Source of the DNA: Eledone cirrhosa | Taxonomy: Eukaryota | Direction of reading: 5' to 3' | Assembly (NCBI GenBank): GCA_964016885.1 | Contig: OZ024762.1 | Span: forward strand, 29,574,001 to 29,638,000 | DNA: 64,000 bases | Shown here: piece by piece, positions 1 to 64,000 of the stretch | Layout of the letters: the number at the start of each line of letters is the position of its first letter | How positions within the stretch are numbered: position 1 is the stretch's first letter | Notes under the pieces: model-generated | Databases searched by the model: none | Seen by the model: only the letters and a program-made list of their open reading frames with translations | Told to the model about the DNA's origin: nothing | Position numbers and translations under genes: made by a program

Positions 1-3000
1 AGTAAGGGTAGAGGGTCAGATGTCAGGTTAGGGTGGTGGGTTGGCAGTAAGGGTAGAGTGTCAGATGTCAGGTTAGGGTGGTGGGTTGGCAGTAAGGGTA
101 GAGGGTCAGATGTCATGTTAGGGTGGTGGGTTGTCAGTAAGGGTAGAGGGTCAGATGTCAGGTTAGGGTGGTGGGTTGGCAGTAAGGGTAGAGGGTCAGA
201 TGTCAGGTTAGGGTGGTGGGTTGGCAGTAAGGGTAGAGGGTCAGATGTCATGTTAGGGTGGTGGGTTGGCAGTAAGGGTAGAGGGTCAGATGTCATGTTA
301 GGGTGGTGGGTTGGCAGTAAGGGTAGAGGGTCAGACACCATGTTAGGGTTGTGGGTTGGCAGTAAGGGTAGAGGGTCAGATGTCATGTTAGGGTGGTGGG
401 TTGGCAGTAAGGGTAGAGGGTCAGATGTCAGGTTAGGGTGGTGGGTTGGCAGTAAGGGTAGAGGGTCAGATGTCAGGTTAGGGTGGTGGGTTGGCAGTAT
501 TGGTAGAGGGTCAGATGTCAGGTTAGGGTGGTGGGTTGGCAGTATTGGTAGAGGGTCAGATGCCATGTTAGGGTGGTGGGTTGGCAGTATTGGTAGAGGG
601 TCAGATGTCAGGTTAGGGTGGTGGATTGGCAGTATTGGTAGAGGGTAAGATGTCAGGTTAGGGTGGTGGGTTGGCAGTATTGGTAGAGGGTCAGATGTCA
701 GGTTAGGGTGGTGGGTTGGCAGTATTGGTAGAGGGTCAGATGTCAGGTTAGGGTGGTGGGTTGGTAGTAAGGGTAGAGGGTCAGATGTCATGTTAGGATG
801 GTGGGTTGGCAGTATTGGTAGAGGGTCAGATGTCATGCTAGGGTGGTGGGTTGGCAGTAAGGGTAGAGGGTCAGATGTCAGGTTAGGGTGGTGGGTTGGC
901 AGTATTGGTAGAGGGTCAGATGTCAGGTTAGGGTGTTGGGTTGGTAGTAAGGGTAGAGGGTCAGATGTCAGGTTAGGGTGGTGGGTTGGCAGTATTGGTA
1001 GAGGGTCAGATGTCATGTTAGGGTGGTGGGTTGGCAGTATTGGTAGAGGGTCAGATGTCAGGTTAGGGTGGTGGGTTGGCAGTAAGGGTAGAGGATCAGA
1101 TGTCAGCTTAGGGTGGTGGGTTGGCAGTATTGGTAGAGGGTCAGATGTCAGGTTAGGGTGGTGGGTTGGCAGTATTGGTAGAGGGTCAGATGTCAGGTTA
1201 GGGTGGTGGGTTGGCAGTAAGGGTAGAGGGTCAGATGTCAGGTTAGGTTGGTGGGTTGGCAGTATTGGTAGAGGGTCAGATGTCAGGTTAGGGTGGTGGG
1301 TTGGCAGTATTGGTAGAGGGTCAGATGCCATGTTAGGGTGGTGGGTTGGCAGTAAGTGTAGAGGGTCAGATGTCATGTTAGGGGGGTAGATTGGCAGTAT
1401 TGGTAGAGGGTCAGCTGTCAGGTTAGGGTGGTGGGTTGGCAGTATTGGTAGAGGGTCAGATGTCAGGTTAGGGTGGTGGGTTGGCAGTAAGCGTAGAGGG
1501 TCAGATGTCAGGTTAGGGTGGTGGGTTGGCAGTAAGCGTAGAGGGTCAGATGTCAGGTTAGGGTGGTGGGTTGCCAGTATTGGTAGAGGGTCATATGTCA
1601 GGTTAGGGTGGTGGGTTGGCAGTAAGGGTAGAGGGTCAGATATCAGGTTAGGGTGGTGGGTTGGCAGTAAGGGTAGAGGGTCAGATGTCAGGTTAGGGTG
1701 GTGGGTTGGCAGTATTGGTAGAGGGTCAGATGTCAGGTTAGGGTGGTGGGTTGGCAGTAAGCGTAGAGGGTCAGATGTCAGGTTAGGGTGGTGGGTTGCC
1801 AGTATTGGTAGAGGGTCAGATGTCAGGTTAGGGTGGTGGGTTGGCAGTAAGGGTAGAGGGTCGGATGTCAGGTTAGGGTGGTGGGTTGGCAGTAAGGGTA
1901 GAGGGTCAGATGTCAGGTTAGGGTGGTGGGTTGGCAGTATTGGTAGAGGGTCAGATGTCATGTTAGGGTGGTGGGTTGGCAGTATTGGTAGAGGGTCAGA
2001 TGTCAGGTTAGGGTGGTGGGTTGGCAGTATTGGTAGAGGGTCAGATGTCAGGTTAGGGTGGTGGGTTGGCAGTAAGGGTAGAGGGTCAGACACCATGTTA
2101 GGGTGGTGGGTTGGCGGTAAGGGTAGAGGGTCAGACACCATGTTAGGGTGATGGGTTGGCAGTAAGGGTAGAGGGTCAGATGCCATGTTAGGGTGGTGGG
2201 TTGGCAGTAAGGGTAGAGGGTCAGATGCCATGTTAGGGTGGTGGGTTGGCAGTAAGGGTAGAGGGTCAGATGTCATGTTAGGGTGGTGGTTTGGCAGTAA
2301 GGGTAGAGGGTCAGATGTCAGGTTAGGGTGGTGGGTTGGCAGTAAGGGTAGAGGGTCAGATGTCAGGTTAGGGTGGTGGGTTGTCAGTAAGGGTAGAGGG
2401 TCAGATGTCAGGTTAGGGTGGTGGGTTGTCAGTAAGGGTAGAGGGTCAGATGTCAGGTTAGGGTGGTGGGTTGGCAGTAAGGGTAGAGGGTCAGATGTCA
2501 GGTTAGGGTGGTGGTTGGCAGTAAGGGTAGAGGGTCAGATGTCATGTTAGGGTGGTGGGTTGGCAGTAAGGGTAGAGGGTCAGATGTCATGTTAGGGTGG
2601 TGGGTTGGCAGTAAGGGTAGAGGGTCAGACACCATGTTAGGGTGGTGGGTTGGCAGTAAGGGTAGAGGGTCAGATGTCATGTTAGGGTGGTGGGTTGGCA
2701 GTAAGGGTAGAGGGTCAGATGTCAGGTTAGGGTGGTGGGTTGTCAGTAAGGGTAGAGGGTCAGATGTCAGGTTAGGGTGGTGGGTTGGCAGTAAGGGTAG
2801 AGGGTCAGATGTCAGGTTAGGGTGGTGGGTTGTCACTAAGGGTAGAGGGTCAGATGTCATGTTAGGGTGGTGGGTTGTCAGTAAGGGTAGAGGCTCAGAT
2901 GTCAGGTTAGGGTGGTGGGTTGTCAGTAAGGGTAGAGGGTCAGACACCATGTTAGGGTGGTGGGTTGGCAGTAAGGGTAGAGGGTCAGATGTCATGTTAG

Positions 3001-6000
3001 GGTGGTGGGTTGTCAGTAAGGGTAGAGGGTCAGGTGTCAGGTTAGGGTGGTGGGTTGGCAGTAAGGGTAGAGGGTCAGATGTCAGGTTAGGGTGGTGGGT
3101 TGTCAGTAAGGGTAGAGGGTCAGATGTCAGGTTAGGGTGGTGGGTTGTCAGTAAGGGTAGAGGGTCAGATGTCAGGTTAGGGTGGTGGGTTGGCAGTAAG
3201 GGTAGAGTGTCAGATGTCAGGTTAGGGTGGTGGGTTGGCAGTAAGGGTAGAGGGTCAGATGTCATGTTAGGGTGGTGGGTTGTCAGTAAGGGTAGAGGGT
3301 CAGATGTCAGGTTAGGGTGGTGGGTTGGCAGTAAGGGTAGAGGGTCAGATGTCAGGTTAGGGTGGTGGGTTGGCAGTAAGGGTAGAGGGTCAGATGTCAT
3401 GTTAGGGTGGTGGGTTGGCAGTAAGGGTAGAGGGTCAGATGTCATGTTAGGGTGGTGGGTTGGCAGTAAGGGTAGAGGGTCAGACACCATGTTAGGGTGG
3501 TGGGTTGGCAGTAAGGGTAGAGGGTCAGATGTCATGTTAGGGTGGTGGGTTGGCAGTAAGGGTAGAGGGTCAGATGTCAGGTTAGGGTGGTGGGTTGGCA
3601 GTAAGGGTAGAGGGTCAGATGTCAGGTTAGGGTGGTGGGTTGGCAGTATTGGTAGAGGGTCAGATGTCAGGTTAGGGTGGTGGGTTGGCAGTATTGGTAG
3701 AGGGTCAGATGCCATGTTAGGGTGGTGGGTTGGCAGTATTGGTAGAGGGTCAGATGTCAGGTTAGGGTGGTGGATTGGCAGTATTGGTAGAGGGTCAGAT
3801 GTCAGGTTAGGGTGGTGGGTTGGCAGTATTGGTAGAGGGTCAGATGTCAGGTTAGGGTGGTGGGTTGGCAGTATTGGTAGAGGGTCAGATGTCAGGTTAG
3901 GGTGGTGGGTTGGCAGTATTGGTAGAGGGTCAGATGTCATGTTAGGGTGGTGGGTTGGCAGTATTGGTAGAGGGTCAGATGTCAGGTTAGGGTGGTGGGT
4001 TGGCAGTAAGGGTAGAGGATCAGATGTCAGCTTAGGGTGGTGGGTTGGCAGTATTGGTAGAGGGTCAGATGTCAGGTTAGGGTGGTGGGTTGGCAGTATT
4101 GGTAGAGGGTCAGATGTCAGGTTAGGGTGGTGGGTTGGCAGTAAGGGTAGAGGGTCAGATGTCAGGTTAGGGTGGTGGGTTGGCAGTATTGGTAGAGGGT
4201 CAGATGTCAGGTTAGGGTGGTGGGTTGGCAGTATTGGTAGAGGGTCAGATGCCATGTTAGGGTGGTGGGTTGGCAGTAAGTGTAGAGGGTCAGATGTCAT
4301 GTTAGGGGGGTAGATTGGCAGTATTGGTAGAGGGTCAGATGTCAGGTTAGGGTGGTGGGTTGGCAGTATTGGTAGAGGGTCAGATGTCAGGTTAGGGTGG
4401 TGGGTTGGCAGTAAGCGTAGAGGGTCAGATGTCAGGTTAGGGTGGTGGGTTGGCAGTAAGCGTAGAGGGTCAGATGTCAGGTTAGGGTGGTGGGTTGCCA
4501 GTATTGGTAGAGGGTCAGATGTCAGGTTAGGGTGGTGGGTTGGCAGTAAGGGTAGAGGGTCAGATGTCAGGTTAGGGTGGTGGGTTGGCAGTAAGGGTAG
4601 AGGGTCAGATGTCAGGTTAGGGTGGTGGGTTGGCAGTATTGGTAGAGGATCAGATGTCATGTTAGGGTGGTGGGTTGGCAGTATTGGTAGAGGGTCAGAT
4701 GTCAGGTTAGGGTGGTGGGTTGGCAGTAAGCGTAGAGGGTCAGATGTCAGGTTAGGGTGGTGGGTTGCCAGTATTGGTAGAGGGTCAGATGTCAGGTTAG
4801 GGTGGTGGGTTGGCAGTAAGGGTAGAGGGTCAGATGTCAGGTTAGGGTGGTGGGTTGGCAGTAAGGGTAGAGGGTCAGATGTCAGGTTAGGGTGGTGGGT
4901 TGGCAGTATTGGTAGAGGGTCAGATGTCAGGTTAGGGTGGTGGGATGGCAGTATTGGTAGAGGGTCAGATGTCAGGTTAGGGTGGTGGGTTGGCAGTATT
5001 GGTAGAGGGTCAGATGTCAGATTAGGGTGGTGGGTTGGCAGTAAGGGTAGAGGGTCAGACACCATGTTAGGGTGGTGGGTTGGCGGTAAGGGTAGAGGGT
5101 CAGACACCATGTTAGGGTGATGGGTTGGCAGTAAGGGTAGAGGGTCAGATGCCATGTTAGGGTGGTGGGTTGGCAGTAAGGGTAGAGGGTCAGATGCCAT
5201 GTTAGGGTGGTGGGTTGGCAGTAAGGGTAGAGGGTCAGATGTCATGTTAGGGTGGTGGTTTGGCAGTAAGGGTAGAGGGTCAGATGTCAGGTTAGGGTGG
5301 TGGGTTGTCAGTAAGGGTAGAGGGTCAGATGTCAGGTTAGGGTGGTGGGTTGGCAGTAAGGGTAGAGGGTCAGATGTCAGGTTAGGGTGGTGGGTTGTCA
5401 GTAAGGGTAGAGGGTCAGATGTCAGGTTAGGGTGGTGGGTTGTCAGTAAGGGTAGAGGGTCAGATGTCAGGTTAGGGTGGTGGGTTGGCAGTAAGGATAG
5501 AGGGTCAGATGTCAGGTTAGGGTGGTGGGTTGGCAGTAAGGGTAGAGGGTCAGATGTCATGTTAGGGTGGTGGGTTGGCAGTAAGGGTAGAGGGTCAGAT
5601 GTCATGTTAGGGTGGTGGGTTGGCAGTAAGGGTAGAGGGTCAGACACCATGTTAGGGTGGTGGGTTGGCAGTAAGGGTAGAGTGTCAGATGTCATGTTAG
5701 GGTGGTGGGTTGGCAGTAAGGGTAGAGGGTCAGATGTCAGGTTAGGGTGGTGGGTTGTCAGTAAGGGTAGAGGGTCAGATGTCAGGTTAGGGTGGTGGGT
5801 TGGCAGTAAGGGTAGAGGGTCAGATGTCAGGTTAGGGTGGTGGGTTGTCACTAAGGGTAGAGGGTCAGATGTCATGTTAGGGTGGTGGGTTGTCAGTAAG
5901 GGTAGAGGGTCAGATGTCAGGTTAGGGTGGTGGGTTGGCAGTAAGGGTAGAGGGTCAGATGTCAGGTTAGGGTGGTGGGTTGGCAGTAAGCGTAGAGGGT

Positions 6001-9000
6001 CAGATGTCAGGTTAGGGTGGTGGGTTGGCAGTAAGCGTAGAGGGTCAGATGTCAGGTTAGGGTGGTGGGTTGCCAGTATTGGTAGAGGGTCAGATGTCAG
6101 GTTAGGGTGGTGGGTTGGCAGTAAGGGTAGAGGGTCAGATGTCAGGTTAGGGTGGTGGGTTGGCAGTAAGGGTAGAGGGTCAGATGTCAGGTTAGGGTGG
6201 TGGGTTGGCAGTATTGGTAGAGGATCAGATGTCATGTTAGGGTGGTGGGTTGGCAGTATTGGTAGAGGGTCAGATGTCAGGTTAGGGTGGTGGGTTGGCA
6301 GTAAGCGTAGAGGGTCAGATGTCAGGTTAGGGTGGTGGGTTGCCAGTATTGGTAGAGGGTCAGATGTCAGGTTAGGGTGGTGGGTTGGCAGTAAGGGTAG
6401 AGGGTCGGATGTCAGGTTAGGGTGGTGGGTTGTCAGTAAGGGTAGAGGGTCAGATGTCAGGTTAGGGTGGTGGGTTGGCAGTATTGGTAGAGGGTCAGAT
6501 GTCAGGTTAGGGTGGTGGGTTGGCAGTATTGGTAGAGGGTCAGATGTCAGGTTAGGGTGGTGGGTTGGCAGTATTGGTAGAGGGTCAGATGTCAGGTTAG
6601 GGTGGTGGGTTGGCAGTAAGCGTAGAGGGTCAGACACCATGTTAGGGTTGTGGGTTGGCGGTAAGGGTAGAGGGTCAGACACCATGTTAGGGTGATGGGT
6701 TGGCAGTAAGGGTAGAGGGTCAGATGCCATGTTAGGGTGGTGGGTTGGCAGTAAGGGTAGAGGGTCAGATGCCATGTTAGGGTGGTGGGTTGGCAGTAAG
6801 GGTAGAGGGTCAGATGTCATGTTAGGGTGGTGGTTTGGCAGTAAGGGTAGAGGGTCAGATGTCAGGTTAGGGTGGTGGGTTGGCAGTAAGGGTAGAGGGT
6901 CAGATGTCATGTTAGGGTGGTGGGTTGGCAGTAAGGGTAGAGGGTCAGATGTCAGGTTAGGGTGGTGGGTTGTCAGTAAGGGTAGAGGGTCAGATGTCAG
7001 GTTAGGGTGGTGGGTTGGCAGTAAGGGTAGAGGGTCAGATGTCAGGTTAGGGTGGTGGGTTGGCAGTAAGGGTAGAGGGTCAGATGTCATGTTAGGGTGG
7101 TGGGTTGGCAGTAAGGGTAGAGGGTCAGATGTCATGTTAGGGTGGTGGGTTGGCAGTAAGGGTAGAGGGTCAGACACCATGTTAGGGTGGTGGGTTGGCA
7201 GTAAGGGTAGAGGGTCAGATGTCATGTTAGGGTGGTGGGTTGGCAGTAAGGGTAGAGGGTCAGATGTCAAGTTAGGGTGGTGGGTTGTCAGTAAGGGTAG
7301 AGGGTCAGATGTCAGGTTAGGGTGGTGGGTTGGCAGTAAGGGTAGAGGGTCAGATGTCAGGTTAGGGTGGTGGGTTGTCACTAAGGGTAGAGGGTCAGAT
7401 GTCATGTTAGGGTGGTGGGTTGTCAGTAAGGGTAGAGGCTCAGATGTCAGGTTAGGGTGGTGGGTTGTCAGTAAGGGTAGAGGGTCAGACACCATGTTAG
7501 GGTGGTGGGTTGGCAGTAAGGGTAGAGGGTCAGATGTCATGTTAGGGTGGTGGGTTGTCAGTAAGGGTAGAGGGTCAGGTGTCAGGTTAGGGTGGTGGGT
7601 TGGCAGTAAGGGTAGAGGGTCAGATGTCAGGTTAGGGTGGTGGGTTGTCAGTAAGGGTAGAGGGTCAGATGTCAGGTTAGGGTGGTGGGTTGGCAGTAAG
7701 GGTAGAGTGTCAGATGTCAGGTTAGGGTGGTGGGTTGGCAGTAAGGGTAGAGGGTCAGATGTCATGTTAGGGTGGTGGGTTGTCAGTAAGGGTAGAGGGT
7801 CAGATGTCAGGTTAGGGTGGTGGGTTGGCAGTAAGGGTAGAGGGTCAGATGTCAGGTTAGGGTGGTGGGTTGGCAGTAAGGGTAGAGGGTCAGATGTCAT
7901 GTTAGGGTGGTGGGTTGGCAGTAAGGGTAGAGGGTCAGATGTCATGTTAGGGTGGTGGGTTGGCAGTAAGGGTAGAGGGTCAGACACCATGTTAGGGTTG
8001 TGGGTTGGCAGTAAGGGTAGAGGGTCAGATGTCATGTTAGGGTGGTGGGTTGGCAGTAAGGGTAGAGGGTCAGATGTCAGGTTAGGGTGGTGGGTTGGCA
8101 GTAAGGGTAGAGGGTCAGATGTCAGGTTAGGGTGGTGGGTTGGCAGTATTGGTAGAGGGTCAGATGTCAGGTTAGGGTGGTGGGTTGGCAGTATTGGTAG
8201 AGGGTCAGATGCCATGTTAGGCTGGTGGGTTGGCAGTATTGGTAGAGGGTCAGATGTCAGGTTAGGGTGGTGGATTGGCAGTATTGGTAGAGGGTAAGAT
8301 GTCAGGTTAGGGTGGTGGGTTGGCAGTATTGGTAGAGGGTCAGATGTCAGGTTAGGGTGGTGGGTTGGCAGTATTGGTAGAGGGTCAGATGTCAGGTTAG
8401 GGTGGTGGGTTGGTAGTAAGGGTAGAGGGTCAGATGTCATGTTAGGATGGTGGGTTGGCAGTATTGGTAGAGGGTCAGATGTCATGCTAGGGTGGTGGGT
8501 TGGCAGTAAGGGTAGAGGGTCAGATGTCAGGTTAGGGTGGTGGGTTGGCAGTATTGGTAGAGGGTCAGATGTCAGGTTAGGGTGTTGGGTTGGTAGTAAG
8601 GGTAGAGGGTCAGATGTCAGGTTAGGGTGGTGGGTTGGCAGTATTGGTAGAGGGTCAGATGTCATGTTAGGGTGGTGGGTTGGCAGTATTGGTAGAGGGT
8701 CAGATGTCAGGTTAGGGTGGTGGGTTGGCAGTAAGGGTAGAGGATCAGATGTCAGGTTAGGGTGGTGGGTTGGCAGTATTGGTAGAGGGTCAGATGTCAG
8801 GTTAGGGTGGTGGGTTGGCAGTATTGGTAGAGGGTCAGATGCCATGTTAGGGTGGTGGGTTGGCAGTAAGTGTAGAGGGTCAGATGTCATGTTAGGGGGG
8901 TAGATTGGCAGTATTGGTAGAGGGTCAGATGTCAGGTTAGGGTGGTGGGTTGGCAGTATTGGTAGAGGGTCAGATGTCAGGTTAGGGTGGTGGGTTGGCA

Positions 9001-12000
9001 GTAAGCGTAGAGGGTCAGATGTCAGGTTAGGGTGGTGGGTTGGCAGTAAGCGTAGAGGGTCAGATGTCAGGTTAGGGTGGTGGGTTGCCAGTATTGGTAG
9101 AGGGTCAGATGTCAGGTTAGGGTGGTGGGTTGGCAGTAAGGGTAGAGGGTCAGATATCAGGTTAGGGTGGTGGGTTGGCAGTAAGGGTAGAGGGTCAGAT
9201 GTCAGGTTAGGGTGGTGGGTTGGCAGTATTGGTAGAGGATCAGATGTCATGTTAGGGTGGTGGGTTGGCAGTATTGGTAGAGGGTCAGATGTCAGGTTAG
9301 GGTGGTGGGTTGGCAGTAAGCGTAGAGGGTCAGATGTCAGGTTAGGGTGGTGGGTTGCCAGTATTGGTAGAGGGTCAGATGTCAGGTTAGGGTGGTGGGT
9401 TGGCAGTAAGGGTAGAGGGTCAGATGTCAGGTTAGGGTGGTGGGTTGGCAGTAAGGGTAGAGGGTCAGATGTCAGGTTAGGGTGGTGGGTTGGCAGTATT
9501 GGTAGAGGGTCAGATGTCAGGTTAGGGTGGTGGGATGGCAGTATTGGTAGAGGGTCAGATGTCAGGTTAGGGTGGTGGGTTGGCAGTATTGGTAGAGGGT
9601 CAGATGTCAGGTTAGGGTGGTGGGTTGGCAGTAAGGGTAGAGGGTCAGACACCATGTTAGGGTGGTGGGTTGGCGGTAAGGGTAGAGGGTCAGACACCAT
9701 GTTAGGGTGATGGGTTGGCAGTAAGGGTAGAGGGTCAGATGCCATGTTAGGGTGGTGGGTTGGCAGTAAGGGTAGAGGGTCAGATGCCATGTTAGGGTGG
9801 TGGGTTGGCAGTAAGGGTAGAGGGTCAGATGTCATGTTAGGGTGGTGGTTTGGCAGTAAGGGTAGAGGGTCAGATGTCAGGTTAGGGTGGTGGGTTGTCA
9901 GTAAGGGTAGAGGGTCAGATGTCAGGTTAGGGTGGTGGGTTGGCAGTAAGGGTAGAGGGTCAGATGTCAGGTTAGGGTGGTGGGTTGTCAGTAAGGGTAG
10001 AGGGTCAGATGTCAGGTTAGGGTGGTGGGTTGTCAGTAAGGGTAGAGGGTCAGATGTCAGGTTAGGGTGGTGGGTTGGCAGTAAGGATAGAGGGTCAGAT
10101 GTCAGGTTAGGGTGGTGGGTTGGCAGTAAGGGTAGAGGGTCAGATGTCATGTTAGGGTGGTGGGTTGGCAGTAAGGGTAGAGGGTCAGATGTCATGTTAG
10201 GGTGGTGGGTTGGCAGTAAGGGTAGAGGGTCAGACACCATGTTAGGGTGGTGGGTTGGCAGTAAGGGTAGAGGGTCAGATGTCATGTTAGGGTGGTGGGT
10301 TGGCAGTAAGGGTAGAGGGTCAGATGTCAGGTTAGGGTGGTGGGTTGTCAGTAAGGGTAGAGGGTCATATGTCAGGTTAGGGTGGTGGGTTGGCAGTAAG
10401 GGTAGAGGGTCAGATGTCAGGTTAGGGTGGTGGGTTGTCACTAAGGGTAGAGGGTCAGATGTCATGTTAGGGTGGTGGGTTGTCAGTAAGGGTAGAGGGT
10501 CAGATGTCAGGTTAGGGTGGTGGGTTGGCAGTAAGGGTAGAGGGTCAGATGTCAGGTTAGGGTGGTGGGTTGGCAGTATTAGTAGAGGGTCAGATGTCAG
10601 GTTAGGGTGGTGGGTTGGCAGTAAGGGTAGAGGGTCAGATGTCAGGTTAGGGTGGTGGGTTGGCAGTAAGTGTAGAGGGTCAGATGTCAGGTTAGGGTGG
10701 TGGGTTGGCAGTATTGGTAGAGGGCCAGATGTCAGGTTAGGATGGTGGGTTGGCAGTATTGGTAGAGGGTCAGATGTCAGGTTAGGGTGGTGGATTGAAC
10801 GTATTGGTAGAGGGTCAGATGTCAGGTTAGGGTGGTGGGTTGGCAGTAAGGGTAGAGGGTCAGACACCATGTTAGGGTGGTGGGTTGGCAGTAAGGGTAG
10901 AGGGTCAGACACCATGCTAGGGTGATGGGTTGGCAGTAAGGGAAGAGGGTCAGATGCCATGTTAGGGTGGTGGGTTGGCAGTAAGTGTAGAGGGTCAGAT
11001 GCCATGTTAGGGTGGTGGGTTGGCAGTTAGCGTAGAGGGTCAGATGTCATGTTAGGGTGGTGGTTTGGCAGTAAGGGTAGAGGGTCAGATGTCAGTTTAG
11101 GGTGGTGGGTTGTCAGTAAGGGTAGAGGGTCAGATGTCAGGTTAGGGTGGTGGGTTGTCAGTAAGGGTAGAGGGTCAGATGTCAGGTTAGGGTGGTGGGT
11201 TGTCAGTAAGGGTAGAGGGTCAGATGTCAGGTTAGGGTGGTGGGTTGGCAGTAAGGGTAGAGGGTCAGATTTCATGTTAGGGTGGTGTGTTGGCAGTAAG
11301 GGTAGAGGGTCAGATGTCATGTTAGGGTGGTGGGTTGGCAGTAAGGGTAGAGGGTCAGACACCATGTTAGGGTGGTGGGTTGGCAGTAAGGGTAGAGGGT
11401 CAGATGTCAGGTTAGTGTGGTGGGTTGCCAGTATTGGTAGAGGGTCAGATGTCAGGTTAGGGTGGTGGGTTGGCAGTAAGGGTAGAGGGTCAGATGTCAG
11501 GTTAGGGTGGTGGGTTGTCAGTAAGGGTAGAGGGTCAGATGTCAGGTTAGGGTGGTGGGTTGGCAGTAAGGGTAGAGGGTCAGATGTCAGGTTAGGGTGG
11601 TGGGTTGTCAGTAAGGGTAGAGGGTCAGATGTCAGGTTTGGGTGGTGGGTTGTCAGTAAGGGTAGAGGGTCAGATGTCAGGTTAGGGTGGTGGGTTGGCA
11701 GTAAGGGTAGAGGGTCAGATGTCAGGTTAGGGTGGTGGGTTGGCAGTATTGGTAGAGGGTCAGATGTCAGGTTAGGGTGGTGGGTTGGCAATATTGGTAG
11801 AGGGTCAGATGCCATGTTAGGGTGGTGTGTTGGCAGTATTGGTTGAGGGTCAGATGTCAGGTTAGGGTGGTGGATTGGCAGTATTGGTAGAGGGTCAGAT
11901 GTCATGTTAGGGTGGTGGGTTGGCAGTATTGGTAGAGGGTCAGATGTCAGGTTACGGTGGTGGGTTGGCAGTATTGGTAGAGGGTCAGATGTCAGGTTAG

Positions 12001-15000
12001 GGTGGTGGGTTGGTAGTAAGGGTAGAGGGTCAGATGTCATGTTAGGGTGGTGGGTTGGCAGTATTGGTAGAGGGTCAGATGTCATGCTAGGGTGGTGGGT
12101 TGGCAGTAAGGGTAGAGGGTCAGATGTCAGGTTAGGGTGGTGGGTTGGCAGTATTGGTTAAAGGGTCAGATGTCAGGTTAGGGTGGTGGGTTGGTAGTAA
12201 GGGTAGAGGGTCAGATGTCAGGTTAGGGTGGTGGGTTGGTAGTATTGGTAGAGGGTCAGATGTCATGTTAGGGTGGTGGGTTGGCAGTATTGGTAGAGTG
12301 TCAGATGTCAGGTTAGGGTGGTGGGTTGGCAGTAAGGGTAGAGGATCAGATGTCAGGTTAGGGTGGTGGGTTGGCAGTATTGGTAGAGGGTCAGATGTCA
12401 GGTTAGGGTGGTGGGTTGGCAGTATTGGTAGAGGGTCAGATGTCAGGTTAGGGTGGTGGGTTGGCAGTAAGGGTAGAGGGTCAGATGTCAGGTTAGGGTG
12501 GTGGGTTGGCAGTATTGGTAGAGGGTCAGATGTCAGGTTAGGGTGGTGGGTTGGCAGTATTTGTAGAGGGTCAGATGCTATGTTAGGGTGGTGGGTTGGC
12601 AGTAAGGGTAGAGGGTCAGATGTCATGTTAGGGTGGTAGATTGGCAGTATTGGTAGAGGGTCAGATGTCAGGTTAGGGTGGTGGGTTGGCAGTATTGGTA
12701 GAGGGTCAGATGTCAGGTTAGGTTGGTGGGTTGGTAGTAAGGGTAGAGGGTCAGATGTCATGTTAGGGTGGTGGGTTGGCAGTATTGGTAGAGGGTCAGA
12801 TGTCATGCTAGGGTGGTGGGTTGGCAGTAAGGTTAGAGGGTCAGATGTCAGGATAGGGTGGTGGGTTGGCAGTATTGGTAGAGGGTCAGATGTCAGGTTA
12901 GGGTGGTGGGTTGGTAGTAAGGGTAGAGGGTCAGATGTCAGGTTAGGGTGGTGGGTTGGCAGTATTGGTAGAGGGTCAGATGTCATGTTAGGGTGGTGTG
13001 TTGGCAGTATTGGTAGAGGGTCAGATGTCAGGTTAGCGTGGTGGGTTGGCAGTAAGGGTAGAGGGTCAGATGACAGGTTAGGGTGGTGGGTTGGCAGTAT
13101 TGGTAGAGGGTCAGATGTCAGGTTAGGGTGGTGGGTTGGCAGTAAGGGTAGAGGGTCAGATGTCAGGTTAGGGTGGTGGGTTGGCAGTATTGGTAGAGGG
13201 TCAGATGTCAGGTTAGGGTGGTGGGTTGGCAGTATTGGTAGAGGGTCAGATGCCATGTTAGGGTGGTGGGTTGGCAGTAAGGGTAGAGGGTCAGATGTCA
13301 TGTTAGGGTGGTAGATTGGCAGTATTGGTAGTTGGTCAGATGTCAGGTTAGGGTGGTGGGTTGGCAGTATTGGTAGAGGGTCAGATGTCAGGTTAGGCTG
13401 GTGGGTTGGCAGTATTGGTAGAGGGTCAGATGTCAGGTTAGGGTGGTGGGTTGTCAGTAAGGGTAGAGGGTCAGATGTCAGGTTAGGGTGGTGGGTTGGC
13501 AGTATTGGTAGAGGGTCAGATGTCAGGTTAGGGTGGTGGGTTGGCAGTATTGGTAGAGGGTCAGATGTCAGGTTAGGGTGGTGGGTTGGCAGTAAGGGTA
13601 GAGGATCAGACACCATGTTAGGGTGGTGGGTTGGCAGTAAGGGTAGAGGATCAGACACCATGTTAGGGTGGTGGGTTGGCAGTAAGGGTAGAGGGTCGGA
13701 CGCCATGTTAGGGTGGTGGGTTGGCAGTAAGGGTAGAGGGTCAGATGTCAGGTTAGGGTGGTGGGTTGGCAGTATTGGTAGAGGGTCACATGTCAGGTTA
13801 GGGTGGTGGTTTCGCAGTAAGGGTAGAGGGTCAGATGTCATGTTAGGGTGGTGGGTTGGCAATATTGGTAGAGGGTCAGATGTCAGGTTAGGGTGGTGGG
13901 TTGGCAGTAAGGGTAGAGGGTCAGACACCATGTTAGGGTGGTGGGTTGGCAGTAAGGGTAGAGGGTCGGACGCCATGTTAGGGTGGTGGGTTGGCAGTAA
14001 GGGTAGAGGGTCAGATGTCAGGTTAGGGTGGTGGGTTGGCAGTAAGGGTAGAGGGTCGGACGCCATGTTAGGGTGGTGGGTTGGCAGTAAGGGTAGAGGG
14101 TCAGATGTCAGGTTAGGGTGGTGGTTTGGCAGTAAGGGTAGAGGGTCAGATGTCATGTTAGGGTGGTGGGTTGGCAGTATTGGTAGAGGGTCAGATGTCA
14201 GGTTAGGGTGGTGGGTTGGCAGTAAGGTTAGAGGGTCAGACACCATATTAGGGTTGTGGGTTGGCAGTAAGGGTAGAGGTTCGGACGCCATGTTAGGGTG
14301 GTGGGTTGGCAGTATTGGTAGAGGGTCAGATGTCAGGTTAGGGTGGTGGGTTGGCAGTAAGGGTAGAGGGTCAGACACCATGTTAGGGTGGTGGGTTGGC
14401 AGTATAGGTAGAGGGTCAGATGTCATGTTAGGGTGGTGGGTTGGCAGTAAGGGTAGAGGGTCAGATGTCAGATTACGGTGGTGGGTTGGCAGTAAGGGTA
14501 GAGGGTCAGATGTCAGGTTAGGGTGGTGGGTTGGCAGTATTGGTAGAGGGTCAGACACCATGTTAGGGTGGTGGATTGGCAGTATTGGTAGAGGGTCAGA
14601 TGTCAGGTTAGGGTGGTGGGTTGGCAGTATTGGTAGAGGGTCAGACACCTTATTAGGGTGGTGGGTTGGCAGTAAGGGTAGAGGGTCAGACACCATGTTA
14701 GGGTGGTGGATTGGCAGTATTGGTAGAGGGTCAGATGTCAGGTTAGGGTGGTGGGTTGGCAGTAAGGGTAGAGGGTCAGACACCATGTTAGGGTGGTGGA
14801 TTGGCAGTATTGGTAGAGGGTCAGATTTTAGGTTAGGGTGGTGGGTTGGCAGTATTGGTAGAGGGTCAGACACCATGTTAGGGTGGTGGATTGGCAGTAT
14901 TGGTAGAGGGTCAGATGTCAGGTTAGGGTGGTGGGTTGGCAGTAAGGGTAGAGGGTCAGACACCATGTTAGGGTGGTGGATTGGCAGTATTGGTAGAGGG

Positions 15001-15145
15001 TCAGATGTCAGGTTAGGCTGGTGGGTTGGCAGTATTGGTAGAGGGTCAGACACCATGTTAGGGTGGTGGGTTGGCAGTAAGGGTAGAGGGTCAGACACCA
15101 TGTTAGGGTGGTGGATTGGCAGTATTGGTAGAGGGTCGGACGCCA
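1..15145 (+). repeat. 45-bp G-rich minisatellite array (~335 units, open at window start), derived from the 5' head of a tRNA-derived SINE
   Basis: Unit agtaagggtagagggtcagatgtcaggttagggtggtgggttggc, with common variants agtattggta, gacaccatg and gatgccatg. It has one TTAGGG per unit and up to four GGG tracts, and runs directly into a complete SINE at ~15105. Confidence 0.97.
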
Positions 15146-15300
15146 TTCTTTGACACATAGAGTTACGGCCCTTTCCATTCTGAGTTCAAATCCCGCCGAG
15201 GTTAACTTTGCCTTTCATCCTTACGGGGTCAATAAGATAAAGTACCAGTAATACACTGGGGTAATTGCTGGCCTTGTGCCTAACGTAGAAACAATTATTA
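15105..15300 (+). mobile_element. tRNA-derived SINE (family A), essentially full length
   Basis: A-box-like TGGCAGTATTGG at 15117 and B-box GAGTTCAAATCC at 15182. Central GCCTTTCATCCTTACGGGGTC..TAAAGTACCAG resembles the Meta-SINE domain. 3' end is gccttgtgcctaacgtagaaacaattatta. At least five other copies occur in the window. Confidence 0.85.
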
Positions 15301-15304
15301 CAGT

Positions 15305-15480
15305 CCATCCAATGTAGCATGCATGCATGCTTCCTGTGTACCAGTCTTCTGCACACACCGCCAAAATCTCGCTACCATGCAACATTGATGTTCCTATGCA
15401 GGCATTAAACAGTTTGCCTTCCATTTTCAGGGAAAAGTCTTCCATCGCGCGGATAAACCCCCAACTATTGCTGCTACTCA
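15305..15480 (-). pseudogene. Short degenerate RTE LINE ORF fragment
   Basis: Minus-strand translation FSLKMEGKLFNACIGTSMLHGSEILAVCAED matches the RTE C-terminal segment at 28986-29378 (MKGRLYDACIQTAMLHGSETWALCAED). Confidence 0.75.
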
Positions 15481-15499
15481 TGTTCAGATTAGTAGACTG

Positions 15500-18400
15500 G
15501 ATCAACATGAAATGTGTTTTGATCAACATGGAATTTGTTTTGATCAACATGAAATGTGTTTTGATCAACATGAAATGTGTTTTGATCAACATGAAATGTG
15601 TTTTGATCAACATGAAATGTGTTTTGTTCAACATGGAATGTGTTTTGTTCAACATGAAATGTGTTTTGATCAACATGAAATGTGTTTTGACCAACATGAA
15701 ATGTGTTTTGACCAACATGGAATGTGTTTTGATCAACATGAAATGTGTTTTGACCAACATGGAATGTGTTTTTGATCAACATGAAATGTGTTTTGACCAA
15801 CATGAAATGTGTTTTGACCAACATGAAATGTGTTTTGATCAACATGAAATGTTTTGACCAACATGAAATGTGTTTTGATCAAGATGAAATGTGTTTTGAT
15901 CAACATGAAATGTGTTTTGATCAACATGAAATGTGTTTTGACCAACATGAAATGTGTTTTGATCAACATGAAATGTGTTTTGACCAACATGAAATGTGTT
16001 TTGATCAACATGAAATGTGTTTTGACCAACATGAAATGTGTTTTGATCAACATGAAATGTGTTTTGATCAACATGAAATGTGATTTGTTCAACATGAAAT
16101 GTGTTTTGATCAACATGAAATGTGTTTTGATCAACATGAAATGTGTTTTGACCAACATGAAATGTGTTTTGATCAACATGAAATGTGTTTTGACCAACAT
16201 GAAATGTGTTTTGATCAACATGAAATGTGTTTTGATCAACATGAAATGTGATTTGATCAACATGAAATGTGTTTTGATCAACATGAAATGTGTTTTCATC
16301 AACATGAAATGTGTTTTGACCAACATGAAACGTGTTTTGATCAACATGAAATGTGTTTTGACCAACATGAAATGTGTTTTGACCAACATGAAATGTGTTT
16401 TGACCAACATGAAATGTGTTTTGATCAACATGAAATGTGTTTTGATCAACATGAAATGTGTTTTGATCAACATGAAATGTGTTTTGACCAACATGAAATG
16501 TGTTTTGATCAACATGAAATGTGTTTTGATCAACATGAAATGTGTTTTGACTAACATGAAATGTGTTTTGATCAACATGAAATGTGTTTTGACTAACATG
16601 AAATGTGTTTTGATCAACATGAAATGTGTTTTGTTCAACATGGAATGTGTTTTGTTCAACATGGAATGTGTTTTGTTCAACATGAAATGTGTTTTGACCA
16701 ACATGAAATGTGTTTTGATCAAGATGAAATGTGTTTTGACCAACATGGAATGTGTTTTGATCAACATGAAATGTGTTTTGATCAATATGAAGTGTGTTTT
16801 GACCAACATGAAATGTGTTTTGACCAACATGAAATGTGTTTTGATCAATATGAAATGTGTTTTGACCAACATGAAATGTGTTTTGAAAAACATGAAATGT
16901 GTTTTGATCAACATGAAATGTGTTTTGATCAACATGAAATGTGTTTTGATCAACATGAAATGTGTTTTGATCAACATGAAATGTGTTTTGACCAACATGA
17001 AATGTGTTTTGATCAACATGAAATGTGTTTTGATCAACATGAAATGTGTTTTGATCAACATGAAATGTGTTTTGACCAACATGAAATGTGTTTTGATCAA
17101 CATGAAATGTGTTTTGATCAACATGAAATGTGTTTTGACCAACATGAAATGTGTTTTGACCAACATGAAATGTGTTTTGATCAACATGAAATGTGTTTTG
17201 ATCAACATGAAATGTGTTTTGATCAACATGAAATGTGTTTTGATCAAGATGAAATGTGTTTTGATCAACATGAAATGTGTTTTGATCAACATCAAATGTG
17301 TTTTGATCAACATGAAATGTGTTTTGATCAACATGAAATGTGTTTTGACCAACATGAAATGTGTTTTGATCAACATGAAATGTGTTTTGATCAACATGAA
17401 ATGTGTTTTGATCAACATGAAATGTGTTTTGACTAACATGAAATGTGTTTTGATCAACATGAAATGTGTTTTGATCAACATGAAATGTGTTTTGATCAAC
17501 ATGAAATGTGTTTTCACCAACATGAAATGTGTTTTGTTCAACATGGAATGTGTTTTGTTCAACATGAAATGTGTTTTGATCAACATGAAATGTGTTTTGA
17601 TCAACATGAAATGTGTTTTGACTAACATGAAATGTGTTTTGATCAACATGAAATGTGTTTTGACCAACATGAAATGTGTTTTGTTCAACATGGAATGTGT
17701 TTTGTTCAACATGAAATGTGTTTTGACCAACATGAAATGTGTTTTGATCAAGATGAAATGTGTTTTGATCAACATGGAATGTGTTTTCATCAACATGAAA
17801 TGTGTTTTGATCAACATGAAATGTGTTTTGATCAACATGAAATGTGTTTTGATCAACATGAGATGTGTTTTGACCAACATGCAATGTGTTTTTGATCAAC
17901 ATGAAATGTGTTTTGACCAACATGAAATGTGTTTTGACCAACATGGAATGTGTTTTTGATCAACATGAAATGTTTTGATCAACATGAAATGTGTTTTGAT
18001 CAACATGAAATGTGTTTTGACCAACATGGAATGTGTTTTGATCAACATGAAATGTGTTTTGATCAATATGAAGTGTGTTTTGACCAACATGAAATGTGTT
18101 TTGACCAACATGAAATGTGTTTTGATCAACATGAAATGTGTTTTGACCAACATGAAATGTGTTTTGAAAAACATGAAATGTGTTTTGATCAACATGAAAT
18201 GTGTTTTGATCAACATGAAATGTGTTTTGATCAACATGAAATGTGTTTTGATCAACATGAAATGTGTTTTGACCAACATGAAATGTGTTTTGATCAACAT
18301 GAAATGTGTTTTGACCAACATGGAATGTGTTTTGATCAACATGAAATGTGTTTTGACCAACATGAAATGTGTTTTGATCAACATGAAATGTGTTTTGATC

Positions 18401-18806
18401 AACATGAAATGTGTTTTGACCAACATGAAATGTGTTTTGATCAACATGAAATGTGTTTTGATCAACATGGAATGTGTTTTGATCAACATGAAATGTGTTT
18501 TGATCAACATGGAATGTGTTTTGATCAACATGAAATGTGTTTTCACCAACATAAAATGTGTTTTGACCAACATGAAATGTGTTTGATCAACATGAAATGT
18601 GTTTTGACCAACATGAAATGTGTTTTGACCAACATGAAATGTGTTTTGACCAACATGAAATGTGTTTTGAGCAACATGAAATGTGTTTTGACCAACATGA
18701 AATGTGTTTTGATCAACATGAAATGTGTTTTGACCAACATGAAATGTGTTTTGATCAACATGAAATGTGTTTTGATCAACATGGAATGTGTTTTGATCAA
18801 CATGAA
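15500..18806. repeat. 21-bp minisatellite array (~157 units)
   Basis: Unit gatcaacatgaaatgtgtttt, with gacc, gttc and catgg variants and few indels. Confidence 0.97.
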
Positions 18807-18957
18807 ACCCACCGAAAATAAATAAGACATTATGATCTTAAGTCAAACACACCTACACTACGTGTCTCCAATCAAAAATACATATACATTATATATTCAT
18901 TAGTTAAGCAAAACAAGACCACAAATTTCACAAGGAAGACATTATTAAAAGAATGTC

Positions 18958-19872
18958 CCGTTCACTCGGACCATTCTCGCTACATTCACCCACCTTTTAA
19001 GATACTTGCTTGAAAGCAGCACTTGCCTCTCCACCCTGATTTTCCTCTTCAAGTGAAACTTGAAAAAGTTAATTAGGGATTCCCCGAAGAGGAAAGTGTT
19101 TGTCTTTAACCCTTTTAACCTTGTCCACCACACAATCTCTTTCGCCATGGTCACCAACCAGATGAAAACCACCTGCCCTTCCTCCTCGAAGGAAGACAGC
19201 GAGACCATCTGCACAATGGACTCAGTCGACAACCGGATCAGTCCCACACGTGACAGCAACTGTTCGACATAGCTCCACAAGTCAGCAATGCTCGGGCACT
19301 GAACGAGTGCGTGCACAACGGTTTCGTCACTCTGCACGCATCTCGGACAGGCTCAGCTGACGGCATTTCCATGCCTGTAGAGCTTATCTCGAACGGGCAG
19401 CGCTCCCCAGTAGCACTGCCAGGCCAGGGATTTTTGGAAGTTATCCATAGGCCCTGGGCTGAAAGTTCTCCGGAAGAGAGCAAACAGCTGATCTTCTTCA
19501 ACGTCCAGGATCTCTCCGAGAATGTCGTCGCTCTTCCCCTCCAATAGTCCTCTATAGAACATCTGAATATACGTCTGTAGTTTGAGAGATGGAAAAATTG
19601 AGAGAGGGCGCTTGCCCTGGTGGTCAGGGTGGCGTGGTCTTTTGTGTGGTTTTCGCCACTAGTAACCCTCGGAGGTTTCCCCCCCTATTGGGGAATTTTT
19701 CATTGTTTCAATTTTCATTTTTATTGTTTATATATATATATGTTTTATGTCCTTTTTTTTCTTCTCTTATATAAATAATAAAAATATTTACACGCACAAA
19801 ACCCACATCGTATCGTCCTGTGCCGTCTGTAATGTTTTTCTTGATGGCAGCCCTTGTGTCCAATAAAGAAAT
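18958..19872. mobile_element. 5'-truncated, 5'-inverted Tx1/L1-clade LINE insertion with 18-bp target-site duplication
   Basis: 18958-~19560 on the minus strand encodes a zf-RVT-like C-terminus (WQCYWGALPVRDKL...ETVVHALVQCP...RWVNVARMVRVNG). ~19564-19872 on the plus strand carries LNIRL*, a 3' UTR and AATAAA. The flanks are cattattaaaagaatgtc at 18940-18957 and 19873-19890. Confidence 0.8.
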
Positions 19873-19960
19873 CATTATTAAAAGAATGTCAACATATTTT
19901 AGTTTGATGTAAGGCATGTAGAGAATAATAATAATAATAATATTAATAATAATAATGTCC

Positions 19961-20079
19961 GTTTACAATTGTTTCGCTACTCCATATAATATTCCTGGAT
20001 CAGATGACTATATATGATAATTGATCTGTTCAGTTGAAAATAATTAACATATTTAAAAGACAGAGCGGCTCATCGGAAC
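19961..20079 (-). ncRNA. Degenerate minimal type-I hammerhead ribozyme motif with long stem II
   Basis: Minus strand reads gtt-CCGATGA-gccgctc...gagtagc-GAAA-CAATTG-TA-aac. There is one core substitution (CUGAUGA>CCGAUGA), a palindromic loop 3 and a 3-bp stem I. Confidence 0.5.
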
Positions 20080-20091
20080 TTCAAAGGAATA

Positions 20092-20153
<62 letters not shown>

Positions 20154-20449
20154 TCTACATTCCTTACATCAAACTAAAATATGTTGACAATCTTTTAATA
20201 ATGTCTTCCTTGTGAAATTTGTGGTCTTGTTTTGCTTAACTAATGAATATTTCCAGCTCTGCGCACCTAACTTCTGCATGAACCCAGCCACCTAGCTGTT
20301 TTCTACTGCATATTGCACATTGAGCACATGCCTTTACGCTTTGGCTTCTAACTAATTCACCAATCTCTCCTCTCATATCTCCTCTCCTATCTCCATCTCT
20401 CTCTTTAAGATTGGTTACTCTTGAACTGTGTATACATTATATATATAAT

Positions 20450-20640
20450 TGTTTCTACTTTTGGCACAAGGCCAGTAATTATCCCAGTACGTTACTGGTA
20501 CTTTTATTTTATCGACCCCGTAAGGATGAAAGGCAAAGTTAACCTTGGAGGGATTTGAACTCAGACCGTAAAGGGACGTAACTCTATTCTGCAAAGCATG
20601 GCATCCGACCCTCTACCGATACTGCCAATCCACCTCCTTT
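20450..20640 (-). mobile_element. tRNA-derived SINE family A copy with 17-bp TSD
   Basis: Reverse complement of the 15105-15300 SINE, flanked by tacattatatatataat at 20433-20449 and 20641-20657. Confidence 0.88.
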
Positions 20641-20836
20641 TACATTATATATATAATAAATAAATTATACATTATATATATAATAAATAAATACAGAGCT
20701 TAGATATATATTTATCTATATATTACAAATAGAAATAATATTTAAATATTTCATTATGATCCCAAGTCTTGCGTCCTTACCCTAGGCCATGTCCACATAC
20801 ACACATACATTGATAAATACATACATACATACATAC

Positions 20837-22365
20837 TGTCCTGGCTAAGACATTAAACTACATCCAGTTCGAAGCTGTTGGGAATGTGGAGTTACCGTTT
20901 AGTTCTCATAACTCCCAGGTCTGCTCTGGGCCGGAGAAGTAGTACCTGTTAGGGCCCTGTTTATGGGTGAAATAACTACCTTATTTGAGTGGCGCCGGTA
21001 AGGTATTGTCAGCCACTGAAAAGAACCATGGAAAGTCGATTTAACAGCACTAGGGTTAGAGCCCCTAATTACACTGTCAAGGAGCAGTCTGGTCGTTATG
21101 ACTCTTCTGGCTTAGAGCCACAGGGAGGGCCAGTGGATGATGGATCAGCTATCTCTGAGACAAATATAAAGAATGCAGTTTTGTCCTGCAGAAGAGCCAA
21201 TAAAATGGGCACTTTGAATGTGAGGACTATTCGGACGCTGGAGAAGAGAGAGGAGTTGGGACATCTGTTCGAAGAGAGTGGTATGCAGATACTTACAATC
21301 CAACAACACAGGATCCTACACGATGAGCCCGTGAGGAGTGTGATGATTGGGAAGATGAGCCAGCTCATCACGACATCGGCAGTGAAGAACACAACAAATG
21401 CTGCAGTAGGAGGAGTGGGTTTTGTGTTCAGTGCAAAAACCAATCTGTTGGTGAGGGAAATAATGCCTATCTCCCCGCGAGTGTTGAGGGTGACCTTCAA
21501 TGGAAACCCAAGACTGACAGTCATCTCAGCCTATAGTCCAACCGAGGGAGACAGTGATGTGAGTGCGGAAGAGTTCCATGAGGAGGTGTGTAGAGCTGTC
21601 AACACCACACAAGCTCACAACATCCTGCTTGTTTTGGGGGACTTCAATGCACATCTGAGTAAGGAGGGCAGTGAAGATCCTTGCTGGTAATTCCATAACA
21701 ACACCAACCGAAATGGAAGACTACTGAGAGACACCCTGCTGGAGGCGAATTTGATGGCAACCAACCTAAGGTTTAGGAAGAATCCGGGGAAGATGTGGAC
21801 CTACATCTCAGATATGCACCTGTTCAAGTCCCAGATTGATTTCATTCTGGTGAGGAAAAAGTGGCGGAATAGTGTTCTGAACACAGAACCATACAGCTAT
21901 TTCAGTACACTGGGTGGTGACCACCGGCTTGTTATGAGTGAGGTCCAGGTGAACTTAAGAAAGAGCAAGGCTCAGCCCCGGAGAACAATCTATGAATGGG
22001 ATGCTTTCAAGGAAGATGATAAGCTACAGGAGAGGTTCACAGTGGAAGTGAGGAACAGGTTCAGTGCTCTGTGTGGAGAGTCAGAGGAGAGAGAGATTGG
22101 ATGGACCGAGGAGAGTGTGACGAGGAGGTACGGGAACTTCACCAATGCAGTGGCGGAAGCAAGTGAAACCCTGGTGCCGAGGAAAAAGAACAAAGGGAAG
22201 CACGTCAGCTCTGCAAACCCAAAAGTGTGTGCAGCCAGAGAACACCTGAAAGCTGCTAAGGGCCAATTCTATGCTGGTCCTACGGGGGAGAGGATGGAGA
22301 CTGTGGAGGTGATGAGGGAAGAACTCTGTACCGCTTACACTGAGGTCAGAGAGGAGACACTGAGA
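20837..22365 (+). pseudogene. 5' part of an RTE-like non-LTR retrotransposon: APE endonuclease domain, 3'-truncated, with a premature stop
   Basis: Motifs GTLNVRT, VISAYSPT, VLGDFNAH, QIDFILV and DHRLV lie in ORFs 20989-21690 and 21751-22374, which share a frame with TAA at 21688. No RT domain follows; the sequence ends in (TA)n. Confidence 0.88.
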
Positions 22366-22386
22366 TATATATAGATATATATATAT

Positions 22387-22674
22387 AATATTACTTCAAA
22401 ATATTAATAAATATAGACATACATGTGATCAAATATATTTTATTATACATATTTCAGAGCTACTGAGCTATTTCATCAGTACGTCCTCATTAGATAAAAT
22501 AAATTGATGTCTGACATACCTCAACTGTGCTGATGGTTCAATTCCAGTTTTGGCAGACATCAATTTATTTTATCTGATGAGGGCGTACTGATGAAACAGC
22601 TCAGTACCTCTTAAATATGTATACCTGTTTGATCACATGTATGTCTATATTTATTAATATTTTGAAGTAATATT
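22387..22674. repeat. Fold-back inverted repeat (~125-bp arms) carrying a hammerhead-like motif in each arm; Penelope-like pLTR remnant
   Basis: 22387-22513 is the reverse complement of 22554-22674. The minus arm reads attttat-CTAATGA...GAAA-TATGTA-TA-ataaaat (22437-22500); the plus arm reads attttat-CTGATGA...TAAA-TATGTA-TA (22567-22623). Confidence 0.75.
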
Positions 22675-22704
22675 AATAACTCCAGAAAACCTACCTGTTG
22701 AGTG

Positions 22705-22848
22705 CTTCTAATCTATTGTAAAACTTTATTCATTGATTAATCAATGAACCCCTTGTTAAACTTTTGGCTATATATATATATATATATAACCAAAAGTTTA
22801 ACAAGGGGTTCATTGATCAATGAATAAAGTTTTACAATAGATTAGAAG
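22705..22848. repeat. Inverted repeat (~60-bp arms) around a (TA)n spacer
   Basis: ttctaatctattgtaaaactttattcattga...ttgttaaacttttgg pairs with ccaaaagtttaacaa...tcaatgaataaagttttacaatagattagaa. Confidence 0.8.
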
Positions 22849-23407
22849 GTGAAAGCAGCGATTCTTTGCTTAAACTTTAATCTGTTATTTTAATAAATAT
22901 ATATATATATATACTACATACATACACTATAATGTTGTCCAAAGGAATGGCTGAAACAGGTTGACACCAATGATGTCACAGCTCATCATTTAATATCCAA
23001 TCTGATGAGTTCCACTCCAGTTGCTAAGGACTGGGATGTTGAGATTTGTTACAAAAAAATCACTAAAACCAAGATACTGGGTTGGTATAACTACCTGGTT
23101 TGTATGTGGTTTGGTGTGGTATGATGTATGTCTGTTGTGTGGGATGTGGTGTGTGTGTGCAGAGTGATGTGGTTTTGTGTGTGTGTAGTATATAGAGGAC
23201 ATTTTACAAACATAGGACCTAGAAGGGGTGTGTGAGGACTCTACCCCCTACAACCCTCTCAGGAATGGGTGAAGAAAGTTGTATTTTCAAATGTGAATTA
23301 ATTTTTAAAAAGTCATAATTTCAACTGTCATGAAAGTACCATCCAACAAACATTAAAGTTATAAAATTGTTTTTATTTACACATAAATGTGGATATTTTG
23401 TAAATTC

Positions 23408-23650
23408 ACGAGATCCATGGATGAGTTCTCTCCAGTGGTCTCTGTCCCTCATTATCGCTCCCATGTCCTGCATCTCCAAGACACCAGTGCCTGTCCTGAG
23501 AGCATCAATATATGTTAACCTTGGTCTTCCTCGTCCAGTGTGTCAATGCAGGGGCTCCTACAGGAGCACTGAGTGCAGTGTCAACTCTGGATGTCGTTAA
23601 GCATGTCCAGCTAACCTCAGCCTCCTCTGTGTCACTGTCAAGCTGACTAT
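23408..23650 (-). pseudogene. RTE-type LINE ORF C-terminal fragment with several stops
   Basis: Hand translation of the minus strand: VTQRRLRLAGHA*RHPELTLHSVLL*EPLH*HTGRGRPRLTYIDALR...MRDRDHWRELI. Confidence 0.7.
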
Positions 23651-23657
23651 ATACATA

Positions 23658-24550
23658 CAGGGTGTGGACGATATTTGTTTGCAAGATAACTGTCTAGGAG
23701 AAAGTAACACAGTAGTTTTATTTTTTAAGATTTATTTATAAAACTTGGGTCAGTTTGTCTTCATGACTTGTTCTTTCAATCTCACTCGACAAACCCGCCA
23801 TTGGCTTTGATGACGGCCTGAAGGCGGCCTCAGAACCGGCCACAGGTCTTCGTCACTGACCCCCCGACTTAGGCCCCTAAAGGCACTTGTGATCCTGGTC
23901 TTCAGATCGTCTTTCGTATTGCAGCTGGATCTGTTGGTGTCTCGTTCCACTGCGCCCCACACAAAGAAGTCGAAGGGGTTGCAGTCAGACGAGCTGGGAG
24001 GCCAGATGTCAGGGGAGGTGAGATCGACGAAGTTCTCTGACAGCCAGGCTTGGAACTTTCGGCTGGTATGGCAGGGCGCTGACTCTTGCTGCCACACGTA
24101 CGGCCTACCTACAGCTACCTGGTCGATCCAGGGCTTTACTACCTCGCTCAGAACGCAGATGTAGCCATCGGTGTTCAGCTTGAGACCCTCAGGGAAGCAG
24201 TGAGGTGGCGTGACGTCACCTTGACTGCTGACGACACCTGAGACCAATGTTGTCGCTGGAAACTCTGTCTACATGACTCTGGGCACGTCTTTGGATGAGA
24301 CAGCGAGCCACCTGTTGTTCTGAGAGTTTATCTTCTGGTCTTATTTGTCCTCCTGGCGCTGATTCCAAGAAGAACTCCGTGTCTCTTCCTCAAATTTGGA
24401 GTTTCAAAATTATTCATAATCAATTATTCTGAAAATAAATAATGGAAATATAGTCACTGTTTTTATGAGGACAAGAGTGACAACGGAAGTAAAAAAAATT
24501 TGCATAAAATTAGCAGTTGAAAATTGCGACCAAATATCGTTCACATCCTG
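23658..24550 (-). mobile_element. Tc1/mariner DD37D (maT-like) element, internally deleted, copy 1
   Basis: TIRs cagggtgtggacgatatttg / caaatatcgttcacatcctg are flanked by TA. The transposase fragment reads ..WQQESAPCH...WPPSSSDCNPFDFFVWG. Confidence 0.9.
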
Positions 24551-24604
24551 TATATACATATCATCATCATCCTCATCTTCATTTAACGTCCATTTTCCAT
24601 GCTA

Positions 24605-24696
<92 letters not shown>

Positions 24697-26227
24697 GGTG
24701 TCATACCCAAAGACTGGTACAGCAGTATTCTCATAAATTGCTACATATATAAAGGGGATGCTCTGGAGAGGAGCAATTATAGGGGCATAAAGCTGATGGA
24801 TCAGGTTATGATAGTGGCAGAGAGAATATTAGCTGATTAGAGAAAGGGTCAATTTAGATGAGATGCAGTTTGGTTTTGTGCCTGGGAAAAGTACAAAAGA
24901 TGCCCTCTTCTTGGTGAGACAATTGCAAGAGAGGTTCTTAGAGAAGAATAAGTCACTATACTTAGTCTTTGTTGACCTAGAGAAGGCCTTTGATAGGGTA
25001 CCCCAATCTGTCATCTGGTGGTCCCTAAGGAAACTAGGTGTAGAGGAATGGCTTGTGAGGACAGTGCAAGCTATGTACAGGGGTGCTGTCAGTAAAGTGA
25101 GGGTAGGAATGGAATTTAGTGAGGAATTCCAGATACAAGTAGGTGTACATCAGGGTTCGGCCCTCAGCCCACTCTTGTTCATTATAGTCCTCCAAGCCAT
25201 AACAGAGGAGTTTAAGACTGGATGCCCATGGGAACTTCTCTGTGCTGATGAACTGGTTCTTAAAGCAGAATCAGTAGAGGTGCTAGAGTATAAATTCTGG
25301 CTATGGAAACAGCAGTTGGAATCAAGAGGCCTGAGAGTGAACATAGCTAAGACAAAAGTGTTGATGAGTAGAAAAGAGGACAAAACTCTGATTCCATCAG
25401 GGAAATGGCCATGTTCGATATGTAGGAAAGGAACTGGCATAAATTCCATAAAATGTACGCAATGCAGATCTTAGGTACACAAGAGATGTAGTGGGATAGT
25501 AGGCAAACTAACAGGTAGGGAAAACTACATATGCAGTAGATGTACAGGGACATTTGACAGTAGGAGTCGCAGTGATAGACACATTTTTCCAATGCAGGTG
25601 GGTTCTATAGAAGTGGTTGATAGCTTCTGGTACCTAGGTTATCAGATTAGCATGGGAGGGGGGGGGGGGTCCGAGGCCATAGTATCTAGAGTAAGGATGG
25701 GTTGGAAGAAGTTTAGGGAGCTGCTTCCTTTGTTGACAAAGAACGGTTTCTCCCTGCATACGAAAGGACGGTTATATGATGCCTGTGTGAGATGCTGCTT
25801 GGTAGTAAGACATGGGCAGCAACTGCAAAGGATATGTGAAGGCTGGAGAGAAGCAAGTATGGTCCGTTGGATGTGCAATGTCAATGTGTGTGAACGACCA
25901 AGCATAGATGAGTTGAGAAAGAAACTGGGTATAAGAGGGATAGGTTGTGGTGTGCAGGAGAGAAGACTGAGATGGTATGGACATGTGATGCGCATGGGGG
26001 ATGACCGCTGGGTAAAGAAGTGCCAAGAAATCCCAGTAGAAGAAAGACGCAGTAGAGGTAGACCATGTAAAACATGAGCAGAGGTGGTGAGAGAAGACCT
26101 CAGAACGCTGAAGCTCATAGAGGAGATGACAAAGGACCGTGACAAGTCGAGAGATGCTGTGCTGAATAGGACCCGTCCCACCCTTGCAAGCAGGGAAAAG
26201 TGGATGTAAAATGATGATGAAGATGAT
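24697..26227 (+). mobile_element. 5'-truncated RTE LINE: degenerate RT, PHD-like finger, C-terminus and (GAT)n tail
   Basis: Motifs NYRGIKL, QFGFVPGKST.DA, FVDLEKAFDRVP, GVHQGSALSPLLF, LCADEL (YADD degenerate) and RRLRWYGHVMR. The 3' end is cccttgcaagcagggaaaagtggatgtaaaatgatgatga. Confidence 0.92.
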
Positions 26228-26296
26228 ATATATATACATATATATATACATACATATATATATATATATATATACATACATATATATATATATATA

Positions 26297-26476
26297 CAGG
26301 GTGTGGACGATATTTGTTGGCAAGATTACTGTCTAGGAGAAAAATAACACAGTAGTTTTATTTTTTAAGATATATCAGTTCCTGTATGAGCAAGGCATGG
26401 TCAGCCGACCAGACACTGCCCACAACAGGACAACCTGTCTAACTCATGCTAGCATGGAAGAACGGACGTAAAACGG

Positions 26477-26509
<33 letters not shown>

Positions 26510-27322
26510 ATCAAATTTGGGTCAGTTTGTTTTCATGACTTGTTCTTTCGATCTCACTCGATAGACCCGCCATTGGCTTTGATGGTAGCCTCAAGGCGGC
26601 CTAGGAACTGGCTACAGGCCTTCGTCACTGTACCCCAACTTAGGCCCCTAAAGGCACTTGTGACCCTGGCCTTCAGATCGTCTTTCGTAATGCAGCAAGA
26701 TCTGTTGGTGTCTCGTTCCACTGCGCCCCACACAAAGAAGTCGAGAGGATTGCAGTCAGGCGAGCTGGGAGGCCAGATGTCAGGGGAGGTGTGGTCGACG
26801 AAGTTCTCTGACAGCCAGGCTTGGATCTTTCGGCTGGTATGGCAGGGCGCTGAGTCTTGCTGCCACACGTACGGCCTACCTGCAGCTACCTGGTCGATCC
26901 AGGGCTTTACTACCTCTCTCAGATTGCGGATGTAGCCATCGGTGTTCAGCTTGAGACCCTCAGGGAAACAGTGAGGTGGCATGACGTCACCTTGACTGCT
27001 GACGACACCTAAGACCAATGTTGTTGCTGGTAACTTTATCTGCATGACTCTGGGCACGTCTTTGGATGAGACAGCGAGCCACCTTTTGTTCTGGGAGTTG
27101 ATCTTCTGGTCCTTATTTGTCCTCCCGGCGCGGACTCCGAGAAGAACTCCGTGTCTCTTCCACAAATTTGGAGGTTCAAAATTATTCATAATCAATTATT
27201 CTGAAAATAAATAATGGAAATATAGTCACTGTTTTTATGAGGACAAGAGTGACAACGGAAGTAAAAAGCATTTGCATGAAATTAGCAGTTGAAAATTGTG
27301 ACCAAATATCTTCCACACCCTG
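26297..27322 (-). mobile_element. Tc1/mariner DD37D (maT-like) element, internally deleted, copy 2, with a nested retroposon tail
   Basis: TIRs cagggtgtggacgatatttg / caaatatcttccacaccctg with TA flanks. ORF 26554-27195 has 37 residues between the D of QDSAPCH and the D of NPLDF. Confidence 0.92.
26373..26507 (+). mobile_element. Short RTE-type 3' tail insertion ending in (GAT)n, nested in maT copy 2
   Basis: Absent from maT copy 1. catgctagcatggaagaacggacgtaaaacggtgatgatgat resembles 40830-40940. Confidence 0.75.
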
Positions 27323-27517
27323 TATATACATATATATATATACATACATGTATATATATATATATACATATATATTTATATACATACATGTATATATATA
27401 TACATATATATATATATATACATACATGTATATATATATACATATATATATATAGACATACATGTATATATATATACATATATATAGACATACATGTATA
27501 TATATATACATATATAA

Positions 27518-28520
27518 ATAGTTGTAACTGCACCAAACCAGGTACGTGCCCACTGAATAACCAGTGCCTAGCACGCAATATTGTCTACCGGTGTACAATA
27601 AATTCCGGGACCAACAAATGGTATTACGTCGGATGTACCGCAACTTCTTTCAAGGCTCGCCTATACCAACATCGATCTTCGATCAGGCACGAGAAAATGC
27701 GCTCCGTAACAACCCTCGCCGATAAAGCCTGGCAGCTTCGGAGGAACAATCAAGCGTTCTCCCTTGATTGGCAAATTATTGCAGCTGCGCCTGCATATCA
27801 GCAAAATCATCGATTCTGCAAGTTATGCAATTTAGAGATATACTGCATTTTAACGTCGGTAAACAAACTTTTGAACAGCAAAATTGAACGTTCTCTATAC
27901 TGTAACCATCGTTTGAAAACGACTTTTTCTTTTTTTAAATGCATATAATGTTACCTTTTTACACCAACGTTTGCAAATTTCTGTCTTATATGTTTATACA
28001 CTAGATATTGCTTTCTATAATAATAGTACTAAACACTGTTTTTCTGGACCCCTTTAGAAATAACCTGCTACTATAATAGCCCTAATAACTTGTCTGTGAC
28101 ATTGTACCACTTTGACCCCTCTAACTAAATTTTGTCCGAACAACACCACTAGAAGAATCTACTTCCCAGCCAACCTTAACACGCCTCATTAAGCTAACTG
28201 CTGCCAAAACATTCTCTCTTCACAATCTCTACTAGTCTGACTGTCTTAAACCCTAGGACTCCCTCCACCTTACTCACTTCCCTCTTCCCCTTCTCTTCCT
28301 ACCTCCTTCTTTATCTTTTATCTAGTGTATAAAATATTTTCATATCATTCTAATACAAAGGTCTGATGACATGGTGTGTTGGCTTACAGTGTACTTTCGG
28401 TTTTTGATAATATTTGTGTATTATTCAAATAGCGAGGTATAGGTAACTCATACACTATAGAAACAATTGTTACCTAATAAATTCTATATACCCGCATTTC
28501 CATTTCGTAAATTTTTTCTA
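27518..28520 (+). mobile_element. Penelope-like element fragment: GIY-YIG endonuclease C-terminal part plus pLTR/3' region
   Basis: [24 protein letters not shown]...[17 protein letters not shown]...CKLCNLE...CNH (frame of ORF 27289-27948). The 3' region is duplicated at 41742-42675 and contains a hammerhead-like motif. It is inserted in (TA)n. Confidence 0.85.
28359..28475 (+). ncRNA. Hammerhead-ribozyme-like motif with ~90-nt stem II region in the PLE pLTR
   Basis: aggt-CTGATGA-c-atggtgtg...tacactat-a-GAAA-CAATTG-TT-acct. The stem II closing pair is a C-A mismatch. Confidence 0.6.
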
Positions 28521-28547
28521 CATATATATATATAGACATACATGTAT

Positions 28548-30318
28548 ATCATCATCATCATCATCATCATCGTTTAACGTCCATATTCCACGCTTGCATG
28601 GGTTTGGACGGGAGTTTTGCCACTTGAGGCAAGAGTGGTTGTCTTGCTCGCATAGGACTGTCTGGCGGGTTTTCTACAGCTGGATGCCCTTCCTAACACC
28701 AACCACGTTTACAGTGTGGAACTGGGAGGTTTTTACCGTGTTGCCTACACAGCAACATTACAGCGTGGATTGTGTGTTTTTTTGTCGTGACACCTACACG
28801 ACCTCATTTGTTTCGGACTGGATGTTGTGGTACCAACATAACTTTACATTGAAAGGGGTGGTGAGGATGGGTGGGGGTAGTGGGACTGGGGTGTATTTTG
28901 TTAGAGGTGCCTACTGACTGTGGTAGGTTTCACTTTGTACTTAGATAAGGCGGGTCTTCTCTATTACTGAGTAGCGCCAAAGATCTCAGTCCAGTGACAT
29001 TGTCTTGGAGAGGTGTAAGTGTGTAAGGTCGGAATTTATCAAGTCGTCCCAGGTTTTTCTGGGTCTGCCTACTCCGTGGCTACCGTCTATCTTTATTGCC
29101 CTGCACTTTTTTATACAGCTGTCATCTTTCATGCGCATCACGTGACCATACCAACGTAGTCTTCTCTCGAGTAAACAACATCTGATCCCTCTTATTTCTA
29201 ATTTTTCCCTTAGTACGTTTATGCTTTGCCGTTCACGTATATTACTATTACACATCCAGGGGAGCATGCAAGCTTCGTTCCTCTCCAGTCTGCGTATATC
29301 CTCTGCACACAATGCCCAGGTCTCACTGCCATGTAACATTGCTGTTTGTATGCAGGCATCATACAGCCTGCCTTTCATTTTTAGAGAGAACCCTTTAGCG
29401 GCTAATAGTGGTATAAGCTCTCTGAACTTTTTCTATCCAGTTCTGACTCTAGCTACTGTACTTTCAGAGCACCCTCCCCCACTGCTGATTTTGTCACCCA
29501 GGTAAAGGAAGCTGTCCACTATTTCTATAGAACCATATGTGCAATGGAATGAGCTAGTATTTTGTGGGCACTTGCTGCTACTTATTGCACCAGAGCACTG
29601 GCCACATATAAAATCTATGTTCTTAGTTAGCTTACCTGTGATCCCACTACATCTTTTATGCACCCATACTTTGCATTTGGGACATAAAATGGAGTTTCTA
29701 CCTACTCCTTTCCTACACACTGAGCATGGCCATTTCCCGGATGGGACCGGTGCCCTATTTTCCTTCCTACAAACTAGAACTTTAGTCTTAGACAGGTTAA
29801 TTTTAAGGCCTTTTGATTCTAGGCCATGCTTCCATGTTTGGAACTTCTTCTCTAGTTCGGCCATTGATTCAGCTATGAGCGTTAGATCATCTGCGTATAG
29901 GAGTTCCCATGGGCAGCCGGTTTTGAACTCCACTGTTATAACCTGAAGGGCAATAATAAATAGTAGGGGGCTAAGAACGCAGCCCTGATGAACACCAACT
30001 TTTATGCTAAACTCTTCACTATATTCGTTATTAATTCTAACCTTGCTGACTGTTTCTTTATACATGGCTTGTATAGCCCTCACAAGCCATTCATCAACAC
30101 CTAGTTTTCTAAGAGCCCACCAGATAATGGAACGGGGGACTCTGTTGAAGGCTTTCTCTAAGTCGACAAAAGCTAAGTATAGGGGTTTACTTTTAGCTAG
30201 GTACTTCTCCTGTAGTTGTCGTACAATGAAAAGAGCGTCTGTGGTACTTTTAACTGATACAAACCCGAACGGCATTTCATCTAGATCAATTCTCTCTCTG
30301 ATTAGTTGCGCTATTACT
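28548..30318 (-). mobile_element. 5'-truncated RTE LINE with RT (YADD intact), PHD-like finger, full 3' UTR and (GAT)n tail
   Basis: ORFs 29433-30683 (AFVDLEKAFNRVP, GVHQGCVLSPLLF, LLYADD) and 28986-29378. The 3' UTR at 28548-28980 contains a single copy of the 111-bp array unit. Confidence 0.93.
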
Positions 30319-31345
30319 GTGTAACACCAGAGGTCACGGTCGTGTGTCATCGCTCTTGAGAGGTGTAATTGGGAAAGGTCAGCTTTCATCACCTCATCCC
30401 AGGTCTTCTTGGGTCTCCCCACTCCGCGGTTTCCATCGACTTCTAGTGCTCTGCACCTTTTTATGTAGCTATCATCCTTCATATCACATGTCCATACCAA
30501 CACAACCTCCTCTCCTGCACACATCATTTGATTCCTCTTATGCTCAGTCTCTCTCAATTCGTTAATGCTTTGCCGTTCACGTATATTACTATTACACATC
30601 CATCGGAGCATGCAGGCTTCGTTTCTTTCTAATCTACCCAAGTCTTCTACAGACAGCGCCCAGGTCTCACTACCATGTAACATTGCTGTTCATATACACG
30701 CATCATACAGTCTGCCTTTCATTTTGAGGGAGAAGCCTTTTGCAGCTAGTAGTGGCAGTAGCTCCCTGAACTTCTTCCATCCCGTTCTTACCCTAGTTAT
30801 TGTACTTTCTGAACACCCACCTCCGCTGCTAATTTGGTCATCTAGGTAGCAGAAGCTGTCTACTGTTTCTACAGAGCCCTCCCAGAGATTGGTGGTACTT
30901 GTTTCCTGTGGCTGTTTGCTGCTTGCTGTCCCAGCACAGCTGCTGCATGTGAAGCCTACATTCTTAGTTAAGCTTCCTGAGATCCCGCTTCATCTCTTGT
31001 GTACCCATTGTTTGCATTTGGGGCAGAGAATGGAGTTCCTACATACTGAGCAAGGCTATTTCCCTGAGGGTATTTGGGTTCTGTTTTCTTGTCTACTTAC
31101 AAGGACCTTAGTCTTTGTCAGGTTGACTTTGAGACCCTTACTTTCTAGTCCCTGCTTCCATGTTTGGAATTTCTTCTCTAGTTCCACCATGGATTCAGCT
31201 ATAAGTGTGAGGTCATCAGCATACAGGAGTTCCCATGGGCATCCGGTCTTAAACTCCTCCGTTATTGCCTGCAGGACTATGATGAACAGGAGAGTGCTAA
31301 GAACAGATCCCTGGTGGACACCGACCTGTATGCTAAATTCCTCGC
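30311..31345 (-). mobile_element. Second, divergent RTE LINE fragment (RT end, PHD-like finger, C-terminus) fused head-to-tail to the previous copy
   Basis: The minus strand again gives VGVHQGSVLSTLLF, LYADD, MLHGSETWALS and GRPKKTWDEV. It lacks its own 3' UTR. Confidence 0.88.
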
Positions 31346-31367
31346 TATATATATATATATATATATA

Positions 31368-33215
31368 CAGAGTACGAGAATAGACCTAGAAGAAATAGAT
31401 CCCGACGCATTATATGGTATAACCCACCATGTAATATGGAGGTGGCCACACCATTAGCTAAGATCTTTCTCTCCTTTATTACGAAGCATTTTCCCCCTAC
31501 ACATAAATATAGTAAAATTTTTAATAGAAATACTATTAAAATTTCTTACTCTACGACTCCTAACCTTGCACATAACATCACAGCTTCTAATTTAGCTAAA
31601 CTACCTAGCCGTAGGAACACGTGCAACCCAGTAGTTAGTACTAACTGTAATTGTAGGAATCGGGTTGATTGCCCCCTATCCGGAAAATGCCTCTCTAGTA
31701 ACATTGTCTACAAATGTAAGGTTGTAACACCCACGTCCCGTAGGGCCTACATAGGGTTAACCGCCAATAGATTCAAGCAGCGTCTTTACATGCATACCCA
31801 TTCTTTTCGTTACCCTCTAAGAAGGAATATGACGTCACTTTCAGATTATATCTGGAGTCTAAAAGACAACCACACCTAATATAAGTTACACTGGGAGATC
31901 CTAGCTAGGGCTAGATCATATAACAGAAATAAAAGATCATGTGACCTTTGCGCCGCTGAGGCCCTGGAAATACTCTACGCCACAGACCACATCTTAAACA
32001 AAAAATCTGAGGCAATTTCGGCTTGTAAACATAAATTGCACAAAACTTTCCTGTATTACAGCCCCACATTATACCCTAATGGATAGTACGATCTATATGC
32101 GGATATTTTACATCTTGATGTGGTAGCTAAGTATATGTTATGTTTATACCATTACTTATTTGCATAGGTAAGTATATATTACCTGTATGTTTTGTGAAGG
32201 TACGTATACTTTCTCGTACGTATATTTGATTGTATATGTTATGGCGTATATTTTATATATTCTGGTACATATGCTTTTGGTTATGTGTATACGTGAGTTT
32301 TGCGTCTATGTGAGTATGTGGGTTCGTACATATGTAGGGTGTGTGTATATGTGTACTTCGTGTTTTGGTTGACGTACGTCTCCGAACATTTGTGTATTTA
32401 CATGTAGGTATGTGTGTGCGCATGTTATATACATATTTATTTAATTATTTGTATACACGCACACACACACACACATATTTATATGTGCGTGGTTTTTTAT
32501 ACCTATGGCGAGTGTTTTCGCGTATGCTTGTGTATGTACGTATATGGATGCGTGTATGTATTTATTTAATTTCAATTGCCTCTGTATTGTATTTTATTTA
32601 CTTTATTCTTAACTCTGAAGCCGAGATTCATTCGGTCTCCTAGTTAGAATTTTAGTCTACGACTTCTGCTATACCATTTACGTGGTTTTGTCTTTGCGTG
32701 CAATTGTTCTCCACACTCCACATATGACGTATTATCTTCGTTTTTTCCGTTCATTGCCAGAGAATGTCTCTATGCACCACCTAAGAGAACATTAGTCTAC
32801 GACCTCTTTTATACCATTTACGTGGTTTTGTCTTTGCGTGCAATTGTTCTCCACGCTCCACATATGACGTATTATCTTCGTTTTTTCAGTTCATTGCCAG
32901 AGAACGTCTCTATGCACCACCTAAGAGAACATTAGTCTACAACTTCTTTTATACCATAAACGTGGTTTTGTCTTTGCGTGTAATTGTTTTTCATCGCTCC
33001 TATTAAGGACGTATTATATTCGTTTTTTCCCGTTCTTTGCCAAGGAACATTTCCACGAACCAAAGTATCGTCTTCCTATCTTCCTTCTGTTGCAACGTTT
33101 TTTGAAATATTCACTTCTGCCTTCACAGATTGACTTTGTTAGTTTCAGAAGATCCCGTTAAGGGTGAAAGCAGCGATTCTTTGCTTAAACTTTAATATGT
33201 TATTTTAATAAATAA
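31368..33215 (+). mobile_element. Penelope-like element (Naiad-like) 3' fragment: linker, GIY-YIG endonuclease and long 3' region
   Basis: IIWYNPP...KIFNRNTIKISYS...CNCRNRVDCPLSGKCLSSNIVYKC...YIGLTANRFKQRL. There is one TAA at 31877, after which the frame continues (WEIL..RSCDLCAAE..LNKKSE..CKH) to a stop at 32086. It starts in (TA)n; the 3' boundary is uncertain. Confidence 0.85.
32652..33060. repeat. 140-bp tandem repeat, ~3 copies, in the PLE 3' region
   Basis: ttagtctac(g/a)ac.tct..tatacca.. recurs at 32652, 32792 and 32932. Confidence 0.88.
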
Positions 33216-33279
33216 ATATATATATATATATATAGTGGCAAAACATAAGTCAATTGCATGAACTCATAATCCTTTATTT

Positions 33280-33335
33280 ACTGCTATATATATTTCGATG
33301 ATAGCCATTGAATGGCTATGACCTCATCAGGCAGT
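33280..33335 (-). ncRNA. Minimal type-I hammerhead ribozyme with intact catalytic core
   Basis: Minus strand reads actgc-CTGATGA-ggtcatagccat(tca)atggctatcatc-GAAA-TATATA-TA-gcagt. Stem I is 5 bp, stem II ~11 bp, loop 3 is palindromic and the cleavage triplet is AUA. Confidence 0.82.
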
Positions 33336-33393
33336 TAGTCAGTTCTTAGACATGCCAGCTCTGTGTTTATAGTGTTGATGGTATCAGAGCCTT

Positions 33394-33429
<36 letters not shown>

Positions 33430-33623
33430 GATAGCATATATATGTGTTTGGTATGTATATTTAATTTTGATAGTTTGTATAATTTTGTATAATTTTGTAC
33501 ATAGATCTGTTGAATATGCATGCCAATTCTAACACATATATATCCTAGAAACGATCGTTAAATAATGAACTTTTTTTGTTTAATATAAGGAACTGTTTCA
33601 TTGTTTTATTCATTATTTTTTTA

Positions 33624-33661
<38 letters not shown>

Positions 33662-33780
33662 TAGCATATATAAGTCAGTGTTAATGGACATACACATATT
33701 TACACAATTTAAGCAGACATCAAATGGAAAAGATATATGTATATATACAAAGAGAGAGAAAGAACCATATCATAGAGGGC

Positions 33781-35588
33781 ACATAGTATATTGTATATAT
33801 ACTAAATACACAGTCTATAGAAGACTGTGTATTCAGGGTGGAACCATAAGAGAGACCTTATAGCACTATTTCCTATTTGGCAAGTATACAACCTTTTGAT
33901 TGCAAGGCCAATGCTCTAACCACATAGCCAGGTGCCTCCATTATATTAAGACACAGTATATTGTATATATACTAAATACACAGTCTATAGAAGACTGTGT
34001 ATTCAGGGTGGAACCATAAGAGAGACCTTATAGCACTATTTCCTATTTGGCAAGTATACAACCTTTTGATTGCAAGGCCAATGCTCTAACCACTTAGCCA
34101 TGTGCCTCCATTATATTAAGACACAGTATATTGTATATATACTAAATACACAGTCTATAGAAGACTGTGTATTCAGGGTGGAACCATAAGAGAGACCTTA
34201 TAGCACTATTTCCTATTTGGCAAGTATACAACCTTTTGATTGCAAGGCCAATGCTCTAACCACTTAGCCATGTGCCTCCATTATATTAAGACACAGTATA
34301 TTGTATATATACTAAATACACAGTCTATAGAAGACTGTGTATTCAGGGTGGAACCATAAGAGAGACCTTATAGCACTATTTCCTATTTGGCAAGTATACA
34401 ACCTTTTGATTGCAAGGCCAATGCTCTAACCACTTAGCCATGTGCCTCCATTATATTAAGACACAGTATATTGTATATATACTAAATACACAGTCTATAG
34501 AAGACTGTGTATTCCGGGTGGAACCATAAGAGAGACCTTATAGCACTATTTCCTATTTGGCAAGTATACAACCTTTTGATTGCAAGGCCAATGCTCTAAC
34601 CACTTAGCCATGTGCCTCCATTATATTAAGACACAGTATATTGGATATATACTAAATACACAGTCTATAGAAGACTGTGTATTCAGGGTGGAACCATAAG
34701 AGAGACCTTATAGCACTATTTCCTATTTGGCAAGTATACAACCTTTTGATTGCAAGGCCAATGCTCTAACCACTTAGCCATGTGCCTCCATTATATTAAG
34801 ACACAGTATATTGTATATATACTAAATACACAGTCTATAGAAGACTGTGTATTCAGGGTGGAACCATAAGAGAGACCTTATAGCACTATTTCCTATTTGG
34901 CAAGTATACAACCTTTTGATTGCAAGGCCAATGCTCTAACCACTTAGCCATGTGCCTCCATTATATTAAGACACAGTATATTGGATATATACTAAATACA
35001 CAGTCTATAGAAGACTGTGTATTCAGGGTGGAACCATAAGAGAGACCTTATAGCACTATTTCCTATTTGGCAAGTATACAACCTTTTGATTGCAAGGCCA
35101 ATGCTCTAACCACTTAGCCATGTGCCTCCATTATATTAAGACACAGCATATTGTATATATACTAAATACACAGTCTATAGAAGACTGTGTATTCAGGGTG
35201 GAACCATAAGAGAGACCTTATAGCACTATTTCCTATTTGGCAAGTATACAACCTTTTGATTGCAAGGCCAATGCTCTAACCACTTAGCCATGTGCCTCCA
35301 TTATATTAAGACACAGTATATTGTATATATACTAAATACACAGTCTATAGAAGACTGTGTATTCAGGGTGGAACCATAAGAGAGACCTTATAGTACTATT
35401 TCCTATTTGGCAAGTATACAACTTTTTGATTGCAAGGCCAATGCTCTAACCACTTAGCCATGTGCCTCCATTATATTAAGACACAGTATATTGTATATAT
35501 ACTAAATACACAGTCTATAGAAGACTGTGTATTCAGGGTGGAACCATAAGAGAGACCTTATAGCACTATTTCCTATTTGGCAAGTATA
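33781..35588. repeat. 170-bp tandem array (~10.6 near-identical units) containing a truncated SINE head on the minus strand
   Basis: Period 170 (acacagtata at 33951, 34121, 34291...). Each unit has the reverse complement of ggaggcacatggctaagtggttagagcattggccttgcaatc and a 12-bp hairpin aatacacagtct/agactgtgtatt. Confidence 0.95.
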
Positions 35589-35797
35589 TTTTCTTTTGTA
35601 CTATTTTGATTCTATATTTCTCTTAGAATGCTAATTACGCTATATTTTAAATAATTTAATAAATGTTTAAAAAACTGTAATTATTCTCCCAGTCACGTAA
35701 CCCCCTGTGTTGAGTTTTTTCTAATCATATACTCGGTTGTTACCAAACTGTCCAGCTCATTTGTCTACCAGGATATCAGGAAAAATTATCTCCTATG

Positions 35798-35875
35798 TAT
35801 TTTGTCTGAAGAGGACATCTTCTGGTTTATGTTATACATAAAACTTTACATCTTCGAAATATATATAATAAAATA
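35798..35875 (+). ncRNA. Minimal type-I hammerhead ribozyme with intact catalytic core
   Basis: tattttgt-CTGAAGA-gga...ttc-GAAA-TATATA-TA-ataaaata. Stem I is 8 bp (one G-U pair) and loop 3 is palindromic. Confidence 0.75.
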
Positions 35876-35904
35876 GAGATGGTATAAAGTATAAATCTTT
35901 CGTT

Positions 35905-36505
35905 TATTACTATCCCAGTTGTGGTCACCCCATAGTATAAAACTAACCACGGAGCTTGAGGCAATCCAGCGAAGCTACACCAAGAGGATTGCCAAGATGA
36001 GAGAGACAAGCTACTGGGAGAGGCTGAGGGAACTGAACCTCTACTCCTTGGAGCGAAGACGGGAGAGATACGCAGTGATCTACATGTGGAAAATCCTGGA
36101 GGGACTAGCACCAAACTTTGGCATTGGGAGCTGGACCAACCGTCGAACAGGACGTCACTGTGTGGTGCCAAAGGTCCCGTCTTCCACATCTAGAATAAGG
36201 AGCAGGTATTGCAATAGCCTGGGATTCAAGGGCCCTCAACTCTTCAACAGGCTGCCGAGGCATCTGAGAGACTTGCATCACGTGGAGGTGGATGTCTTTA
36301 AGAAACATCTCGACACCTTGTTATCCAGGATCCCGGATGAGCCCACAGCAAGACACGAGGGAAACCCAAGGGCAGCAGCAACAAACTCCCTCTTACACCA
36401 GTGGCCAACCTATATAGGCTGGAGATAAAATGTGTAGCAACAAGGGCGGTGCCCCAGCATGGCCTCAGCCGGATGGCTGAAACAGGTAAAAGAGTAAAAA
36501 AAAGA
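35905..36505 (+). mobile_element. CR1/Jockey-group LINE 3' fragment with short 3' UTR
   Basis: YYSQLWSPH...ELEAIQRSYTKRI..YWERLRELNLYSLERRRERY...GPQLFNRLP..FKKHLD. The tail is ggcggtgccccagcatggc...ggctgaaacaggtaaaagagtaaaa. Confidence 0.85.
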
Positions 36506-37452
<947 letters not shown>

Positions 37453-37596
37453 TCAGTAGAGATAGTTTTGGTATAAACAGGAGCATTGCCTGCAGCATGT
37501 CACAAATTCAGATTTTCATCTGAGGATATCGTTCTCACAACAACAAATACATGAATTACATCTTGGACTGCATAAGAGAACCGTTGAAATAATTAT

Positions 37597-38660
37597 TATG
37601 GCTTAGTGGTTAGAGCATTGGCCTTGCAATCGAAAGTTGTGAGTTCAATTCTCAGACCGGGTAATGTGTTGTTTCCTTGAGCAAGACACTTTATTTCACA
37701 TTGCTCCAGTTTACTCAGCTGTAGAAATGAGATGATAGGGACTGGGGTCCCTATCATTCCACTGTAAAGTGGTCGTGGAGGTGCCACGGCAAAAAAGCAC
37801 CCAGCACTCACTGTAAAGTGGTCGTGGAGGTGCCATGGCAAAAAAGCACCCAGCACACACTGTAAAGTGGTCGTGGAGGTGCCACGGAAAATAAGCACCC
37901 AGCCCACACTGTAAAGTGGTCGTGGAGGTGCCACGGCAAAAAAGCACCCAGCACACACTGTAAAGTGGTCGTGGAGGTGCCACGGCAAAAAAGCACCCAA
38001 CACTCACTGTAAAGTGGTCGTGGAGGTGCCACGGCAAAAAAGCACCCAGCACACACTGTAAAGTGGTCGTGGAGGTGCCACGGCAAATAAGCACCCAGCC
38101 CACACTGTAAAGTGGTCGTGGAGGTGCCACGGCAAATAAGCACCCAGCCCACACTGTAAAGTGGTCGTGGAGGTGCCACGGCAAATAAGCACCCAGCCCA
38201 CACTGTAAAGTGGTCGTGGAGGTGCCATGGCAAAAAAGCACCCAGCCCACACTGTAAAGTGGTCGTGGAGGTGCCACGGCAAATAAGCACCCAGCCCACA
38301 CTGTAAAGTGGTCGTGGAGGTGCCACGGCAAAAAAGCACCCAGCCCACACTGTAAAGTGGTCGTGGAGGTGCCACGGCAAATAAGCACCCAGCCCACACT
38401 GTAAAGTGGTCGTGGAGGTGCCACGGCAAAAAAGCACCCAGCCCACACTGTAAAGTGGTCGTGGAGGTGCCATGGCAAAAAAGCACCCAGCACTCACTGT
38501 AAAGTGGTCGTGGAGGTGCCACGGCAAAAAAGCACGCAGCACTCACTGTAAATGAGGTTGGTGTTAAGAAGGGCATCCATCTGTAGAAATCAAGCCAGAA
38601 TCAGTTCCCGTCCCACCCTTGCAAGCAGGGAAAAAGCGGACGTAAAATGAAACGAAACAA
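37597..38660 (+). mobile_element. tRNA-derived SINE (family B; CORE/V-like central domain) joined to an RTE-type 3' tail expanded into a 49-bp array
   Basis: A-box TGGCTTAGTGG, B-box GAGTTCAATTC and central gtttccttgagcaagacacttt. After the array comes gttggtgttaagaagggcatcc...cccttgcaagcagggaaaaagcggacgtaaaatga, the same tail as the RTE at 26170-26220. Confidence 0.75.
37760..38550 (+). repeat. 49-bp minisatellite (~16 units)
   Basis: Unit cactgtaaagtggtcgtggaggtgccacggcaaaaaagcacccagc(a/c)ca. Confidence 0.95.
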
Positions 38661-38711
38661 TTCATGTAACATCAGCATCTTTCTTAATGTTATTCTTATA
38701 TATATATATAT

Positions 38712-40940
38712 GTAGGTGTCATATGTGGCCGATGCTCAGGTGCAGTAAGTAGCAAGTGCCCACTAGATACTAGCTCCTTCAACTGCCCAGATGGTTCTAT
38801 AGAAATACTACTTGGGTGTCAAAATCAGCAGTGGAGGAGGGTGTTCTGAAAGTACAGTAACCTGAGTAAGAACAGGATGGAAAATCTACAGAGAGCTAAT
38901 ATCAGCGCTCCCTGTAAAAGGTTTCTCCCTAAATATGAAAGGTAGATTGTATGATGCTTGTATATGAACAGCAATGTTACATGGTAGTGAGACATGGGCA
39001 TTGTGTGCAGAGGACCTGCACAGACTGGAAAAGAACGAAGCATGCATGCTGTGATGGATGCGTAATAATAATATACACAAACAGCAAAGTGTAAACATAC
39101 TAAGTGAAAAATCAGGCATAAAAGGGATCAGCTGCAGTTTACTAGAGAGGAGATTACGTTGGTATGATCATGTGATGCGTATGAAGGATGACAACTCTAT
39201 ACAAAAGGTGCAGGGTGTTCAAAACTGATGGAAGCTATGGAGTAGGAAGATCTGGGATGAGTGATAAAAGCTGACCTTGCACACTTGAACCTCTCTAAGA
39301 CAATGATACAAGAGAGAGATCTTTGGCGCTATGTAGTAATACAGAAGACCAACATTCCCTTGCACAGACTTCAACTTACACTCAGTAGGCACCTCTTAAT
39401 CCAATATACATCCCATACACCTACACCTCCAATCCACTTCCACCCACACCACCTTTATCCTGTAAAATTATGTTGGTACCACAGACCATGCAGTCCACAC
39501 TGTAAAGTGGTCATGTAGGTGTCATGGCAAAAAAGCAACCAGTCCACACTGTAAGATGGTTATGTAGGTGTCATAAGAAAAAGTACCTAGCCCTCACTGT
39601 AAAGTGGTCATGTAGGTGTCATGACAAAAGGTACCCAGTCCACACTGTAAAGTGGTCATGTAGGTGTCATGACAAGAGGTACGCAGTCCACACTGTAAAG
39701 TGGTCATGTAGGTGTCATGACAAGAGGTACCCAGTCCACACTGTAAAGTGGCCATGTAGGTGTCATGACAAGAGGTACCCAGTCCACACTGTAGAGTGGC
39801 CATGTAGGTGTCATGACAAAAGGTACCCAGTCCACACTGTAGAGTGGCCATGTAGGTGTCATGACAAAAGGTACCCAGTCCACACTGTTGAGTGGCCATG
39901 TAGGTGTCATGACAAGAAGTACCCAGTCCACACTGTAAAGTGGTCATGTAGGTGTCATGAGAAAAGGTACCCAGTCCACACTGTTGAGTGGCCATGTAGG
40001 TGTCATAAAAAGAGGTACCCAGTCCACACTATAAAGTGGTCATGTAGGTGTCATGACAAAAGGTACCCAGTCCACACTGTTGAGTGGCCATGTAGGTGTC
40101 ATGAAAAGAGGTACCCAGTCCACACTGTAAAGTGGTCATGTAGGTGTCATGACAAAAGGTACCCAGTCCACACTGTAAAGTGGTCATGTAGGTGTCATGA
40201 CAAAAGGTACCCAGTCCACACTGTAAAGTGTTCATGCAGGTGTCATGACAAAAAGTACCCAGTCCACACTGTAAAGTGGCCATGTAGGTGTCATGACAAA
40301 AGGTACCCAGTTCACACTGTCGAGTGGCCATGTGTCATGACAAAAGGTACCCAGTTCACACTGTCGAGTGGCCATGTAGGTGTCATGACAAGAGGTACCC
40401 AGTCCACACTGTAAAGTGGCCATGTAGGTGTCATGAAAAGAGGTACCCAGTCCACACTGTAAAGTGTTCATGTAGGTGTCATGACAAAAGGTACCCAGTC
40501 CACACTGTCGAGTGGCCATGTAGGTATCATGACAACAGGTACCCAGTCCACACTGTAGAGTGGCTATGTAGCTGTCATTACAAAAGGTACCCAGTCCACA
40601 CTGTAGAGTGGCCATGTAGGTGTCATGACAAAAGGTACCCAGTCCACACTGTCGAGTGGCCATGTAGGTGTCATGACAAGAGGTACCCAGTCCACACTGT
40701 AAAGTGGTCATGTAGGTGTCATGACAAGAGGTACCCAGTCCACACTGTAAAGTGGTCATGTCGGTGTCATGACAAAAGGTACCCAGTCCACACTATAAAG
40801 TGGTCATGAAAAAAAGCACCTAGCACGTACTGTATGAACAAGACATGGTCACCTGACCTAGCATTGCAAACAACAGGAGAATTTGTTTAACCCATGCTAG
40901 CGTGTAAAAATGGACGTAAAACGGTAATGATGAGGATGAT
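38712..40940 (+). mobile_element. Degenerate 5'-truncated RTE LINE whose 3' UTR contains a 48-bp array
   Basis: aatatgaaaggtagattgtatgatgc...atgttacatggtagtgagacatgggca (MKGRLYDA..MLHGSETWA). The tail is catgctagcgtgtaaaaatggacgtaaaacggtaatgatgaggatgat. Confidence 0.82.
39497..40808 (+). repeat. 48-bp minisatellite (~27 units)
   Basis: Unit cactgtaaagtggtcatgtaggtgtcatgacaaaaggtacccagtcca, giving the 16-aa periodic ORFs. Confidence 0.95.
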
Positions 40941-41152
40941 ATATATATTATTGGTTTAAGTTATCCAGCTACGTTTCAAATTCTTTAATATTTTTTGTAA
41001 AAATGATATCTTTTTCACACACACACATGTATATATATATATATGTGTGTGTGTGTAGAGTTATTTACTACCTCACATTTGTAATGCTATACAACCATGA
41101 ATAAAATTATTCACTGCGAACCTGTACTTTCTCTATTTCTTGTTCGGACCTG

Positions 41153-41197
<45 letters not shown>

Positions 41198-41200
<3 letters not shown>

Positions 41201-41628
41201 TCATCATCATCATCAACGTTTAACGTCCGTGTTCCACGCTTGCATGGGTTTGGACGGGGGTAGTCCCACTTGAGGCAAGAGTGTTTGTCTTGCTCGCATA
41301 GGACTGTCTGGCAGGTTTTCTACAGTTGGATGCCCTTCCTAACACCAACCACATTTACAGTGTGGGTCTGGGAGGTTTTTATCGTGTTGCCTACACGGCC
41401 ACATTACAGCGTGGACTGTGTGTTTTTTTGTCGTGACACCTACACGATCTCATTTGTTTCGGCCTCGATGGTGTGGCACCAACATAACTTTACATAGAAG
41501 GGGGTGGTGTGGAGGTGGTGGTGGTGGTGGGACGGGGTGTATTTTGTTAGAGATGCCTACTGGCTGTAGTAGGTTTTACTATGTATTTAGGTAAAGCAGG
41601 TCTTCTCTGTTACTGAGTACCGCCAAAT
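41198..41628 (-). mobile_element. RTE LINE 3'-UTR-only copy (monomeric form of the 111-bp unit)
   Basis: Colinear with 28548-28980, with a (CAT)n tail at 41198-41214. Confidence 0.88.
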
Positions 41629-41741
41629 ATAATTAGTAAATTTGTGTTCCAATGTTACTAAGTAGTTGCATTGGATGGAGTCAACCGACGTCAGAGATTG
41701 CTCAACGTATAATAAAGTGTGTTTTAAAATCCGGAGATTTT

Positions 41742-42675
41742 AAATGCATATAATGTTACCTTTTTACACCACCGTTTGCAAATTTCTATTTTATATGTTT
41801 ATACACAAGATATGGCTTTCTATGAGAATAATACTAAGCACTGTTTTCTGGACCCCTTTAGAAATAACTGTTTCTACTTTAGGCACAAGGCCAGCAATTA
41901 TCCAGTACATTACTGGTACTTTATTTTATCGACCCCGTAAGGATGAAAGGCAAAGTCAACCTCGGCGGGATTTGAACTCAGATCGTAAAGGGACGTAACT
42001 GTGCTGGAAAACATGGCGTCCGACCCTCTACCGATACTGCCAATTAGAAATAACTGTTTCTACGTTAGGCACAAGGCCAGCAATTAACCAGTGCATTACT
42101 GGTACTTTATTTTATCGACCCCGTAAGGATGAAAGGCAAAATTAACCTCGGCGGGATTTGAACTCAGATCGTAAAGGGACGTAACTATGCTGGAAAGCAT
42201 GGCGTCCGACCCTCCACCGATACTGCCAATCCACCGCCAATTAGAAATAACCTGCTACTATAATAGCCCCAATAACTTGTCTGTAACTCTGTAGCACTTT
42301 GACCCCTTTAACTAAATTTTGTCCGAACAACACCACTAGAAGAATTTACTTCCCCCGCCAACCCTAACACGCCTCATTAAGCTAACAGCTGCCAAAACAT
42401 TCTCTCCTTACAATCTCTACTAGTCTGACAGTCTTAAATCCTAGGACTCCCTCCACCTTACTCACTTCCTACCTCCTTCTTTCTCTTTTATCTAGTATAT
42501 AAAATATTTTCATATCATTCCAATACAAAGGTCTGACGACATGGTCTGTCTGCTTGCAGTGTACCTTCGGTTTATGATAATATTTTTATATTATTCAAAT
42601 AGCGAGGTATAGGTAACCCACACACTATAGAAACAATTGTTACCTAATAAATTCTTTATACCCGCATTACCGTTT
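41742..42675 (+). mobile_element. Second copy of the PLE 3'/pLTR region, interrupted by two SINEs
   Basis: Colinear with ~27938-28510 apart from the 41869-42251 insert. It contains the hammerhead-like motif at 42529-42645 (CTGACGA...GAAACAATTGTT-acct). Confidence 0.88.
41869..42240 (-). mobile_element. Two tandem SINE family A copies (41869-42043 and 42055-42240)
   Basis: Both are reverse complements of the 15105 SINE. ttagaaataac occurs at 41858, 42044 and 42241, but only once at the empty site near 28053. Confidence 0.9.
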
Positions 42676-42689
42676 CATAAACTTCTTCT

Positions 42690-42750
<61 letters not shown>

Positions 42751-42753
<3 letters not shown>

Positions 42754-42803
42754 GGCTGTATAAATAACTTTAGAAATATTACATAGATGAAGAATGGGGT
42801 GTA

Positions 42804-42852
<49 letters not shown>

Positions 42853-43060
42853 CTACGCCACATTCTTCTTCTATGTAATATTTATAAAGCTATTTATACA
42901 ACCGTATATATATATATATATATATTTACTACGCCACATTCTTCTTCTATGTAATATTTATAAAGCTATTTATACAACCGTATATATATATATATATATA
43001 TATTTACTACGCCTTATTCTTCTTCTATGTAATATTTATAAAGCTATTTATACAACCGTA
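42751..43060. repeat. ~58-bp unit present once inverted and three times tandem, separated by (TA)n
   Basis: tactacgccacattcttcttctatgtaatatttataaagctatttatacaaccgta at ~42851, 42927 and 43005, with a diverged reverse complement at 42751-42806. Confidence 0.85.
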
Positions 43061-43304
43061 CCCTAACCATTCACTGCGAGACTCTACTGCCTTTATTTCC
43101 TGTTCCTGCCCCACCCACTTGCATTCATTCATTAATATCTTGACACTAATTATCTTCAAACTCAATCAATTCCTGTCTCTTTCTTCTACATTTTATATTT
43201 TCAAGGTATTTCAACAATTTTTTAAATCATTTTTACGTTTCTTTCATGAATTTATTCAGTTTTGTATTTAAAATATTTCTGATTAATTTTTCCTGTCTAA
43301 ATAT

Positions 43305-43331
43305 TCATATATATATATATATTACATATAA

Positions 43332-43375
<44 letters not shown>

Positions 43376-43468
43376 CATATGTATATATATATATATTACA
43401 TATGTATATATATATATATTACATATGTATATATATATATATTACATATGTATATATATATATATTAC

Positions 43469-43501
<33 letters not shown>

Positions 43502-43542
43502 ACATATGTATATATAAATATATAGATATAAAAAAATTTATT

Positions 43543-43579
<37 letters not shown>

Positions 43580-43719
43580 TATAACATGTGTATATATAAA
43601 TATATATATATATATATAACATATGTATATATAAATATATAGATATAAAAAAATTTATTAAAAAAAAAAATATATATATAACATGTGTATATATAAATAT
43701 ATATATATATATTACATAC

Positions 43720-43755
<36 letters not shown>

Positions 43756-43818
43756 CATACGTATATATATATATATATATATATATATTACATACGTATA
43801 TATATATATATATATATC
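43305..43818. repeat. Compound (TA)n-based low-complexity tract
   Basis: Directly visible. Confidence 0.9.
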
Positions 43819-45315
43819 TGTTAGAACACGAAAAGTGTGAAACAACAGAATGTTCACTTTTCGTGTTCTAACATATATGCCTAACATCTTCATAAATTTT
43901 TCGGGGATAGCCGTGGTGGTGGTGATCGTATGTCATTGGCTAATTTTCAACCAATCAGAGTAAGTGTTGATATATATATATATATATACTATTCCCCCTC
44001 TCTCTATATATATCTTACGCTTTCGCTTTACACTCCTCCCCTTCAATAACACATTTCCCCCTCTCTATATATCTCTTCCACTGTTACTTACGCCTGTTTC
44101 TCTCTATCTGTTCCGTCTCTATATATATATCTCTCTTACTCTTTCGCTTTGCACTCCTCCCCTTCAATACCATCTCTCCCCCTCTCTATATATTTGTTAC
44201 TCTATCGCTGCACGCTCCTCTCCTTCAATATATCAATTACACACGCTTTACACTCCTTTATCCCCAGCGCCCCTATATATACACCCCCCTCCCGCATCTA
44301 TATTTTAATGTTCCGTTGCACCGTGAATATATGTGTCTATATATATATACATATATATTGTATATACACATTCATGTATGTGTATACACACTCATGTATG
44401 TATATACACTGGTTTTATGTGTGTATTGTAAATTTGTACTGTTAAAACACGAAACTAACATTCGATTGACACTTTGATTACCTGTACAGGCAATAGTTAT
44501 TAGAATGCTGTTGAAGTGTGTATATATTTTTGGGGGACATCCTGTATATACACACATTATATATAATACAATAAACAGATAAATACACACATATATATAT
44601 GAGCTTATTTAATTATAAATATTGTGAATTTTTAACTCAGTTCAATTATATATATAAATGGCTTCTACAGGACTAGAACTGTTTCATTCGAAAGAAATCA
44701 TCATAATATTGAGAGGGGGGACTAGATAAAATATTTCAAATCAAATGTGTATAAGTTATAAGTTAAAATGTATAAATAGAGACGATAGTGGAGGTATATC
44801 TGTTTAGTGGAACAGTAGACGATAGAATTAAATACAGACGAGAATCTCCCTTTAATGAAACAGCAGACGATAGAATTAAGGCAATTTAAATTTTAAGCAT
44901 TTGCATTTCATCGTTACGGGGTCGATAAAATAAAGTACCAGTAATACACTGTCACTATAAGTAGACGACTTTCAAATTGAATTGTTGGTTCCATTTCTTT
45001 AGTATTTTCAATTGTAGTTATCTACTTAAAAAGCGTTACACGGTTAGAGACATAATTGGTAAGTTATATCTTCCCTATTAAACCATTGCATTATTTCGCC
45101 TACAATATAACAAAAATGAAATGTTTTTAAAGAAACAGGAATATAACTTTATAAAAAAAAAAGTTGCATCCGCTTCTTTTATCATTGATAATTTTTTCGT
45201 TTTAATATTAATTGTTTTTTGTAGTTGTTTATATTAAAAATCTTACTGTAATATTTACTTAAACGAAGGCAGACATCTAAACTTATAGATTAATCTTGAG
45301 CGAAGGACTAGATAA

Positions 45316-45374
<59 letters not shown>

Positions 45375-45377
<3 letters not shown>

Positions 45378-45587
45378 GAAGAATGATAACATTTCAAGCA
45401 AAGAGTTTAATTAGGTAATGACTTACAAATTTGTTTCAGTATATATTTAATATAATATTAATATATTTTGTAATATTATTAACTAATTATTATAATTAGC
45501 GCTTCAGGCTTTGTCTATATACTGAAACAAATTTGTAAGTCATTACCTAATTAAACTCTTTGCTTGAAATTTTATCACTCTTCGTTT
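45375..45587. repeat. Inverted repeat (~70-bp arms) containing a hammerhead 3' half-motif
   Basis: 45375-45445 pairs with 45516-45587. The right arm has GAAA-CAAATTTG-TA. Confidence 0.8.
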
Positions 45588-45675
45588 TGAATTTCTCCTA
45601 AGTATTCAATACTCTGTTGAGAAATACATTTTACATAAACAGTCTTTGTACCATTTATACGGTATTAATTACTTA

Positions 45676-45726
<51 letters not shown>

Positions 45727-45804
45727 CGTATGATTAGAACTGTGTTTATTATTAATATTTTAATGGATTTAATGAAAAATTTTAGGTGTTCATATATATA
45801 TTCT

Positions 45805-45866
45805 AAAACTGCGCGAAATCGTGAATCCGCGATAGTTGAACCGCCAAGTAGCGAGGTATCACTGTA
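45805..45866. mobile_element. Probable end of a Tigger/pogo-like MITE
   Basis: cgcgaaatcgtgaatccgcgatagttgaaccgc..agcgaggtatcactg-TA resembles Tigger-type termini. No partner end was found. Confidence 0.45.
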
Positions 45867-46383
45867 TATATGTTTAAATATATAGTGTAGCTGTGATGTA
45901 TCTCGCGAGTGAATCGAGACCTGTCACTGATTTTGGTGTCCCCACTGCCGATGTGAATGAGCAACGCTGCACTTGTGAATTGGGTCTTGATGTTGCAGGC
46001 AGTTCATATACTTACAATGATGCGGTCCCACAAGCTTGTTCACATTCCTGTGCTAATAATCTAGATGGGCGTATTAAATTGGATGTGAAAGCAGCTTACC
46101 GGATGCGGAATCGGGAGAAGTTGAGACAAAAACAGGCCGATTATAGAGCTGTGAATTTTGCTAAATTAACACAAAAACAGGCCAAGTATAGATGTTCAAA
46201 ACGGTATGAGTTGGCAAACAAGCAGGCCAAGTATAGATCTGCAAATTCAGCTATTATATCTCAAAAGCAAGCCGAGCGTAGAGCTTCTAAACGTACCGAG
46301 TTGGCTAAAGAGCAGACCGAGTACAGATCTGCAAATATCTTATTGCACAAACAATAATTCTGCACAAATGTTGCTCCATTATT

Positions 46384-46565
46384 TTGGCAGTATTGGTAGA
46401 GGGTCGGATGCCATGCTTTCCAGCATAGTTACGTCCCTTTACGATCTGAGTTCAAATCCTGCCGAGGTTGACTTTGCCTTTCATCCTTACGGGGTAGATA
46501 AAATAAAGTACCAGTAATGCACTGGGTAATTGCTGGCCTTGTGCCTAAAGTAGAAACAATTATTA
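46384..46565 (+). mobile_element. SINE family A copy
   Basis: ttggcagtattggtagagggtcggatgccatgc...gagttcaaatcc...gtagaaacaattatta. Confidence 0.9.
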
Positions 46566-46749
46566 GATCTAATGTTGCAACGATACAGTTAAATGTTGTC
46601 TGTGTATTTTAAAAAAGATTTGCTTATAATCTTTTCAAATTTCATTACGCCAATGATTCAAGCTCAAATTGACATTATCTAAAAAATTGTACAAACAGCG
46701 GTGGATTAGCAGTAGTGAACAGATAAATCAGTCAATTTATTAAGATTGA

Positions 46750-47402
46750 CTTGGCATCAATCAGCAAGACCTTCATTAGCTGCTCTCCAGCCATCTATTT
46801 AAAGCTGTATACATCTATGGTACGAATACACTTGGAGTTCGCGTCATCAGTCTGGAACCCCTATCTTGCTCAGAACATTGACCTCCTGGAAACTGTTCAG
46901 AGACATGCAACCAAGCGCATACCCTCCATCAGACACCTACCATACCCTGAATATTTTGCTTCCCTCTGGCAATGGACTTGGTAAACACCCACAAAGTTAT
47001 TAACCATCCGACCAACAACAACCCCGAACACCTTTTTGATCTCCATGTGTCTAACACGTGGACATGCCTACAAAGTCAGAAAACAACACAGCTCCCATGA
47101 CTTTAGGAAATATTTCTTCATGCTCAGAGTTGCTGAAGGATGGAACAAACTTCCTGCATCAGTTGTTAGCTGATGACACACTGCATCCTTTAAAACCATC
47201 ATACATTCCGAAATACACCAAAACTACACCTGATGTCCCCCTTCCATACACATGCACATATGTGTATATCATGACTCATGCACTGTTCTTTTTTCCTGAC
47301 GTTTTTATATTACCCTATGTATTATATATGCACTTTTGATGAGTTGTAGTGCACCTCAGCATTGTACACAATATTTTCATTATTATTATCATTATTATTA
47401 TT
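46750..47402 (+). mobile_element. CR1-like LINE 3' fragment with (ATT)n tail
   Basis: LYTSMVRIHLEFASSVWNPYL..IDLLETVQRHATKRIP.IRHLPY. Downstream FF..RVAEGWNKLP and a tail tattattatcattattatta. Confidence 0.82.
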
Positions 47403-47869
47403 ACACTCATTGATCCATTTTGCACTAACTCTGCATCAAGCACCCTCACCTAAATATTAACCAATCAAGGATCCAATACAGCTATCTGTTGGATGAGTAT
47501 TGTATAGTGCCAAAAACGAAACCAATCAGTTTAGCAGAAAATTTCCAGACAAGAAACACGCATATTTTGCTATCCTCAAACACGTTTACACATGGCATGA
47601 AATATAACTAATCCGAGATGGCTAGGTTTCAGCTTCTAACTGGATATACGAAATCCATTATGTCTTGACAACAACATGAGGTAACATTATGTTATTCACA
47701 GACACACTTTGTACACTGTTCCATATCAGAATGTATTTCCTTCGTCACATTCACAAACAGTATTGAAAATATGTTCTTCGGCAAATAAAAATGTTTTGTT
47801 CATAATATTTCAACTAGCGATTGCTCTACTCCACGCACGACCACCATAAATTAATGACCAGCTCAACAC

Positions 47870-48045
47870 AAGTATTGGTAGAGCGTCAGACACCATGCTT
47901 TGCAGTATTGTTATGGTCCTTTGCATTCTAAGTTCAAATCCTGCCGAGGTTAACTTCGACTTTCATACTTACTAATTCGATAAAATAAAGTACCAGTAAT
48001 GGACTGCCGTAATGGATTTGTGCCGAAAAATAGAAACACTATTAA
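47870..48045 (+). mobile_element. Old degenerate SINE family A copy
   Basis: agtattggtagagcgtcagacaccatgc...agttcaaatcctgccgagg...cgataaaataaagtaccagtaat. Confidence 0.8.
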
Positions 48046-48593
48046 TGTGCAATAAGAGCAAAATATAACGACATTGCTCAATTATTTTATCTAATGTTGT
48101 AATAACACAAGGAAATGTTGTTTGTGTATTTTTTTTTATATTTGCTCATAGGCTTTTACAATTTCGCTCAGCCAACAACTATTAAAAAGTGAGTTGCTTA
48201 AGATAACAATTTAATCACAAATTGTTGCTATCTTTTAATACACTCCAACAAGTCATCAAATTATGTACAATAAAAACAAATCTTATTAATTTGCTCAGGG
48301 AATATAAAGAAAATGTATATACACTGATAATTGCAATTGTATGTAAATATTTTGTTTTTGTATTGTTTATTTATGTTTTCTATTATGTATAATATATTGA
48401 TTTAATATTGATTGTTTTTTGTAGTTGTTTATATTAAAAGTCTGAAAATATTTTTATACATCTTACACTAATATTTATAAGATAATTTATAATAACAATT
48501 ACATAATCTAATTACATTACAACGATAATTTATTATTAATATATATCCTCTTTAACTAGAGTTATTACAAGCGTTGCCTTAAAAAAATATTAA

Positions 48594-49550
48594 ACTAGAC
48601 ATGAAAAATGCGCAAGCTCAAAAGTGCCACAGAATGTTATAATAAACCTTCAAAAGTGTGGGACTAGAGTTGTTGCTAAAAAATATTGTAATCATTATAT
48701 ATCGTACATTCTGTGGCATCCTTTATAAAAATAGCTTAAACCAACGAAGCCTTTATTTTTACGCTATTTCACTTAGTTAATTCTTAGAGTGTAACATATA
48801 AAAATAAATACATCTATGTTTAATGTAATAACAGCTATAAATAATTACGTAATATTATTATCATATACTCATAGTAACAAAATAATTGTGTTGAAAATTA
48901 ATATGATGCTTATATGAACGATCAAATCTATAATGATAATTTCTTAAATATACTAATAGTAAAATAATTTAGTTATCTATTGTTACATTTTCATAGAACT
49001 ATAATATTAACAATCGTATTGCATTATCAAATTTTTATCACTACAAACTTTCATATTGGAATTACCTTAAGCCACTTATTATTACTTCGCTTTCGTACTT
49101 TTACAGCTGTAGATATTGCGCTGTATCTTATATCTAATATCAATATCTCATGGTAATTTGCATGCAGTGTAAAATAGGTTTATTAATAACTTTAATATGA
49201 AATGTATTATACAGGGCTGCGGAGTCGGCCAAAAATTGACTGGCTCCAACTCAGGATCCGATATTCCCTTATTTCCTAAATTTCAGCTCCGCAGCTCTGT
49301 TATTATATTAATTAATTTATTTTATAGTTGTAAATCATATTTTTATATGTTACACTCTAAGAATTAACTAAGTGAAATAGCGTAAAAATAAAGGCTTCGT
49401 TGGTTTAAGCTATTTTTATAAAGGATGCCACAGAATGTACGATATATAATGATTACAATATTTTTTAGCAACAACTCTAGTCCCACACTTTTGAAGGTTT
49501 ATTATAACATTCTGTGGCACTTTTGAGCTTGCGCATTTTTCATGTCTAGT
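48594..49550. repeat. Long apparently perfect inverted repeat (213-bp arms, ~530-bp spacer)
   Basis: 48594-48806 is the reverse complement of 49338-49550; I saw no mismatch by eye. Confidence 0.92.
49212..49299. mobile_element. Tiny hAT-like MITE remnant
   Basis: Ends cagggctgcggag / ctccgcagctctg, with 8-bp flanks gtattata / ttattata (7/8 identical). Confidence 0.6.
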
Positions 49551-49931
49551 ATTACATACGTATATATAAATATATATATTACATACATATATATAAATAT
49601 ATACATATATAGATACGTATATATATATATGTATATATTTATATATATATATGTATATATTTATATATATATATGTATATATTTATATATACATGTTATA
49701 TATATATATATATTACATACGTATATATAAATATATACATATATAGATACGTATATATATATATGTATATATTTATATATATATATGTATATATTTATAT
49801 ATACATGTTATGTATATATTTATATATATATATGTATATATTTATATATACATGTTATATATATATATATATATATATTACACACGTATATATAAATATA
49901 TACATATATAGATACGTATATATATATATAT
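49551..49931. repeat. Compound (TA)n-based low-complexity tract with internal duplication
   Basis: Directly visible. Confidence 0.9.
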
Positions 49932-50065
49932 GCAAAATTAAATTAAGATAGACGTGTTACAGACCTGCGCATTACACACTTTACAAATTATTCCCTGTGA
50001 TTGTTTCATGTGTTTATTTTAAATATATATATATATATATATATATGTCAATCAATTTCTTGTTG

Positions 50066-50106
<41 letters not shown>

Positions 50107-50112
50107 CGTAAA

Positions 50113-50215
50113 TCATCATCATTATCATCATCGTTTAACGTCCGTGTTCCACGCTTGCATGGGTTTGGACGGGAGTTTTCCCACTTGAGGCAAGAGTGAT
50201 TGTCTTGCTCGCATA
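50113..50215 (-). mobile_element. RTE 3' terminus and (CAT)n tail anchoring the 111-bp array
   Basis: catcatc..cgtttaacgtccgtgttccacgcttgcatgggtttggacggg matches 28548-28655 and 41198-41300. Confidence 0.9.
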
Positions 50216-53200
50216 GGACTGTCTGGCGGGTTTTCTACAGCTGGATGCCCTTCCTAACACCAACCACATTTACAGTGTGGACTGGGAGATTTTTACCGTG
50301 TTGCCTACACGGCCTCATTACAGCGTGGACTGTCTGGCGGGATTTCTACAGCTGGATGCCCTTCCTAACACCAACCACATTTAGTGTGGGGTTGCGAGGT
50401 TTTTACCGTGTTGCCTACACGGCCACATTAGAGCATGGACTGTCTGGCGGGTTTTATACGGCTGGATGCCCTTCCTAACACCAACCACATTTACAGTGTG
50501 GGGCTGGGAGGTTTTTACCGTGTTGCCTACACGGCCACATTACAGCGTGGACTGTCTGGGGGGTTTTCTATAGCTGGATACCCTTCCTAACACCAACTAC
50601 GTTTACAGTGTGGAACTGGGAGGTTTTTCCCATGTTGCCTACACGGCCACATTACAGCGTGGACTGTCTGGCGGGTTTTCTACAGCTGGATGCCCTTCCT
50701 AACACCAACCACATTTACAGTGTGGACTGGGAGATTTTTACCGTGTTGCCTACACGGCCACATTACAGCGTGGACTGTCTGGCGGGTTTTCTACGGCTGG
50801 ATGCCCTTCCTAACACCAACCACATTTACAGTGTGGACTGGGCGGTTTTTACCGTGTTGCCTACACGGCCACATTACAGCGTGGACTGTCTGGCGGGTTA
50901 TCTACGGCTGGATGCCCTTCCTAACACCAACCACATTTACAGTGTGGACTGGGAGGTTTTTACCGTGTTGCCTACACGGCCACGTTACAGCGTGGACTGT
51001 GTGGCGGGTTTTCTACGGCTGGATGCCCTTCCTAACACCAACCACATTTACATTGTGGACTGGGAGATTTTTACAGTGTTGCCTACACGGCCACATTACA
51101 GCGTGGACTGACTGGCGGGTTTTCTACAGCTGGATGCTCTTCCTAACACCAACCACATTTACAGTGTGGACTGGGAGATTTTTACCGTGTTGCCTACACG
51201 GCCACATTACAGCGTGGACTGTCTGGCGGGTTTTCTACGGCTGGATGCCCTTCATAACACCAACCACATTTACAGTGTGGGGCTGGGAGGTTTTTACTGT
51301 GTTGCCTACACAGCCACATTACAGCGTGGACTGTCTGGCGGGTTTTCTACAGCTGGATGCCCTTCCTAACACCAACTACGTTTACAGTGTGGAACTGGGA
51401 GGTTTTTACCGTGTTGCCTACACGGCCACATTACAGCGTGGACTGTCTGGCGGGTTTTCTACGGCTGGATGCCCTACCTAACACCAACCACATTTACAGT
51501 GTGGACTGGGAGATTTTTACCGTGTTGCCTACACGGCCACATTACAGCGTGGACTGACTGGCGGGTTTTCTACAGCTGGATGCTGTTCCTAACACCAACC
51601 ACATTTACAGTCTGGACTGGGAGGTTTTTACCGTGTTGCCTACACGGCCACATTACAGCGTGGACTGTCTGGCGGGTTTTCTACGGCTGGATGCCCTTTC
51701 TAACACCAACCACATTTACATTGTGGACTGGGAGATTTTTACCGTGTTGCCTACACGGCCACATTACAGCGTGGACTGTCTGGCGGGTTTTCTACGGCTG
51801 GATGCCCTTCCTAACACCAACCACATTTAGTGTGGGGTTGCGTGGTTTTTACCGTGTTGCCTACACGGCCACATTACAGCGTGGACTGTCTGGCGGGTTT
51901 TCTATGGCTGGATGCCCTTTCTAACACCAACCACATTTACAGTGTGGGCTGGGAGGTTTTTACCGTGTTGCCTACACGGCCACATTACAGCGTGGACTAT
52001 CTGGCGGGTTTTCTACAGCTGGATGCCCTTCCTAACACCAACTACGCTTACAGTGTGGAACTGGGAGGTTTTTTCCGTGTTGCCTACACGGCCACATTAC
52101 AGCGTGGACTGTCTGGCGGGTTTTCCACAGCTGGATGCCCTTCCTAACACCAACCACATTTACAGTGTGGACTGGGCGGTTTTTACCGTGTTGCCTACAC
52201 GGCCACATTACAGCGTGGACTGTCTGGCGGGTTATCTACGGCTGGATGCCCTTCCTAACACCAACCACATTTACAGTGTGGACTGGGAGGTTTTTACCGT
52301 GTTGCCTACACGGCCACATTACAGCGTGGACTGTCTGGCGGGTTATCTACGGCTGGATGCCCTTCCTAACACCAACCACATTTACAGTGTGGACTGGAGG
52401 TTTTTACCGTGTTGCCTACACGGCCACGTTACAGCGTGGACTGTGTGGCGGGTTTTCTACGGCTGGATGCCCTTCCTAACACCAACCACATTTACATTGT
52501 GGACTGGGAGATTTTTACAGTGTTGCCTACACGGCCACATTACAGCGTGGACTGACTGGCGGGTTTTCTACAGCTGGATGCTCTTCCTAACACCAACCAC
52601 ATTTACAGTGTGGACTGGGAGATTTTTACCGTGTTGCCTACACGGCCACATTACAGCGTGGACTGTCTGGCGGGTTTTCTACGGCTGGATGCCCTTCCTA
52701 ACACCAACCACATTTACAGTGTGGGGCTGGGAGGTTTTTACTGTGTTGCCTACACAGCCACATTACAGCGTGGACTGTCTGGCGGGTTTTCTACAGCTGG
52801 ATGCCCTTCCTAACACCAACTACGTTTACAGTGTGGAACTGGGAGGTTTTTACCGTGTTGCCTACACGGCCACATTACAGCGTGGACTGTCTGGCGGGTT
52901 TTCTACGGCTGGATGCCCTACCTAACACCAACCACATTTACAGTGTGGACTGGGAGATTTTTACCGTGTTGCCTACACGGCCACATTACAGCGTGGACTG
53001 ACTGGCGGGTTTTCTACAGCTGGATGCTGTTCCTAACACCAACCACATTTACAGTCTGGACTGGGAGGTTTTTACCGTGTTGCCTACACGGCCACATTAC
53101 AGCGTGGACTGTCTGGCGGGTTTTCTACGGCTGGATGCCCTTTCTAACACCAACCACATTTACATTGTGGACTGGGAGATTTTTACCGTGTTGCCTACAC

Positions 53201-56200
53201 GGCCACATTACAGCGTGGACTGTCTGGCGGGTTTTCTACGGCTGGATGCCCTTCCTAACACCAACCACATTTAGTGTGGGGTTGCGTGGTTTTTACCGTG
53301 TTGCCTACACGGCCACATTACAGCGTGGACTGTCTGGCGGGTTTTCTATGGCTGGATGCCCTTTCTAACACCAACCACATTTACAGTGTGGGCTGGGAGG
53401 TTTTTACCGTGTTGCCTACACGGCCACATTACAGCGTGGACTATCTGGCGGGTTTTCTACAGCTGGATGCCCTTCCTAACACCAACTACGCTTACAGTGT
53501 GGAACTGGGAGGTTTTTTCCGTGTTGCCTACACGGCCACATTACAGCGTGGACTGTCTGGCGGGTTTTCCACAGCTGGATGCCCTTCCTAACACCAACCA
53601 CATTTACAGTGTGGACTGGGAGATTTTTACCGTGTTGCCTACACGGCCACATTACAGCGTGGACTGTCTGGCGGGTTTTCTACGGCTGGATGCCCTTCCT
53701 AACACCAACCACATTTACAGTGTGGACTGGGAGGTTTTTACCGTGTTGCCTACACGGCCACATTACAGCGTGGACTGTCTGGCGGGTTTTCTACGGCTGG
53801 ATGCCCTTCCTAACACCAACTACGTTTACAGTGTGGAACTGGGAGGTTTTTAGCGTGTTGCCTACACGGCCACATTACAGCGTGGACTGTCTGGCGGGTT
53901 TTCTACAGCTGGATGCCCTTCCTAACACCAACCACATTTACAGTGTGGACTGGGAGATTTTTACCGTGTTGCCTACACGGCCACATTACAGAGTGGACTG
54001 TCTGGCGGGTTTTCTACGGCTGGATGCCCTTCCTAACACCAACCACATTTACAGTGTGGACTGGGATGTTTTTACCGTGTTGCCTACACGGCCACATTAG
54101 AGCGTGGACTGTCTGGCGGGTTATCTACGGCTGGATGCCCTTCCTAACACCAACCACATTTACAGTGTGGACTGGGAGGTTTTTACCGTGTTGCCTACAC
54201 GGCCACATTACAGCGTGGACTGTCTGGCGGATTTTCTACGGCTGGATGCCCTTCCTAACACCAACCACATTTACATTGTGGACTGGGAGATTTTTACCGT
54301 GTTGCCTACACGGCCACATTACAGCGTGGACTGACTGGCGGGTTTTCTACAGCTGGATGCTCTTCCTAACACCAACCACATTTACAGTGTGGACTGGGAG
54401 ATTTTTACCGTGTTGCCTACACGGCCACATTACAGCGTGGACTGTCTGGCGGGTTTTCTACGGCTGGATGCCCTTCCTAACACCAACCACATTTACAGTG
54501 TGGGGCTGGGAGGTTTTTACTGTGTTGCCTCCACAGCCACATTACAGCGTGGACTGTCTGGCGGGTTTTCTACAGCTGGATGCCCTTCCTAACACCAACT
54601 ACGTTTACAGTGTGGAACTGGGAGGTTTTTACCGTGTTGCCTACACGGCCACATTACAGCGTGGACTGTCTGGCGGGTTTTCTACGGCTGGATGCCCTTC
54701 CTAACACCAACCACATTTACAGTGTGGGCTGGGAGGTTTTTACCGTGTTGCCTACACGGCAACATTATAGTGTGGACTGTCTGGCGGGTTTTCTACAGCT
54801 GGATGCCCTTCCTAACACCAACTACGCTTACAGTGTGGAACTGGGAGGTTTTTACCGTGTTGCCTACACGGCCACATTACAGCGTGGACTGTCTGGCGGG
54901 TTTTCTACAGCTGGATGCCCTTCCTAACACCAACCACATTTACAGTGTGGACTGGGAGATTTTTACCGTGTTGCCTACACGGCCACATTACAGCGTGGAC
55001 TGTCTGGCGGGTTTTCTACGACTGGATGCCCTTCCTAACACCAACCACATTTACAGTGTGGACTGGGCGGTTTTTACCGTGTTGCCTACACGGCCACATT
55101 ACAGCGTGGACTGTCTGGCGGGTTTTCTACGGCTGGATGCCCTTCCTAACACCAACCACATTTACAGTGTGGACTGGGAGGTTTTTACAGTGTTGCCTAC
55201 ACGGCCACATTACAGCGTGGACTGTCTGGCGGGTTTTCTACGGCTTGATGCCCTTCCTAACACCAACCACATTTAGTGTGGGGTTGCGAGGTTTTTACTG
55301 TGTTGCTTACACGGCCACATTATAGCGTGGACTGTCTGGCGGGTTTTCTACGGCTGGATGCCCTTCCTAACACCAACCACATTTACAGTGTGGACTGGGA
55401 GGTTTTTACCGTGTTGCCTACACGGCCACATTACAGCGTGGACTGTCTGGCGGGTTTTCTACGGCTGGATGCCCTTCCTAACACCAACCACATTTACATT
55501 GTGGACTGGGAGATTTTTACCGTGTTGCCTACACGGCCACATTACAGCGTGGACTGTCTGGCGGGTTTTCTACGGCTGGATGCCCTTCCTAACACCAACC
55601 ACATTTACAGTGTGGGGCTGGAAGGTTTTTACTGTGTTGCCTACACAGCCACATTACAGCGTGGACTGTCTGGCGGGTTTTCTACAGCTGGATGCCCTTC
55701 CTAACACCAACCACATTTACAGTGTGGGCTGGGAGGTTTTTACCGTGTTGCCTACACGGCCACATTACAGTGTGGACTGTCTGGCGGGTTTTTACCGTGT
55801 TGCCTACACGGCCACATTACAGCGTGGACTGTCTGGCGGGTTTTCTACGGCTGGATGCCCTTCCTAACACCAACCACATTTACAGTGTGGACTGGGAGAT
55901 TTTTACCGTGTTGCCTACACGGCCACATTACAGCGTGGACTGTCTGGCGGGTTTTCTAAGGCTGGATGCCCTTCCTAACACCAACCACATTTACAGTGTG
56001 GGCTGGGAGGTTTTTACCGTGTTGCCTACACGGCCACATTACAGTGTGGACTGTCTGGCGGGTTTTCTACAGCTGGATGCCCTTCCTAACACCAACTACG
56101 CTTACAGTGTGGAACTGGGAGGTTTTTACCGGGTTGCCTACACGGCCACATTACAGCGTGGACTGTCTGGCGGGTTATCTACGGCTGGATGCCCTTCCTA

Positions 56201-59200
56201 ACACCAACCACATTTACAGTGTGGACTGGGAGGTTTTTACCGTGTTGCCTACACGGCCACATTACAGCGTGGACTGTCTGGCAGGTTTTCTGCAGCTGGA
56301 TGCCCTTCCTAACACCAACTACGCTTACAGTGTGGAACTGGGAGGTTTTTACCGTGTTGCCTACACGGCCACATTACAGCGTGGACTGTCTGGCGGGTTT
56401 TCTACAGCTGGATGCCCTTCCTAACACCAACCACATTTACAGTGTGGACTGGGAGATTTTTACCGTGTTGCCTACACGGCCACATTACAGCGTGGACTGT
56501 CTGGCGGGTTTCCTACGGCTGGATGCCCTTCCTAACACCAACCACATTTACAGTGTGGACTGGGAGGTTTTTACCGTGTTGCCTACACGGCCACATTACA
56601 GCGTTGACTGTCTGGCGGATTTTCTACGGCTGGATGCCCTTCCTAACACCAACCACATTTACAGTGTGGACTGGGAGGTTTTTACCGTGTTGCCTACACG
56701 GCCACATTACAGCGTGGACTGTCTGGCGGGTTTTCTACGACTGGATGCCCTTCCTAACACCAACCACATTTACAGTGTGGACTGGGCGGTTTTTACCGTG
56801 TTGCCTACACGGCCACATTACAGCGTGGACTGTCTGGCGGGTTTTCTACGGCTGGATGCCCTTCCTAACACCAACCACATTTACAGTGTGGACTGGGAGG
56901 TTTTTACAGTGTTGCCTACACGGCCACATTACAGCGTGGACTGTCTGGCGGGTTTTCTACGGCTTGATGCCCTTCCTAACACCAACCACATTTAGTGTGG
57001 GGTTGCGAGGTTTTTACTGTGTTGCTTACACGGCCACATTATAGCGTGGACTGTCTGGCGGGTTTTCTACGGCTGGATGCCCTTCCTAACACCAACCACA
57101 TTTACAGTGTGGACTGGGAGGTTTTTACCGTGTTGCCTACACGGCCACATTACAGCGTGGACTGTCTGGCGGGTTATCTACGGCTGGATGCCCTTCCTAA
57201 CACCAACCACATTTACAGTGTGGACTGGGAGGTTTTTACAGTGTTGCCTACACGGCCACATTACAGCGTGGACTGTCTGGCGGGTTTTCTACGGCTGGAT
57301 GCCCTTCCTAACACCAACCACATTTACATTGTGGACTGGGAGATTTTTACCGTGTTGCCTACACGGCCACATTACAGCGTGGACTGTCTGGCGGGTTTTC
57401 TACGGCTGGATGCCCTTCCTAACACCAACCACATTTACAGTGTGGGGCTGGAAGGTTTTTACTGTGTTGCCTACACAGCCACATTACAGCGTGGACTGTC
57501 TGGCGGGTTTTCTACAGCTGGATGCCCTTCCTAACACCAACTACGTTTACAGTGTGGAACTGGGAGGTTTTTACCGTGTTGCCTACACGGCCACATTACA
57601 GCGTGGACTGTCTGGCGGGTTTTCTACGGCTGGATGCCCTTCCTAACACCAACCACATTTACAGTGTGGGCTGGGAGGTTTTTACCGTGTTGCCTACACG
57701 GCCACATTACAGTGTGGACTGTCTGGCGGGTTTTTACCGTGTTGCCTACACGGCCACATTACAGCGTGGACTGTCTGGCGGGTTTTCTACGACTGGATGC
57801 CCTTCCTAACACCAACCACATTTACAGTGTGGACTGGGCGGTTTTTACCGTGTTGCCTACACGGCCACATTACAGCGTGGACTGTCTGGCGGGTTTTCTA
57901 CGGCTGGATGCCCTTCCTAACACCAACCACATTTACAGTGTGGACTGGGAGGTTTTTACAGTGTTGCTTACACGGCCACATTACAGCGTGGACTGTCTGG
58001 CGGGTTTTCTACGGCTTGATGCCCTTCCTAACACCAACCACATTTAGTGTGGGGTTGCGAGGTTTTTACTGTGTTGCTTACACGGCCACATTATAGCGTG
58101 GACTGTCTGGCGCGTTTTTTACGGCTGGATGCCCTTCCTAACACCAACCACATTTACAGTGTGGACTGGGAGGTTTTTACCGTGTTGCCTACACGGCCAC
58201 ATTACAGCGTGGACTGTCTGGCGGGTTATCTACGGCTGGATGCCCTTCCTAACACCAACCACATTTACAGTGTGGACTGGGAGGTTTTTACCGTGTTGCC
58301 TACACGGCCACATTACAGCGTGGACTGTCTGGCGGGTTTTCTACGGCTGGATGCCCTTCCTAACACCAACCATATTTACATTGTGGACTGGGAGATTTTT
58401 ACCGTGTTGCCTACACGGCCACATTACAGCGTGGACTGTCTGGCGGGTTTTCTACGGCTGGATGCCCTTCCTAACACCAACCACATTTACAGTGTGGGGC
58501 TGGAAGGTTTTTACTGTGTTGCCTACACAGCCACATTACAGCGTGGACTGTCTGGCGGGTTTTCTACAGCTGGATGCCCTTCCTAACACCAACTACGTTT
58601 ACAGTGTGGAACTGGGAGGTTTTTACCGTGTTGCCTACACGGCCACATTACAGCGTGGACTGTCTGGCGGGTTTTCTACGGCTGGATGCCCTTCCTAACA
58701 CCAACCACATTTACAGTGTGGGCTGGGAGGTTTTTACCGTGTTGCCTACACGGCCACATTACAGTGTGGACTGTCTGGCGGGTTTTTACCGTGTTGCCTA
58801 CACGGCCACATTACAGCGTGGACTGTCTGGCGGGTTTTCTACGGCTGGATGCCCTTCCCAACACCAACCACATTTACAGTGTGGACTGGGAGATTTTTAC
58901 CGTGTTGCCTACACGGCCACATTACAGCGTGGACTGTCTGGCGGGTTTTCTAAGGCTGGATGCCCTTCCTAACACCAACCACATTTACAGTGTGGGCTGG
59001 GAGGTTTTTACCGTGTTGCCTACACGGCCACATTACAGCGTGGACTGTCTGGCAGGTTTTCTGCAGCTGGATGCCCTTCCTAACACCAACTACGCTTACA
59101 GTGTGGAACTGGGAGGTTTTTACCGTGTTGCCTACACGGCCACATTACAGCGTGGACTGTCTGGCGGGTTTTCTACAGCTGGATGCCCTTCCTAACACCA

Positions 59201-62200
59201 ACCACATTTACAGTGTGGACTGGGAGATTTTTACCATGTTGCCTACACGGCCACATTACAGCGTGGACTGTCTGGCGGGTTTCCTACGGCTGGATGCCCT
59301 TCCTAACACCAACCACATTTACAGTGTGGACTGGGAGGTTTTTACCGTGTTGCCTACACGGCCACATTACAGCGTTGACTGTCTGGCGGATTTTCTACGG
59401 CTGGATGCCCTTCCTAACACCAACCACATTTACAGTGTGGACTGGGAGGTTTTTACCGTGTTGCCTACACGGCCACATTACAGCGTGGACTGTCTGGCGG
59501 GTTTTCTACGGCTGGATGCCCTTCCTAACACCAACCACATTTAGTGTGGGGTTGCGAGGTTTTTACTGTGTTGCTTACACGGCCACATTATAGCGTGGAC
59601 TGCCTGGCGGGTTTTCTACGGCTGGATGCCCTTCCTAACACCAACCACATTTACAGTGTGGACTGGGAGGTTTTTACCGTGTTGCCTACACGGCCACATT
59701 ACAGCGTGGATTGACTGGCGGGTTTTCTACGGCTGGATGTCCTTCCTAACACCAACCACATTTACAGTGTGGGGCTGGGAGGTTTTTACTGTGTTGCCTA
59801 CACAGCCACATTACAGCGTGGACTGTCTGGCGGGTTTTCTACAGCTAGATGCCCTTCCTAACACCAACTACGTTTACAGTGTGGAACTGGGAGGTTTTTA
59901 CCGTGTTGCCTACACGGCCACATTACAGCGTGGACTGTCTGGCGGGTTTTCTACGGCTGGATGCCCTTCCTAACACCAACCACATTTACAGTGTGGGCTG
60001 GGAGGTTTTTGCCGTGTTGCCTTCACGGCCACATTACAGTGTGGACTGTCTGGCGGGTTTTCTACAGCTGGATGCCCTTCCTAACACCAACTACGCTTAC
60101 AGTGTGGAACTGGGAGGTTTTTACCGTGTTGCCTACACGGCCACATTACAGTGTGGACTGTCTGGCGGGTTTTTACCGTGTTGCCCACACGGCCACATTA
60201 CAGCGTGGACTGTCTGGCGGGTTTTCTACGGCTGGATGCCCTTCCTAACACCAACCACATTTACAGTGTGGACTGGGAGATTTTTACCGTGTTGCCTACA
60301 CGGCCACATTACAGCGTGGACTGTCTGGCGGGTTTTCTAAGGCTGGATGCCCTTCCTAACACCAACCACATTTACAGTGTGGGCTGGGAGGTTTTTACCG
60401 TGTTGCCTACACGGCCACATTACAGTGTGGACTGTCTGGCGGGTTTTCTACAGCTGGATGCCTTTCCTAACACCAACTACGCTTACAGTGTGGAACTGGG
60501 AGGTTTTTACCGGGTTGCCTACACGGCCACATTACAGCGTGGACTGTCTGGCGGGTTATCTACGGCTGGATGCCCTTCCTAACACCAACCACATTTACAG
60601 TGTGGACTGGGAGGTTTTTACCGTGTTGCCTACACGGCCACATTACAGCGTGGACTGTCTGGCAGGTTTTCTGCAGATGGATGCCCTTCCTAACACCAAC
60701 TACGCTTACAGTGTGGAACTGGGAGGTTTTTACCGTGTTGCCTACACGGCCACATTACAGCGTGGACTGTCTGGCGGGTTTTCTACAGCTGGATGCCCTT
60801 CCTAACACCAACCACATTTACAGTGTGGACTGGGAGATTTTTACCGTGTTGCCTACACGGCCACATTACAGCGTGGACTGTCTGGCGGGTTTCCTACGGC
60901 TGGATGCCCTTCCTAACACCAACCACATTTACAGTGTGGACTGGGAGGTTTTTACCGTGTTGCCTACACGGCCACATTACAGCGTTGACTGTCTGGCGGA
61001 TTTTCTACGGCTGGATGCCCTTCCTAACACCAACCACATTTACAGTGTGGACTGGGAGGTTTTTACCGTGTTGCCTACACGGCCACATTACAGCGTGGAC
61101 TGTCTGGCGGGTTTTCTACGACTGGATGCCCTTCCTAACACCAACCACATTTACATTGTGGACTGGGAGATTTTTACCATGTTGCCTACACGGCCACATT
61201 ACAGCGTGGACTGTCTGGCGGGTTTTCTACGGCTGGATGCCCTTCCTAACACCAACCACATTTACAGTGTGGACTGGGAGGTTTTTACAGTGTTGCCTAC
61301 ACGGCCACATTACAGCGTGGACTGTCTGGCGGGTTTTCTACGGCTTGATGCCCTTCCTAACACCAACCACATTTAGTGTGGGGTTGCGAGGTTTTTACTG
61401 TGTTGCTTACACGGCCACATTATAGCGTGGACTGTCTGGCGGGTTTTCTACGGCTGGATGCCCTTCCTAACACCAACCACATTTACAGTGTGGACTGGGA
61501 GGTTTTTACCGTGTTGCCTACACGGCCACATTACAGCGTGGATTGTCTGGCGGGTTATCTACGGCTGGATGCCCTTCCTAACACCAACCACATTTACAGT
61601 GTGGACTGGGAGGTTTTTACCGTGTTGCCTACACGGCCACATTACAGCGTGGACTGTCTGGCGGGTTTTCTACGGCTGGATGCCCTTCCTAACACCAACC
61701 ACATTTACATTGTGGACTGGGAGATTTTTACCGTGTTGCCTACACGGCCACATTACAGCGTGGACTGTCTGGCGGGTTTTTACCGTGTTGCCTACACGGC
61801 CACATTACAGCGTGGACTGTCTGGCGGGTTTTCTACGACTGGATGCCCTTCCTAACACCAACCACATTTACAGTGTGGACTGGGCGGTTTTTACCGTGTT
61901 GCCTACACGGCCACATTACAGCGTGGACTGTCTGGCGGGTTTTCTACGGCTGGATGCCCTTCCTAACACCAACCACATTTACAGTGTGGACTGGGAGGTT
62001 TTTACAGTGTTGCCTACACGGCCACATTACAGCGTGGACTGTCTGGCGGGTTTTCTACGGCTTGATGCCCTTCCTAACACCAACCACATTTAGTGTGGGG
62101 TTGCGAGGTTTTTACTGTGTTGCTTACACGGCCACATTATAGCGTGGACTGTCTGGCGGGTTTTTTACGGCTGGATGCCCTTCCTAACACCAACCACATT

Positions 62201-64000
62201 TACAGTGTGGACTGGGAGGTTTTTACCGTGTTGCCTACACGGCCACATTACAGCGTGGACTGTCTGGCGGGTTATCTACGGCTGGATGCCCTTCCTAACA
62301 CCAACCACATTTACAGTGTGGACTGGGAGGTTTTTACTGTGTTGCCTACACGGCCACATTACAGCGTGGACTGTCTGGCGGGTTTTCTACGGCTGGATGC
62401 CCTTCCTAACACCAACCACATTTACAGTGTGGACTGGGAGATTTTTACCGTGTTGCCTACACGGCCACATTACAGCGTGGACTGTCTGGCGGGTTTTCTA
62501 CGGCTGGATGCCCTTCCTAACACCAACCACATTTACAGTGTGGGGCTGGAAGGTTTTTACTGTGTTGCCTACACAGCCACATTACAGCGTGGACTGTCTG
62601 GCGGGTTTTCTACAGCTGGATGCCCTTCCTAACACCAACTACGTTTACAGTGTGGAACTGGGAGGTTTTTACCGTGTTGCCTACACGGCCACATTACAGC
62701 GTGGACTGTCTGGCGGGTTTTCTACGGCTGGATGCCCTTCCTAACACCAACCACATTTACAGTGTGGGCTGGGAGGTTTTTACCGTGTTGCCTACACGGC
62801 CACATTACAGTGTGGACTGTCTGGCGGGTTTTTACCGTGTTGCCTACACGGCCACATTACAGCGTGGACTGTCTGGCGGGTTTTCTACGGCTGGATGCCC
62901 TTCCTAACACCAACCACATTTACAGTGTGGACTGGGAGATTTTTACCGTGTTGCCTACACGGCCACATTACAGCGTGGACTGTCTGGCGGGTTTTCTAAG
63001 GCTGGATGCCCTTCCTAACACCAACCACATTTACAGTGTGGGCTGGGAGGTTTTTACCGTGTTGCCTACACGGCCACATTACAGCGTGGACTGTCTGGCA
63101 GGTTTTCTGCAGCTGGATGCCCTTCCTAACACCAACTACGCTTACAGTGTGGAACTGGGAGGTTTTTACCGTGTTGCCTACACGGCCACATTACAGCGTG
63201 GACTGTCTGGCGGGTTTTCTACAGCTGGATGCCCTTCCTAACACCAACCACATTTACAGTGTGGACTGGGAGATTTTTACCGTGTTGCCTACACGGCCAC
63301 ATTACAGCGTGGACTGTCTGGCGGGTTTCCTACGGCTGGATGCCCTTCCTAACACCAACCACATTTACAGTGTGGACTGGGAGGTTTTTACCGTGTTGCC
63401 TACACGGCCACATTACAGCGTTGACTGTCTGGCGGATTTTCTACGGCTGGATGCCCTTCCTAACACCAACCACATTTACAGTGTGGACTGGGAGGTTTTT
63501 ACCGTGTTGCCTACACGGCCACATTACAGCGTGGACTGTCTGGCGGGTTTTCTACGGCTGGATGCCCTTCCTAACACCAACCACATTTAGTGTGGGGTTG
63601 CGAGGTTTTTACTGTGTTGCTTACACGGCCACATTATAGCGTGGACTGCCTGGCGGGTTTTCTACGGCTGGATGCCCTTCCTAACACCAAACACATTTAC
63701 AGTGTGGACTGGGAGGTTTTTACCGTGTTGCCTACACGGCCACATTACAGCGTGGATTGACTGGCGGGTTTTCTACGGCTGGATGTCCTTCCTAACACCA
63801 ACCACATTTACAGTGTGGGGCTGGGAGGTTTTTACTGTGTTGCCTACACAGCCACATTACAGCGTGGACTGTCTGGCGGGTTTTCTACAGCTAGATGCCC
63901 TTCCTAACACCAACTACGTTTACAGTGTGGAACTGGGAGGTTTTTACCGTGTTGCCTACACGGCCACATTACAGCGTGGACTGTCTGGCGGGTTTTCTAC
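50216..64000 (-). repeat. ~111-bp satellite array (>120 units, open at window end) derived from the RTE 3' UTR, with higher-order structure
   Basis: Unit ggactgtctggcgggttttctac(a/g)gctggatgcccttcctaacaccaaccacatttacagtgtggactggga(g)gtttttaccgtgttgcctacacggccacattacagcgt. Single-copy homologues lie at ~28655-28770 and ~41300-41415. Confidence 0.97.

What the first reader, a model, noticed from the sequence alone, without database searches (positions are those of the whole stretch)
1..15300. 15-kb minisatellite made of SINE heads: ~335 A-box units in front of one B-box, with TTAGGG and G4 potential
Seen: the 45-mer aligns with the first ~42 nt of SINE family A (ggcggtggattggcagtatcggtagagggtcggacgccatg, e.g. 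the minus copy ending at 42240), and the array runs without a break into a full SINE body at ~15105-15300. Units nearest the SINE are enriched in SINE-like variants (ggattggc, agtattgg, gacaccatg, gtcggacgcc). Distal units are dominated by derived variants (gggttggc, agtaaggg) that complete four GGG tracts per unit. Every unit has a TTAGGG at the junction. Established: TGGCNNAGTGG-like A-box plus GTTCRA B-box is the type-2 Pol III promoter, and TTAGGG is the common metazoan telomere repeat. Inference: the SINE head seeded a polarised expansion drifting toward a G-quadruplex-forming, telomere-like sequence, possibly affecting TFIIIC or telomere-protein binding.
Basis: partly seen in the sequence, partly recalled or inferred. 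Interest (0 to 1): 0.7.

Follow-up and report, generated by a model that had tools for sequence, protein, structure and literature searches.

The report
310-kb satellite grown from SINE head
A 45-letter piece from the front of a common jumping element is repeated about 6,900 times in a row here and in shorter runs at more than 200 other copies of that element, likely grown in place and passed between copies by recombination; this kind of repeat is known from reptiles, and the telomere-like and four-stranded-DNA features look incidental.

Summary
The array is real but is 310 kb, not 15 kb: 6,901 units plus a terminal head running into one SINE body. The unit is SINE nt 1-45. It is one of about 234 or more SINE copies with tandem heads (2 to thousands), most short ones still inside a target-site duplication. 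Two paralogues of this same insertion carry only 11 heads, so copy number changed in place. Multi-head copies occur across SINE subfamilies without clustering and crowd towards the ends of the two large chromosomes tested. The proposed gradient is only an edge effect in the last ~27 units. Three other long arrays of this unit score lower for G-quadruplex than the ancestral head, with TTAGGG at only ~30% of junctions; TTAGGG is never tandem. It meets the features of SINE-derived satellites (sSats) described in squamates. Open point: one precise head-to-head junction recurs everywhere, even on 5'-truncated hosts; I think it likely spreads between SINE copies by ectopic recombination (about 0.5).

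The parts
1..15104 (+). Last 5% of a 310-kb array of 45-bp SINE-head units (whole array G000:C23:29,278,722-29,589,147; 6,901 units)
14522..15104 (+). Edge zone of about 13 units alternating between two types (90-bp dimer); holds most of the SINE-like variants
   Evidence: neighbour distance 6.0 at lag 1, 3.1 at lag 2 (2.6 and 3.0 array-wide)
15105..15149 (+). Terminal head = SINE nt 1-45; nt 45 lies near the tip of a predicted ~90-nt hairpin of the SINE
   Evidence: fold of this copy; other copies
15117..15128 (+). A-box-like motif of the terminal head, one mismatch to the recalled consensus
15182..15193 (+). The only B-box on this strand; none inside the array
15150..15300 (+). SINE body (subfamily 'c' in my sorting) with (ATT)n tail
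15301..15440 (-). LINE fragment into which the SINE inserted; the neighbouring part of the same LINE is the unit of the 80-bp array upstream of the 45-bp array
15500..18807 (+). 21-bp array, shared with the two C27 paralogues
42041..42240 (-). Ordinary single-head SINE copy used for comparison; others at 20445-20637 (-), 41858-42044 (-), 46384-46573 (+), 47871-48006 (+), 44900-44951 (+)

Best explanation
This is a 310-kb satellite whose unit is the first 45 nt of an abundant SINE, still attached to that SINE's body; its copy number changed in place, likely by unequal recombination, and the head-to-head junction that starts such arrays was likely copied into many resident SINE copies by recombination between loci. 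Step 1 (inferred): a founder junction joined nt 45, at the tip of the SINE's predicted hairpin, to nt +1 with no shared bases, probably during a reverse-transcription event. Step 2 (inferred, about 0.5): breaks in the head of an ordinary SINE are repaired from a multi-head copy elsewhere, out of register, adding heads while the host's flanks, target-site duplication and body stay. Step 3 (in-place change shown, direction and mechanism inferred): units are gained and lost locally. Step 4 (shown): point changes, many at CpG, spread through the array; here some lengthened G runs. No function is needed. Confidence by step: identity 0.95, in-place change 0.9, G4/TTAGGG incidental 0.8, spread between loci 0.5.
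For: In place: two C27 paralogues match the terminal head, body and 3' flank at 392 of 394 nt and have 11 heads against 6,902; 53 of 79 closed multi-head loci have a target-site duplication of 12 nt or more round heads plus body, against 23 of 948 mismatched pairs; head counts run 2, 3, 4 ... 40+. Family: 211 junction-plus-body matches within one mismatch plus 23 exact matches of a second allele, against 39,506 exact heads. Not one lineage: subfamilies a/b/c are 40/12/11 among multi-head and 30/12/13 among single-head bodies (p 0.59); the label needs 38 changes on the tree, shuffles 40.8. Not from the host's own 5' end: in 8 of 53 loci with a duplication the outermost head lacks 4-10 nt, yet inner heads start at +1; the junction base equals the host's flank base in 8 of 35. 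Place-dependent: median distance to a contig end 20 vs 145 Mb on C1 (8 vs 52 copies, p 4e-8) and 20 vs 153 Mb on the left half of C2 (8 vs 28, p 1e-6). Copied, not remade: no junction of 46-48 nt with templated CTT in the genome. Hosts are more often full-length (35 of 53 vs 11 of 29, p 0.02). In 3 of 8 hosts with a common head variant no upstream head has it.
Against: In 4 of 8 two-head loci whose terminal head has a non-CpG variant, the extra head shares it; one fresh conversion from another locus would not give that, so later local turnover must be assumed. No locus with a consensus terminal head has mostly variant heads upstream (0 of 84), though a few are expected from random donors. Extra heads in short loci are nearly unmutated, so the large old arrays are not the donors. 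The junction sits at +1 and at the hairpin tip in subfamilies a and b (in the loop in c), and rarer 49-51-nt junctions also end near the tip, which fits a recurring RNA-level event. On mid-sized C7 multi-head copies also lie centrally. The tree has few columns (145; 2 starred branches). All loci were found with patterns anchored on the 45-nt junction; periods 42-44 were not searched. No recombination map was available.
Confidence: 0.5

Rival explanations
1. The junction is remade at insertion: the reverse transcriptase reaches +1 of the SINE RNA, jumps onto a 5' half cut at the hairpin tip (of the same or another RNA) and copies the head again; two-head copies then collapse in chromosome interiors and persist or grow near ends.
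For: Junction exactly +1 to hairpin tip, no shared bases; all subfamilies in proportion; truncated outer heads with full inner heads; shared variants are common source-type variants (4,618 and 1,496 copies) and are in both heads in 4 of 8 two-head loci; nt 44 varies within 16 of 41 loci (inflated by my search patterns). End-to-end template jumping by R2-type enzymes is recalled, not read here.
Against: Only 3 of 25 two-head loci lie more than 55 Mb from a contig end, where about 40% of the genome lies by the contig lengths seen; no 46-48-nt junctions with templated CTT, though cutting and jumping should be imprecise.
Confidence: 0.27
2. Multi-head copies are themselves source genes: Pol III starts at an upstream head (A-box about 110 nt from the B-box instead of 65) and makes two-head RNA that retrotransposes, like the monomers of mouse L1.
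For: Explains the exact junction, shared variants in both heads, truncated outer heads (one begins late in the head, L149) and two heads being the commonest class (25 of 93).
Against: Multi-head bodies do not cluster and are not younger (0.038 vs 0.026 median distance, p 0.08); new insertions should spread evenly, and do not.
Confidence: 0.13
3. One reading: polarised expansion selected or driven towards a G-quadruplex, telomere-like sequence that binds TFIIIC or telomere proteins.
For: This array has G4Hunter 0.95 vs 0.71, 15% of 25-nt windows at 1.2 or more vs none, and TTAGGG at 94% of junctions; it lies 1.25 Mb from the contig end.
Against: No gradient; G4 score rises slightly towards the SINE (rho +0.10); other long arrays have lower G4 scores and little TTAGGG; head number and G4 score are unrelated in 52 short loci (rho 0.13, p 0.36); no tandem TTAGGG; no B-box on the array's + strand.
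Confidence: 0.06
4. The junction or the length is an assembly artefact.
For: No independent long read across the array was available; the best-matching run may be the assembly's own sample.
Against: The same array-SINE join is at two paralogues and over 200 other loci; the array has 621 different 45-nt units and no N; a head-to-head joint appears in a few raw reads of two other samples under the same species label (6 and 9 reads).
Confidence: 0.04

Closest known systems
SINE-derived satellites (sSat1-3) of squamate reptiles, Vassetzky et al. 2023, PMC10702118 (parts 1-4 of 5 read; supplements not read)
   Same: Unit is part of a SINE; one terminal unit continues to the SINE's end; many loci share one unit; near chromosome ends while the SINE is spread evenly; about 94% unit identity in long loci; alternating subvariants; a minor gecko variant (sSat3Ppi2) matches the tRNA part.
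   Different: Not a reptile (octopod-like by recall and earlier scan notes; the paper leaves open whether sSats occur outside squamates); unit 45 nt vs about 67-290; holds the A-box part only; 6,901 units vs up to about 1,200; in the parts read the paper reports no target-site duplications, truncated hosts or subfamily independence and names unequal recombination and concerted evolution in general terms.
Human Alu-derived minisatellites: Ahmed and Liang 2012, PMC3389668 (passages and section 3.4 read); Jurka and Gentles 2006 (not held; seen only as cited; that the unit is about the first 44 nt of Alu is recalled)
   Same: Partial SINE repeated next to a full copy (136 cases, mean 88.6 bp, discussed as 5'-end duplications); most have two units; start mechanism mostly unexplained.
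   Different: Mean 2.3-2.4 units and mostly single-locus there; Jurka and Gentles invoke short flanking direct repeats, absent at this junction.
Mouse L1 5' monomer arrays (recalled; also named in earlier scan note e1-8673048)
   Same: Tandem promoter-region units at the 5' end of a retrotransposon, inside the target-site duplication.
   Different: Those are Pol II promoters carried in the RNA of defined subfamilies; here units hold half a Pol III promoter, are not tied to a subfamily and depend on chromosome position.
Interstitial telomeric sequence / G4 minisatellites such as CEB1, CEB25 (recalled)
   Same: TTAGGG hexamers and G runs on one strand.
   Different: No tandem TTAGGG; only 2 short-loop G4 motifs in 310 kb; sister arrays grew without these features.

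Membership tests
SINE-derived satellite (sSat) | Repeat unit is part of a SINE and shorter than it | tested here: met
   Unit = nt 1-45 of a ~190-nt SINE; score 43 vs shuffle max 27
SINE-derived satellite (sSat) | Terminal unit continues to the SINE's end | tested here: met
   15105-15300; same at the other loci inspected, one exception L276
SINE-derived satellite (sSat) | Four or more middle units; same unit at many loci | tested here: met
   6,901 units; about 234 or more loci
SINE-derived satellite (sSat) | Near chromosome ends while the SINE is spread evenly | tested here: met
   C1 and left half of C2 only; true telomeres not seen, the C23 contig ends in a 54-bp array
SINE-derived satellite (sSat) | Homogeneous units in long loci | tested here: met
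   93-94% matches; about 3 differences per unit at any lag
tRNA-derived SINE | A- and B-box, simple-repeat tail, target-site duplications, high copy number | tested here: met
   B-box, (ATT)n tail, duplications, 39,506 exact heads; A-box has one mismatch to the recalled consensus
tRNA-derived SINE | Head homologous to a tRNA | tested here: inconclusive
   No ARAGORN gene, no Rfam tRNA hit on this SINE
tRNA-derived SINE | Transcribed by Pol III | not testable with these tools
   No RNA run listed
Interstitial telomeric sequence | Tandem (TTAGGG)n | tested here: not met
   0 TTAGGGTTAGGG in 310 kb
G4-forming unstable minisatellite | Four G3 tracts with loops of 1-7 nt | tested here: not met
   2 matches; 2,549 if loops up to 12 nt are allowed
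G4-forming unstable minisatellite | Folds into a G4 in vitro | not testable with these tools
   Needs CD or G4-seq
G4-forming unstable minisatellite | Growth depends on G4 potential | tested here: not met
   Other long arrays 0.60-0.66, below ancestral 0.71
L1-type 5' monomer promoter array | Monomers travel in the RNA of a defined subfamily | tested here: not met
   No clustering on the body tree (weakly resolved)
L1-type 5' monomer promoter array | Each monomer has promoter activity | not testable with these tools
   No B-box in the units on this strand; no expression data

The most novel reading that the evidence does not exclude
A contagious minisatellite: one head-to-head junction, first made at the tip of the SINE's hairpin, spreads by ectopic conversion into hundreds of already inserted SINE copies of any subfamily in recombination-rich regions, turning each into a satellite seed that can reach 310 kb. 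Target-site duplications and subfamily marks record each host, so the dispersal step of satellite evolution could be read locus by locus.
Probability: 0.4. Interest if true: 0.65.

Novelty: new member of a known kind. Interest (0 to 1): 0.42.

Why it matters
How one satellite unit with fixed ends appears at hundreds of unlinked places is an open step in satellite evolution; the papers read leave it at general recombination (PMC10702118) or call most starts unexplained (PMC3389668). Here the whole series from 2 to 6,902 heads is in one genome, with host duplications, truncations, subfamily marks and 39,506 ordinary copies as controls, so conversion, insertion-time and source-gene models make separable predictions. 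It also extends sSats beyond reptiles. Nothing here shows a function for the array.

Tried and rejected
ARAGORN and Rfam found no tRNA or other RNA family on the SINE (the miRNA hits are AT repeats). The 45-nt unit alone does not fold better than shuffles (z -0.07 to 0.61), so unit hairpin slippage was rejected; the 112-nt SINE front does (z -3.2). A new SINE inserted into an old head was rejected: duplications enclose the whole element. Local duplication from the host's own 5' flank was rejected. No strong long-range higher-order period (best exact-match lag 10% vs median 6%). No RNA holder was listed. Contigs of another organism label (X4) cover the junction bins at high depth, and short contigs of X6-X8 overlap it, but no listed piece has 31 letters on both sides, so sharing with relatives is only a hint. 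A search for variant-bearing heads was swamped by one long array. A first per-position count parsed 60 of 73 loci, the later one 93 of 96. Papers: 8 searches found no description of this family; Jurka and Gentles 2006 and Ames et al. 2008 are not held, nor were the older octopus SINE papers seen except as citations, so the SINE was not assigned to a named family. The sSat paper's supplements, unread, may hold closer cases.

Full report
Observation. TRF gives a 45-bp array at 1-15137, 336 copies, 93% matches. Splitting it gave 335 units, 333 of 45 nt, then a terminal head that runs into a SINE body with a B-box at 15182. The window is G000:C23:29,574,001-29,638,000. Fetching 300 kb upstream showed the array goes on without N to C23:29,278,722: 6,901 units plus the terminal head, 310,426 bp, 1.25 Mb from the contig end. 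The commonest unit aligns to the window's SINE copy with score 43 against 14.2 +/- 2.4 in 2,000 shuffles.

Gradient, G4, TTAGGG. Identity to the ancestral head is flat at 0.81-0.83 in 23 bins; over the whole array rho is -0.07, and in the window without the last 27 units -0.03 (p 0.58). The last 27 units reach 0.844, just above every interior stretch of that size, and the last ~13 alternate between two types: an edge effect. AGTATTGG is not enriched near the SINE and is in about half of all units. Four or more GGG tracts are in 2,565 of 6,900 units. The array is more G4-prone than its ancestor (0.95 vs 0.71), but short-loop motifs number 2. TTAGGG is at 6,473 of 6,901 junctions, never tandem.

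The unit. Full-length SINE copies start AGGGCGG; the bases before AG vary. The unit is nt +1 to 45 joined head to tail with no shared bases; TTAGGG needs only C-to-T at nt 44. Folding puts nt 45 at the last paired base before the apical loop of a ~90-nt hairpin in subfamilies a and b, and in or next to the loop in c, the window's copy included. These folds are predictions.

A genome-wide family. A DNA search found the unit on at least 12 contigs; every locus whose end I fetched had a SINE body 3' of the heads except L276. Junction-plus-body patterns gave 211 matches within one mismatch and 23 exact for a second allele (a few of the 211 are internal units; older copies are missed), against 39,506 exact single-pattern heads. 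Of 96 loci examined 93 were parsed: 25 have two heads, the rest up to 40 or more, one has a partial second head. Other long arrays: about 34 kb (C1:3.0 Mb), about 110 kb by samples (C1:20.7 Mb), 18 kb or more (C3:17.2 Mb), 71 kb or more (C1:10.3 Mb). The first three score 0.60-0.66 on G4Hunter with TTAGGG at 28-34% of junctions, so neither feature is needed for growth. Rarer periods exist: 49-51 nt at five places and 38-41 nt (100 of 182 matches listed), the latter derivable from the 45-mer by deletion.

Change in place. Two C27 loci share this insertion (392 of 394 nt) but have 11 heads, already with the G-rich variants; whether C23 grew or C27 shrank is not shown, but the SINE began with one head. 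53 of 79 closed loci have a target-site duplication of 12 nt or more round heads plus body; mismatched pairs give 23 of 948. At this locus the SINE sits in a LINE fragment whose neighbouring part became an 80-bp array of about 170 kb (8 samples) and a 21-bp array follows; the 48-, 49- and 111-bp arrays of the window also match dispersed repeats. The region turns local sequence into arrays whatever it is. The original 5' end and duplication are not recognisable here: the 45-bp and 80-bp arrays meet at different points on C23 and C27.

How the junction got to so many copies. Multi-head bodies fall into subfamilies like single-head ones (p 0.59) and do not cluster on a tree of 125 bodies (38 changes vs 40.8; 107 of 500 shuffles as low; subfamily label 9 changes; weak resolution). 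In 8 of 53 loci the outer head is truncated by 4-10 nt yet inner heads are complete, so the junction came from another molecule. Multi-head copies lie near the ends of C1 and C2 while a control set of 348 young copies is spread through them (only these two contigs tested). No 46-48-nt junction with templated CTT exists. These favour copying of an existing junction into resident SINEs by recombination between loci. Against: 4 of 8 informative two-head loci share a variant between heads, the two variants counted are common, and none of 84 consensus hosts has mostly variant heads upstream. An insertion-time template jump (0.27) and multi-head source genes (0.13) stay open.

Independent data. The 310-kb length rests on the assembly alone. 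No RNA run was listed.

Known systems. The architecture meets the features of squamate sSats (PMC10702118, parts 1-4 of 5 read). Partial Alu repeats beside a full Alu are known in humans (PMC3389668, section 3.4). Reviews PMC9659126 and PMC6947457 (passages) list further cases; PMC4758252 and PMC13023118 (passages) added nothing specific. The octopod-like identity is recalled and echoed by earlier scan notes, not tested. Scan look-ups: 8 of 293 fitting notes were shown, none on this family; none by sequence or nearby place.

Verdict. Real, much larger than reported, a new member of a known kind; the telomere/G4 reading is not supported. The interest lies in the testable dispersal of one junction. 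Interest 0.42.

Noticed in passing
G000:C23 about 29,105,800-29,278,700 (L081-L088, L179): An 80-bp array of about 170 kb made from a LINE coding segment just after the reverse transcriptase region, abutting the 45-bp array; about 7 kb on one C27 paralogue.
   Followed up: partly
L001 and L002, 1800-1860: A short inverted piece of the 80-bp unit sits next to the junction in both C27 paralogues, whose 80-bp arrays run opposite to the one on C23.
   Followed up: no
window 50216-64000, 37760-38552, 39491-40808, 33781-35588: Arrays of 111, 49, 48 and 170 bp whose units match dispersed repeats in 25, 22, 21 and 9 fetched loci.
   Followed up: partly
window 41858-42240 (-): Two near-full SINE copies in tandem, tail to head, the second lacking its first ~10 nt.
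   Followed up: no
G000:C3 356.78-356.82 Mb and 376.92-376.96 Mb: Long arrays (about 47 kb each, by pattern hits) with 41-nt head units.
   Followed up: no
L274, L275, L276 (C2:20.3-22.0 Mb), L266 (C5:129.7 Mb): Independent 50- and 49-nt head junctions; 50-nt units occur both pure and mixed into 45-nt arrays at nearby loci.
   Followed up: partly
L256 (C25:29.25 Mb): A two-head copy whose outer head carries the TAAGGG variant typical of the window's array; possible conversion from it or recurrence.
   Followed up: no
window 29436-30689 (-), 24833-25471 (+): Broken LINE frames with Pfam RVT_1; the first also has a PHD finger before the RT domain.
   Followed up: partly
SINE nt 1-95, e.g. L143:1509-1620: The SINE front folds into a long imperfect hairpin (z -3.2) kept in all subfamilies, not a cloverleaf; a possible editing substrate.
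   Followed up: partly
L091 (last 10 kb of C23): The contig ends in a 54-bp array with no TTAGGG.
   Followed up: no

What the first reader, a model, noticed from the sequence alone, without database searches (positions are those of the whole stretch)
28655..64000. One RTE 3'-UTR stem-loop, preserved by compensatory changes, seeded three independent arrays (48, 49 and 111 bp)
Seen, in element-sense orientation, all units share cactgtaa(a)gtgg-[hairpin]-aaaa..cccag.cca. The hairpin differs in sequence but keeps pairing: gtcatg-taggtgt-catgac (48-mer), gtcgtgg-aggtg-ccacggc (49-mer), gccgtgt-aggca-acacggt (111-mer) and gtcgtg-taggtgt-cacgac (unexpanded UTRs near 28790 and 41435). These show A-U/G-C, U-A/C-G and G-C/U-A swaps around a constant AGGY loop. 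Each array sits inside an element that still has its RTE tail: a LINE (39.5 kb), a SINE (37.8 kb) and a 3' end (50.1 kb). Established: stringent LINEs, and SINEs that borrow their tails, use 3' stem-loops for RT recognition. Inference: this is a functional RNA motif that is repeatedly multimerised, perhaps by RT slippage or template jumping. If transcribed, the arrays could be multivalent binding or decoy RNAs for the RTE protein.
Basis: partly seen in the sequence, partly recalled or inferred. Interest (0 to 1): 0.75.

Follow-up and report, generated by a model that had tools for sequence, protein, structure and literature searches.

The report
Retrotransposon tail repeat seeds satellite DNA
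A short unit that is already repeated two or three times in the tail of a jumping gene has grown into long tandem arrays at many places in this genome, likely by ordinary DNA-level duplication; the unit is predicted to fold as an RNA pseudoknot, but the arrays often break that fold and nothing here shows that they have a job.

Summary
The three arrays are real and each sits in a retroposon copy that keeps its 3' tail. The seed, however, is no single stem-loop. The ordinary 3' UTR of this RTE-type LINE family already holds two or three degenerate ~48-nt modules (P) plus a longer relative (C); the 111-mer is P+C. Module arrays are common: 9 of 65 complex arrays with 5+ copies in a 1.4-Mb sample, against 0 from ORF, tail or SINE head. 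P+C dimers were retrotransposed as dimers, and later growth is DNA-level (the 111-mer spans ~303 kb, with kb-scale higher-order repeats). The covariation claim is weak: the 48-mer 'swap' is CpG decay on both arms, only 38 of 156 units in sampled arrays keep all six pairs, and family-level covariation is not clearly above chance. The module fits an H-type pseudoknot better than a plain hairpin (one clean U-A to A-U change in 21 modules), unproven. A separate terminal hairpin is the better candidate for RT recognition and was not seen expanded. The scan noted a 48-mer satellite of this kind before on other DNA of this genome. New member of a known kind.

The parts
28963..30308 (-). 3' part of a broken RTE-type LINE ORF (RT, PHD finger, C-terminus)
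   Evidence: Pfam RVT_1 6e-26 and PHD 5e-6; near-full-length relatives have one ~1,060-aa ORF with endonuclease, RT and PHD
28758..28806 (-). module A (P type) of the unexpanded 3' UTR; stem at 28784-28802
28710..28757 (-). module B (P type); first half of the 111-mer
28650..28709 (-). module C, the longer relative; core also found in short retroposons of other organisms; second half of the 111-mer
28560..28612 (-). terminal two-helix hairpin and (GAT)n tail; best candidate for the RT-recognised stem-loop (inferred)
   Evidence: folding z -3.6; 91.7% paired, 16 two-sided cells over 12 families
37590..37759 (+). tRNA-derived SINE head and body
   Evidence: Rfam tRNA 37599-37655, E 0.082; 53 matches to this head in 1.4 Mb
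37760..38552 (+). 49-bp array, 16 P modules, inside the SINE
   Evidence: 15 of 16 units keep six pairs
38553..38650 (+). SINE module C and terminal hairpin
38720..39490 (+). end of a decayed LINE ORF and upper 3' UTR of a second subfamily
   Evidence: sequence likeness to 28963-29640 read
39491..40808 (+). 48-bp array, 27 P modules; both stem CpGs decayed; module C deleted behind it
40809..40930 (+). LINE tail with terminal hairpin
41200..41620 (-). second unexpanded 3' UTR with modules A, B, C and tail
50125..50215 (-). LINE tail (terminal hairpin, (GAT)n) closing the 111-mer array
50216..64000 (-). first 13.8 kb of a ~303-kb satellite of B+C units
   Evidence: exact 300-mers recur at 1,444, 4,046 and 4,381 bp

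Best explanation
The arrays are minisatellite and satellite DNA grown from a tandem module that the 3' UTR of an RTE-type LINE family and its SINE already carry in one to three copies, likely by DNA-level slippage and unequal exchange after insertion. Step 1 (shown): source elements carry degenerate repeats P-P-C or P-C, with shared spacer words at a 48-49 bp spacing. Step 2 (shown by pattern): some source lineages carried extra modules, such as (B+C)x2, and retrotransposed them, seeding near-perfect direct repeats at many loci. Step 3 (inferred from shared private changes, higher-order repeats and a 303-kb span): these seeds expand as DNA, whether or not the stem is intact. The module itself is probably a folded RNA element of the source transcripts, predicted to be an H-type pseudoknot (6-bp stem 1, 2-nt loop, 4-5-bp stem 2, A-rich linker), which may help the RT hold its template; this is inferred, and the array copies are not under selection for it.
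For: Three modules in the normal UTR in all 30 loci that were read (output partly cut). 118 module chains in 140 unselected 10-kb stretches, 11 with five or more P modules. Arrays of 5+ copies: 9 module-derived of 65; 0 from ORF (29.6 kb), tail (4.5 kb), SINE head (5.8 kb), upper UTR (1.4 kb). 2 of 9 near-full-length LINEs carry (B+C)x2. In 34 dimers 1 private change is shared by both units and 62 are unit-specific; dimers cluster on a tree of flanks alone (6 changes against 17.4 shuffled; one 7-dimer clade at 100/95) and 11 of 33 share a tail variant. In a 6-unit array two units share two private changes. 38 of 156 parsed units in ten sampled arrays keep all six pairs. Neighbouring arrays come from other repeats: the 45-mer from another SINE's head, the 170-mer holds a SINE-head piece. 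Precedent: PMC7004042 (abstract), PMC10702118 (abstract, Discussion), PMC9659126 (passages).
Against: The enrichment test cannot tell 'already tandem' from 'folds', as the modules are both. Other element parts were annotated with one LINE copy and two SINE pieces only, so arrays from diverged ORFs may sit among the 52 'other' arrays. 30 of the 34 dimers were picked by likeness to one dimer, which inflates clustering; dimers are not one clade (at least 2 changes forced), so repeated birth of dimers during reverse transcription is not excluded. The B+C junction rests on only ~7 bp of microhomology, yet it is the commonest duplication in that subfamily. The 303-kb span was sampled at points, not read through.
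Confidence: 0.75

Rival explanations
1. The modules are RT-binding pseudoknots whose number is selected in source elements: lineages with more modules bind the protein better and out-copy others, so module gain is adaptive for the element even if long arrays are junk.
For: Canonical H-type geometry in 9 module types; stem-2 position 3 is U-A in five types and A-U in a family of 21 modules from 18 loci, a double transversion away from CpG; 3 of 5 stem-2 pairs show a two-sided change; the SINE keeps P, C and the terminal hairpin but lacks ~45 nt between them; dimer lineages were active; vertebrate R2 proteins bind a 3'-UTR pseudoknot-hinge-stem (PMC12180492, passages).
Against: Stem 2 is paired in only 75% of cells; one type has a C-A mismatch in its middle and type B needs a register shift; 40 of 173 pairs of variable columns show a two-sided change and the proposed pairs do not rank on top; P modules fold no better than shuffles as hairpins (z -0.1 to -0.9; pseudoknots are not scored); 25 of 118 chains show C without a detected P, and the short retroposons of other organisms have C and the terminal hairpin without P.
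Confidence: 0.3
2. One reading: RT slippage or template jumping at the hairpin makes each array during insertion.
For: Dimer units share almost no private changes, so the duplication was present at insertion; dimers are not monophyletic; module number varies from 0 to 3+ among 20 copies of one family.
Against: The two units of a dimer differ at recurrent subfamily sites (49 differences in 34 dimers), which fresh slippage on one template would not give; a 303-kb span and kb-scale higher-order repeats cannot come from one RT pass; arrays with broken stems are as long as intact ones. It may still explain the first duplication in a source element.
Confidence: 0.12
3. The arrays are transcribed and act as multivalent decoys for the RTE protein.
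For: The 49-mer and 111-mer arrays of the window mostly keep the stem (15 of 16, 104 of 124), and the 49-mer lies behind a tRNA-derived head that could drive Pol III.
Against: Intact stems go with young, homogeneous arrays; 38 of 156 units keep it in the sampled arrays and 9 of 25 in the window's 48-mer; both directions of double CpG decay, pairing and non-pairing, have been fixed in arrays; the better candidate for RT binding, the terminal hairpin, was not seen expanded.
Confidence: 0.06
4. The pairing is a leftover of a short palindrome with no RNA role; the module is a neutral VNTR.
For: Weak family-level covariation; core pairs never vary and were part of my search anchor; CpG transitions run at 6.7% against 1.8%.
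Against: Stem 1 keeps five or six pairs in most types (91.7% of cells); the C core is shared with retroposons of other organisms at a like distance from a like tail.
Confidence: 0.3

Closest known systems
Satellites from tandem repeats inside Ogre LTR retrotransposons (Lathyrus, PMC7004042, abstract; pea PisTR-A from the 3' UTR, as cited in PMC9659126, passages)
   Same: Short tandem arrays already present in a retrotransposon's non-coding part occasionally expand into long arrays, mainly in satellite-rich regions.
   Different: Here the host is a non-LTR element and its SINE, the unit is a candidate RNA structure, and dimeric source lineages could be traced.
SINE-derived satellites (sSat) of squamates (PMC10702118; abstract, passages, Discussion)
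   Same: Arrays made of part of a retroposon with the element's own end still attached; many independent loci; long loci near chromosome ends (the 303-kb array ends ~0.9 Mb from the end of its 30.8-Mb contig).
   Different: [quoted passage not shown]
3' stem-loops of stringent LINEs ZfL2-1 and ZfL2-2 (PMC4176376, abstract)
   Same: A 3'-tail stem-loop shared by LINE and SINE, bound by ORF2.
   Different: L2 clade, tested by assay. The positional counterpart here is the terminal hairpin, not the expanded module, which lies 90-250 nt upstream.
Pseudoknot-hinge-stem of avian and turtle R2 3' UTRs (PMC12180492, passages)
   Same: A pseudoknot upstream of a 3' stem in a non-LTR 3' UTR.
   Different: Single, next to the 3' end, solved by cryo-EM and tested by compensatory mutants; here repeated, further upstream and only predicted.

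Membership tests
RTE-clade LINE | single ORF with APE endonuclease followed by RT | tested here: met
   ORFs of 901-1,068 aa in relatives; Exo_endo_phos then RVT_1; a PHD finger follows the RT
RTE-clade LINE | short tandem-repeat 3' tail | tested here: met
   (GAT)n behind the terminal hairpin
RTE-clade LINE | RT groups with RTE references on a tree | not tested
   no reference set at hand; PDB hits are L1 and R2 only; the label rests on architecture and recall
retrotransposon-derived satellite / minisatellite | unit homologous to part of a dispersed element, element end still attached | tested here: met
retrotransposon-derived satellite / minisatellite | signs of DNA-level turnover (higher-order repeats, shared variants) | tested here: met
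   exact 300-mers at 1,444-6,817 bp offsets; shared private changes in L332
stringent-LINE 3' recognition stem-loop | lies at the 3' end, next to the tail repeat | tested here: not met
   P modules lie upstream of C; another hairpin holds the terminal place
stringent-LINE 3' recognition stem-loop | shared by LINE and partner SINE | tested here: met
stringent-LINE 3' recognition stem-loop | bound by ORF protein and needed for retrotransposition | not testable with these tools
   needs assays
H-type pseudoknot | loop of stem 1 pairs with a downstream strand; short L1, A-rich L3 | tested here: met
   geometry in most of 9 types
H-type pseudoknot | covariation in both stems above chance | tested here: inconclusive
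   4 of 11 pairs two-sided, 37 of 500 shuffles as high; score 0.178, 2 of 500, a level that related rows can reach without structure; not an outlier among column pairs
known Rfam RNA or ribozyme | match to a covariance model | tested here: not met
   no hit on any module at E<=1 in 28400-51000

The most novel reading that the evidence does not exclude
The 3' UTR of this RTE-type family is a string of small H-type pseudoknots that the ORF protein binds; source elements tune their number (one to four), dimeric lineages won recent bursts, and the same modularity makes the element a genome-wide satellite factory of the order of 10,000 arrays, one of ~300 kb.
Probability: 0.25. Interest if true: 0.6.

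Novelty: new member of a known kind. Interest (0 to 1): 0.33.

Why it matters
It gives a clean, countable case of satellite birth: every stage from degenerate repeat in the source element, through mobilised dimers and short arrays, to a 300-kb block is present in one genome. If the pseudoknot reading holds, it names a testable template signal for RTE-type proteins, a class already used for gene writing (PMC13708176, passages), for which my searches found no 3'-UTR structure study. The decoy-RNA idea has no support.

Tried and rejected
Rfam on the finding: only AT-repeat miRNA noise and a weak tRNA. Ribozyme idea: 20 of the 120 metagenome loci scanned, one weak twister-P1 match (L224, E 0.3, far below cut-off); no twister word or C module in the 5' parts of 9 near-full-length LINEs; dropped for this family. 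Idea that C is the RTE 5'-UTR domain of Kojima 2018: its core was not found in that paper's supplement as text (alignments with gaps or figures could hide it). The C20 111-mer array is not an independent expansion: same 3' flank as the window. Expression: no RNA holder listed; contigs laid are of unknown kind and say nothing on RNA. Viral contigs: one match, inside what reads as unrelated coding DNA, taken as chance; a few metagenome matches (L218, L228) also look like chance. Earlier-finding look-ups by sequence and by words were blank. Literature searches found no description of this module or of an RTE 3'-UTR pseudoknot; Repbase, Dfam and subscription journals were not searched, and bioRxiv supplements are closed, so a repeat library may already list these consensus tails.
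Full report
SETTING. The window is C23:29,574,001-29,638,000 of a 3.0-Gb animal genome. That it is an octopus is my inference from recalled SINE likeness and from earlier scan notes; no call names it. The window is satellite-rich: 45-, 21-, 140-, 170-, 49-, 48-, 186- and 111-bp arrays.

OBSERVATION. The unexpanded UTR is itself a degenerate repeat: module A, module B (both ~48 nt, type P), module C (~63 nt), then ~45 nt, a terminal hairpin and (GAT)n. Thirty close relatives were fetched and those visible in the partly cut output all show this layout. The 49-mer is the SINE's single P module, the 48-mer a P module of a second LINE subfamily, the 111-mer is B+C. Near-full-length relatives are ~3.7 kb with one ORF (endonuclease, RT, PHD); 'RTE' rests on this architecture, not on a tree.

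HOW COMMON. A sequence profile found 308 P and 100 C modules in 118 chains, 0 in reversed decoys; 11 chains have five or more P. TRF gave 233 complex arrays of period 20+, 65 with five or more copies: 9 module-derived, 4 from another SINE (31 kb), 52 unassigned, and none from the ORF (29.6 kb), tail (4.5 kb), SINE head (5.8 kb) or upper UTR (1.4 kb), against ~10.3 kb of module seed (p 4.5e-7, or 3e-6 with the other SINE). The other parts were defined by single reference copies, so this is approximate. Scaled up, it is of the order of 10,000 arrays. A search with the 49-mer array scored 40 of 686 candidates; the 30 loci cut out show arrays at many different insertion sites. The 111-mer matches from the window to C23:29,927,756, ~303 kb, sampled at points; the C20 block has the same flank and is a duplicate.

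MECHANISM OF GROWTH. Two of 9 near-full-length LINEs carry (B+C)x2. Among 34 dimers (30 picked by likeness to one of them) both units share 1 private change, 62 are unit-specific, and the units differ at recurrent subfamily sites 49 times. On a tree of flanks only (24 dimers, 28 monomers; shorter copies left out) the label needs 6 changes against 17.4 shuffled, with a 7-dimer clade at 100/95, but dimers are not one clade; 11 of 33 share a tail variant, at sites whose flanks are either distinct or plain (TA)n. So dimers were copied as dimers. Longer arrays show DNA turnover: shared private changes in a 6-mer and exact 300-mers recurring at 1,444 to 6,817 bp in the window. RT slippage may have made the first dimer; it did not make the arrays.

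STRUCTURE. CpG transitions in this family run at 81 of 1,201 against 157 of 8,563 elsewhere. Double decay has fixed as a pairing state in the window's 48-mer and L316, and as a non-pairing state in L058 and L329. In ten sampled arrays 38 of 156 parsed units keep six pairs; in the window 9 of 25, 15 of 16 and 104 of 124. For source-level types I parsed 295 modules, dropped 107 that lie in arrays, and sorted 183 of 188 into 9 types (the anchor fixes the inner stem pairs). Stem 1 has one clean covarying column (U-A, U-G, C-G). The loop can pair with the C-rich word behind the A-run, giving H-type geometry; one family of 21 modules swaps U-A to A-U there. On 12 hand-picked real copies 84% of cells pair, 4 of 11 pairs change on both sides (37 of 500 shuffles), score 0.178 (2 of 500), but stem 2 pairs in 75% only, and among 173 pairs of variable columns 40 show a two-sided change, with the proposed pairs not on top. 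As plain hairpins the modules are unremarkable (z -0.1 to -1.7). Verdict: plausible, unproven. The terminal hairpin does better (z -3.6 in the LINE, -1.35 in the SINE; 91.7% paired, 16 two-sided cells, score 0.382, 0 of 500; 4 pairs, 76 of 500), though that alignment includes five rows from other organisms and so is deeper. Metagenome contigs (120 loci, scan cut at its limit, core fixed by the pattern) show C plus this terminal hairpin without P in short retroposons, so C and the terminal hairpin look like the old core and P the variable part.

COMPARISON. Expansion of tandem repeats held inside retrotransposons is known (PMC7004042, abstract; PMC9659126, passages), as are SINE-derived arrays with the element end attached (PMC10702118, abstract, passages and Discussion; lead from note e1-9515023). 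Stem-loop binding by stringent LINEs: PMC4176376 (abstract). A 3'-UTR pseudoknot bound by R2: PMC12180492 (passages). Also seen: PMC5786205 (parts 1-3 of 5 and two supplement searches), PMC9115989, PMC13282606, PMC8501958, PMC13708176 (passages); none describes this module in what I saw. A zebrafish DANA preprint holds the C core (10.1101/493155, listing only). Note e1-9585604 reached the same reading for a 48-mer satellite elsewhere in this genome; it is an unchecked note, not independent support.

VERDICT. Real, recurrent and well documented, but a new member of a known kind. The open and testable part is whether P and C are RT-binding pseudoknots whose number matters to the element. Interest 0.33.

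Noticed in passing
window 1-15137: The 45-bp satellite is an expansion of the head of a different, very common SINE; the rest of that SINE follows at ~15140-15290.
   Followed up: partly
G000:C23:29929834 to beyond 30005000 (L297-L300): A 54-bp satellite of at least 75 kb starts 2 kb after the 111-mer block; no match in the sampled repeats.
   Followed up: partly
window 28560-30300 and G000:C27 13.2-14.6 Mb (L002-L004); window 49600-50400 and G000:C20:3.25 Mb: Near-identical paralogues with flanks on other chromosomes: segmental duplication, or assembly duplication (the C20 arrays abut N gaps).
   Followed up: partly
window 29600-29730 (minus); L286 residues 808-851: The LINE ORF carries a PHD finger right after the RT domain; first-look candidates for this RT number 141,129.
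   Followed up: no
L141-L260 (metagenome contigs): Short (~250 bp) retroposons of other organisms, some with target-site duplications, begin ~30 nt before module C at a fixed point, with no tRNA head, and end in the same kind of terminal hairpin; their 5' part can be drawn as a nested pseudoknot. A fixed 5' end could mean RNA processing.
   Followed up: partly
L224:320-377 (minus): Weak twister-P1 match directly upstream of module C.
   Followed up: partly
L050, L101, L309, L315: An older family has a different hairpin plus A-run upstream of C in place of P; homology to P untested.
   Followed up: no
window 15500-18807: The 21-bp array abuts a decayed LINE ORF piece; its unit matched nothing in the sample.
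   Followed up: partly
140 sampled stretches: At least six of the 10-kb stretches are satellite from end to end (periods 25-68); module arrays fell 2 in 80 stretches of C1-C4 and 7 in 60 of the smaller contigs.
   Followed up: no
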